In this document: piece after piece, positions 1 to 64,000 of the stretch
How the letters are laid out: every line of letters begins with the position of its first letter
How positions within the stretch are numbered: position 1 is the stretch's first letter
Assembly (NCBI GenBank): GCA_026770705.1
Contig: JANJGN010000039.1
Coordinates: 3,038,001 to 3,102,000 of the forward strand
Length of the DNA stretch: 64,000 nucleotides
DNA from: Isurus oxyrinchus
Lineage: Eukaryota
Reading direction: 5' to 3'
Translations under genes and position numbers: made by a program
Notes under the pieces: model-generated
The model's database searches: none
What the model was told of the DNA's origin: nothing
The model's input: the letters and a program-made list of their open reading frames with translations, nothing else

Positions 1-1234
1 ACACTCCGTCCATTATCGGGGCACAAGACTTTCCATGTGTGCTAAATACAGGATATTCTGCAACGAGTTACTAAAAGCTTGACGGTACATTCCAAATGTA
101 CAACCTTGTTGGCCTAGAAGAACAAGGGCAGCATGTACATTGGAAGAATAAAGCAAACAGTAGCTCAAGGAAGGCGTTTTGTCCTTTAGAGCCTGCTGCA
201 CGAATCAACTGATCTTCAACCTCATATTGACCTCCGTGTACAATCATCATATATCTCAATTAACATGGTACATGAACAGGCATTGGACATATTCATCGTC
301 TAACTGGCAGAAGTGTATCGCCATTCTATCATCATCATATATATCGATCTATCTCCCTTTCGAATTTCCCAGATACGGCAACTACACGAAAAAGACCAAT
401 TATCGTGAAATGTTGTGAATTTAAGACATGGTGTGGATTTTGCAACTGGGGGACTTTCAAAGTTCCCAGTAATTTTATGTTTGTCAAATTCTCATTCTGA
501 TCTTGCGGATGTTCAATTCCCATTTATTTTTTGAAACTGGTAAATAAGCATAATAATAAATTCTGTGGTCTCATTATTAGCACAATGGCTTTAGAAATCT
601 GTCTGCAGTATTCACTGAAGGGCCATGTGGTTTTCATATATTTTGATTAATTGATTTGTAATTCGAAATCCAAAAAAAATCAACCTATATTATTCACAAG
701 TTTTTTTCTTCTCTCAGGGTGACAACTGTGTAGGTTAAAGGTTCAATGCCTCTTCCGCTGTGTTGCTATGATCAATAGATTTCCCATGAGTCACGCAAAG
801 TTCATATGTACGAACAGCAAGTCAACTAGAATGATGTGTTTCTGTTTCCAAAGGAATACGGTGGAGAAATGGTGATCTTTTAGGACAATTATACTGACAC
901 TTATTGCAGAGACCACATCTAAGATACTGTGTATAGTTTTGATCTCCAACTTTAAGTAATTATTACAATTCATTAGAATCAGTTCAGATAGCGTTCACAC
1001 TGCGGATGCCTGGAAGCGGAGTTGGTGGAGGGTGGTGGTGGTTGTGGTGTAATCTTATTTGAAAGATTGGACAGCCAGTGCCCATTGAAATTTGGAAAAT
1101 CAAACGTTGCCCTTAATAAAACAGGTAGGATCCTGAAGAATTTTACATTCTGCATGTAAACAGTGTGTTTCTCTTGTGGGTGAGTTTGGAACAAAGCGAA
1201 CACATTTTTCTACTTTTCGGTCTCCCATTTAAAA

Positions 1235-1495
1235 CAGAGATGGGAAGGTTTTTATTTCTCTCAGAAGGTTGAATGGTTTTGGAACTCTCTTCTCCGGAGA
1301 GCGGTAGGCTCAGGCTGATGGAATATTTTTCAGGCAGGGGTAGTCAGTCTCTTGACAACCAACGATGTGAAACGTAATCGGAGGTGGACGGAATGTGGAA
1401 TTGAGGCCACAATCAGATGAGCACAATGGGATTTAATGGCGGACATGACTCGAGGAGCCGAATTCTCTCGGCCTGCTCGGGATTTCTTTGTTTGT
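1235..1495 (+). mobile_element. CR1-type (HER1/HE1-like) LINE 3' end
   Basis: ttctctcagaaggttg...tggaactctct...gaggccacaatcagat...aatggcgga...ctcgaggagccgaa...cctgctc tail typical of CR1 3' ends. Confidence 0.65.
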
Positions 1496-1599
1496 GTTTT
1501 TCCAATACCATGTGCAGCTGTGTCTCCCAATTGAATGATCCTTGAATGATCTCTGATCCTTGCATTTAAAGTATGGTTTCCTCATGCATGAATTCAGTT

Positions 1600-1910
1600 T
1601 GCCCTCGTACCTAAACCAGATCCGCTTGTCCCAACACCTCACCCTCCTGGAGATTCTGAAAGCTGCGTTCTTTCTCTTCCTCCAATCTCGATAACTCACT
1701 GGCACTCTGCCCAGCTGCATCTGTCCCACCCCCTCTAACAGCTAATATTTCAGCACATTTCTATTGTTTTACTCCTGATGAAGAGTCATGCGGACTCGAA
1801 ACGTTAACTCTGTCTTCCTTTCAACAGATGCTGTCAGACTTGCTGACGTTTTCCAGTTATTATTGTTCTTGTTCGATCACTCACTGGTTCAGATTCCGGC
1901 TTCCGCTTCT
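1600..1910 (+). mobile_element. Penelope-like element 3'/pLTR fragment
   Basis: ctgatgaagagtcatgcggactcgaaacgttaactctg...cagatgctgtcagacttgctga...ttccag terminal sequence, shared with 23779-23878 and, inverted, with 42230-42340, which adjoins a GIY-YIG-like C-terminus. Confidence 0.7.
1771..1809 (+). ncRNA. Minimal hammerhead ribozyme-like motif (Penelope-associated)
   Basis: CTGATGA (1775-1781), stem II GAGTC/GACTC with ATGCG loop, GAAA (1798-1801), palindromic ACGT stem III, GTT cleavage triplet; stem I decayed. Confidence 0.6.
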
Positions 1911-2369
1911 AAATCCATCCGAAATGTGAAATTGCCAGCCGTGGCTGTCCAGCTTTTCCCGTTTTCTAACACCCGCTGTTGACACTTTAAAACCAATGGA
2001 CTGAAGAACTTCTACCTGCTACTGTCCCATGGCATCCATATATATAGTTTGGAGCAAAATTTCACTTGCATCGTTATATCCACGTTCAGCTGATTCGGGA
2101 ATTGAGCACAACGCCCTCACTCAGCACTTCCAGTGGATTGTATACAGACACTGTTTACTTCATTTTTGCGATTGCCTGGGGGCATTGATGATAAAGGTAT
2201 TTAGATACATTTTTGTGACTGAATGTTTTGTCCAGGTCATTTATCAGTTTAGATATTTAATGCAACAAAGAGCTGGGATTTTAGACCAGTTCGAGGCACA
2301 CTGTTCCCTTGTCTCCATATCTGATGAATCACTTTTGGGTATTTTCTTCCTGCTTTTGTCTGCACCAGG

Positions 2370-2650
2370 TAAATTTCGGGAGCTTTTGTTTCTGAAGTGA
2401 CGAAAGTGTTGAAACTCAAAATGTGTTTTTTGCTACTTGGAGTGAATGGCAGACACCAAATTCCTTGTCATTATCACAGATCCAATATTAAGATGGAGTT
2501 GTCAGGAGGAACTCCCAGTTTTATTTATGTACAACAGTCGGATGTTTAAGTGCACTGCGGTTCCTAAATTTTCAACAAAAATCACCTCTTTCTGCTTCAC
2601 TGTCGCCATTATCTATGGTCCTTTAGAGGATATTTCTTGCAAGAAGCACA
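2370..2650 (+). pseudogene. Old GPR139-like exon-2 relic (TM1-TM3)
   Basis: After pyrimidine tract/cag: LFLK*RKC*NSKCVFCYLE*MADTKFLVIITDPILRW...CTAV...TSFCFTVAIIYG..ISCKK, collinear with ILRRRRCGLSNCVTRYLVAMAVADLLVIILDLILR...SVWFTVTF..ICCPK. Ends just before a (TCTA)n repeat. Confidence 0.7.
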
Positions 2651-2679
2651 TGCATGTATTCACGCCATTTCCATGTTAA

Positions 2680-2704
2680 TCCATCTATCTATTTATTTAT
2701 TTAT

Positions 2705-2768
<64 letters not shown>

Positions 2769-2790
2769 ATATATATATATATATATATGT
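2680..2790. repeat. (TCTA)n/(TA)n compound microsatellite
   Basis: Direct reading of sequence. Confidence 0.95.
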
Positions 2791-4565
2791 TTCCATCTAT
2801 CCAGCCATCACTCTCACTCATTCTCTAATTCGCTTGCTGTATAACTCTCTCGTGCTTTCATTCTCTGCCACCCTTGCTCTCTGTGCCTCGTTCTCTCTCC
2901 CTCTCGCTTGCTATTTCTCATCTTAATTAATCCGTTCAATGTTACGTCTTCTATTTGTCTAGCCATCTGTTCATCTATCAGCCTGTAGGTCTGCCTGTCT
3001 AACGATGTTGATGATTGGTTTTCACAACGCTATCACAGATGAGTGTCCAAGCAATAAAAAAGTGTCAGTGTGGTACCTTGCGTTAGGTTACACCAATTCT
3101 ATGTTTGCATTACCGATTGCAAAATTTGCATATCAAACTTGTACTCGCGGGATAATTAAACTTTGTCCGCGCACGCTTTGCTTGAAGGGTTTTTTATCCT
3201 CTTCTCCTCAAGTTTTGAAATCATTGGTTCATTTCTCAATTTGGCTGTGCCCAAGGTTTGCATACATTTTCACGTTTATATTTTTAAATTTGTTCTTCGA
3301 TTGCTGGGGGTTTCTTTTTTTGGCCCACAAGATATCGCACGTTGCATTGCCAGAGGAATCCATGTGCAAATCTGGGCAGGGTATCTGTTCTCTCTAGAAG
3401 CTTGATTGTTACAGACAAGCATCCCACATGTGCCCTGTTTGGACAAGGAGTGGGCCCGGAAACAGAAAACGGTGGCAAACAACTGTGCTTTCCGCATTAC
3501 TTCCCCTGGCGCTTCAGGCCTTTTCATTTATATATATATATATACTTTGATCTAAATTGGTAAAAGTTTATTTCTCAGCATCAATTTCTGGGACATTCGT
3601 TCACCATCCCCTATAGTATTCACCTGTTGCTCAGGTAAATACACCCCAGAATTGTCTTGACAGCAGACGTATTTCCTTTTTTTGGCGTTTCAGTTTGAAA
3701 TTTTTTGTCTCATAAGGAGCGCGACTGAAATAATCTGTTTGTTGAATGACTGAAACTGATTTATTTCTTCAGGCAGTATGAATGTGGTAATGGAGATTTA
3801 TCTGCTATATAAATAGGAGTTTCTCTGAAAGTATCATCTCATGATTTCCAGCAGTCTCAGTATAACTGCTTCAGCAGCAGTTTCTTAGTGCTTTACACAG
3901 TGACTAGAATTTGTTATGCTTCATCATTTGCTGACCATTTACAAAACTGTTGTAGAATCTCTCGTGGCACCATGTACGTGGATTCACATATTCTCAGGCA
4001 AACAATATACACTGCTGCTTTTCCTTCCATTCAGGGGATATGGGCAACGTTATCTAAGCCAGGATTTATTGCCTTTCCGCAATTGTCCTTCAGAATTTCG
4101 TGGTGAGCTCTCTTTTCCAGCTGCTGCAGTCTGTGTGGAGTAGGTTGTTTTGGATGTTCAGCACTTTGACACAGAGACAGCGAGGTAACGGCGACATATT
4201 TCCAAATCAGGGCGATGAGTGGTTTGGAGGGTAACTTCCAGCTGGTTGCATTCGCAAATACCTATTGCTCTATTCTTGCTAGATGGTAGCGCCTCTGGGT
4301 TTGCAATGTTAACAAAAGGACGTCATGCACGCAAAAGGTGGCAGTTTTTCTCTGTTCCCTGTTCCGAATGCTATGGTGCCAGTTCTAACCCGATATTCTG
4401 TGTTTAACTAATGTGGTATCTCCTTCTGGCTCTCCGATGGGTTTACCGTGTTTCTTTTTCTTTCTGAAATGTATTTAAAGGATACCGAGATTTGTATGTT
4501 TCAACTCACACCTTCTATTATTTGCTGTGTATCCATCTCAGCAGGAAAGTCTCCTTCTCATAAAG

Positions 4566-4635
4566 ATGGCAAAACTGAGACTTCGCCAGATTGAAGACAT
4601 TTACTATTCTATTCTCGGGGCTATTGGTGTACCTG
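4566..4635 (+). pseudogene. GPR139-like GPCR gene C, short exon 1 (MAKLRLRQIEDIYYSILGAIGVP)
   Basis: ATG at 4566, 23 codons + 1 nt, TM1-start motif IYYSILGAIGVP, canonical G|gtgag donor, phase 1 as in A1/A2. Confidence 0.8.
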
Positions 4636-5789
4636 GTGAGAGCATAAAAACATCATTGGATGTATAAATGGATGTTGACTTTGTTCTCAAACGACGTTTC
4701 TGATAACGTGAAATGGTTTCTTTACCGTTGGAGAGTGTTCAAAGCTGTGATGCCAATTTAACCTGAACGTCACCTGATTTCTTATTTTTGCTGCATCTCT
4801 CATACGGGAGTTTCCAGTGATGACATTTTATTTATTCCATAGGGAATGTTTTGTAACTGGGTGGACGCTGCAATAAATGTTATAACCAAGTGCAAACCGA
4901 GCTTGACGTTGTCGATACCACAATCTGTGCAAATCAATGCAAGATTCACCTTGAAATAATTGAAAGTGTTGGCTAATGGTTTCCAACGGTTTTGCAATGT
5001 TGCTAGCACGGAATCCCTGCCAAATCCCTTACATTTTGAGGCAGCAATAATTTTTACAGCTCAGTATGCAGGAAGGAGAGCTGGGCTGAAAGATAAAGCT
5101 TTGCGTGCTGAGGACAATCAACTATCTTCCTTGTTTGTATATAGATTGAAAGATATTCATTTCTGTAGCATCTTTTATCGACCACCTTAATACATTTACA
5201 TGAAGTATAGACACTGTAGTAACGCAGATGTGCGACAGTCAGTTTGTGCTCTGGAAGCTTCCACACGCAGCACATTGACAATGACCCGATGATCTTTGTT
5301 TGTGAGTTTTAGCAGAGGTATTTCTATCAGTCAGGGCACAAACGGTTAAGAACAGCTTGTTGTTCAAAATGGTGGCAAGCTTTTTTTTTCTTACGGTTAA
5401 CCCGTGAATCCATTTTATATACATTCTGAAAGTTGCTACTTCAGACAATACATAACTACCTCACTACGGCAATGGAGCATTAGCTGAGAATTTTGTTCTC
5501 AAGTGCTGCCGCCGGACATAAATCGGTAACATCTATCTCATCATGGGGATTGGTACGGAGTCGTAGGTGGTACAATATTGAAACAGCAATGCAACCTGAG
5601 CACATATCTCATTCTCATTTTTGTGCTCAATTTAACTTCTCACCAATCACTTCCTGTTGCAGTAAACCACACTACCAAATATAAGTGATTTACATTGAGA
5701 ATTGAAGTGGATCGATATTATGAATTTTCGGACTTTCCTGTCCCTTTGGAAAGCCCACATTGCAATCATATGCAGGTGCTTACAAAGGG

Positions 5790-6270
5790 ACATAGGAACC
5801 TAAGAAATGGGAGTAGAAGTTGGCCATTCGGACGCTCGAGCTTGATCCACTATTGACGTATCTCATGGCTGAAATCATGTCTCAAGCTATTTTCTTGCAA
5901 TATCTCATAGTTATGTTGCATTTAATGTTTACAGATTGGCTCATTTATGCCTTCAACATACGCAATGGTTGAACCACTACCGCAGCTGAAAGGAAATAAT
6001 TTCGAACATTCATCACCCTCTGAGTGAATAAATTTCTGCTCACCTCAATCATAAATATCATATTTTTGTTCTGAAATTGTGTCTCCGGCTTTCAGTCAAC
6101 CCCGATATGGGAAGCATCCAACCTGCATCTACACAATTGAAGCTCTAAGAAAGGTTTGTGCTTCTGTGAGATCACTCCTTATTTACCAAAGGTCCAAAGA
6201 GCTTGGGCTCAGTCTCGCCAATGCCTCCACATAGGCCAATCCGAGCTAATTCCCAATTATATAAGGTGTA
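5790..6270 (-). mobile_element. CR1-type LINE 3' fragment
   Basis: cataggaacctaagaaatgggagtagaagttggccattcgg...tcaccctctgagtgaataaatttct is the reverse complement of a CR1 tail. Confidence 0.6.
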
Positions 6271-7099
6271 AGTCTAGTGAACTCTCCATTTCGCACTCCC
6301 TCACGTTTTATCCTTACAATCAACCCCCATCGTCTCCAAATACAGACCATGACAATTTTACTTTTTCCTTATTTTGGAAAGAAGACCGGCAGTGTTTATG
6401 ATACACTGCTTGAGATGAGGCCCATCAGTCACTCTGTTTGCTCTCCAATACTCAATTGCTTCACCAGTGAAACTCAATCGTAATTTTAGGAAGTATTGGG
6501 GCTTCTCGTTCACGGTTGTACAACTATCATTCACACGCCCTCATAGCCTGAATCAGCTTTTGCCTTCAAGAAGAAACCGGTCAGAATGTAACATTTTCAA
6601 CACGTCAGTGGCTGAATCAAAATCCATAACGAAGTTGGAAATCTCCAATTGCTTTCCAATGGCCTTGTAATTTCTCAATCCCCCACAATCAGTCTGTTGG
6701 GCACCTTGGGTGACATGAAACTTAACCGTAGCTGCCATGTAAAAGTTGGCCTCGAAAAGTAGGTCAGACATTAGAAAATACACTGAGAGTATCTCATCTA
6801 TTAAGATTCAGATTCAGGGCACCATCAACTGCGCGTGTATTAGGAGAATGGTTAACAAACTGAGATGGCCGGGATTATTTCAGTGACAACAACAACTCAA
6901 AAACTCAGCACAAGAAGAATGAAGTTGGCTGCTTGATCGGTATCACAACCATCACCATAAATGTTCCACACGATAATTACAGTGTTGGGGATCTGTCAGC
7001 CTTGTGAATACATATTCCGGTTTGTGCACAACTGTGCTGCAGCTGATTGTTCAGAGCGCCTGGTGAATGCCCAATTTTGAGTTCTTGAACACGTTGACA

Positions 7100-9480
7100 T
7101 TTACCTCATTTAGCGGAATGTTTTTGCCACACAACGCGATGGAGGGAATCCCCAAGTGAAGGCGGATTTTGTGTGCTCAGGGACTGTGTGAGGGTCAATA
7201 CTATCAATACTGCCATGAGCATATCCACGTGGGTAGGTTATTGGGGCGAGTTCAGTTTTGTGTTTCCATCTTGTTAATTTCCTGACCACATGCAAAAGAC
7301 CCAGTCTAGCAGTTTTCTTTATTACGCGGCCAGCTCGGCCATTAGTAGTGCTAGAGATTCTCTCTTGATCATAGACACGGAAGCCCCCTACGTGGAGTAT
7401 ATTTTTTATTGCCATCCCAAAATCTTCCTCCATTGATGATCACTCATTCATCATCTGAGACGACCGATAGGGCTTAATTAGCAGTGGACTTTCCTTGCCC
7501 AAGTAATACCTGATCCCATGAGATTTCATTGAATTTCCAATTACCTTTAAGGCTGTTTCAGATGCGTCACATTGAACATAAAAGTTTTGCACCAATGGCA
7601 TTTAAGAAAGCAACAAAAAATGAGTGATGGCTCGAAATGTGATTGAGAATTAAGTTTTTAGATAGGGTTATTTAACTGAGAGGTTGGCTTATGATTGGGA
7701 TGAGCTTTGAAAGCAATAAGAACTATTAATCTACAAAAGATAAACTGCTTGAATCGTTAAGGTAGTGGAACTGCAGTCAATCAAGCAGGGTGCTTTGTCC
7801 TAGATTAATTCAATATTCTTGAATGTTATTGGGACATAACTCAACCAGACAAGTGTAGTATTTTCCAATCACACTCTTTATTTGCGCCTTGTAGAAGAGA
7901 GACGGGAAAATGACAAGGGTGTTTGATGGATAATTATTTACTGTCGATGATCATTGACTGTCGCCGGTGTGTGGCGAATATAACTTGTTGGTTTTCAGCA
8001 GAGTTCTGGGTGTTGCCCAGGTCCTGTTAGTTACACATAGGCAAAGATTTCTTCAGCATCTGTTGAGTTGCAACTTTTGCTTAAGTTTTCGCAAATATGA
8101 GTGGATGCTATCTCCACCCCCCGCTCCCCAAACCCAAACCTTTTCTGAGCACATGATGGAGAGAGATTCATTGATGAAGTGGATTAAGATGGTTGCGCCC
8201 GGACTATGACCTCAGCATCTCCTGCAGTGATATCAAGAGGCTGAGGTGGGTGACTTGCAAAAATAAAAATTCCTTTGTGCTCTGCATACTACAATTAGTA
8301 GAAACTCCCCTCACCCCCTTACATGTATTGACTCAAATTTCGCTTCCGATCCCTGCTACCATAAAATGACAAATGTTGTATTGATATGAAGCACAGTCGC
8401 TCTCGCATCACATCATGAGTTCAGCACCAATGTCCATGTCTGTATCAAATCTGATCGAAGAGCTGGAGCTCAGACACAACTCATAATGAGCGTCAATGAA
8501 CAGTTTATGTCTTTTTGCGTAAAGGCCGGTATTTTAGCTGTACTATTACAACGTGGCGTGGAAGGATTTTTCAGGGACACTGATCTCCAATCCAATTGGT
8601 GAAATCTGACAGGACCCATATCCTCTCCATCATCCAGCCCCTTCAGTTGTTTCTTCATATCACGCTATGTGAATCACATAGGCTGAAGACTGGCCCCTGT
8701 GATGATGCCATCTTCAGAATGAGGACGGAATGACCCATCAACTCCTCACTTCATCCTGAATGTGGCTACAAATTCTTTAGCCATTTTTTAGCACTGATGT
8801 GCTGAGCTCCACAATCATTGCCGATGAGGATATGGGTGGAGTGTCCTCTGCAAGTGAGTTTTTTGAAATATGCAACAACATTTAAGACAGCATGTGACAG
8901 GAATTGACGGCTGATATTTTCTTATTTGTTTGTGGGACCAATTAGCACTTTCTGTTGTGCGCTGCTTCCGCTGTTTTTGGCAAGCAAGTAGACTTACCTT
9001 GCAGATTCATCAGGTTGAAACCTCGTTATTATCTGGGAATGGTGCCGCTCCAGACATATTACGTATGTCGGCAAATATCCTTCTCCAGTATCCTCGAACA
9101 CTTGACCTCGAACACCTGGAAGGGCAAGAACATAGGGACAATATAAATTTCACATTCCTTTCCAAGTCACAAACCAAAATGACAAGGAATAATTCACCGT
9201 TAATTGAGTGACATTGCATCAAAAACCTGGAACTCATTCTTCGAGCACTGTGTGTCGATTTGCCTCACTTCAGCTGCAACACTATAAAACCATTCCCTTC
9301 AAGAATAAATAGAGAAAACGGAATAAAGACTGATCTTGTCAATATACCGCAAGCAGAGGAAGTGCCACATCATGCTGAATCTATGAATAATGCGTCCTTT
9401 TGCATTGAAATGATGAACCTAGCTGACTCCTTTGATCCGAATAGATTGAGACTAATCTCACATGCTTAAGTTATTTTAAG
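7100..9480 (-). mobile_element. Decayed non-LTR retrotransposon (CR1/L2-clade) ORF2 reverse-transcriptase region
   Basis: Minus strand reads QPLDITAGDAEVIVR..IHFI..LSIMCSE, a decayed form of the RT motif DITAGVPQGSVLGP..F..FINDL. Many stops. Confidence 0.65.
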
Positions 9481-11949
9481 TAGTATCCAGTACCCTGGTC
9501 GCGAACTGAGAACATACACCTTCAAGTCACTCTTGAATATCCAAGTTTGTACACAAAAGGCTTGGCTGAAAATGTTGCCCACAAACAACCGCGCCAAACA
9601 TCTTGCAACACCCCCTCCACACCCCCGACCCCCAACCCCTACCGCCTTTCTATTCACAGCATTGAACCCGTCCCCATCAGGTCAAGGATTGCACTTCCGA
9701 TTGGCTGCCGACACAGTTTTGAATCTCTCATTGCCTCCTGCCCGTTGTCATGGTCACATTGCTGTTAAACTGATTTCGGATTTCGGCTCGTGGACAAAAT
9801 CCCATCGCTCTCTGTTTGATCAGTCTAGGATCATGGGCCAAAGAGGATCATGAGCCAAAGTGCACTGTACCTGGTCTCAGTTTCTTTTCCCAACTGCAAA
9901 TTATTAAGGTGTCAGGAAGAGATTGTTGTTGCTTAAAATAATGGATAATTACACAGTATATACATATTTTAATTTCTCTATTTAATTTAGCAGGAAAGCG
10001 ACTGGATATATTTTCATTGTCTGTATTCTTAATTTGATAGATACAATAATGGATCATTGTTTGCATTGTTCAATATTTCTTTCAGTTGATAATTTACCGA
10101 TTCATTTTTTTGATATTTCAACGTTTAATTCGGAAATAAAACAGAAAATATATTGTTAATTTATTGATTTATTTTATATAATTAGTCTTCTCAAACTTCG
10201 GCTACATCAACATGTAACTGTGAAAAATATTGTTTTTTTAACGAGTTTCCCTATTGGCAGTGATGGCCAAGACAGTTTGAGTGCTGATATTTTTATTAAA
10301 CATCTTTGCATATTTCATGAAAGCGAATTGATAATATGGAAATGACAAATTAAATCTCAGTGTAAATGCATGATGTTGTAGGGATGTAAATAGTGGGTTT
10401 GCTCAGCTAACACCTGGATAGTAAAAGGGCAAATGAAGGCCGACTTTCATTTCTGTCGGACTTTGGTGGTTTCTTATGGATTTTGATTTTCTAATACATG
10501 CATCATTTCCAGTGCAGCCTAAGGGTCATCAGAAAATCCCTACTCAGTTTATGCACATTATGTGACCCTGTAAGGTTGTTATGATTGGTCTGATGGGATC
10601 TGCCACAGCCAATCAATATTGGATGCTTGCAATCGCTATTCAAAATTGTGAATGAGAGTTAGCTTATTAACTCACAAGCTGATCCAGAAATGTAAACCGT
10701 TCTTTATCCTTATTCGAATAATTCTTCTTAATGTTTTCAAAGTTCGTCAAAATCGTTAATCAACAACTTGCCTAAATAATCAGATTCAAATTATTGATTC
10801 ACCATCCAATCAACATACAATGCCACATTGCATTGTTGTTTTCCTAAGTTCCAGTGTGCAACATCTATGCATCACTGTGCAGCATTTTCTATAACCTTAA
10901 AACAACTTCATACTTCAATGAAAGCTCGATTGTGAAAATGTGAATTTTCCATTTCTAATCTGTTCCTCTCCAGCCTCACTGGAGATTTCAGTCGGAAAGC
11001 TGTTCTGAACCCTTACCTGATCCATGATAGGCTATTGCAACCGGGACTACACACACAATGTAATTTAAGGATATGCATTTAGTCTAGTGTTATGTAATTA
11101 ATTTTAAAATGCACAAAATGATTTGATAAACGTTTGAATTAAGAAGTTGCATTTCTGGCTGCATCAAATTTGTCCCTTCAGATTCACTGAGTAATGCTAC
11201 CCCTCGAAATGCAAACGGAGGTTATTTAAGTAAGCAACATGACTTATATGATGCAGCCAGGATCATGCAAGGATCAGAACAATTTCGCTTCATTTTTACT
11301 GATGAGTGAATATCATCAGTCTTTAATTGAATGCTCTTACTGTTAACTTCCACATAATAACAAAGCATTGAATGAATTCACTAAAAAGTTCCTGCTTTTT
11401 GAAAGAAAATTAAATATGGATCTACCAAACAATTCTAAAATGCACTGGTATTCTGTTCCCGACAAATGTAAAATGAAATTAGAATAAAAATCATTACTTT
11501 GGAAATGGATTTGTTCTATATCATCAGGTAATCAACAAATCGCAAACTAATTTTTCCAATCATGTCTTAGCTATTTCCAATACTTTACCAACACAAGTCG
11601 ATGTGCAAATCATGGTCAATTTCTCTCTGGGTTTTCTACATTTGGTGTCCAGCAGGAATCAGTGTTCAATTTTTCATTTCTAAACGTTTCACAAGGATGC
11701 AGCTTCTGAGATGAAAGTGATTCTTTTCTGCCCTTTCAGAAACAAATATTTTGTACTTCACCCGGTCAAAAAAGGGACCTCTCTCCTGTGCCCTGAGTTG
11801 GAAAACTCTGAGTTAAATCGCAGCCGAATAATATTTCTGAATTGCTCATTCACCATGTTTTGGTTATCGATCTAATTCCCATTCCCCCTGCATTTTACCA
11901 TATCTATTCAATGTGCTTTAAAACTGGCCTGCCTAGAAAAAAACGTGAC

Positions 11950-12740
11950 CATGCACAAAACTAACTCTGCCCTGAAACTGCCAATAAATAGTCCAAGAAC
12001 AATATAATCAGTCTGCCTGACAATATCGCTTTTCTCCCATTTGGAGATTAAACTGCCCCTTGATCAGCACTGACTAAACCAGACTTCCCACCCTGCATCG
12101 TACATGTTGCTTCAGTCCTTCTGCAATGAATCAGCGAAAGATACGTTCTGAACTTTTCCTCGACAATGCTCACCTTGCCTATCAATGTCACATTACTCAT
12201 CGTGCCTTAAAACTACTGACTGGTCTGTCATGAACCCCTGCTTCACACCGCTAGTCTCCATAAACATACTTCCTTACTTGTATTGTCGTTGAACGCCAGC
12301 ATGAGGGCGCCTGAGTAAACATTCATTCAGCCTCTTCTATGTGGGACTTTTTTGTAGTCCAGTGACCATTATAACATTTCCTGTTTATTGCAATTCCACC
12401 TATACCATCCCAACTGCCCAGACTTGCCCAGGGCTACGTTTTTTCTTCAAGCTGTCTCTCCTGTTGCACAATGAAACATCCCACCACTTACTGAATCTAT
12501 TAAATACCCGGCACACTTTCCACCACTACATCTTCCAGAACAGAACTCTACTATGCTAAATCTTTATTTTGTGCCCGCATTTCACAGTCCACATTGCACC
12601 TTCACACGTGAATTCGCTCGTTCCACCTCCTTTTTCTCATTTAAAATTTAACAAGCCGAGGCTTTTTTGGACCTTCAGTCAGTCCAGTACACATTCACCC
12701 TCAGCGCGCTGAATCTTCAGTGCACAATAGCTGTTCAGAA
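11950..12740 (+). mobile_element. Probable L2 LINE endonuclease-region fragment
   Basis: Residual ALT.T..L, NE.A...TF and IVV.RP pattern resembling the APE endonuclease; heavily decayed. Confidence 0.4.
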
Positions 12741-12992
12741 TTTATTGAGGGTGCTGCTCCCTAAGGATGAATAATCAATTAACGCTTAACCATCCTGCGC
12801 ACTTTTACTAGGTTCAATGCATATATAAAACACGTTGCTATTGGAAATCATGCTAAACATGATTGCATTAAACAATTTAAAAGATGCATGAAGAAACTAA
12901 ATTTGCAATGAATACCGTTTGCTGCAAACAAAAGAAAAATATGTTCATCTTTGTTGTTTATCTCATGTTATGTGTCTCTCTCTCTCTTACAG

Positions 12993-13250
12993 TGAATGGC
13001 GTTGCAATTGTGAATCTTTTGCGAGGAAAGCATGGTCTCTGCAAATGCATTACATACTATATGATGGCAATGGCAGCGGCTGGTCTCCTTATTGATTGTG
13101 CTGTTATCACAATGACCTGTTTAATTCTGGTCATTGAGGCCTGTGTGCCAGCTAGCTGCGACAATGCTTTATGAGTCACATCAGCCTCTTTCTGGTTAAC
13201 ATTGATATCGCCCTTATGGTCACTGCGTTCTGTAATACACTCTGTCTATG
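12993..13250 (+). pseudogene. GPR139-like GPCR gene C, decayed and truncated exon 2
   Basis: Acceptor tctctctcttacag|TG AAT, then VNGVAIVNLLRGKHGLCKCITYYMMAMAAAGLL matching NLVTIVILRRRRCGLSNCVTRYLVAMAVADLL. Stop at 13172-13174, SASFWLT remnant of TM3, then Gypsy sequence. Confidence 0.8.
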
Positions 13251-13299
13251 CTTCGTGGTAAGTTCTCTAATATAACTGTTTTATGTGTGGCTCTTTTTT

Positions 13300-15730
13300 C
13301 CTGTTACTCTACCAACTACCTTAATCTATACGTCTCAGGTTCATTATCTTCAATTCTTTCTTTCTAAACAATGTTATCAAATACATTGTTAGATAATTGA
13401 ATTTCAGCACCTTCTCCCTGACCTTTAGATTCCTGTTCTTCATGTTTCAACCTGTGAGCTTGTGCTCTTGTTACAATGCAATCGGGAAGGAACCTAGGAT
13501 GCTCTTTCTGCAAAACATAGGTTGAAAATAACTCTACATATGCTCAACTACAATAGATATCAGCCACATCTGTGATCCAGGAATTACATTACCTAAAACA
13601 AATTGTATCAATGTAATGGGCAATTTGCCACTCCTCAGACAAACAGCTCACCTGTTTTCCACCTACTGTTAACATGTACCTTCCACAATGGACTAGGCTT
13701 AGCATCTCGATGATTCCCAATTATTATCACCTGTTCTGGCAATACAACCTCTGAGCAACAAGTATCACTCTCCGGCAACATTAAGGATTGTCTCGCCCAT
13801 ATATTTCTTTAAATTCTAATATATTTTCCTGCTCTGCCCTATACACAGTGAAAGATTTCCGCATCATGTACAAAATGTTTATACATTTCCACAACCTGCT
13901 CCCCAGAACACGCTTGGGTTATGAACACATTCAAGTCATTCTTGACATATCATTGATTCTTCCTTTCTTTACCGCTAAACAAAACATTTCTTTTTCCTCT
14001 GCCTGAACCTCAGAAGCCACAATAATTTTATACCCAGAAATTTGCTGCATCTGATTAATTTCCTGAATTTTCCCTGAGATTCCCAACACACTGACTTCTT
14101 GTGCCCAACTTTATCACTTTGAAAACACTTCAAATTTGGATTGTCTCTTCAGTCCTTAGCACCGTCCAATTTAGTTTTTGAAAAATAAATTGTTGCTTGG
14201 ATATTGCACCTGCTCCTTCCCTCCCCTTATTACACACAGTACTTTCAGTTTCCTATTTTGTATGCCTCACTTATTTAAAAGGGTGACGAAAAGAAACGAA
14301 TAGATGTAGGAGATAACTTCTAATGGTCAGCTATTTCTGTGGCATGTCTTACCGTTTTAACCCTCTGTCCCTCCACATGAGATCTCACTACCGAAGGAAG
14401 TGAATCTTTTAGTTAATCTAAAACTACTCCTTCTCGGAAATTATTGTGTTTAACTCTTCCAAACTCAGTTTACATTTGCCCAGGCTCCTTTCTTGTACTC
14501 CGAAATTTCTTGATGTCTGCCTCAAGATCCAACTCATATGCACTCAAATATGTATCTTAATACTTCAGAATACATTGAGCTTTCTTCTGACAGTGAAGCG
14601 TAACTATAATGAGCTCCACTCAATAACGTATACCTTAACAACAATGTCAGGTTTACTTCTGGTGAGTTAATCTCTTTATTATCTCCTCAAATGTAACAGA
14701 GTGCGCCTGGACGTCTCTCCCTCATCAATCTTGGAAAAGATTGAACAAATTTAGATAGCTCCCCAGCAGGATATACGTTTTTCAAAATCAGAACTTACAT
14801 CAACATCATATGTCTCTTTTTAAAAACTCTAACGTATTAAAATCAGAACTCTCTATCTCTTTCCTTGAATCTCTCCTCAATTGTTAACGTTTTCTTCTGG
14901 AGATCAAGTTTTTATATTTCCAAAATTTTTTGATATAATCTCTTTTGTTTTTCTTTTGCATCCAATTCAAGTTTTTTTAGTTACTTTGCTTATTGAAATT
15001 CAAGCCTCCTCAATTCCAACTGGAGTTTCACTACCTCCAGCTTTGACACATTAGTTTCAGTTTTTACTTCCAACAGAAAATGTTGTGCTATCAGTTCAAC
15101 TATATCTGCTTTCTTTGCTCCCACATTTAGCCTCAACTGCAACTTAACCAACAGACCTGTTGCTTACCCTTAGATTCTTTTGCTGTAACCAAATGGGAGT
15201 TATTAATGCTATTTCCAGTAACGATTTAGCCATTGATAAGGGCATCTTGCTGTCTCCCAACTTTAACAATACCTCAAGCCAACTCCTGAATTCAAAGCGC
15301 TTCTCGTACCTCCAACCTTAATGTTCAGCTTTTCCAAGCCACTCAAATATTTTCAAATATACAGCAGTTACTCGCCATTTTTTATGATGCGACAATGATG
15401 TGGGCTAGGTGGATGAAACAGACAAAAAAAACTTGTTCAAGCAGTCACAACGATTTGGCAATATGTATTTATTTCGAGATGCATGCCCTAAATTGAGGGG
15501 TTATAAGCTCATAAATTTTTCGGTAAACTAAATTAAACATGCAATAACAACAGTTAGGATTAAAAGCAAATGCATAGGTCTACAAATTAACACACTAATA
15601 AATCCTAAAACGCCTAATTAATTTGGCTTCCATTTACACCCTCGTTAAGGCAACAGTAAAACAAGAAACACATCCCGCCTAGTCACACATCACCCTGGAC
15701 AGAATAATTCAAAGTGGCGTTTTTCACATA
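13300..15730 (-). mobile_element. Gypsy (Gmr1-like) LTR retrotransposon relic: partial LTR, gag, protease region
   Basis: gag start near 15246 (MPLSMAKSLL...GAKKADIVELIAQHF), LSAYELDLEADIKKFR (cf. LKAYELVPEAYRQKFR), zinc-knuckle remnant CFQSDKVGHKKSVCW at ~14082-14130. Confidence 0.72.
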
Positions 15731-16616
15731 AAATAATATCACGAGAAATATTAGATATTCGGTAAAATATGGTTTAAATGGATTTCTAAAATACATAACA
15801 TCAAGCCCTCAAGGAGGATATTGTTTTCATTACTGGACACAACAATTTTACAATAATTTGAAAGCATTTGGACAGTTGCAGAATAATTTCACCACTATCG
15901 CTCTAAGGAAGAGAATTATAAATTACTTAGCAAGATCGTAGCAGTTGAAGAGGGAAAGGTTCAACATGGCTCGGTAGGGAGAGAGTTGATAAACATCATG
16001 GAGGTTTGAGTTTATTGTAAACAGGGCCGAGTGAACTGGTTTGTACATGCTCAAAAGGAATCGGCAGGTTTGTAGCCCAGGGGCCGCTGACAGTTCAATA
16101 ATCCTTGGGGAATGAGATGATGCTCCCTGATTGGGTGAGGTAGGTGTTGATCACCGGGCGGATTTCTCTGATTATGTCAGGCGAATGGCAACGAAATACC
16201 AAATAGGCTGAGTGAATCGTGTTTCACCTGGTCAATCATTCCGATTGGATGAGGTGGCTTTCAACAATGGGGTGCGTGAATTAATAGAGTGGTTGTGGAG
16301 ATGGTGGTTTGGGGTAATGTTTGTGAGTCCCTGGGTGAAGCTCCGGCTTGACTGTGCTACCTGTAAGACAGCGGGCGGAGCTCCCGGATTGGCTGAGTCT
16401 CTGAAAAATATGTAGAACCGATACTTCACGACAGTCTTTAACTGCTGTCTGATCATGGACTGACTCACCCCATAAATTAACATCTTTGTGCAGTAACTTT
16501 AATTCATCAGCATAAACTTGGCACGTTAACATATATAGTCAGGAAATCTATAGTATAATAATTCACTAATTTTAACATATACGAATGTATATGATTCCCC
16601 GACCAGGAATGTGATT

Positions 16617-17030
16617 TTGTGCTGGTTAGAATACATTCATACAGGGTGTTGATAATTGAGTGGATTTAGTGCTGGGTAACGTATACTCAGCAGAGTGTTT
16701 GATAAGTGAGTGGACTTAGTGCTGGTTAAAATCAATTGAGCAGAGTATCGATAAGTGAATGGGATTTAGAACTGGTTAAAATACATTCAACAGAGTGTTG
16801 ATAAGTGAATGGGATTTAGAGCTGTTTAAAATACATTCAACAGAGTGTTGATAAGTGAGTAGATTTAGTGCTGCTGAAAATACATTCAGCAGATCATTGA
16901 GAAGTGAATGAGATTTAGTGCTGTTTAAAATACATTCAGCAGAGTGTTGATAAGTGTGTACTGGTTAAAATACATTCAGCAGATTGGTGCTAAGTGAATG
17001 GGATTTTTTACTGTTTAAAATACATTCAGC
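16617..17030. repeat. ~49-50 bp minisatellite, ~8.5 copies
   Basis: Unit tagtgctggttaaaatacattcagcagagtgttgataagtgaatgggatt, head to tail with no spacers. Confidence 0.9.
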
Positions 17031-18569
17031 TGCCATTTCCATGTCCCCCATTCTTAATGCGCAAATCTCATCCACGATGTGACTAACATTTAGTTCCTCT
17101 TTTGTTTCATGTGTGCTTGAAGGCTCTTTTAATGTATGTTGCCACATTTCTTGCCAGGCATGCGCTAATGTCTCCAACCGAATTTTCTTTGGAAACTGTT
17201 TTGCATGTGCCTACATTATCTCAGTCTTCTGGCCGAATGCTAATCTTGGCTTAATTGTGCACCGTTCCTTTCCAGGTAAAAAACCCGTGCCTTTCTGAGT
17301 TAGCCACGGGGACATCACCCTTAATTTAGTTGATGACCATTCCTAGAATAAACTACTTTTTAATTATGGCGTGTGTGAATGGCCCCCACTCTCTCAGACT
17401 TTGCCTATACTCTCAAAGATTTGCAAACCGTTTAATCCTTAAAACCAACTTACTAATTTTCCACACACATCTCAATAATTTAGTCACCATCTCACTGAGC
17501 GTCATCAACAATCTTTGATATAAAGTTCCATGTTGCTGCATCAGGGTTTTATGTGCATTTTAGTGAACTGGCAGCTGAGGCTGCAGAACAGATCCTGGGT
17601 TGACACAATCACTCATGTTTGTTGGATTGGAGGACACCACCTTTTTCTGAATGCCTGCCTCCCACATTTTAATTTCTTTCATATCCTGGCCATTAGGGCG
17701 CTCCCAATTCCATTCAACCCTAACATGTACCTCCTTTATCAGGGAAGAATCGATATGAATTAGCAGCCGATCACGGCACAAGAATACATAAAGGTCCATT
17801 TATTTTTAATGCTTGAAATGATTTAAAGAAAAGGACGGCAACCACCCTCGGATATTCCTCATCGGGAGACTGGAGTCGATTTGAAAGGACAGACAGTCAC
17901 CATTCCCTGCATCATGACAGAGAAAACCATTCATATCTGATTTTACAGGGATAATCCACGGCTGCCCTCTCCAGAAATCCTCACAAAAGTCACCACTGGG
18001 ACATTAAGGATGACCAGAAAGCGGCACAGAGGACGGCAGCAGCGCGAAAATAAAGCGCCCCCTCCCCTCCCCGGTCACTAAAAGCTGGTTAGCCTGTGAT
18101 GGTCATTATCGAAGGCCAGTGAAACGCTACCAGGAGACATCATATATGGGATTAGCTCACTTGATGTTCAAATGGGGGCAGACTGTATTTGAATGTAACA
18201 GTGATAAATAGTCTGATTTCGTGTCGTTATTCTCCAACAATGTTATTGTGAAAAAGGGTCCTAGACTGACTGAGAGCAGGGATCGAGTCCAACCCGCCTG
18301 ACAGCAAACCCTCAGGTCGAATGTTGCTTTCCAATTTTAGCAGATGGCTCTCTGATCGAGCAGAATGATATGTTCAACATCCCAATAGCAGCACGGGGTC
18401 ACGGCTTCGTTTACCTTTCACTGCAGTGAGTCTAGTGACTCCTCCTAAGGCACTTCCAGACAGGTTACCCTTCTGACATTGCATGTTTCCTGGCAGATTA
18501 CCTTAACTGGGTGATGGATCTTTTGAGAAACTATTGTTATGTGGAATACTGTAACTCTATTGCATTCCA

Positions 18570-19045
18570 ATACAGCACTGACGGATTTCTGCACTGATGG
18601 ACTGTCAGTACTGAATTGTACTGCAATATCTGTGCTTCAGTACTGAGGAGTTGCTGCACCGCCAGAGAGTCAGTACTGAGAGAGCAGGACACCGTCAGAA
18701 GCATCAATGCTGGAGCAGAGATGAATTACAGGATGGTCGGTACAGCTCAAGTGCTGCATTGTCGAAAGATCAGTACTGGAAGTGTGCTGTACGTTGAAGA
18801 CAGGGATAGAGTGAGACAAATGCAGAGGGAGAGAGAATGAAAGACAGAGATTTTGAGAAAAAAAAACAAAAACAAAAATAGAGGTAACAGGAAGGCGAGA
18901 TGAAGAGAGAGTGTGAGAGAAAGAGGTGGACAGCACTGATGGAGCGCTGCACTATCGGTGGGTCAGTACGAAATCATGCTTTTCTGTCAAATTTCAAAAC
19001 CGAGGGGGTGCTGCACACTTGTAAGGGCAGCGCTGAGGGATCATT
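18570..19045 (+). repeat. Degenerate cagtactgag..gtgctgcac satellite/SINE-derived array
   Basis: Recurrent cagtactga/cagcactga...gctgcac(t) motifs; paralog at ~46030-46495. Confidence 0.55.
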
Positions 19046-19049
19046 TCTG

Positions 19050-19510
19050 TTTATTTGTCTCTCCGTCTCTCCCTCTCTTGCTCTTCCTCTCACCTTCCTG
19101 TTATCTCACATTTTGTTTTTGTTTCTTTCTCAACATCGGTCTGTCTGTCTCTCACTCATTCTTTGTCCTTCTCTCAGTCAATCCCTCTCTTAACTCCTTT
19201 TCACGTCCTCTGCCCTGTCACTCAATGTCTCCCTCTCTCCCTCTCTTATTGTACGTCTCTCCCTTTCTCACTGTTGTTCTCTTCCAGCCTCTAGTTCTCT
19301 CTTTATCACTTTCTCGCTCTCTGTCTTTCTGCCGCTCTCCAGCCCAGCATGTTCACCTCTCACTATGCCTCCACCTCTCTCTCTATCAGCCTTTTCCTCT
19401 GCCCCCACTCACACTCTTTCTATCTATTTTTCAACCTCTCTTTGTCTTTCTCTGTCTGTTAAGCAACCTGCGTCTTTCTCTCCTTCTCTCTCTATATCAA
19501 TCTGCATCTC
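19050..19510. repeat. CT-rich low-complexity tract
   Basis: (CT)n-derived; paralog at 46500-46965. Confidence 0.85.
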
Positions 19511-20585
19511 TTTTAGGGAGATCGAGGTCCAGTTGTGCCATCTTGCCCAACACACACACCTCAAATCCCCTGCAACACCGCCCCCTTTCTGCGCTGAATT
19601 GATACCCACTTCCGTTATAAACACTAGCATTCAATCGGAGCTGGCATGCTGCCCATGCACTGATTTCCACTGATACCTCACTTTCACTTTGTTATCTTAC
19701 TTGCGTTGTTGGTTACCCTAAGTCTACGCTGTGACCACATCTCCTCTGACGAGAGCGCACCACGCTGCACTCTGACATGCCATTTCGGCTTCCAATCACG
19801 TGTTGGAAGGAGGACTCATGTCCAATCACTGAGAAGCAGCGGGCGGTTCCACCGGCGATTTTGGAAGTAGGCGTCAGTGGCTTAGTTCTCTGTTCAATCA
19901 GTGCGAGAGAGAAGTATAATGGCCATGTTTCGTCGGCAATGGAAGTGTGGAAATGGCTTGAGATGTGTTTCCTTGTTTCCTGCCTTACCGTGTGAGGCTT
20001 GGGGACGATGGGTTTGCATTCGTCCAATGGGATGGGAGAAGTAGGTCAGTGGTGAACATTCAGGGCCTCCCCTCGCCCCCGCACAGCCCACCCTCCCACC
20101 ACCATCTCCCACACCCCCGCTGCTGTAAAGAAGATAAAATGATTTAATTCTGGAAAATCATGGTTTCTTTGTTCGCACAGTGAGAGACATTTTCCTCCAT
20201 TCAAACTGAGCAATGAACTGATAAAATATTGGAAGCGCTGAGTGATTCTGTTCCTTTGATAAGGACACCTTGAACGCACAAGACAACACCATCCTACCCC
20301 CATTCCCCCGTGCCAGCTGGCAATGTTAAATTCAAGGAGAGAATTCATGAAACTCCTAGTAATTCAATTCTTCCAGATAGTAAACCCACTTCCACCTCCC
20401 AAAAATCCCCACCCCATCTCCCAGCCACATCTGCTGAAAACGTTAAGTTAAATGTTAACATTCAGCAAGTTCGCATTGATTCTTTCTGACCAGTGACAGA
20501 CCCATAGCCCCTGCTGAAAATGTGAAATAATGTCCTATAAATGTCAGATATTCAGCTCTTCTAATCATTGAAATAAGTAAAGAAT

Positions 20586-21463
20586 TTAAGTGAAAGGATA
20601 TTTCAACATTTTCCACAACTGCTTCCTGAACTTAGTCTGTGTCACAGCATAAATCCAAGTGTTTGTGCAGCAACTAAGGAGCTGCAGCATGAAGCCCAAT
20701 TCCATAACAAAAAAATCTAGATACAGGGAATTATAGCCTAAATCAGACAACCGGATCCATATGGAAAACAACATTAGCATTCCCCATAAAACGATGAAAT
20801 TGGCTGAAATATAAAAGAGTAACATGATCGATTTCTTTCGATTCTCCACCGCTGGGTCTTTGGGGCTTTGCCCACTCCTGTGAGGCCGGAGTCTCATGCG
20901 GGCCCTGCTGGTCACTAAAATATACTCGATGGTCAAAATATTGATGAGCAGGATCAGCACAAATGGGACACACGGTGTTAGAATCTGATGGGTGAACTCG
21001 ATTGTTACCCAGGTAGGATTGAACAGAACCTCCTTTCTGTAACCACAAAACGAGGGGAAGTTTACCATCCAGTACTGACCTGTGAACAAAAAATACCAGA
21101 AAATGTTCTTTGAACAGCTCAGTGCAATGACGGTTCCCAGAATCACAGCTGCCGTTTTCTCACTGCAATATTTAGTTTTCAGCTTCGGGCAACAAATGGC
21201 CACAAATCGATCCAAGGTAAAAGTGACAGTGAACCACACAGAACAGTCAGTGGCTGCATAAAGCAGGACAGCATGGATATTACACACTGAGATTGATCGC
21301 AGGAAAGAAAAATACTTATCAAACACAATTGGAATATGCCTCAGTATCAGGTCCAGGATAATGACCAGTAGATCAGCGACTGCCATGGCCTCCAGGTAAC
21401 GGGTAACACAATTGGAGAGGCCACACCTCCGGCGCCTGAGTATCACAATCGTGACCAGGTTCA
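20586..21463 (-). CDS. GPR139/GPR142-like class A GPCR, gene A1, coding exon 2 (end of TM1 to TM7 and stop)
   Basis: Open 292-codon frame with 7TM pattern: TM2 LEAMAVADLLV, TM3 SVWFTVTFTLDRFVAICC (DRY as DRF), TM5 LTPCVPF, TM7 SCCTNTWIY. Preceded by acceptor cctttccttgcag|TG AAC. The track's GTG start uses the G of the acceptor AG (phase 1). Confidence 0.93.
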
Positions 21464-22519
21464 CTGCAAGGAAAGGTAATAAATAATAAAACGCTATATC
21501 ACTCTGGTACCAAGGTTGCCAGTAAAATTGAGATGCGATGGAGATGTGTTACAGCAGCCTCCAGTGTAATGAAATGAATGGTCCAGAAACAAGGTATAAA
21601 AAATGTCTGTGATATAGTGGAAGGCAGGATACATTGAATGGTTAAAATAAGGAGGTGGGAATAAGGTGGAGATGGGAGTTTGCGGGAGAGCGGGAATATT
21701 TGCGAGACAAAGGAGGAAAGGAGTAATCGGGGATAATAGGTGCGCATAGCGGTGATAACAGCGCATGGAGTGGCGGGCGAGCGTGCCCATTACGTGTGGT
21801 ACCCATGGGTGATGGTGGAACTCATGAGTGAGAGGGGAGACGTGTTTGAGTGAGAGCAGCCAGAGGTGATGGTTGCGTTCAGGCAAATAAGTGAAATGGG
21901 GTAATTTTATATTTTGCTCAACATATCTCCTGACAGGAAGGCTCTGCAGTTATGTGATGGAATGTTTCCTCGTCCAAGGATGTTATTTTAGGAATTTCGA
22001 AGAGAGCTTTCTTGCGAATTATCATTTCAAATTAAAGGATAAATGACCATTTCTTACAAAATACGAAATGCAAGTTATAATGATCATGTACACGACAAAC
22101 ACTCATACACCCTCACACAAAAATAATAATTTGCAGAAATGCTGCACATACTTAAATTATTACGAGTGTAGAACAGGAACATCTCATTCCTTAATGAGCT
22201 TAATGTGCTGGTTGTAAACATTGCAGGACTGAGGTGTTCATTCCTCAGCGATTGAAGACAAATGGAGTTTTTAAATATCTGGCTTTTAGTCTACAATGTG
22301 GTGGAGCCTCTGTGTTGAAGATATGTACCAACATGTACAGCCTATCAGCCTCTTTTAATGCCTGAAATCTTCAAAAATGTCTCTTAAAAATATTATTTTG
22401 AAGTGTTTCTATTATGAGCAAGAGTCTCCCTGTCCTTCGATCTTGGTGTTGGATTTCCATTCTCCAAACACTAAATTTTACGTTGTGTACAACTTCAGAA
22501 AATGAAGTTATGTTCAAAC

Positions 22520-24201
22520 TGGTTTCTTAGTGGCACAGCTAGACAACCTGTCAAAGGCGAAAGCATCCAGAATATATCTTACCACAATCTCCTCTTCTCC
22601 TGCAGTGTACTCCGGATTCCTGGTGACAATGCCTGTGTCCTTAAGATGGTGATGATATGAAGGATGCAGCAGAACACTATGAACATCAGCACCCGCTCCA
22701 GCGTGTAAGGGAGGGTTCACTCCCAATGGCTCAGGAATGAGAAGCGTTTCTTTCCCACAATGGCGGGCTGATCCACAATGGCCTGTGCGACTCCATTACT
22801 CTTGGTATTGAGGTGTTATGTTCACCTGCTTTGTTGGAGGTAGGGAATGGCAAAGTTGCATTCTTTTGATCCATGTACCGACGGGGCAGCCTTCATCTAT
22901 GAAAAGCCACTGTGTGCTTCCCTATGGAGCTACGGAGATGCTGGAAACGTCCGACTGCTTCATAATGAAGGTATTGTGGCTCTCGCCAGGATATTGGATG
23001 TTCACCAACGTGATGTACTGTGCATAAATATACATCAAATGGACGTGAATTCAGTCAGAATTCTTTCAGAGCCTTTAACTCTGTCCATTCTAATGGGGAC
23101 ACGGCAGAATTACGTACACCATTGGAATCCCTCTGCCCTGGGAGGCCATGGGACCGATCATTCTGCTTCTCCCTATTAAGGGAGCATAAGTACAAACGTG
23201 GCACCCAACAGAGATGTTCTCTGTCAGCTAATGAATACATAGTTAGACAACATACTGGGAGATAATTAATATAACATCAGCTATTCTCCTGCGTGTACTG
23301 TTCCGAATCCATAGCACTTTCAATGATCATGTGAACACCGTGTCCAAAGACAGCAGCTCCCTCACCCTGGTGTGCGGCCCCAGGTCCTGTTGAAGGAGGT
23401 GACACGGGTCTGTAGCACCTTATTGTTGTGTCAGAGTTATATCCGTCTCTGAACATGTTTTGGGTGTAGGTTTGTAAAGTGTTCCTGACAATCCAGGGGT
23501 GCTTAGAGCAGTGCAACACCTATCCCCCCCAAAAAAATGTTAACAGACGGTCCCCTCCCTATTCACTCCGCTCATTTCGCTCGTCATGGTACAGGTCCAG
23601 GTGCACTGTAACTACATCCCCAAAACCTCTTCCAAGGTTGGGCCTATAGATACTCTATCCTCTCTCAATTCATGCAGCCCTTCACAGCACAGCACCAAGG
23701 AGACCATCTAAAGCACTTCAATGGACTTTGAAATAACAGTGATTAAAAAAAACAACTGCAGATGCTGGAAATCCAAAAAGTTCTGTCGAAGGGTCATGAG
23801 GACTCGAAATGTCAACTCTTTTCTTCTCCGCCGATGCTACCAGAACTGCTGAGTTTTTCCAGGTAATTCTGCTTTTGTTTTGAAATAACAGTAGTCAGTC
23901 AAATTCCGTTCAGCTGACAGTCAGATGTCTGGCCCGTTTCAGTTAAACTGGAAAGGGTGCCTCGTGTTTTTTAACAAATATTTAGCTGAGAGTGATTAAC
24001 ACAGGCTTTCGGTGGACGGGTACAGCCAGTGTTTCACAGGCATGCATCAAACATGCTGAAAACCCCCGGACAACACGGGACACCATGTGTGAGTTTCTGG
24101 ACATGGGATTGATTGGAGAAGCGAGATGAAATTGTGATCAAATCACACGATTGGGAATTTTGAAATTGACGGACTGAAAGACCTGGCAGCAATCTTGGCC
24201 C
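22520..24201 (-). mobile_element. PIF/Harbinger DNA transposon relic (HARBI1-like DDE transposase) in the GPCR A1 intron
   Basis: Minus strand reads SLNREKQNDRSHGLP, then VNIQYPGESHNTFIMKQS...WLFIDEGCPVGTWI (cf. VNARYPGSSHDAFIL..S...WLLGDKGYP..WL), then KKRFSFL...LPYTLERV..FIVFCCILH. Candidate end gggccaagatt at ~24203. Confidence 0.75.
23741..23878 (+). mobile_element. 138-bp Penelope-derived insertion with 14-bp target-site duplication
   Basis: Flanked by tttgaaataacagt at 23727-23740 and 23879-23892; contains a hammerhead-like motif at 23779-23817. Paralog at 51204-51341. Confidence 0.8.
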
Positions 24202-24673
24202 TTGAGCACAGGGATAATTGTGGAATGAGATTTGGCATGGGCAAGTTTACAAAGATTAGAGTTTTGTATGGGGTATGTTTTAAGAACGTTTGTAGCAGCA
24301 ATTGTCTGGCCAGATTAACATTTTAATAGCCGAGTCTGGCTTGGACAAATGCACAGCTGAGGGATCATTCGGGTGATGTGTTGATGCAGCGAGGATAGTG
24401 GGTGAGACTAAATAGCTGGTAGAAGACAGGCTTAAGGATAGAAAAGGTGAGGGCTCACAAATCAGCTCAGGGCAAAATGGAGCATGGGAGTCGAAGACAC
24501 TATGGTTCAGGCTTAGGTAGTAGTGCGGTAGGCGGGTGGAGCGACTGGATATGGAACGATCATTAAAACGGGAACAGTAGCAAATGACTTCCATCTTCCT
24601 GAAATGTAAGAGACAGTAACAGTAATACAGTCAATCTGGTTTAAGGAACAGATTGTTGCATATAGGTTCTTAC

Positions 24674-24869
24674 CGCTGACACCAACAAGATCCAGGATGG
24701 GGAAGTAACCAACTTGGATTAACGAAATTACTCCCTCGATCCTAACAGCTAATGATATCCGATCTTGAGAAAGGTAGTAAAGCCCCGAGGATAAACTCCT
24801 GTCCATTTTTGTAAAATTCCAAGATTTTGTTCTAAGATTCTGATTCATTGTTGTCACGTTCCAATCCAT
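24674..24869 (-). CDS. GPR139-like GPCR gene A1, coding exon 1 (65 aa N-terminus plus first half of TM1)
   Basis: ATG at 24869 gives MDWNVTT...IQVGYFPILDLVGVS, then G|gtaaga donor. 196 nt = 65 codons + 1, so the phase matches exon 2 (G+TG = Val, giving GVSVN). Intron 3210 bp; spliced protein 357 aa. Confidence 0.88.
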
Positions 24870-24982
24870 TATTCTCAGGCTCTGATGTTTTCTCTCCCCC
24901 TCTCAGGAGTCGTTGATCCTTGCGACTGCTGAATGCGACTGTCCCCCTGACATTAGGGGACAGCACTTTGAAATGAGCCCCG

Positions 24983-24990
24983 TATAAATA
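24983..24990 (-). promoter_or_regulatory. TATA-like box upstream of GPCR A1
   Basis: gcTATTTATAcgg on the minus strand about 115 bp upstream of the ATG; conserved in A2 (52447-52454). Confidence 0.45.
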
Positions 24991-25399
24991 GCACTGTGAA
25001 ACCCTCCAGTGACACAATTAGGATCCAGGGAGATTGAAGTTAATTACAGGGACTGAACAAATCGGTTCAGTTAACGCCTTGGATTCCAACAATTTTTGTC
25101 TCACAACATAGTAGAAGATTTACTTGGCGTGGATCGGATGTATGTGGGTCGCTAAGGGATGGAAGGCTGCGAATAGAGGTTTGACTGACCATGACATGTA
25201 AAGGCACCTGGGAATGATATCCGAGGACAGGAGGGTTTTAATTGTTCCACGCTATTTATAAAAGCAGAGTTCCAAAGCAGAATGGAACCTGGATTGATGA
25301 CCTATTTTGAAAAATCATTTATTTTGGAAGCGTGGGTTCCTTACTGAAGGAGGTTCACAGGAGCCTGATTTGACTTTGCAAGATTCACAAAAAAGATGT

Positions 25400-28300
25400 A
25401 ATTAATCATGATCATATTACACCAGGCAACCAAACGCTTGGTAAGTTTTCATTACAGAGACCACGAAATAAGTGGCAGAAACTCACGCTGCTCCTTTCAT
25501 CCTACTAATGCCCTTATTAACCCAGGACAACCGGCGGCCAGGCACCATTATTTTTGGACCAAGGATAACGTTTGTTCAGTGGTAAAGAAGTAGATCTTCC
25601 AGTGGTCTCCGGAACATTCACTAGAAGCAATTGCACAATTGGTATATCCCTTTAGAAATCCAGAACACTCAATCTAAATTCACCTCTCCTTTAGTGTTAG
25701 AGGATTATCCACGAGTTCCTTAAGAATCTGGCATCATGCCAAGTTGCAGACAAACTGAGGCCTTTTCGTCAAGTCTTGACTCATTGGCAATCTGATACAA
25801 CTGAAACTACAAGGTCATAGGCTCCTAGTCTTTATGTATCTGTGCAGCTCCGCCTGATCACAAGTTGCGAGTCAACAACACAGTTTTATTTCCTACTTCT
25901 TGTCTTAGATGTGACTTCACTAAATCACCAAAACCTTTAGTAGCCAATCTCTTCATTTCAAGATTCGTAATGCAGCCATTAAAATGTATACATTTAAACA
26001 GTGCCCCAGGCTGGCCGGCTAAATGTCACAAAAATCCAAACTGAAACCAAGCCCAGGCTTCACATTACAAATACAATTGTAGCTTGCCTAAAATAATATC
26101 GAGTTCCCATCATTTACCCCGCAAAAGGATAAGAATTGAAAAGGTAGCTTTAAGAGGCATTTTCATTTCCCGTTAGCATCTCCTCTCGTCACTAAATCTA
26201 TCTCATCTTACCGCTTTTACAATAGCTGTAATTATGTTCTTACAACATATAAGCAAGTATTTCCATAAGAATCATATTCTATACAAGTCCATTTTAATTA
26301 TGGCGTTCGTCTTCCTCCATATTTGCACTTGATGAAATATCTGTTGTTACACTGTAACTTCCAGCGAAATGGCTGAGTTTTTCATTGGAAGGGTGTGGCC
26401 TTAAACTCAACCAAAATAGTATTGGTTTCTTATTCTGAAACTTTTCTAGGAAGGATATTGGATTTTGATTCTTATAAAATAATAATTTCTGCAGAATGTT
26501 TGGATGAGGAGACATATTGTACAGCCAGCACTATATTTAGATAATCCTTCTCACTTCTGAATATTTCCCCTGGTAAAAAAAAAGTACATTTCCAGTAACT
26601 TAACAGACTGGCCGTTCAATTCCCGTCTCGTCGCCCTGTGGTAAAAATGCTCCAACACTCACTAGCATCAAAAAGTAGTTTAAATGGCTTCACACAATGT
26701 GATGCTGCTAAAGCCAGTGGAGTGGTGAGTACAGCATTCAAGATGCCAAAGGCACTTAGGCCATCCTTTGTCCATTCAAATATTTTTGCTTTTCTTTACC
26801 GAGGTGAAATTGAGGACAAACGTCCTATAAAATGCATTTATGCCAAGCGACCATAACATCGCTCCATTATTCTTAAGCACTGTCAATCCTGGATTACCCA
26901 TATTTTCGCTTTTCTGGAGATCAGTATGCGTTTTCACCAAAATTTGGCCCAAATCAATCACTTTCGTTTTGGAAAATTCACTTTATGCAAATTTGATGAC
27001 TAAATTGTATGTTTGTAAATGACCATACACATCATTCAATTGTATAAATTCCCACAAGCTCAGCGGAACACAACGAACTTCTCACTATATGTATAACACT
27101 GTTAAATAATCCTTCAAAAACGCGTTCGCTTAATCATTGAGATGTTACTGTTGCATTCTTCATTCCGAAAGACATGAAATTACGTTTAAAATACCCATTC
27201 GTGGTTGCAAAATCTGTTGTTTCTTTGGCCACTTCTGTTAAAGGGACTTTTCAGTACCCCTACAATAAATCATTTCTTTTACCAGGAAACTTGCTTGCCC
27301 AATCTTTTCAGTACAGTTTTCCAATCCTGGAATAAGATATGGATCCGCGTATGTGAATGCATTAACGTTGCCATAAACTATACACAATCATTCTGACCCA
27401 TATAGTTTAGGTGGTTTTATAAGAGGTAAGCTCCATGTACTGTGAATCGGTTGAATAATGTCATCGTCGAACATAAACTTTATTGCTTCTTTCGCTTAGA
27501 TTAACATCCCTGGAAGAAGCCTGATAGATGTTGCTTTTTTGGTGACATCCCCAACATTGCAACATTTTAGACCAAAGCCATTTTCCTTGGTCGATCTGTA
27601 CAATGAGTTTCATGAGTTTTTAATAACTTTCATAAGACATCTCGGAATTATTTTCTGGAAGTTAGCGTAATATGGCAGGGGCATCACGGGTTATCTGGCT
27701 TAAATTGCTAAATGGAAATCGAAACACTGGAAGATCAAATATTATCTTATTGAATAGTGGAGCAGGTTCAAGGGACCGATTGCTCTACCGCTGTTATTAT
27801 TTCTTATGCTCTTATCTAAATTTTAACGGCCTCTGAACTGTACAATGTAACCACTGGAGAGTTGAGTTTAGAATTTCCGATTTCTGGTTCATTCTCCAAA
27901 TGGTTTGAGATATTAATTCCTCCCCTTTCTCCTTTCACTAATGCAAACACATTCCTCTCCTGGTTACATTCCCAGCCATTATTTGGCTTTAACATATTGA
28001 CGGGAAACATTCATTGAATTTCACCCTGATTGGAGTGCTCACTAGATCATTCACAGAATTGAGTTTCTTTGTGACTTGGTAAAGGCCGATGAACCTTGCT
28101 TTTCTCTTTTTACTAGCGAAAAGTCACCAAACTCAAACATTTCCTCCAGCAACATAACTTCGAGTTTTGGAATAGATATCTGCACCTGCTTCCATTGTTT
28201 GTCGTGCATTTCTATTTTTACATGTTTTTTTGACCGATCCACAGGGCTTGGTTAGTTTTTCCCAGCAGTTTGTCACGTTGGTCAAATGTGACGCCTCGGA

Positions 28301-29480
28301 ACTTTGGTTGATAAATTTTCCTTTAATTAATTTCACTGGATCTCGCGCCACTTCCTCAACTATCATGTCAAAAGCATTGAATGCTGTGGATTCCTTCTGG
28401 GCGTGCCTTAGAAATACCAATCGAAGGACTCTATCACAAAAATGGGCCATCATTGACAATATACTTTAATCGTCATCTTTAAAGTTGGATTTCATTTTGC
28501 TAAAGTTCCTTATAACTGTGAATAAAACGCTGAAGGCTGAAAATAGTTTTTCCCTCTCCAAAACTTTTCATTTTTTATCTGAATATCTGTGACATAAAAT
28601 ATGAGCCTTGATCTGATTAATTTTCCTGAGGAAATCCATATATTTTAAAGAAATGAACTCGCTTTCCCCCTACAATTTTCACCATTATTTTCCTGAAATG
28701 CACTGCCACTGGAAATCTTGTTAGAGCTACCATAATTTTTTGAAAAACACTGTTTCCCACTTCTGATTTAGCTGGGGGTCCAAAACAATCTATTAAGGAA
28801 GTGCTAAATGGTTCTGTACAAGCTGGTATTGGACTGAATAAAGGATGCACTTGAATTGATGATTCTGGCTTCCCCACTATTAGCATGTATGTCATGTCTG
28901 GCAGAAACTAACAACGTCTTTATGAAACCATGGGAAATAAAATATGTTTTAGCATGTCAGCCTGTGTTTTCCTAAAGCATGCATGAACTGCCATTGGAAC
29001 ACCGTAAGCAACTCATGATGGAACGTCCACCAGATGAACTATTGTAAAGTGCCGATTGGCTCATATTTGAGGTGGTCTCCCTTTCCTCATTAGCACAGCA
29101 TTTTAAAATAATAACACCCAGGTACTGATTCTGATTCAGGCTCTGATAGGGTGATATAGCAAATTCTCTCAACTTAGGATCAGCCTGTTGCATTTCTACT
29201 AAAGTAGATGGACCAAAATGTCATCCCCATTCCCTTTACATTCTTCAGTTTGCTTCAGTTCCTTCTAAGGCTTCCTTTTTTTGCGGGGCTGAGATCTAGC
29301 CATGAAGCAGTCAAGAAACAATCCAGGATATTCCTCAAATCGCGCCTCAGCTACTTTCCGTTCCACTTGGTGTTATAACAGTCTCGGTGAGGCTAATGTA
29401 TTTGAACCAGCTGTCTCATAGCCCAACATGAAATCAATTCGTTATTTAGTGATTTGATCCAAAGCTCCAACTGCTGCCTC
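25400..29480 (-). mobile_element. Gmr1-like Gypsy pol relic (integrase, then RT, then RNase H) with 3' LTR
   Basis: Integrase PIPACTEPFSTSLIDCFGPPAKSEVGN...TRFPVAV...FFKIYGFP at 28617-28895 lies upstream of RT GY*KVPLTEVAKETTDFAT..GYF...MSFGMKNA (~27150-27260). Purine tract and probable LTR start at ~26112. Confidence 0.8.
27720..27815 (+). mobile_element. Short CR1/HE1 3' tail inserted in the Gypsy pol
   Basis: atcttattgaatagtggagcaggttcaagggaccga...tttcttatgctcttat. Confidence 0.6.
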
Positions 29481-29504
29481 TCCTCTCACTAACTGACTTA
29501 TTTT

Positions 29505-32079
29505 GGGTGGAGTCTTCTGAGCCCACTGACGGCGGGTGTGATATGTGGTGGGCATGGAAAATATGGTGGGGCCCACTTCAAGACGGCATGAAGGCAGGTC
29601 GCGATCTTTTCCTCAGCTTACCGCTAGCGGGCTGTGTTTCTCACCATCGGTCAACGAGAAGCAGTAGCAAGTGTGATTTTATTTGATTCAGGTTGCCTAC
29701 GCGCGCCTTTAAGGATCCAAGAGGCTCGAAAGTGCCATCAGCCGCTCCATGTCTTACCCGACCGTCGCCCCCCCCCCCCACCCCCCCCCCCCCCCCCCCC
29801 CCACTGACCCCCATAAAAACGGGCACTGGCTTCAAATCCGCCAGCACTTCATTGCACTGCACAACAGTTGCACTGCACACGTTGTGTAATCTCTTCGCCA
29901 GCACTGGTTATGCAGTAGTCACTGCTGGAGGAGCTGTCAGCTCCTTGCATATTCAGCATCATTGTTTGTATCAGTGTCCCCAATGCCGAATGTTGACAAG
30001 GCACCCAGGCAGAGCAATCCTCCCTGGCATTCTGAGGGGTGGCCAGCACTTTCTGGGAAGCATTATGGGTTTTTACTAAAGGACCAGCGATGATTACCAC
30101 GTGTCGCTCTCTTTCGTGCTGTAGGAGGACCATGTCAGGATCCTGAATCCTGGTTACCTAGCAGCACGCCTGATGGCCTACAGAGACCGTTTAAGATGGA
30201 GGAGAGAGCGACTGGTCAGGCAGCTTCAGGAGCAAAATCCAGCAGTTAAAGGCTGCATGCTGGCTGTGATGCTCTGGCTGTGAAAACTTTGGCCTCAGTC
30301 CTCTCAGAGGCCGAGATTTGCAGGACACCTGTCTGTTTTCATCGCAGTGGCATCCTGCTCGACCTGTGCAGCTGGATCTGTATAGTCTACAGGAAGAGGG
30401 AAGGCACATGGGCCTGTCACTCGCTGAGTCACTCGGTTGGATGGCCCCGGAGAGTGCACATGCTGACCTTCCTCCCTATGTGTGCCCGAGAACCCCTTGC
30501 TGACTCAGTGGGTGGGAGGGGCAGCTGGATTGAGATCATGCATCCGAGGACCCATCTTATGTACGGTCTGCTGGACGCCAACTATGGCAGCAGCAAAAGA
30601 GTTAAGCCCATGCAGCATTGCATGAGTAGATGCTCTGGACCAAGGTCTCCATGGCAAACACCATAATGCCAGTTTTGGACACTGCATGTTGCAATGCCGG
30701 TGCTCCTACATGAGCCTGGAGATGGACGGTCTCCTCCATCGTGCATTACAATTTGAGGAGTGCAGCCGACAGGACTTTCTGATGTTGGCTGGCTTACCTT
30801 TGCAGCTCCAATTCTGAGATATGACCAAGTCCAGTTGCTCAACATCTGACTCGTATTCAACAACTTTCTGGCTTCAGAACTCCGTGTGTGGAGACCAGGG
30901 AAATCCGTGCCTCCACCTGCTGTGGAGGGGGCAAGTTGTCATCAGGTTATGATCCCGAGGCTTCTCTAAACGTACGTCCCATGGAGTCGTGTGTCTCTAC
31001 ACTGGTAGAGGGCGTGGATGAGCGCTCTAAAGTAACTTTAGGCAGGGTGCCTTCAGACTCCTCCTCAGACTTTTAAACGGAGCTGTATGGGGGCACAGGG
31101 TCCTGGAATCCGTCGGCCGTTTCGCAGGTGTACCTGAGAAAACAAGGGGAAATAATCAGTGCATGATATTGGCATGTGATAGAGGACACATCACACACAG
31201 AAGTGTTTGCTAATGAATGCTGCAATCCTGGATCCTCACTTGGTAGATCATTGCCGACCTCATCGTTAGCGCAAGAGTGGTCCCAGTTATAATTGCCCAG
31301 ATGAATGACTCTGTTGTTCAATTCCATCAGAGTGTTGATGTCCAGCAATTCGTTCCTGTCTGTGATCTAGCCTTCCTGTTGTGATCCAATTTGTCCATCA
31401 TGGATAGAGATAAGAGGGTGTATCATGATTCCTGCCAGGCCAGATGACAAGTATGCCTGGCATGTGTGGGTGGTGAGTGGCCCAATGTGCGGGATGAAGA
31501 CAATGGCGGCCTGTGTGAAAGAGTCAATGTCGCCGTCCCTTGCACTGGCAGTGAGTGAGGGCCTTGTGTTTGAGTGATAGGTTTGTGAGAGTGTGTTAAG
31601 CGTGAAGGAAAGAATGACTTGCACTGGAGGGACAGAGGAGATCATTCATACTTATGTGACTCTTGGTGGTTGTCTTTATCTGCAGGTCGTTTGCCCTGAC
31701 CAATGCTGTGAGCGCTGTCCAGTCTGGGTTTGTGACATTGATGCCCATCCTCCAGATGCTAGGGCACATCCCGGCGGCCCTCCAGCAGTATCTCGAGGGA
31801 TCCATCATTTAAGAGGGTGGCTGCAGGCATTTTACCTTTATTGGCCTTATCTCCCAGACAGAAGTGGTGAGCTGGTGGTGATCAGCGATTTGCTGAGGGC
31901 TGCATTGTAAAGGCAACGGCCAGGGTGATGCAAAAGCGCTTTAATGTTGAGTGATCAAATCGAAGTTCTGCCACCTTGGAAATAATGTGTTTATTATGCA
32001 TAAATAATAAAGTGGTCTTGGGAAGTTATGGCATGAAAACCCGCCATTTTGTCAGTGGCCAGGGCTCCATTTCACCAGC
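29505..32079. mobile_element. Internally deleted PIF/Harbinger element (minus-strand Myb/SANT-like ORF remnant, plus-strand nuclease N-terminal remnant)
   Basis: 31600-31830 minus strand reads LLNDGSLEILLEG.RDV...NVTNPDW.ALTALVRAN.LQ..T......MNDLL (Myb/SANT-like). ~30140-30340 plus strand reads PGYLAARLMAYRDRLRWRRE. Imperfect inverted ends share ccactgac..ggcgggt. Confidence 0.62.
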
Positions 32080-32464
32080 ATGCTAGCGCAATTAGAGTAA
32101 TTATGGGGGAGTTCCAGCACTGAAACAATGTGTTAAGAAAAAATAAGTTATTTTGGCTGTGGGCTTTCAGAGCCGAGGCACCAACGGAAGGAGCACAGCA
32201 GCCCTTTTGCAGCCAGGGCCATCCCACAGCTGGAGGTGAATAGAAGCTACTCTGAAGTAATCGACCTGCAGGGATTGAGATCCCATGAGTATTTATTGTG
32301 CCTGAACGAAAAGAATCGTCAGTTCTTTCAATGATCAGTTTTGGGAGGCCAAGATGACGCCATTGAAGAATTGCTCCATTTTTGCTTCCCCTTGCAATAT
32401 TGATTATTGACCTTTGGGAGAATTCCAATTTTTCCAGTGTGTTTTTGAGCAGATGAGTGTTTGC

Positions 32465-33530
32465 GTATCTGTCTCACTCTCTACCTCTCACTCCATATGC
32501 CTCTCTCTGTTCAGGTCTTTCTCTTTGACTCCCTCTCTCTCTCTCGCTTTCTTTTTCTACCTCTCATCTCTCTGTTTCTTTCCCCCTCTCTCTTAGATAA
32601 ATGTATCTCTAATTTTCCTTTTCAGTTCCCAAATTAACTGGGAATTATCCTTGACCCTTCGCCCCTCGCTTCCTCCTGGAATTTGTCTGGCAAATGTGTT
32701 TGTGTTTGTTTGAGTATATTTGCCTACGTTTGTGTGCCTGTGTGTATGTGTTAACATGTGTGTTTCTGTGTGTGTGTGTGTGTTAATCCATGTGTGTGTT
32801 TATGTATGTGTGTGTGCACACTTGTCTGTCAGTGTGTGTGTCTGTGTTTGCATTTGTTGGTCTGTGTGTATGTCTCTGTGCATGTACACACGCGTGTGTG
32901 TGCGTGGAAGTGCTCAAACGTGTGTGTGAGTGACAGAGAGAGAGAGAGAAAGAGAGAGAGTCTTTGAGTATCTTGTAAAAGTGGTTAGTATAACTTCATA
33001 TTCAATACTGCAAGTTAACAACTTTTGCCTATCTATTTAACAGGACTGGTCATATAATTAACAAACATGATTGTTATTTACTGAACGAAGCTTGATTAAC
33101 GTCTCTTTTATTCTACCAGTAGCAAAAGTAAACAATTGGCTAATTTAGTGTGTGAATCTGTCTTTTAAACTATTGGTATTACCTGTGGAGTAGTGGGGTT
33201 AAATATACTGCACTCGTATCCCAATTGATCGAAACAGGCTATGTCTGTCTCTGCCACTCCTCTGCTGTCTTGTACTCTCATTCTCTCTCTGCTTATCTGT
33301 CTAACTCTCTACCTCTCACTCCATATGCCTCTCTCTGTTCAGCCCTTTCTCTTTGACTCACTCTCTCTCTCTCTCTTTGTTTTTCTATCTCTCATCTCTC
33401 TCTCTCTCTCTCTCTCTTTCTTTCCCCCTCTCTCTTAGATAAATGTATCTCTAATTTTCCTTTTCAGTTCCCAAATGAACTGGGAATTATCCTTGACCCT
33501 TCGCCCCTCGCTTCTTGCTGGAATTTGTGG
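32465..33530 (+). repeat. ~230-bp direct repeat (32465-32686 and 33294-33528) flanking a (TG)n/(AG)n tract
   Basis: tatctgtct.actctctacctctcactccatatgcc...ttttccttttcagttcccaaat...ctggaatttgt occurs twice; also present in unit 2. Confidence 0.85.
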
Positions 33531-33931
33531 GGTTGTGTGATGGAAATTTGTCTGACAAATGAAAGGGTAGTTTTGCCATGTTGTTGATTTTCATTGGAAT
33601 CAGTGTGACGAATGAGAATGCTGGACAGTAGGAAGTGCACTTTGGAGGGAACACAGCCAGGGCAGGGGTTTTCTCTCCAACCAGGGTGAGGGATTTCTGT
33701 GATGCCAAAGCTCCCATGAGAGGGAAGAGATGTCTTATTACTGATATTTCTTCCTTTCAATCATTGTGAGGCTGTTGCACGATGAACAGTTGAACTGGCA
33801 AAAGAGCGAGGACGGCTGACTGGATGTGTGTCCCCCCTCCACACCTTACATCACTGCAGCTCCAGCCGCTGTGGTTCTGTAATTAACTGAGAACCTGCTG
33901 AAACGCTCAGTGATTTGTTTATTTTTATTGT

Positions 33932-34824
33932 TTAATATTTTGAAATAATTGGGGTGAAGAGATGTTGCAGCATATTCTTAAATGCTCCGTGAACTTAGCC
34001 TGCTCTCTCTGTAAATCCAAGTGTTTGTGCAACAACCCAGGAGCTGCAGCATGAAGCCTAATTCCTGCACAAAAGCATAGAAATACATAGACATATAGCA
34101 CAAATTCCACATCAGTCTCCAAATAGAAGAAACAATTGACATTGAACATAACAGGAAGAAATTGGCTGAGATATCAGACAGAAAATTCATAGATTTCCTT
34201 CTACTCACCATCTATGGATCGCCGGGATTATCTCACTTCTGTGAGCCTGGAATCCCCTGTGTTCTCTGCTTTTCATTAAAATCTGTTTTACCATGAAAAC
34301 ATTGAGCAGCAGAAACAGGGTAAATGGAAAACAAGATGTTAGAATATGTTGGAGGAACTCAATTGCTACCCAGAACAGAGATTCGTGAATATCCCATGTG
34401 AAATCCCTGAAACCAGGGGGCGTTCATCAGCCGATATGCAACTGTTATCATAATATACGAGAAAATGTTATTTGAACAGCTCAGCACAATCAATGTTCCC
34501 AGAAGCACAGTGGCAATTTTCTCACTGCAATATTCAGTTTTCAGCTTCAGGGAACAAATGGCCACAAATCCCCCAAAGGTGAAAGTGACGGTGAAACAGA
34601 CAGGACAGTCTGTGGCTGCATAAAGCAAGATGGTGTGGAAATTACACACGTGGATGGAGTTCCAGAAGTAAAACTGTTCCTTAAACAAGAATGGAATGTG
34701 CCTTATTATCACATCAGGGATAACGACCATTCGTCAGCCACAGCCATGGCCACCAGGTACTGAGTTACACATTTGGACAGACCACATCTGTTGCTCCTGA
34801 GGATCACAATCATGACAAAGTTCG
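33932..34824 (-). pseudogene. GPR139-like GPCR pseudogene B1 (exon 2)
   Basis: Acceptor ccaggcag|CG AAC, then NFVMIVILRSNRCGLSKCVTQYLVAMAVAD, frameshift, VVIPDVIIRHIP...CNFHTILLYAATDC...TFGGFVAIC (DRF lost), further frameshifts and a TAG before MVSRRKS, then ELGFMLQLLGCCTNTWIY. Exon 1 not found. Confidence 0.9.
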
Positions 34825-36184
34825 CTGCCTGGACGGGAGTTAAAGAATTTGATCATACATCAGGCTGAGTCAAAGCAAATCGTTTAATTGCGGAGTTTTT
34901 GTATGTGTTATTGCAGCCTGTAATATATTGTGAGAAATGAACCTGAAATAACAAATGGGAAGGTTTGCGATCGAGTTGTAGGAAGCCGAGAAAAACAACA
35001 AAAGCAGAAGTGGTGGAGGAAGTGGATGCAGGATTATCGCGGGCGCTAGAGGTGATGAGGGTACAAAGGATGAATGTTGGGCCCAGGGGACCACAGGGGG
35101 ATTTAGTTGGAGATCGGAAAAGTCAGGAGTGATTGAAACGTAACTTTGAAACCCAATGCTAACGGAGGAGCCAGGCAATAAGAGGGCGGCCCAGGGGTGA
35201 TGGGAGAACTAAGGAACACGTATGATTGGGAAGAACCTGAGGTGATGGTTGTGTTAAGGACAGGGGTGTGATCTGGATGTTTTCCCCATTTCTCTGCTAA
35301 CTACAACAGGATGCATTTCTGGGAAGGAGTGTTTAAACATTACAGTGCAGCAGTTTTTAGGAAAAGTGACTAAGTAGTTTTTCTTGTAAAGTTAAAAAAT
35401 TAAAGGAAATGATTAAAATGAATTTCTTACGAAGTGTATCGAGATGTCATTCTTCAAAGACATACACATGCAAACACAAACACACAGACACACACGTTAG
35501 AAATCTAGGGAACTAGTATACGCTTCGATTATTAGAAGCTTGGAACAGAAACAGGCCCCTTCACTATATTCCTTAAGATGGTACTTGATTTTCTCCTTTT
35601 TGAAGACAAATGGACGTTGCAAAATTATGGTTATTAGTCTAAATTGTAGTTATGAAGAAATATATCAAAAGGTAGAACTTGTTAGCCTCTTTTTATCACC
35701 AGCTCTGATTCCAAACATTCTGCTTCTTTTTCTTGGATGGGCATATCTTCCCTCAAGTGTTTCTTCCTTTCTGAGAATAACTGACTTCCATATATTCAAA
35801 AATGATGTCAGCTATTCAATGTTTCCAAAATATATCTGTTGCACAACGTCAGTTGTAAAGATTATTTTTACTAACATAAGCATACTTCCTGACCCGTGAC
35901 CATCGAGTTCGATTTCATGTCTCCATACATTAACATTCCCATTACAAGCAAGATGCAAACCCCTCCTCTATCCATCTTCCAGAGAGATGTAATGTGACCA
36001 TGACAGGGGAGAAAGGAGAGTGGGTGGGGGAAGGGATGATGAGTGAGAGAGGAGTGCAAAGGGAAAGCTGGTTTCACATTAGACGACGAAGCATGTCCCG
36101 GCACACAGAAACCTGACTCTTGTAGTGTGTGCACTCTTCCAGAGGAGAGACAAGAAATTGGACATCTCGCCTAGCGTTGGACTG

Positions 36185-36383
36185 ACACACACACACACAA
36201 ACACACATTCACACACATGCACACCCATACAAATAAACATACACACAGGTAAATACACATGTATATGCAAACATTGGAACAAACACATGCAGGCACATAC
36301 AGGCGCAGCGGCAAACACACTCACAGAAACACACACCGACGCCCATCCCCAGAAAGACACATACATACACACACGCACACACA

Positions 36384-36423
<40 letters not shown>

Positions 36424-36601
36424 CACACAAACAGAAACACATGTCCGCCTCCAGGNNNNNNNNNNNNNNNNNNNNNNNNNNNNNNNNNNNNNNNNNNNNN
36501 NNNNNNNNNNNNNNNNNNNNNNNNNNNNNNNNNNNNNNNNNNNNNNNNNNNNNNNNNNNNNNNNNNNNNNNNNNNNNNNNNNNNNNNNNNNACACGCACA
36601 G

Positions 36602-36650
<49 letters not shown>

Positions 36651-37160
36651 ATCACACACAGACACACACACGCCCGCCTCCAGAAAAACACACACACACA
36701 CGCACACACACACACATGCGTGTGTACACACTTAGAAGTACAGGCACAAACAAACAAACACTTACATATGAAAATGACACAGAGACACAGCAACAAAGCA
36801 CATGCACACACAGAAAAAATACACACGCACACACAAATTCACCCCTATCCACAAACAGAGCGACAAACACAGATACACAGAGAATAAAAGCACAGAGGCT
36901 CAAGTACTCATCATCTTACTCACTCTTCCTGTCTCTCTCTATATCGCATAGACACGTATATTCCCATGCTCCACCACACCTCACATACACTCACGTACAG
37001 GCCACACTCACATCCACACATACACACACGCACATACACACACACATACACACACACACAAACACATACACAGACACTCACACACACAATCACATACACT
37101 GGCACACCCTCGCATAGAAGCAAGCACATAGAAAAATACAGACAGGCGCAATCACACACA
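36185..37160. repeat. (CA)n-rich low-complexity region with a 136-N gap (36456-36591)
   Basis: Direct reading. Confidence 0.95.
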
Positions 37161-37453
37161 TACGTCATGAAAAACCAAGACACGCACATTTGGTTCATTC
37201 ATGCCCTTTATGGAATGAATTCTGCCATCGTAACCTGGTCTCGTTTAACTGTGAATCCAGACATGCTTCAGTGTGGTTGACCTTTTAATGAGCTAATAAA
37301 TCAATCAGATATGTCAAAGAGCTGAAAACCTCAAATAAAGGAATGAAACTGAAAGCCCACACAAGTTCGAACTATGCACTGTAAACAACAAAGTAAACTC
37401 ACCCCTCTCGGCCCTGCAATAACTTCGTTATTGATATTGGGGCTAAAGTCATA

Positions 37454-38657
37454 ATTGAGAATTAAGTTTTTAGATAAGGTTATTTAACTGAGAGCTTGGT
37501 TCATGATGGCGATGAGCTTCGAAATCAATAAGAACTATTAATTTGCAAAAGATAAACTGATTGAATCGTTAAGGTAGCGGAACTGCTGTCAATCAAGCAG
37601 GGTGCTTTGTCCTAGATTTAGTCAATATTGTTGAATGTTATTGGAACATAACTTATCCAGACAAGTGTAGTATTTTCCAATCACACTCTTGATTTGCGCC
37701 TTGTAGAAGAGAGACGGGCTAAATGACACGGAGTGTTTGTTGGATAATTATTTACTGTCAATGATCATTGCCTGTCGCTGGTGTAAAGCAAATATAACTT
37801 GTCGGTTTTCAGCAGAGGCCTGGGTGTTGCCCAGGCCCTTTTAGTTACACATAGGCAAAGATTTCTTCAGCATCTGTTGACTCGCAACTTTTGCTTAAGT
37901 TTGCGCAAATATGAGTGGATGCTATCTCCACCCTCCGCTCCCCAAACCCAAACCCTTTCTGAGCACATGATGGAGAGAGATTCAGTGATGAAGTGGATTA
38001 AGGTGGTTGCGTCCCGAACTATGACTTCAGCATCTCCTGCAGTGATATCAAGAGGCTGAGGTGGGTGACTTGCAAAAATAAAAATCCTTTGTGCTCGGCA
38101 TAACTCCAATCAGTAGAGACTCCCCCCAGCCCCTTACATGTATTGAATCAAATTTTGCTTGTGTTCCCTGCTAACATAAAATGACAAACGTTGTATTGAT
38201 ATGAAGAACAGTCGCTCTCGCATCACATCATGAGTTCAGCACCAATGTCCATGTCTGTATCAAATCTGAACGAAAAGCTGGAGCTCAGACAAAACACATA
38301 ATGAACGTCAATGAACAGTCTTATCGCGTAAAGGGCGGTATTTTAGTTGTACTATTACAACGTGGCTAGGAAGGATTTTTCAGGGACACTGATCTCCAAT
38401 CCAACTGGTGAAATCTGACAGGACCCATATCCTCTTGCATCATCCAGCCCCTACAGTTGTTTCTTCATATCACGCTATGTGAATCACATAGGCTGAATTC
38501 TGGCGCCTGCGATGTTGCCATCTTAAGAACGAGGCCGGAATGTTCCATCTACTCCTCACTTCAACCTGAATGTGGCTGCAAATTTTTTTGCCATTTTTTG
38601 GCACTGATGTGCTGAGCTCCACAATCATTGCCGATGAGGATATGGGTGGAGTGTCCT
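37454..38657 (-). mobile_element. Duplicated copy of LINE-RT segment 7642-8847
   Basis: Collinear with 7642-8847; present again at 61527-62730. Confidence 0.85.
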
Positions 38658-38766
38658 TGATCACTCTCCAACAGTAAAGAAACGATTTCAAGTTATCAGA
38701 AACGTCGTTTGAGAACAAAGTCAACATCCTTTTATACATCAAATGATTGTGTTTATGCTCTCACCA

Positions 38767-39562
38767 AAGCAGTCACAACGATTTGGCAATATGTATTTAT
38801 TTCGAGATGTATGCCCTGAATTGAGGGTTAATAAGCTCATAAAGGTTTCGGTAAACTAAATTAAACATGAAATAACAGCAGTTGGGATTAAAAGCAAATG
38901 CATAGGTTTACAAATTAACACAATAATAAATCCTAAAATGCCTAATTAATTTGGCTTCCATTTACACCCTCGTTAAGGCAACAGTAAAACAAGAAACACA
39001 TCCCGGCTAGTCACACATCACCCTGGACAGAATAATTCAAAGTGGCGTTTTTCACAGCTTGGATTTCAGTTGACAGCAGCCTTATGCTCAAACGATGGGG
39101 GCTTTTCCCAATTATGTTAGATTTTTCATTGCCTCCTCTAACTGCAAAGTTCCAGATCCTTGTTATATGTTTCTCCCTTTAACTGAAAATTTCATTTTCC
39201 CCAAATATCTGTTGAACATTACTTTTTTCCGTACAGAAACTCATTACATTGTGCTAATGTTATTGTTAACCTTTTTGAAAACAAAATAAATGCACCTCTT
39301 TGCTATTCTTCACGGTCTAGGTGTTACATCCTCTATGAAATTCAAACTACCCAGATTTAACTAAAATGCAGACTCTACACATCTCACATTCCAACTCTTC
39401 AGCCACGTTTACATATTTTGCATTACAAAACTTCCTAATTTTGTTGACTCAAGGCCTCCAGACTTAGTAATTTAATTGCTGTCTGCAAGTAACTTAAATC
39501 TCACAAACACACTGAAACTATTTAAAACCCAATATTAACCTACCTATAAAATAATATCACGA
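38767..39562 (-). mobile_element. Probable Gypsy LTR (longer version of 15439-15740)
   Basis: In unit 1 the homolog lies directly upstream of gag. Its end cctataaaataatatc resembles cctaaaataatatc next to the PPT at ~26088-26100. Copy at 62840-63635. Confidence 0.5.
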
Positions 39563-40294
39563 GAAATATTAGATATTCGGTACAATATGGTTTAAATGGA
39601 TTTCTAAAATACATAACATCAAGCCCTCAAGGAGGCTATTGTTTTCATTACTGGACACAACAATTTGCAATAATTTGAAAGCATTTGGACGGTTGCAGAA
39701 TAATTTCACCACTATCGCTCTAAGGAAGAGAATTATAAATTAGTTAGCAAGATCGTAGCATTTGAAGAGGGAAAGTTTAAATATGGCTCGCTAGGGAGAG
39801 AGTTAATTAACTTCATGGAGGTTTGAGTTTATTGTAAACAGGGCCGAGTGAATTGGTTTGTAAATGCTCAAAAGGAAAGGACGGGTTTGTAGGCCAGGGG
39901 CCACTGACGGTTCAATAGTCCTTGGGGAATGAGATGGTACTTGACCTGTAATTTGAGTTGAGGGAAGAGTTCCATAGAACACATGCGCAGGAGGTGTTGG
40001 TCAATGAGTCTCTAAACACACCCAGGCGATCAGAATCTGTTAATAAGTCCTTGAGGGTGCTGGGCTTATTAATCCTAGGCGCCAATGGTGGTGGTGGGGG
40101 GGGGGGGGGGGGTGGTGGGGGTGGGGCGGTGGAGGGGTCTGTGTGGAGGGGGGTGGTGGGTGGTGGATGGTATGGTTTTGGGTAGCGGGTGGTGGTGGTA
40201 AATGAAACTAAGGACCAGGGGGTGGATTATTAAATCCCGGGAAGAGGGAACAGGAGTGTGCAGACCCAGATGAAAGGTGCAGTGAACACTGCTT

Positions 40295-40380
40295 AAGAAA
40301 GAAAGCAAGAAATGAAAAAGCAAAAAAGCAAGAAAGAAGAAAGGAAAGAAAGAAAGACAGAAAGAAAGAAAGAAATAAAG
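40295..40380. repeat. (GAAA)n microsatellite
   Basis: Direct reading. Confidence 0.9.
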
Positions 40381-41039
40381 AGGAGCAGCAACTTAATTTA
40401 GCCATTGGGCCTGTCCCTTGTTTCAAACTCAGGAAGAAAATATGGATCAATATATTCAGTTTATGGGAGCATTAACTTAACTGCGCTGGGTTCACGTGTG
40501 TTACAAAGAAAACCAGGTAACGGTCGCTGATTTAGGAATGCTGGTTAGGGGCCCATATTAGTTTTCCACGATGGGATTGTTCTCATGAATAAAAACTGGG
40601 AGAGAGGAGGCAGTGTTGTGGACCTTGTAGAGAGGAAACTATTTGAAAGCTCTGGAAATTGGGGGCTGGATCTTTAATCTCAAGTGAGGGGCTGATAAGT
40701 AACAGCGTTGCCTGGGGCTACGGAAAATGATGATTTATATCAGTGAGTGGGCGTTCGCTAATGTAGCCTGGTGGTAGGCTGGCGGTAAAAATGGTAACAA
40801 TAATGGTGACAAACGGGGCGGGGGGCGGGCGGCGAGGTGGTGGGTGGGGGTAATAACGCCGGGGAGATGTCACAAGTTATTTAACCCCTGGGCAAGCGTG
40901 TGTTTTTATAAATGCATGAAGGAGACTTAGATTAGGAAACCCTGGGCAGAGACAGAATCTTAAAAGCCAGCGGCCTGGAAAACAGTTTAATACGCTAAGT
41001 GGCGAGGGAACGGTTTATTAAAAAGTGGGAAGAAAGTGA

Positions 41040-41560
41040 GGATGGGGGAATTAATTCAACCTGCGGGAATGGTCTCAGATGTGATTCAGGGAGTTTTGAT
41101 CATGGTTTTCAAGAGGAAATTGGTCTTGAGCTTGAAAGGGGAATATTTACCGGGCTACAGGGGAAGGGCGGAGGACTGGGACTAGATGTATAACATTTGC
41201 AGGCAGCCAATACAGATGTGAAGAGCTGAATGGCCTTCCTTTCTCTTGTAAACATTCAATGATTTACAGATTAAATTTCCAGTCACAAAATGTTTTACTC
41301 GTTCTGCCATTGACAGTAACTGCATTTCTATTTCATAACCGAGTTATTTTTCTGTAAAGGTGAGAGTGTCTCTCGCTCTAGTCCCTTTTCAGACAATGCG
41401 TTCCAAACTGCAACCAGACATTGCATGAAAAAAAGGATTACATTTCAGTGTAACTTTTCCAACAGCTTCATTGAATCTATTTAACCTGGAGATTGGCCTC
41501 TGTGCACATGGGAAGATTTTCATACCATTCTCTGCCTCTAGGTCCCTCATAATACTTTAA
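41040..41560. mobile_element. CR1-type 3' fragments (plus strand 41040-41270, minus strand ~41330-41560)
   Basis: gggctacaggggaagggcggaggactgggactag...gagctgaatggccttcct...ttgtaa tail, followed by an inverted CR1-like remnant. Confidence 0.5.
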
Positions 41561-41704
41561 CGCTGAGTTATTGGTGGGAGGGTTTTGATGGAGTATATAA
41601 TGCAGTGCAGACAGAAATCTGAGCTGTCCATTATTTTTGATTAAATCAGAAAACCATCAACGTATTGGCACCAATTTCCTGAAGGGGAATCTTGAAAAGT
41701 TAGT

Positions 41705-42200
41705 CAGTGGATATCGGATTCATCTACAACTATACAACATCGTATGAGCTGCAGACTAAAGATCTGGATCAGTGGGTACATAATTCAGATTCACCTCAGC
41801 AACATGCCAAAGACTGCGGACTGGAGATCTGGACCAATGCGTACAGGATACAAAACTTTCTGCGCAACAACCCATGTACCACTGACTGCATACCTGGACC
41901 GATGGAAAGAGGATTGAAGTCCATCTCCAACCTTGGCTGCTGACTCCAGACTGAAAATCTGGATCAGTGGCTACAGTATTCACGTTCAACCCCACAACAT
42001 CCCACGCTACACCAGGATGGAGATCTGGATAAGTAGAGACAAGATTCATATGCCCGTCCAACACATCGCTGCTCATGCAAACTGGAGATCTGTATCAGGG
42101 TATACAGGGATTAAATTCATCTCCAAAATATAATTGTTACTATAGGCTGGAGATCTGGATCAGGGGATACAGAAATTAAATTCATCTCCAAAATTTTTAG
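41705..42200. repeat. ~65-bp degenerate minisatellite, ~7.5 copies
   Basis: Recurrent gactggagatctggatcagtgg.taca..att.a.ttca.ctccaa at ~41754, 41819, 41885, 41949, 42015, 42080, 42145. Confidence 0.8.
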
Positions 42201-42229
42201 AGATAAAATCAATAAACTGTGGAAGGTGA

Positions 42230-42880
42230 AAATCCAAAAAGAAGACAGAAATACCTGGAAAAACTCAGCAGGTCTGGCAGCATTGGTGGAGAAGAACAAA
42301 TTTGACGTTTCAAGTCGTCATGACCCTTCAACAGTACTGAGTAAAATTAGGAGAGGGGTGAAATATAAGCTGGTTTAATGTTGGGGCGTGGGCGCGGTAC
42401 TGGGTGGGGATGGGGGAGAGATGTGCGTGCAGGGTGTGGCTGTAGAGACAAGCAAGCAGTAATAGATGCTGATAATCAAAAGCTGTCCCAGTCAAAAGAA
42501 CAAAGAGGTGTTGAAGGTGGTGACATTACCTAAAATAATGTGCTAAGTAAGAATGGATGGTAGGATGCACAAGGTACATATCTAGTGGAGGTGGGATGAA
42601 ATAAGACTAACAGGGCGTAAAAGGTATAGATTTACAAATAATGGAAATAGGTAGAAAAAGAAAAATCTATATAAATTATTGGAAAAAATGGAGGGGGAAG
42701 ACACAGAACGGGGGTGGGGATGGAGGAGGGAGTTCAAGATCTAAAGTTGTTGAATTCAGTATTCAGTCTGAAAGGCTGTAAAGTGTCTTATCGGAAGATG
42801 AGGTGCTGTTCCTGCAGTTTGCGTTGAGCTTCACTGGAACAATGCAGAAGGCCAAGGACAGACATGTGGGCAAGAGAGCA
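42230..42880 (-). mobile_element. Penelope-like element 3' end (GIY-YIG C-terminus plus pLTR)
   Basis: Minus strand reads CSLAHMSVLGLLHCSSEAQRKLQEQHLIFR*DTLQPFRLNTEFNNFRS*, then the terminal repeat with a hammerhead-like motif at 42301-42339. Confidence 0.8.
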
Positions 42881-42884
42881 CGCA

Positions 42885-43620
42885 GCATCGTAATTATTCC
42901 AGAAATTACAATCTTTGATGCCCTGCTTTTCAAGCTGCCACCTTGCTCCCTGAAGTCTTGTTGCAGGTCCCCATCACTGTTGGTACTTAGAACGCATATG
43001 AACCAATGCATTTGGCTGCTCGCCCTCCCCATTCAGAATTCCTTGGAGCAGTAAAATGACAGTCTTGACCCTGGTTCCAGAGAACTAACGCACCATCCTA
43101 GAGTCACACCTGTGGCCGCTGATACGCCTGACTCTGACCTAAACTACTGTTGTTCCTCGCTTTCATCACCCACCAGACTTTGCAGGAATAAACCCTTTCA
43201 CCATTTTCCAACACAAAGTAACAATCCATTCTTAAAAGAGACAGAATCTGTGCCTTTCCTGACTATTTGCTTGCTTCCCTTCTTCTGACTTTGGTCACCC
43301 ATTCCTTGTCTGAAGCACGACCTTAAACTGTGTGGTGACTGCATGTAAATAAAAAACACATGCTATCCATATAAGTCTCGGGCACCGGAGTGCACAACTG
43401 TGTATCCAGCTGATTGTTGAGCTCCAAAACCCGGTTCTCAAGCGCGTTGAAATGGTGCCACATTCTGCAGATATGATCATCCATGCAGCCAAGTGTACTT
43501 TATCTATGTCAGCCTCTATCTCAGACTTGCTGATCAGCTGTAGCGACCAGGAAGCACCGAAAACAGCTTCCTGATTGGGGAAGAAGGCCCCGAGTTACCA
43601 AATGAATTCCCAGATTGGCT
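42885..43620 (-). mobile_element. CR1 LINE ORF1 (esterase-like) fragment
   Basis: LSTNSDGDLQQDFREQGGSLKSRASKIVISGII resembles the CR1 ORF1 motif GTND...LQ..FRELG..LKSRTSKVVISGLL. Confidence 0.65.
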
Positions 43621-44142
43621 GTTACGTCCATTAGCCATCAAATGTTGCTCCCTGATTGGCTGAGGTAGGTGTCGGTCACCGGGCGGATTTCTCTGATTAT
43701 GTCAGGCGAATGTCAACGAAATAGCAAATAGGCTGAGTGAATCGTGGTTCACCTGGTCAAGCATTCCGATTGGATGAGGTGGCTTTCAACAGTGGGGTGC
43801 GTGAATTAATAGATTGGTTTTTGAGATGGTGGTTTTGGGTAATGTTTGTGAGTCCCTGGGTGAAGCTCCGGCCTGACTGTGCTACCTGTCAGACAGCGGG
43901 CGGAGCTCCCGGATTGGCTGAGTCTCTGAATAATATGTAGATCCGATACTTTACGACAGTCTTTAACTGCTGTCTGATCATGGACTGACTCACCCCATAA
44001 ATTAACATCTTTGTGCAGTAACTTTAATTCATCAGCATAAATTTGGCCCGTTAACATATATAGTCAGGATATCTATAGTAAAATAATTCACGAATTTTAA
44101 CATATGCGAATGGAAAAGATTCCCCGACGAGGAATGTGATTT

Positions 44143-44503
44143 TGTGCTGGTTAGATACATTCATACAGGGTGTTGATAATTGAGTGGATTTAGTGCTGGG
44201 TAACATTTATTCAGCAGAGTGTTTGATAAGTGAATGGGTTTACTGCTGGTTAAAATCAATTGAGCAGAGTATCGATAAGTGAATGGGATTTAGAGCTGGT
44301 TAAAATACATTCAACAGAGTGTTGATAAGTGAGTAGATTTAGTGCTGGTAAAAATACATTCAGCAGATCATTGAGAAGTGAATGAGATTTAGTGCTGTTT
44401 AAAATACATTCAGCAGAGTGTTGATAAGTGTGTACTGGTTAAAATGCATTCAGCAGATTGGTGCTAAGTGAATGGCACTTTCACTGTTTAAAATACATTC
44501 AGC
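44143..44503. repeat. ~49-50 bp minisatellite, ~7.5 copies
   Basis: Paralog of 16617-17030 with one fewer unit. Confidence 0.9.
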
Positions 44504-47500
44504 TGCCATTTCCATGTCCCCCATGCTTAATGCCCAAGTCTCATCCAGGATGTGACTAACATTTAGTTCCTCTTTTGTTTCATGTGTGATTGAAGGCTCT
44601 TTTAATGTATGTTGCCACATTTCTTGCCAGGCATGTGCTAATGTCTCCAACTGAATTTTGTTTGGAAACTGTTTTGCATGTGCCTACATTTTCTCAGCCT
44701 TCTGGCCTAATGCCAATCTTGGCTTAATTGTGCACCGTTCCTTTCCAGGTATAAAACGCGTGCCTTTCTGAGTTAGCCACGGGGACATCACCCTTAATTT
44801 AGTTGATGACCATTCCTAGAATAAACTACTTTTTAATTATGGCGTGGGTGAATGGCTGCCACTCTCTCAGACTTTGCCTTTACTCTCAAAGATTTGCAAA
44901 CCGTTTAATCCTTAAAACCAATTTACTAATTTTCCACACACATCTCAATAATTTAGTCACCATCTCACTGAGCATCATCAACAATCTTTGATATAAAGTT
45001 CCATGTTGCTGCATCAGGGTTTCATGTGCATTTCACTGAACTGGCAGCTGAGGCTGCAGAACAGATCCTGGGTTGTCACAGTCACTCATGTTTGTTGATT
45101 TGGAGGACACCGCATTTTTCTGAATGTCTGCCTCCCACATTTTAATTTCTTTCATATCCTGGCCATTAGGGCGCTCCCAATTCCATTCAACCCTAACATG
45201 TACCTCATTTATCAGGGAAAAATCGATATGAATTAGCAGCCGATCACGGCACAAGAATACATACACGTCCATTTATTTTTAATGCTTGAAATGATTTAAA
45301 GAAAAGGACGGCAACCACCCTCGGATATTCCTCATCGGGAGACTGGAGTCGATTTGAAAGGACAGACAGTCACCATTCTCTGCATCATGACAGAAGGAAA
45401 CCGTTCCAAATCTGATTTTACAGGGATAATCCACGGCTGCCCTCTCCAGAAATCCTCACAAAAGTCACCATTGGGACATTAAGGATGACCAGAAAGCGGC
45501 ACAGAGGACGGCAACAGCGCGAAAATAAAGCGCCCCCTCCCCTCCCCGGTCACTAAAAGCTGGTTAGCCTGTGATGGTCATTATCGAAGGTCAGTGAAAT
45601 GCTACCGGGAGACATCATATATGGGATTAGCTCACTTGATGTTCAAATGGGGACAGTGAGAAGTAGTCTGATTTAGTGTCGTTATTCTCCTGACAATGTT
45701 ATTGTGAAAAACGGTCCTTGGCTGACTGAGAGCAGGGATCGACTCCAACCCGCCTGACATCAAACCCGCAGCTCGAATGTTGCTTTCCAATTTTACCAGA
45801 TGGCTCTCTGATCGAGCAGAATGATATGTTCAACGTCCCAATAGCGGCACGGGGTCACGGTTTCGTTTACCTTTCACTGCAGTGAGTCTAGTGACTTCTC
45901 CTAAAGCACTTTCAGACAGGTTACCCTTCTGACATTGCACGTTTCCTGGCAGATTACCTTAACTAGATGATAGATCTTTTGAGAAACTATTTTTATGTGG
46001 AATACTGTAAGTTTATTAGATTCCAATGCAGCATTGAAGGATTTCTGCACTGATGGACTGCCAGTACAGAATTGTACTGCATTATCTGTGTTTCAGTACT
46101 GAGGAGTTGCTGCACCGCCAGAGAGTCAGTACTGAGAGAGCAGGACACCGTCAGAAGCATCAATGCTGGAGCAGAGATGAATTACAGGATGGTTGGAACA
46201 GGTTCAGTGCTGCATTGTCGAAAGATCAGTACTGGAAGTATGCTGTTCGTTGAAGAGAGGGATAGGGTGAGACAAGTGGAGAGAGAGAGTGAAAGACAGA
46301 GATTTTGAGAAAAAAATGCAAAAACAAAAATAGAGGTAACAGGACGGCGAGTGGAAGAGAGAGGGTGAGAAAGGAGGTAGACAGCACTGATGGAGCGCTG
46401 CACTATCGGTGGGTCAGTACGAAATCATTCTTCTCTGTCAAATTTTAAGACAGAAGGGGTGCTGCACACTTGTATGGTCACCGCTGAGGGATCACTTCTG
46501 TGTATTTGTCTCTCCGTCTCTCCCTCTCTTGCTCTTCCTCTCACCTTCCTGTTATCTCACATTTTGTTTTTGTTTCTTTCTCAACATCTGTCTGTCTGTC
46601 TGTCTCTCACTCCTTCTTTGTCCTTCTCTCACTCAATCCCTCTCTTAAGTCCTTTTCACGTCCTCTGCCCTGTCACTCAATGTCTCCCTCTCTCCCTCTC
46701 TTATTGTACGTCTCTCCCTTTCTCACTGTTGTTCTCTTCCAGACTCCAGTTCTCTCTTTATCTGTTTCTCGCTCTCTGTCTTTCTGCCGCTCACCAGCCC
46801 AGCATGTTCACCTCGCACTATGCTTCCACCTCTCTCTCTATCAGCCTTTTTCTCTCCCCCCACTCATACTCTTTCTATCACTTTTTCAACCTCTCTTTGT
46901 CTTTCTCTGTCTGTTAAGCAACCTGCGTCTTTCTCTCCTTCTCTCTCTACACCAATCTGCATCTCCTTTAAGGGAGATCGAGGTCCAGTTGTGCCATCTT
47001 GCCCAACACACACACCTCAAATCCCCTGCAACGCCGCCCCCTTTCTGCAGCTGAATTGATACCCACTTCCGTTGTAAACACTAGCATTCAGTGGGAGCTG
47101 GCGTTTTGCCCATGCACTGATTTCCACTGTTACCTCACTATCACTTTGTTATCTTACTGCTTTGTTGGTTACCCTAAATCTACGCTGTGACCACATCTCC
47201 TCTGACGAGACCGCACCACGTTGCACTCTGACATTCCATTTCGGCTTCCAATCACGTGTTGGAAGGATGATTCATTTCCAATCACTGAGAAGCAGCGGAC
47301 GGTTCCACCGGCGATTTTGGAAGTAGGCTATCAGTGGCTTAATTTTCTGTTCATTCAGTGCAAGAGAGAAGTATAATGGCCATGTTTCTTGGGCAATGGA
47401 AGTGTGGAAATGGCTTGAGAAGTGTTTCCTGCCCTTCCCGTGTGAGGCTTGGGGAGGATGGTCTTTGCATTCGTCCAATGGGATGGGAGAAGTAGGTCAG

Positions 47501-48045
47501 TGATTAACATTCAGGGCCTCCTCTTGCCCCCGCACACCACACCCCCCCCCCCACCCCCCCACCACCATCTCCCCACCCCCGCTGCTGTAAATAAGATAAA
47601 ATGATTTAATTCTGGAAAATCATGGTTTCTTTGTACGCACAGTGAGAGACATTTTCCTCCATTCAAACTGAGTAACGAGCTGATAAAATATTGGCAGCGC
47701 TGCGTGATTCTGTTCCTTTGATAAGACACCTTGAACGTACAAGGCGGCCCCATCCTACCCCCACTCCCCCGTGCCAGCTGGCAATGTTAAATTCAAGGAG
47801 AGAATTCATGAAACTCCTAGCAATTTAATACTTCCAGATAGTAAACCCACTTCCACCTCCCAAAAATCCCCACCCCATCTCGCAGCCACATCTGCTGAAA
47901 AGGTTAAGTTAAATGTTAAAATTCAAGAAGTTCGCATTGATTCTTTCTGCCAGTGACAGACCCATAGCCCCTGCTGAAAATGTGAAATAATGCCCTATAA
48001 ATGTCAGATATTCAGCTCTTCTAATCATTGAACTAAGTAAAGAAT

Positions 48046-48923
48046 TTAAGTGAAAGGATATTTCAACATTTTCCACAACTGCTTCCTGAACTTAGTCTGT
48101 GTCACAGCATAAATCCAAGTGTTTGTGCAGCAACTAAGGAGCTGCAGCATGAAGCCCAATTCCATAACAAAAAAATCTAGATACAGGGAATTATAGCCTA
48201 AATCAGACATCCGCAACCATATGGAAAACAACATTAGCATTCCCCATAAAATGATGAAATTGGCTGAAATATAAAAGAGTAACATGATTGATTTCTTTCG
48301 ATTCTCCACCGCTGGGTCGTTGGGGCTTTGCCCACTCCTGTGAGGCCGGAGTCTCTTGCGGGCCCTGCTGGTCACTAAAATATACTCGATGGTCAAAATA
48401 TTGATCAGCAGGATCAGCACAAATGGGACACACGGTGTTAGAATGTGATGGGTGAACTCGATTGTTACCCAGGTAGGATTGAACAGAACCTCCTTTCTGT
48501 AACCACAAAACGAGGGGAAGTTTACCATCCAGTACTGACCTGTAAGCAAAAAATACCAGAAAATGTTCTTTGAACAGCTCAGTGCAATGACGGTTCCCAG
48601 AATCACAGCTGCCGTTTCCTCACTGCAATATTTAGTTTTCAGCTTCGGGCAACAAATGGCCACAAATCGATCCAAGGTAAAAGTGACAGTGAACCACACA
48701 GAACAGTCAGTGGCTGCATAAAGCAGGACGGCATGGATATTACACACTGGGATTGATCGCAGGAAAGAAAAATACTTATCAAACACAATTGGAATATGCC
48801 TCAGTATCAGGTCCAGGATAATGACCAGTAGATCAGCTACTGCCATGGCCACCAGGTAACGGGTAACACAATTGGAGAGGCCACACCTCCGGCGCCTGAG
48901 TATCACAATCGTGACATAGTTCA
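48046..48923 (-). CDS. GPR139/GPR142-like class A GPCR, gene A2, coding exon 2
   Basis: Intact 292-codon paralog of 20586-21463 with 11 amino-acid differences, the same acceptor and the same DRF and TNTWIY motifs. Confidence 0.92.
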
Positions 48924-49979
48924 CTGCAAGGAAAGGTAATAAATAATAAAAGGCTATATCACTCTGGTACCAAAGTTGCCAGTAAAATTGAGATGCGATG
49001 GAGATGTGTTACAGCATCCTCCAGTGTAATGAAATGAATGGTCCAGAAACAAGGTATAAAAAATGTCTGTGATATACTGGAAGGCAGGATACATTGAATG
49101 GTTAAAATAAGGAGGTGGGAATAAGGTGGAGATGGGAGTTTGCGGGAGAGCGGGAATATTTGCGAGACAAAGGAGGAAAGGAGTAATCGGGGGATAATCG
49201 GTGCACGTAGCGGTGATAACAGCGCATGGAGTGGTGGGCAAGCGTGCCCATTACGGGTGGTACTCATAGGTGATGTTGGAACTCATGAGTGGGAGGGGAG
49301 ACGTGTTTGAGTGAGAGCAGCCAGAGGTGATGATTGCGTTCAGGCAAATAAGTGAAATGGGGTATTTTAATATTTTGCTCAACATATCTCCTGACAGGAA
49401 GGCTCTGCAGTTATGTGATGGAATGTTTCCTCTCTCCAAGGATGTTATTTTAGGAATTTCGAAGAGAGCTTTCTTGCGAAATATCATTTCAAATTAAAGG
49501 ATAAATGACCATTTCTTACAAAATACGAAATGCAATTAATAATGATCATGTACACCACAAACACTCATACACCCTCACACAAAAATAATAATTTGCAGAA
49601 ATGCTGCACATACTTAAGTTATTACGAGTGTAGAACAGGAACAGCTCATTCCTTAATGTGCTTAATGTGCTGGTTGTAAACATTGCAGGACTGAGGTCTT
49701 CATTCCTCGGTTATTGAAGACAAATGGAGTTTTTAAATATCTGGCTTTTAGTCGACAATGTGATGGAGCCTCTGTGTTGAAGATATGTACCAACATGTAC
49801 AGCCTATCAGCCTCTTTTAATGCCTGAAATCTTCAAAAATGTCTCTTAAAAATATTATTTTGAAGTGTTTCTATTATGAGCAAAAGTCTCCCTGTCCTTC
49901 GATCTTGGTGTTGGATTTCGAATCTCCAAACACTAAATTTTACGTTGTGAACAACTTCAGAAAATGAAGTTATGTTCAA

Positions 49980-51663
49980 ACTGGTTTCTTAGTGGCACAG
50001 CGAGACAACCTGTTAAAGGCGAAGGCATCCAGAATATATCTTACCACAATCTCCTCTTCTCCTGCAGTGTACTCCGGATTCCTGGTGACAATGCCTGTGT
50101 CCTTAAGATGGTGATGATATGAAGGATGCAGCAGAACACTATGAATATGATCACCCGCTCCAGCGTGTAAGGGAGAGTTCACTTCCAATGGCTCAGGAAT
50201 GAGAAGCGTTTCTTTCCCACAATGGCGGGCTGATCCACAATGGCCTGTGCGACTCCATTACACTTGGTATTGAGGTGTTATGTTCACCTGCTTTGTTGGA
50301 GGTAGGGAATGGTAAAGTTGCATTCTTTTGATCCATGTATCGACGGGGCAGACTTCATCTACGAAAAGCCACTGTGTGCTTCCCTATGGAGCTACGGAGA
50401 TGCTGGAAACGTCCGACTGCTTCATAATGAAGGTATTGTGGCTCTCGCCAGGATATTGGATGTTCACCAACGTGATGTACTGTGCATAAATATACATCAA
50501 ATGGACGTGAATTCAGTCAGAATTCTTTCAGAGCCTTTAACTCTGTCCATTCTAATGGGGACACGGCAGAATTACGTACACCATTGGGAATCCCTCTGCC
50601 CTGGGAGACCATGGGACCGATCATTCTGCTTCTCCCTATTAAGGGAGCAAAAGTACAAACGTGGCACCCAACAGAGATGTTCTCTGTCAGCTAATGAATA
50701 CATAGTTAGACAACATACTGGGAGATAATTAATATAACACCAGCTATTCTCCTGCGTGTACTGTTCCGAATCCATAGCACTTTCAATGATCATGTGAACA
50801 CCGTGTCCAAAGACAGCAGCTCCCTCACCCTGGTGTGCGGCCCCAGGTCCTGTTGAAGGAGGTGACACGGGTCTGTAGCACCTTATTGTTGTGTCAGAGT
50901 TATATCCGTCTCTGAACATGTTTTGGGTGTAGGTTTGTAAAGTGTTCCTGACAATCCAGGGGTGCTTAGAGCAGTGCAACACCTCTCCCCCCCAAAAAAA
51001 TGTTAACAGACGGTCCCCTCCCTATTCACTCCGCTCATTTCGCTCGTCATGGTACAGGTCCAGGTGCACTGTAACTACATCCTCAAAACCTCTTCCAAGG
51101 TTGGGCCTATAGATACTCTATCCTCTCTCAATTTATGCAGCCCTTCACAGCACAGCACCATGAAGACCATCTAAAGCACTTCACTGGACTTTGAAATAAC
51201 AGTGATAAAAAAAAACAACTGCAGATGCTGGAAATCCAAAAAGTTCTGTCGAAGGGTCATGAGGACTCGAAATGTCAACTCTTTTCTTCTCCGCCGATGC
51301 TACCAGAACTGCTGAGTTTTTCCAGGTAATTCTGCTTTTGTTTTGAAATAACAGTAGTCAGTCAAATTCCGTTCAGCTGACAGTCAGATGTCTGGCCCGT
51401 TTCAATTAAATTGGAAAGGGTGCCTCGTGTTTTTTAACAAATATTTAGCTGAGAGTGATTAACACAGCTTTTTGGTGGACGGTACAGCCAGTGTTTCAAA
51501 GGCATGCATCAAACATGCTGAAAACCCCCGCACGACACGGGACACCATGTGTGAGTTTCTGGACATGGGATTGATTGGAGAAGCGAGATGAAATTGTGAT
51601 CAAATCACACGATTGGGAATTTTGAAATTGACGGACTGAAAGACCTGGCAGCAATCTTGGCCC
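49980..51663 (-). mobile_element. PIF/Harbinger transposase relic in the GPCR A2 intron
   Basis: Duplicate of 22520-24201. Confidence 0.72.
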
Positions 51664-52137
51664 TTGAGCACAGGGATAATGGTGGAATGAGATTTGGCAT
51701 GGGCAAGCTTACAAAGATTAGAGTTTTGTCTGGGGTCTGTTTTTTAGGAACGTTTGTAGCAGCAATTGTCTGGCCAGATTAACATTTTAACAGCCGAGTC
51801 TGGCTTGGACAAATGCACAACTGAGGGATCATTCGGGTGATGTGTTGATGCAGCGAGGATAGTGGGTGAGACTAAATAGCTGGTAGAAGACAGGCTTAAG
51901 GATAGAAAAGGTGAGGGCTCACAAATCAGCTCAGGGCAAAATGGAGCATGGGAGTCGAAGACACTATGGTTCAGGCTTGGATAGTAGTGCGGTAGGCGGG
52001 TGGAGCGACTGGATATGGAACGATCATTAAAACAGGAACAGTAGCAAATGACTTCCATCTTCCTCACATGTAAGAGACAGTAACAGTAATACAGTCAATC
52101 TGGTTTAAGGAACAGATTGTTGCATATAGGTTCTTAC

Positions 52138-52312
52138 CGCTGACACCAACAAGAGCCAGGATGGGGAAGTAACCAACTTGGATTAACAAAATTACTCCCT
52201 CGATCCTAAAAGCTAATGATATCCGATCTTGAGAAAGGTAGTAAAGCCCCGAGGATAAACTCCTGTCCATTTTTGTAAAATTCCAAGATTTTTTTCTAAG
52301 TTTCTGATTCAT
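52138..52312 (-). CDS. GPR139-like GPCR gene A2, coding exon 1 (starts at the second in-frame ATG)
   Basis: The first ATG of A1 is ATA here (52333-52331). The next in-frame ATG at 52312 gives MNQKLRKKSWNFTK...YFPILALVGVS, then G|gtaaga donor. 175 nt, phase 1; protein 350 aa. Confidence 0.82.
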
Positions 52313-52592
52313 TGTTGTCACGTTCCAATCTATTATTCTCAGGCTCTGATGTTTTCTCTCCCCCTCTCAGGAGTCGTTGATCCTTGCGACTGCTGAATGC
52401 GACTGTCCCCCTGACATTAGGGGACAGCACTTTGAAATGAGCCCCGTATAAATAGCACTGTGAAACCCTCCAGTGACACAATTAGGATCCAGGGAGATTG
52501 AAGGTAATTACAGGGACTGAACAAATCGGTTCAGTTAACGCCTTGGATTCCAACAATTTTTGTCTCACAACATAGTAGAAGATTTACTTGGC

Positions 52593-53590
52593 TAAAGTTC
52601 ATTATAACTGTGAATAAAACGCTGAAGGCTGAAAATAGTTTGTCCCTCTCCAAAACTTTTCATTTTTTATTTGAATATCTGTGACATAAAATATGAGCCT
52701 TGATCTGATTATTTTTCCTGAGGAAATCCACATATTTTAAACAAATGAACTCGCTTTCCCCCTACAATTTTCACCATGATCTTCCTGAAATGCACTGCCA
52801 CTGGAAATCTTGTTAGAGCTACCATAATTTTTGAAAAACACTGTTTCCCACTTCTGATTTAGCTGGGGGTCCAAAACAATCTATTAAGGAAGTGCTAAAT
52901 GGTTCTGTACAAGCTGGTATTGGACTGAATAAAGGATGCACTTGAATTGATGATTCTGGCTTCCCCACTATTAGCATTTATGTCATGTCTGGCAGAAACT
53001 AACAACGCCTTTATGAAACCGTGGGAAAAACATATGTTTCAGCATGTTAGCCTGTGTTTTCCTAAAGCACGCATGAACTGCCATTGGAACACCGTAAGCA
53101 ACTCGTGATGGAACGTCCACCAGATGAACTATTGTAAAGTGTCGATTGGTTCATATTTGAGGTGGTCTCCCTTTCCTCATTAGCAGAGCATTTTAAAATA
53201 ATAACACTCAGGTACTGATTCTGATTCAGGCTCTGATAGGGTGTTATAGCAAATTCTCTCAACTTAGGATCAGCCTATTGCATTTCTACTAAAGTAGATG
53301 GACCAAAATGTCATCCCCATTCTCATTACATTCTTCAGTTTGCTCCAGTTCCTTCTAAGGCTTCCTTTTTTTGCGGGGCTGAGATCTAGCCATGAAGCAG
53401 TCAAGAAACAATCCAGGATATTCCTCAAATCGCGCCTCAGCTACTTTCAGTTCCAGTTGGCGTTATAACAGTCTCGGTGAGGCTAATGTATTTGAACCAG
53501 CTGTCTCATAGCCCAAGATGTAATCAATTCCTTAGATAGCGATTTGATCCAAAGCTCCAACTGCAGCCTCTCCTCTCACTAAGTGACTTA
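52593..53590 (-). mobile_element. Remaining Gypsy integrase fragment in unit 2
   Basis: Paralog of 28501-29500; the rest is deleted. Confidence 0.75.
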
Positions 53591-53594
53591 TTTT

Positions 53595-56153
53595 GGGTGG
53601 AGTCTTCTGAGCCCACTGACGGCGGGTGTGATATGTGCTGGGCATGGAAAATATGGTGGGGTCCACTTCAAGACGGCATGAATGCAGGTCGCGATCTTCT
53701 CCTTAGCCTGCCGCTAACGGGCTGCATTTCTCACCATCGGTCAACGAGAAGCTGTAGCGAGTGTGATTTTATTTGATTCAGGTTGCCTACCCGCGCCTTT
53801 AAGGATCCAAGAGGCTCGAAAGTGCCATCAGCCGTTCCATGTATTACCCCCCCCCCCCCTCAACTGACCCCCACACAAACCGGCACTGGCTTCAAATCCG
53901 CCAGCAATTCATTGCACTGCACAACAGTTGTGCTGCACACGTTGTGCAATCTCTTCGCCAAAACTGGTTATGTAGCAGTCACTGCTGGAGGCGCTGTCAG
54001 CTCCTTGCATATTCAGCATCATGGTTTGTATCAGTGTCCCCAATGCCGAATGTTGACAAGGCACCCAGGCAGAGCAATCCTCCCTGGCATTCCGAGGGGT
54101 GACCAGCACTTTCTGGGAAGCATTATGGGTTTTTACTAAAGGACCCGCGATGATTACCACGTGTCGCTCTCTTTCGTGCTGTAGAAGGACCATGTCAGGA
54201 ACATGAATCCTGGTTACCTAGCAGCACGCCTGATGGCCTACAGGGACCGTTTAAGATGGAGGAGAGAGCGATTGGTCAGGCAGCTTCAGGAGCAAAATCC
54301 CGGAGTTAGAGGCTGCATGCTGACTGTGACGCTCTGGCTGTGAAAACTTTGGCTTCGGTCCTCTCAGAGGCCGAGATTTGCAGGACACCTGTCTGTTTTC
54401 ATCGCCCTGCTGTGGGGCAGTGGCATCCTGCTCGACCTGTGCAGCTGGATCTGTATAGTCTACAGGAAGAGGGAAGGCACATGGGCCTGTCATTCGCTGA
54501 GTCACTTGGTTGGATGGCCCCGGAGCGTGCACATGCTGACCTTCCTCCCTATGTGTGCCCGAGAAACCCTTGCTGACTCAGTGAATGGGAGGGGCAGCTG
54601 GATTGAGATCATGCATCCGAGGACCCATCTTATGTACGGTCTGCTGGATGCTAACTATGGCAGCAGCAAAAGAGTTAAGCCTATGCAGCATTGCATGAGT
54701 AGATGCTCTGGACCAAGGTCTCCATGGCAAACGCCATAATGCCAGTGTTGGACACTGCATGTTGCAATGCCGGTGCTCCTACATGAGCCTGGAGATGGAC
54801 GGTCTCCTCCATCATGCATTACAATTTGAGGAGTGCAGCCGACATGACTTTCTGATGTTGGCTGGCTTACCTTTGCAGCACCAATTCTGAGATATGACCA
54901 AGTCCAGTTGCTCAACATCTGACTCGTATTCAATAACTTTCTGGCTTCAGAACTCCGTGTGTGGAGACCAGGGAAATCCGTGCCTCCACCTGCTGTGGAG
55001 TGGGCAAGTTGTCATCAGATTATGATCCCGAGGCTTCTCTAAACGTACGTCCCATGGAGTCGTGTGTCTCTACACTGGTAGAGGGCGTGGATGAGCGCTC
55101 TAATGCAACTTTAGGCAGGGTGCCTTCAGACTCCTCCTCAGACTTTTCAACGGAGCTGTATGGGGGCACTGGGTCCTGGAATCCGTCGGCCGTTTCGCAG
55201 GTGTGCCTGAGAAAACAAGGGGAAATAATCAGTGCATGATATTGGCATATGATAGAGGACACATCACACACAGAAGTGTTTGCTAATGAATGCTGCACTC
55301 CTGGATCCTCACTTGCTAGATCATTGCTGACCTCATCGTTAACACAAGAGTGGTCCCAGTTATAACTGCCCAGATGAATGCCTCTGTTGTCCAATTCCAT
55401 CAGAATGTTGATGTCCAGCAATACGTTCCTGTCTGCGATCTAGCCTTTCTGTTGTGATCCAATTTGTCCATCATGGATAGAGATAAGAGGGTGTATCATG
55501 ATTCCTGCCAGGCCAGATGACAAGTATGCCTGGTATGTGTGGGTGGTGAGTGGCCCAATGTGCGGGATGAAGACAATGGCGGCCTGTGTGAAAGAGTCAA
55601 TGTCGCCGTCCCTTGCACTGGCAGTGAGTGAGGGCCTTGCGTTTGAGTGATGGGTTTGTGAGTGTGTGTTATGCGTGAAGGAAAGAATGACTTACACTGG
55701 AGGGACAGAGAAGATCATTGATACTTATGTGACTCTTGGTGGTTGATTTTATCTGCAGGTCGTTCGCCCTGACCATTGCTGTGAGCGCTGTCCAGTCTGG
55801 GTTTGTGACATTGATGCCCATCCTCCAGATGGTAGGGCACATCCCGGCTGCCCTCCAGCAGTATCTCGAGGGAACCATCATTTAAGAGGGTGGCTGCAGG
55901 CATTTTACCTTTGTTGGCCTGATCTCCCAGACAGAGGTGGTGAGCTGGTGGTGATCAGCGATTTGCTGAGGGCTGCATTGTAAAGGCGACGGCCAGGGTG
56001 ATGCAAAAGCGCTTTAATGTTGAGTGATCAAATCGAAGTTCTGCCACCTTTGAAACAATGTGTTTATTATGCATAAATAATAAAGTGGTCTTGGGAAGTT
56101 ATGGCATGAAAACCCGCCATTTTTGTCGGTGGCCAGGGCTCCATTTCACCAGC
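53595..56153. mobile_element. Paralogous Harbinger relic in unit 2
   Basis: Duplicate of 29505-32079. Confidence 0.6.
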
Positions 56154-58005
56154 ATGCTAGCGCACTTAGAGCAATTATGGGGGAATTCCAGCCACTGAAA
56201 CAATGTGTTAAGAAAGAATAAGTTATTTTGGCTGTGGGCTTTCAGAGCCGAGGCACCAACGAAAGGAGCACAGCAGCCCTTTTGCAGCCAGAGCCAGCCC
56301 ACAGCTGGAGGTGAATATAAGCTACTCTGAAGTCATCGACCTGCAGGGATTGAGATCCCATGAGTATTTGTTGTGCCTGAACGAAAAAAATCATCAGTTC
56401 TTTCATTGATCAGTTTTGGGAGGCCAAGATGACGCCATTCAAGAATTGCTCCATTTTTGCTTACCCCTTGCAATATTGATTTTTGACCTTTGGGAGAATT
56501 CCAATTTTTCCAGTGTATTTTTGTGCACATGAGTGTTTGCGTATCTGTCTCACTCTCTACCTCTCACTCCATATGCCTCTCTCTGTTCAGGTCTTTCTCT
56601 TTGACTCCCTCTTTCTCTCTCTCTTTCTTTTTCTATCTCTCATCTCTCTCTTTCTTTCCCCTCTCTCTTAGATAAATGTATCTCTAATTTTCCTTTTCAG
56701 TTCCCAAATTAACTGGGAATTATCCTTAACACTTCGCCCCTCGCTTCCTGCTGGAATTTGTCTGGCAAATGTGTTTGTGTTTGTTTGAGTATATTTGCCT
56801 ACGTTTGTGTGCCTGTGTGTGTGTGTGTTAACATATGTGTTTCCGTGTGTGTGTGTGTGTTAATCCATGTGTGTGTTTATGTATGTGTGTGTGCACACTT
56901 GTCTGTCAATGTGTGTGTCTGTGTTTGCATTTGTTGGTCTGTGTGTATGTCTCTGTGCATGTACACATGCGCGTGTGTGCGTGGAAGTGCTCAAACGTAT
57001 GTGTGAGTGACAGAGATAGAGAGAGAAAGAGAGAGAGTTTTGAGTATCTTGTAAAAGTGGTTAGTATAATTTCATATTCAATACTGCATGTTAACAACGT
57101 TTGCCTATCTGTTTAACAGGACTGGTCTTATAATTAACAAACATGCTTGTTATTTCCTGCACGAAGCTTGATTAACGTCTCTTTTATTCTAACAGTAGCA
57201 AAAGTAAACAATTGGCTATTTTAGTGTGTGAATCTGTCTTTGAAACTATTGATATGACCTGAGGAGTAGTGGGGTTAAATATACTGCACTCGTATCCCAA
57301 TTGATCGAAACAGGCTATGTCTCTCTCTGCCACTCCTCTGCTGTCTTGTACTCTCATTCTCTCTCTGCTTATCTGTCTCACTCTCTATCTCTCACTCCAT
57401 ATGCCTCTCTCTGTTCAGCCCTTTCTCTTTGACTCTCTCTCTCTCTCTCTTTGTTTTTCTATCTCTCATCTCTCTCTCTCTCTCTCTCTCTTTCTTTCCC
57501 CCTCTCTCTTAGATAAATGTATCTCTAATTTTCCTTTTCAGTTCCCAAATAACTGGGATTTATTCCTTGACCCTTCGCCCCTCACTTCTTGCTGGGATTT
57601 GTGCGGTTGTGTGATGGAAATTTGTCTGACAAATGAAAGGATAGTTTTGCCATGTTGTTGATTTTCATTGGAATCAGTGTGACGAATGAGAATGCTGGAC
57701 AGTAGGAAGTGCACTTTGGAGGGGACACAGCCAGGGCAGGGGTTTTCTCTCCAACCAGTGTGAGGGATTTCTGTGATGCCAAAGCTCCCATGAGAGCGAA
57801 GAGATATCTTATTACTGATATTTCTTCCTTTCAATCATTGTGAGGCTGTTGCACGATGAACAGTTGAACTGGCAAAAGAGCGAGGACGGCTAACTGGATG
57901 TGTGTCCCCCCTCCACACCTTCCATCTCTGCAGCTCCAGCCGCTGTGGTTCTGTAATTAACTGAGAACCTGCTGAAACGCTCAGTGATTTGTTTATTTTT
58001 ATTGT

Positions 58006-58898
58006 TTAATATGTTGAAATAATTGGGGTGAAGAGATGTTGCAGCATATTCTTAAATGCTCCGTGAACTTAGCCTGCTCTCTCTGTAAACCCCAGTGTTT
58101 GTGCAACAACCCAGGAGCTGCAGCATGAAGCCTAATTCCTGAACAAAAGCATAGAGATACATAGACTTATAGCACAAATTCCACATCAGTCTCCAAATAG
58201 AAGAAACAATTGACATTGAACATAACAGGAAGAAATTGGTTGAGATATCAGACAGAAAATTGATAGATTTCCTTCTACTCACCATCTATGGATCGCCGGG
58301 ATTATCCCACTTCTGTGAGCCTGGAATCCCCTGTGTTCTCTGCTTTACATTAAAATCTGCTTTACCATGAAAATATTGAGCAGCAGAATCAGGGTAAATG
58401 GAAAGCACGATGTTAGAATATGTTGGAGGAACTCAATTGCTACCCAGAACAGAGATTCGTGGATATTCCATGTGAAATCCCTGAAACCAGGGGGCGTTCA
58501 TCAGCCGATATTCAACTGTTATCATAATATACGAGAAAATGTTATTTGAACAGCTCAGCACAATCAATGTTCCCTGAAGCACAGTGGCTATTTTCTCACT
58601 GCAATATTCAGTTTTCAGCTTCAGGGAACAAATGGCCACAAATCCCTGAAAGGTGAAAGTGACGGTGAAACAGACAGGACAGTCTGTGGCTGCATAAAGC
58701 AAGATGGTGTGGATATTACACACGTGGATGGAGTTCCAGAAGTAAAACTGTTCCTTAAACAAGAATGGAATGTGCCTTATTATCACATCAGGGATAACGA
58801 CCTTTCGTCAGCCACAGCCATGGCCACCAGGTACTGAGTTACACATTTGGACAGACCACATCTGTTGCTCCTGAGGATCACAATCATGACAAAGTTCG
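58006..58898 (-). pseudogene. GPR139-like GPCR pseudogene B2 (exon 2)
   Basis: Duplicate of B1 at offset 24074 with the same frameshifts; DRF is QGF. Confidence 0.9.
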
Positions 58899-60258
58899 CT
58901 GCCTGGACGGGAGTTAAAGAATTTGATCATACATTAGGCTGAGTCAAAGCAAATCGTTTAATTGCGGAGTTTTTGTATGTGTTATTGTAGCCTGTAATAT
59001 ATTGTGAGAAATGAACCTGAAATAACAAATGGGAAGGTTTGCGATCGAGTTGTAGGAAGCCGAGAAAAACAACAAAAGCTGAAGTGGTGGAGGAAGTGGA
59101 TGCAGGATTATCGCGGGCGCTAGAGGTGATGAGGGTACAAAGGATGAATGTTGGGCCCAGGGGACAACAAGGGGATTTAGTTGGAGATCGGAAAAGTCAG
59201 GAGTGATTGAAACGTAACTTTGAAACCCAATGCTAACGGAGGAGCCAGGCAATAAGAGGGCGGCCCAGGGGTGATGGGAGAACTAAGGAACACGTATGTT
59301 TGGGAAGAACCTGAGGTGATGGTTGTGTTAAGGACAGGGGTGTGATCTGGATGTTTTCCCCATTTCTCTGCTAACTACAACAGGATGCATTTCTGGGAAG
59401 GAGTGTTTAAACATTACAGTGCAGCAGTTTTTAGGAAAAGTGACTAAGTAGTTTTTCTTGTAAAGTTAAAAAATTAAAGGCAATGATTAAAATGCATTTC
59501 TTACGAAGTGTATCGAGATGTCATTCTTCAAAGACATACACATGCAAACACAAACACACAGACACACACGTTAGAACTCTAGGGAACTAGTATACGCTTC
59601 GATTATTAGAAGCTTGGAACAGAAACAGGCCCCTTCATTATATTCCTTAAGCTGGTACTTGATTTTCTCCTTTTTGAAGACAAATGGAGGTTGCAAAATT
59701 ATGGTTATTAGTCTAAATTGTAGTTATGAAGAAATATATCAAAAGGTAGAACTTGTTAGCCTCTTTTTATCACCAGCTCTGATTCCAAACATTCTGCTTC
59801 TTTTTCTTGGATGGGCATATCTTCCCTCAAGTGTTTCTTCCTTTCTGAGAATAACTGACTTCCATATATTCAAAAATGATGTCAGCTATTCAATGTTTCC
59901 AAAATATATCTGTTGCACAACGTCAGTTGTAAAGATTATTTTTACTAACATAAGCATACTTCCTGACCCGTGACCATCGAGTTCGATTTCATGTCTCCAT
60001 ACATTAACATTCCCATTACAAGCAAGATGCAAACCCCTCCTCTATCCATCTTCCAGAGAGATGTAATGTGACCATGACAGGGGAGAAAGGAGAGTGGGTG
60101 GGGGAAGGGATGATGAGTGAGAGAGGAGTGCAAAGGGAAAGCTGGTTTCACATTTGACGACGAAGCACGTCCCGGCACACAGAAACCTGACTCTTGTAGT
60201 GTGTGCACTCTTCCAGAGGAGAGACAAGAAATTGGACATCTCGCCTAGCGTTGGACTG

Positions 60259-60663
60259 ACACACACACACACACAAACACACATTCACACATGCACACCC
60301 ATACAAATAAACATACACACAGGTAAATACACATGTATATGCAAACATTGGAACAAACACATGCAGGCACATACAGGCGCAGCGGCAAACACACTCACAG
60401 AAACACACACCGACGCCCATCCCCAGAAAGACACATACATACACACACGCACACACAGACACACACACACACACACACACACATGCACACAAACAGAAAC
60501 ACATGCCCGCCTCCAGGAAAACACACACTCACACGTACATACACACACACACACACACACATACACACATTCACACACACACACATACACACACACACAC
60601 GCCCACCCCAGAAAGACACATACACATGCACAAACGCACATGCAGACACATACACACGCACAG

Positions 60664-60708
<45 letters not shown>

Positions 60709-61235
60709 ACACACACACACACATAATCACACACAGACACACACACGCCCGCCTCCTGAAAAACACACACACACACGCACACACACACACATGCGTGTGT
60801 ACACACTTAGAAGTACAGGCACAAACAAACAAACACTTACATATGAAAATGACACAGAGACACAGCAACAAAGCACATGCACTCACAGAAAAAATACACA
60901 CGCACACACAAATTCACCCCTATCCACAAACAGAGCGACAAACACAGATACACAGAGAATAAAAGCACAGAGGCTCATGTACTCATCATCTTACTCACTC
61001 TTCCTGTCTCTCTCTATATCGCATAGACACGTATATTCCCATGCTCCACCACACCTCACATACACTCACGTACAGGCCACACTCACATCCACACATACAC
61101 ACACGCACATACACACACACATACACACACACACAAACACATACACAGACACACACACACAATCACATACACTGGCACACACTCGCATAGAAGCAAGCAC
61201 ATAGAAAAATACAGACAGGCGCAATCACACACATA
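60259..61235. repeat. (CA)n-rich low-complexity region
   Basis: Paralog of 36185-37160, ungapped. Confidence 0.95.
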
Positions 61236-62839
61236 CGTCATGAAAAACCAAGACACGCACATTTGGTTCATTCATGCCCTTTATGGAATGAATTCTGCCA
61301 TCGTAACCTGGTCTCGTTTAACTGTGAATCCAGACATGCTTCAGTGTGGTTGACCTTTTAATGAGCTAATAAATCAATCAGATATGTCAAAGAGCTGAAA
61401 ACCTCAAATAAAGGAATGAAACTGAAAGCCCACACAAATTCGAACTATGCACTGTAAACAACAAAGTAAACTCACCCCTCTCGGCCCTGCAATAACTTCG
61501 TTATTGATATTGGGGCTAAAGTCATAATTGAGAATTAAGTTTTTGGATAAGGTTATTTAACTGAGAGCTTGGTTCATGATGGCGATGAGCTTCGAAATCA
61601 ATAAGAACTATTAATTTGCAAAAGATAAACTGATTGAATCGTTAAGGTAGCGGAACTGCTGTCAATCAAGCAGGGTGCTTTGTCCTAGATTTAGTCAATA
61701 TTGTTGAATGTTATTGGAACATAACTTATCCAGACAAGTGTAGTATTTTCCAATCACACTCTTGATTTGCGCCTTGTAGAAGAGAGACGGGCTAAATGAC
61801 ACGGAGTGTTTGTTGGATAATTATTTACTGTCAATGATCATTGCCTGTCGCTGGTGTAAAGCAAATATAACTTGTCGGTTTTCAGCAGAGGCCTGGGTGT
61901 TGCCCAGGCCCTTTTAGTTACACATAGGCAAAGATTTCTTCAGCATCTGTTGACTCGCAACTTTTGCTTAAGTTTGCGCAAATATGAGTGGATGCTATCT
62001 CCACCCCCCGCTCCCCAAACCCAAACCCTTTCTGAGCACATGATGGAGAGAGATTCAGTGATGAAGTGGATTAAGGTGGTTGCGTCCCGGACTATGACTT
62101 CAGCATCTCCTGCAGTGATATCAAGAGGCTGAGGTGGGTGACTTGCAAAAATAAAAATCCTTTGTGCTCGGCATAACTCCAATCAGTAGAGACTCCCCCC
62201 AGCCCCTTACATGTATTGAATCAAATTTTGCTTGTGTTCCCTGCTAACATAAAATGACAAACGTTGTATTGATATGAAGAACAGTCGCTCTCGCATCACA
62301 TCATGAGTTCAGCACCAATGTCCATGTCTGTATCAAATCTGAACGAAAAGCTGGAGCTCAGACAAAACACATAATGAACGTCAATGAACAGTCTTATCGC
62401 GTAAAGGGCGGTATTTTAGTTGTACTATTACAACGTGGCTAGGAAGGATTTTTCAGGGACACTGATCTCCAATCCAACTGGTGAAATCTGACAGGACCCA
62501 TATCCTCTTGCATCATCCAGCCCCTACAGTTGTTTCTTCATATCACGCTATGTGAATCACATAGGCTGAATTCTGGCGCCTGCGATGTTGCCATCTTAAG
62601 AACGAGGCCGGAATGTTCCATCTACTCCTCACTTCAACCTGAATGTGGCTGCAAATTTTTTTGCCATTTTTTGGCACTGATGTGCTGAGCTCCACAATCA
62701 TTGCCGATGAGGATATGGGTGGAGTGTCCTTGATCACTCTCCAACAGTAAAGAAACGATTTCAAGTTATCAGAAACGTCGTTTGAGAACAAAGTCAACAT
62801 CCTTTTATACATCAAATGATTGTGTTTATGCTCTCACCA

Positions 62840-64000
62840 AAGCAGTCACAACGATTTGGCAATATGTATTTATTTCGAGATGTATGCCCTGAATTGAGGG
62901 TTAATAAGCTCATAAAGGTTTCGGTAAACTAAATTAAACATGAAATAACAGCAGTTGGGATTAAAAGCAAATGCATAGGTTTACAAATTAACACAATAAT
63001 AAATCCTAAAATGCCTAATTAATTTGGCTTCCATTTACACCCTCGTTAAGGCAACAGTAAAACAAGAAACACATCCCGGCTAGTCACACATCACCCTGGA
63101 CAGAATAATTCAAAGTGGCGTTTTTCACAGCTTGGATTTCAGTTGACAGCAGCCTTATGCTCAAACGATGGGGGCTTTTCCCAATTATGTTAGATTTTTC
63201 ATTGCCTCCTCTAACTGCAAAGTTCCAGATCCTTGTTATATGTTTCTCCCTTTAACTGAAAATTTCATTTTCCCCAAATATCTGTTGAACATTACTTTTT
63301 TCCGTACAGAAACTCATTACATTGTGCTAATGTTATTGTTAACCTTTTTGAAAACAAAATAAATGCACCTCTTTGCTATTCTTCACGGTCTAGGTGTTAC
63401 ATCCTCTATGAAATTCAAACTACCCAGATTTAACTAAAATGCAGACTCTACACATCTCACATTCCAACTCTTCAGCCACGTTTACATATTTTGCATTACA
63501 AAACTTCCTAATTTTGTTGACTCAAGGCCTCCAGACTTAGTAATTTAATTGCTGTCTGCAAGTAACTTAAATCTCACAAACACACTGAAACTATTTAAAA
63601 CCCAATATTAACCTACCTATAAAATAATATCACGAGAAATATTAGATATTCGGTACAATATGGTTTAAATGGATTTCTAAAATACATAACATCAAGCCCT
63701 CAAGGAGGCTATTGTTTTCATTACTGGACACAACAATTTGCAATAATTTGAAAGCATTTGGACGGTTGCAGAATAATTTCACCACTATCGCTCTAAGGAA
63801 GAGAATTATAAATTAGTTAGCAAGATCGTAGCATTTGAAGAGGGAAAGTTTAAATATGGCTCGCTAGGGAGAGAGTTAATTAACTTCATGGAGGTTTGAG
63901 TTTATTGTAAACAGGGCCGAGTGAATTGGTTTGTAAATGCTCAAAAGGAAAGGACGGGTTTGTAGGCCAGGGGCCACTGACGGTTCAATAGTCCTTGGGG
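62840..64000. repeat. Start of tandem duplication unit 3
   Basis: Essentially identical to 38767-39927. Confidence 0.9.

Follow-up and report, generated by a model that had tools for sequence, protein, structure and literature searches.

A tandem array of GPR139/GPR142-related receptor genes in a shark genome as a candidate receptor repertoire

Is a cluster of GPR139/GPR142-like receptor genes in the genome of Isurus oxyrinchus part of a receptor repertoire, and what would such a repertoire sense? A preliminary description of the 64,000-nucleotide stretch of DNA analysed here, the window, proposed a lineage-expanded birth-and-death family that may sense amino acids or other chemicals. The explanation that we favour, and regard as fairly probable, is that the window covers part of a tandem array from a GPR139/GPR142-related family working as a receptor repertoire.

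Receptor genes and relics of the window

The two open copies, A1 and A2, are located on the minus strand. Exon 1 of A1 (24674..24869) encodes an N-terminus with NVT/NFT glycosylation motifs and the first half of TM1, and exon 2 (20586..21463) encodes the remainder from the middle of TM1 to helix 8. The 3,210-nt GT..AG intron between them (21464..24673), of phase 1 and positioned in TM1, is 97.6% identical to that of A2, and splicing yields the 357-residue product predicted before. The phase-1 TM1 intron described for the family was confirmed by donor and acceptor in A1, A2, and C, and by the acceptor in B1 and B2. A TATA-like TATTTATA (24983..24990, minus strand), a motif match only, is positioned 121 nt before the A1 ATG and is kept in A2. 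A1 matches Pfam 7tm_1 at E 7e-14, its predicted structure contains seven long helices (pLDDT 81.7), and it has the D2.50, C3.25, DRx, W6.48, and TM7 NxxxY of class A (rhodopsin-like) GPCRs.

A1 and A2 were previously counted as intact, which holds for their reading frames. However, the first ATG of A1 is mutated in A2 (exon 1, 52138..52312; exon 2, 48046..48923; minus strand), leaving a 350-residue product from the second ATG, and both copies end at a TAA that precedes the usual stop of the relatives by about 7 codons. They stop 2 residues past KYP, as compared to 3–21 residues (mode 9) in 101 of 118 KYP-bearing relatives. The dN/dS between A1 and A2 is 1.00 (18 non-synonymous and 6 synonymous changes); an omega of 0.3 was rejected (p 0.008), and one of 0.5 was not. 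The open A copies depart from near-invariant columns at 13 positions, for which the median of the relatives is 4 and the 90th percentile 8, and A1 contains polar substitutions within TM1 and TM2. A1 and A2 look relaxed and may be in early decay.

The remaining six of the eight receptor pieces are dead. B1 (33925..34824, minus strand) is an exon-2 pseudogene disrupted by an internal stop and by five frameshifts of one base each, and its duplicate B2 (57999..58898, minus strand) has one additional stop. Both copies reported as frameshifted do carry frameshifts, but all five are identical, and therefore B died once, before duplication. Exon 1 of B1 or B2 was not found within the window. Locus C, on the plus strand, has a short-type exon 1 (4566..4635), which ends in YYSILGAIGVP plus 1 nt at a phase-1 GT donor, with TATTTAAA 94 nt upstream, and scores 12.4 bits with the HMM (best non-gene match, −0.8). 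The start of C exon 2 (12993 to approximately 13207) comprises an AG acceptor and TM1–TM3 with an internal deletion and a stop. C had been presented as a split pseudogene; both of these parts were found, but no 3' half was detected on the plus strand of the window. D1 (16400..16600, minus strand) is a relic of TM6–TM7–helix 8 with two stops, and D2 (43925..44128, minus strand) is its duplicate. The idea that D is the displaced 3' end of C, the two forming one split gene, was not borne out, as they prefer different relatives, though weakly. D1 adjoins a 50-bp tandem array (16607..17030), and a second one (44132..44503) follows D2. The repeat period is 50 only; a 25/26-bp dimer was rejected, and a repeat search of the window found no tandem array before A1, A2, or C. 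Locus E (2353..2646, plus strand; HMM 24–31 bits) is an old exon-2 relic from the end of TM1 to TM3 with three in-frame stops, in agreement with the claim of at least one old relic. The relics score above chance with the family HMM (E-values: E, 2.5e-7; C, 5.5e-8; D1, 3.2e-7; D2, 1.2e-6). As described earlier, 7tm_1 sequences occupy both strands: E and C the plus strand, and the A, B, and D pairs the minus strand.

Self-comparison of the window showed that the A1/A2, B1/B2, and D1/D2 pairs belong to one 24–27-kb tandem segmental duplication, which the preliminary description overlooked. One unit (7642..36455), carrying C exon 2, D1, A1, and B1, is 92–99% identical to the other (37454..60517), carrying D2, A2, and B2. 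A third unit begins at 61527, is 99.6–100% identical to 37454–39927 as far as position 64000, and continues beyond the window end. The cluster is therefore less independent than previously described: instead of at least six separate loci, the eight pieces are, as judged from this comparison, four or five lineages. The comparison of the first two units also revealed unit-specific inserts (8847–15439 and 25128–28488). At an inversion/deletion junction (38657..38766, minus strand), an inverted copy of the C splice donor together with the initial ~107 nt of the C intron (92.7% identity over 110 nt) is joined to 15439-type sequence.

An assembly gap of 136 N in a CA-repeat tract (36456..36591) interrupts the part of the duplication in which 35–40 kb and 59–64 kb are 99–100% identical. 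Because of this near-identity across the gap, some of the duplication may stem from a join made in assembly or between haplotypes. It is highly unlikely that the whole duplication is an artefact of two haplotypes joined at the gap, which would leave a single copy each of A, B, and D. Most of the block is only 94–97% identical and contains multi-kilobase unit-specific inserts and the inversion junction, a divergence high for alleles, and the gap does not lie between the sequences 36592–39927 and 60654–64000. Among 30 listed differences between sequencing runs and the window in the duplicated block, 12 match the second copy and 17 differ from both; the runs are probably from a relative or another haplotype and therefore do not decide the assembly question.

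The family and its relation to GPR139

A protein database search revealed a very large chondrichthyan radiation automatically named 'probable GPR139', with 1,282 clusters at 90% identity passing E 0.001. Named shark proteins make up 119 of the best 120 of these; they come from 10 species, with Heterodontus francisci contributing 53 and Heptranchias perlo 30. At 50% clustering, 107 representatives pass E 1e-30. Divergent members occur in chimaera, skate, and five shark species, and the range of the deep subfamilies takes in sharks, skates, and chimaera. The six core motifs are all kept, together with an almost invariant TM3, in 115 of 118 close relatives (10 shark species, ~74% mean identity), and the core motifs are intact in 37 of 48 divergent members. 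This conservation and the breadth of the deep subfamilies indicate long-term purifying selection on the family, even if not on A1 and A2.

Two further lineages help to place the expansion: beta, apparently single-copy in amphibians and sturgeon, and alpha, a separate conserved gene with a coelacanth member (P0242/P0271). The 25 matches of the P0244 search comprised a single cluster from each of 20 amphibian species, one sturgeon, and four chondrichthyan proteins. In a tree built without true GPR139 and GPR142 sequences, the expansion grouped with beta (support 90/87, unstarred) and not with alpha, which separated together with its own shark orthologues (100/99); four protostome-type relatives formed a distant outgroup. 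A larger 75-row tree, calculated in quick mode only, left the placement of beta unresolved. The grouping with beta, new here, thus has moderate support. The tree and the 1,282 clusters, together with the pseudogenes, duplication, and inversion junction of the window, bear out the proposed lineage-expanded birth-and-death family.

Among lineages that have a name, the closest is probably GPR210 of Rinne et al. 2019 (PMC6504862), which comprises A, B, and an unnamed third set and is an orphan lineage beside GPR139/GPR142 in coelacanth, gar, and some fishes but not in mammals. GPR210 (reference ids ENSLACP00000014196, ...15589, and ...19189) matches alpha and beta in distribution. The survey of Rinne et al. 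(PMC6504862) contains no occurrence of shark or cartilaginous fish, and neither an amphibian member nor an expansion is listed in it. The shark expansion was not found described in the literature searched (subscription journals lay outside its scope, and one topic was swamped by palaeontology), and no match to the family in the searched half of the whale-shark supplementary files.

Two DNA-type sequencing runs reached depths of 23,798 and 4,236 on 21003–21669, whereas most neighbouring bins had a few hundred to ~1000 and ~60–300; the peak fits many paralogues, although depth does not equal copy number. None of the RNA or RNA-guess runs among the 15 listed (contigs, tissue not stated) contained more than 0.05 of the words of the gene. 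The best RNA share, 0.05, came from a coral metatranscriptome that also matched intergenic DNA. Run X1, which also covers intergenic DNA, was rejected as contamination. The three short contigs of RNA-guess run X10 are ~88–90% identical over TM3–4 and represent relatives. Four runs were compared with the window over 15000–34999 only, and no exon junction was present there.

Among solved structures, GPR139 matches best in sequence (single-sequence E 8e-7, profile E 1e-24), and it is the nearest characterised relative by profile, which places the family in a broad GPR139/GPR142/GPR210 group; the next receptor has a profile E of 3e-19, and peptide receptors rank next. A Foldseek search was non-discriminating, with generic class A matches (TM 0.62–0.77) and GPR139 17th among near-equals. 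Like GPR139 and GPR142, the shark receptors lack the NPxxY proline and partly keep the deep aromatic pocket residues, and GPR139 also has two coding exons (PMC7318219). However, P6.50 is mostly lost; C3.25 is present, whereas none is shown by the GPR139 chain in the profile alignment; and the shark family has many copies with fast turnover, whereas GPR139 and GPR142 are each one conserved gene.

A1 and GPR139 share ~28% identity (~75 identities in ~270 aligned residues, counted by eye), whereas true human and zebrafish GPR139 orthologues share 70% (PMC7318219). The Trp/Phe pocket of GPR139, formed by E108, F109, H187, W241, R244, and N271 (PMC7318219), reads L, Y, H, W, L, and F in A1. In the A subfamily, F109, H187, and W241 are kept as Y, H, and W, the H187 match being alignment-dependent, whereas the sites of E108, R244, and N271 are 95%, 99%, and 99% hydrophobic. 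Because of the low identity and the loss of the polar half of the pocket, the window copies are, as had been proposed, not GPR139 orthologues by this comparison, and amino-acid sensing by analogy to GPR139 is unsupported. Despite the solved-structure match and the kept aromatic residues, we see hardly any chance that the window receptors are GPR139/GPR142 orthologues or sense L-Trp and L-Phe in the GPR139 mode. The A subfamily has kept the aromatic cage (Y3.33, H5.42, W6.48) but not the charge clamp, which suggests that its ligand is a peptide or an uncharged aromatic, not free L-Trp or L-Phe.

Pocket variability and the possible functions of the family

We compared mean heterozygosity at 23 pocket positions with that at 51 other outer-half helix positions. 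The pocket is the more variable in 48 divergent paralogues (0.75 vs 0.59, p 0.002), which are 50%-cluster representatives that inflate overall variability, and likewise in the 12 of them whose species was checked (p 0.005). In 21 beta orthologues the pocket is nearly frozen (0.03 vs 0.23, p 8e-6). Outer loops of the paralogues are more variable than inner loops (0.47 vs 0.25; 0.71 vs 0.50), and the direction is opposite in beta (0.20 vs 0.37). Within the A subfamily of 118, the deep pocket varies no more than the other helix positions do (0.23 vs 0.25, p 0.63), and therefore its dozens of copies may be redundant. Diversification thus affects the pocket and loops between subfamilies, and the loops only within the A subfamily. 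A pocket hypervariable among paralogues and frozen among beta orthologues, new here, is the signature of a receptor repertoire in sequence, and it occurs in a large clustered family with pseudogenes. The earlier suggestion of a repertoire gains from these family-wide data; the window itself is weaker evidence than had been claimed, because it is mostly one duplicated block with relaxed open copies.

We propose that the family descends from one ancient GPR139/GPR142-related gene, which would have stayed apparently single in amphibians and sturgeon as beta and multiplied in sharks, skates, and chimaeras, where each genome would carry tens to hundreds of copies. The array would grow and decay by segmental duplication, deletion, and inversion. 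The copies would keep the signalling core (D2.50, C3.25 with the ECL2 cysteine, DR3.50, W6.48, N7.49xxxY7.53, and conserved inner loops), while the pocket and outer loops vary. We infer a repertoire function in which many receptors may recognise different exogenous ligands and feed into a common G-protein output; the cell type would be sensory or barrier/immune.

Chemosensing of the smell or taste type is possible but doubtful. The top-50 genes of a catshark olfactory library included no GPCR at all, by which low expression is neither shown nor excluded (PMC11979771). The known vertebrate chemoreceptor families (OR, TAAR, ORA/V1R, V2R, T1R, T2R) are also clustered, evolve by birth and death, and combine a variable pocket with a conserved signalling core; the shark family differs in its TM1 intron. 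No affinity to OR, TAAR, V1R, V2R, T1R, or T2R was found: within a threshold of E 0.1 only Pfam 7tm_1 appeared, and none of these families was among the 60 best solved-structure matches. Pfam Srw was assigned to 12–69% of members of Atlas look-alike clusters. Srw receptors are probably chemosensory and derived from peptide receptors. Nematode Srw and mollusc FMRFamide-like receptors, of which a snail expansion was reported (PMC11589774), are expansions from the same deep clade but independent lineages. TAARs are described as having arisen from a brain-type receptor (PMC8890504).

Receptors for immune or barrier patterns on leukocytes, gill, skin, or gut, not in the nose or taste buds, like the FPR, MRGPR, and chemoattractant expansions, are a branch of the repertoire explanation, and this branch we consider unlikely. 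They too are expected to show a variable outer face, a conserved inner face, and tandem turnover, as found here, but the nearest relatives of the shark family are nutrient and neuropeptide receptors, not chemoattractant receptors. In favour of an immune role, known shark olfaction is attributed to V2Rs (PMC6368271).

Rather improbable is a largely non-adaptive amplification, in which the arrays are prone to duplication and hold a few functional ancient subfamilies, whereas the majority of recent copies, A1 and A2 among them, are redundant or dying passengers of segmental duplications. The single block duplication behind three gene pairs, the death of B before copying, the signs of decay in A1 and A2, and the prevalence of dead pieces are consistent with it, whereas the conserved motifs and TM3 of the close relatives and the deep subfamilies argue against it. 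Still less probable are receptors for diversified endogenous or conspecific aromatic-ended peptides (hormones, pheromones, or reproductive peptides) of the ancestral GPR139/MIP/FMRFamide/myosuppressin ligand type. We know of no matching expanded peptide family, and such fast turnover is rare in endocrine receptors; the kept aromatic cage and TM3–ECL2 disulfide and the rank of peptide receptors after GPR139 in the profile search speak for such ligands. GPR139/142 are reported as sister to protostome Wamide/RFamide receptors, with an inferred ancestral aromatic-ended peptide ligand (PMC8557429).

Implications for cartilaginous fishes

Under the favoured repertoire explanation, cartilaginous fishes may tentatively be credited with a seventh, so far unrecognised kind of chemoreceptor family among vertebrates, which would number tens to hundreds of genes in each genome and would have been recruited from an ancient GPR139-related peptide or nutrient receptor. 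If so, the family would outnumber shark ORs, TAARs, and ORAs together and would explain why sharks smell or taste well despite few classical receptors. Whatever the tissue, more than 1,000 database entries under one automatic name contradict the picture of cartilaginous fishes as poor in GPCRs and olfactory receptors (as stated in PMC8455134; catshark has 5–8 genes each for OR, ORA, and TAAR, PMC6368271). The apparently single amphibian orthologue with its frozen pocket is a tractable handle: the ligand and expression of the Xenopus or axolotl orthologue would point to the ancestral role.

Receptor pieces and rearrangement of the array

Two long open frames on the minus strand (20589–21548 and 48049–49008) have Pfam 7tm_1 as their sole match at E 0.1. 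Searches with TBLASTN and with family HMMs built from database relatives identified eight receptor pieces within the window. The plus strand contains an old exon-2 relic, E (2353–2646), and C, with exon 1 at 4566–4635 and exon 2 from 12993. The minus strand contains the TM6-TM7-helix 8 relics D1 (16400–16600) and D2 (43925–44128), the frameshifted exon-2 pseudogenes B1 (34824–33925) and B2 (58898–57999), and the two-exon open copies A1 and A2. A1 is spliced GT..AG from exons 24869–24674 and 21463–20586, with a 3,210-nt phase-1 intron inside TM1, and encodes 357 residues, in exact agreement with the preliminary description. The phase-1 intron in TM1 reported there was also borne out for the donor and acceptor of C and the acceptors of B1 and B2. 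The A2 product (open frame 48049–49008) starts at the second ATG and is 350 residues long. The predicted structure of A1 exon 2 is the expected helical bundle (AlphaFold model, 51-row alignment, pLDDT 81.7). A short SINE-like repeat in the A1 intron (23779–23882) reached enormous depth in all four of four runs, and a diverged copy is located at 1780–1873.

Most of the window is made up of a tandem duplication, in which 7642–36455 matches 37454–60517 at 92–99% identity; a third unit starts at 61527. The loci originally counted as separate are real pieces, but A1/A2, B1/B2 and D1/D2 are not independent, since all three pairs derive from one and the same duplication event. B1 and B2 have five frameshifts and one stop in common, so B was already dead at the duplication. 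An inverted copy of the C splice donor at 38657–38766 marks an inversion/deletion junction; the break falls exactly where C exon 1 ends and shows microhomology of a few bases. The array thus alters through block duplication, deletion and inversion. The 5' breaks of the D relics directly adjoin a 50-bp tandem array (16607–17030 at D1, 44132–44503 at D2), possibly a trace of the deletion by which the remainder of the gene was lost. Upstream of A1, A2 and C, no 26-bp array was found. The sections at 35–40 kb and 59–64 kb are 99–100% identical and include an N gap, and may therefore represent a haplotype join. The bulk of the duplicated block has 94–97% identity and large private inserts, which would exceed the usual allelic difference.

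Of the 24 differences between A1 and A2, 18 are non-synonymous and 6 synonymous (dN 0.023, dS 0.023); the introns diverge by 2.4%. An omega of 0.3 was rejected (p 0.008), and 0.5 was not. In A1, TM1 has gained a D and TM2 an E at positions occupied by A and V in A2. Both proteins stop two residues past KYP, whereas the mode is nine in the 101 relatives having this motif. At 13 near-invariant columns A1 deviates from the consensus, compared with a median of 4 (90th percentile 8) in the 118 close relatives that form its subfamily. The description of two intact copies holds for the reading frames but probably not in the sense of selection: despite the open frames, relaxed selection on A1 and A2 is the simplest reading of dN/dS, stop position and column departures. 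The N-terminus of the subfamily is a variably repeated unit of ~12 residues with an N-glycosylation site (DWNVTT-type), present in one to five copies among relatives and seen at 24806–24884 on the minus strand and in database proteins P0010, P0085 and P0117.

A large chondrichthyan family and its conserved relatives

The A1 query retrieved 1,282 clusters at E 0.001 out of 2,583 candidates from a database clustered at 90% identity. The best 120 of the 1,282 show 63–71% identity with one exception, and 119 of them are named proteins from ten shark species, all annotated as 'probable/putative G-protein coupled receptor 139' (53 from Heterodontus francisci, 30 from Heptranchias perlo, 11 from Rhincodon typus). 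A library clustered at 50% identity contained 107 representatives below E 1e-30 and 935 below E 0.001, a set that also takes in unrelated class A receptors. The 20 representatives checked included divergent members belonging to Callorhinchus, Leucoraja and several sharks; the most distant were from coelacanth, salamander, a teleost, amphioxus and a snail, or were unnamed proteins. These matches indicate that the window is probably DNA of shark type. Together with the window duplicates and the dead B copies, the cluster count upholds the proposed lineage-expanded birth-and-death family. Several database proteins (P0140, P0202, P0226, P0257, P0264) fuse a receptor fragment to an integrin, sodium channel, Ig-domain or other protein and are most likely gene-prediction chimeras beside scattered pseudogene copies.

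A search with salamander protein P0244 returned 25 proteins: 20 from amphibian species (one cluster each), one from sturgeon and four chondrichthyan family members. In this amphibian and sturgeon gene, beta (P0244, P0277–P0296), all 21 sequences carry N in place of D at 2.50. The beta pocket is almost invariant and basic (K6.51, K6.55, R7.35), which suggests one conserved acidic ligand. A coelacanth, teleost and amphioxus profile revealed a second conserved gene, alpha, with 161 matches, of which the best 120 were examined; they include sharks, coelacanth, sturgeon, teleosts, amphibians, turtles and squamates, and none from mammals or birds. Alpha (P0242, P0330, P0364, P0382 and others) keeps R6.51 and has S, C or T for W6.48; it is auto-named GPR139, yet is clearly a different gene. 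A careful tree was built from 37 of 75 rows, true GPR139/GPR142 not being among them; it recovered alpha (100/99) and beta (100/100) and placed 19 of 20 expansion members in one group (92/85). The expansion joined beta (90/87), separate from alpha and amphioxus, a grouping with moderate support. The expansion itself is restricted to sharks, rays and chimaeras, and bony vertebrates retain a probable co-orthologue. Rinne et al. distinguish three sets next to GPR139/142 that occur in coelacanth, gar and fishes: GPR210A, GPR210B and a third left without a name. Among published names these are the most probable candidates; the text does not mention any shark (PMC6504862).

Pocket variability and possible function

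GPR139 is the best solved-structure match of A1 (E 8e-7 with the single sequence, 1e-24 with the profile). The identity is about 28%, estimated by eye, compared with 70% between zebrafish and human GPR139 (PMC7318219), which agrees with the earlier view that these are not GPR139 orthologs. The GPR139 pocket contains hydrophobic F109, H187 and W241 and polar E108, R244 and N271 (PMC7318219). A1 has Y, H and W at the former, the H187 match depending on the profile alignment since the single-sequence alignment is shifted there, and L, L and F at the latter. The subfamily percentages at E108, F109, H187, W241, R244 and N271 are L95, Y75/F23, H96, W100, L58/F38 and F91. The aromatic cage is kept, but the residues of the charge clamp for free amino acids are lost, which argues against amino-acid sensing by analogy with GPR139; the ligand of the A family probably differs.

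We compared 23 positions, which we take to be the standard class A pocket with numbering anchored on A1 motifs, with 51 other outer-half helix positions. Mean heterozygosity was 0.75 in the pocket versus 0.59 elsewhere (p 0.002) in 48 divergent paralogues across subfamilies (length 290–500, 88% coverage, truncated representatives left out; species checked for 12 of the 48), and 0.75 versus 0.58 in the 12 of named species. The values were 0.03 versus 0.23 in 21 beta orthologues and 0.25 versus 0.36 in 92 alpha orthologues (p 0.08). Within A's subfamily, variability in the deep pocket did not exceed that around it (p 0.63). Outer loops were more variable than inner ones in this subfamily (0.47 versus 0.25) and in the divergent set (0.71 versus 0.50), less variable in beta (0.20 versus 0.37), and not different in alpha. 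So subfamilies diverge in the pocket and members inside a subfamily at the entrance, with a common G-protein face, a sequence signature that supports the idea of a diversified receptor repertoire.

A repertoire for varied outside ligands is the best reading of these patterns, and we consider it somewhat more probable than not, with smell- or taste-type and immune or barrier sensing about equally probable within it. The next most probable readings are neutral amplification, peptide signalling and GPR139-type amino-acid sensing. Protostome Wamide/RFamide peptide receptors form the sister group of the wider GPR139 group, and the ancestral ligand has been inferred to end in an aromatic residue (PMC8557429). 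The receptor genes had no match in the RNA data sets examined, and the text of the catshark tissue atlas mentions no receptor of this kind (PMC11979771). Catshark has 5–8 genes each in OR, ORA and TAAR (PMC6368271), and the whale-shark genome paper describes cartilaginous fishes as poor in GPCRs (PMC8455134); the 12 of its 24 supplements that were searched contained no match. We found no description of the shark expansion in the literature, although supplements and subscription papers may mention it. The observation is real, modest as far as this window goes and interesting for the family as a whole, which would represent a giant, apparently undescribed GPCR radiation whose sequences carry a repertoire-like signature and whose apparently single-copy relative is tractable.
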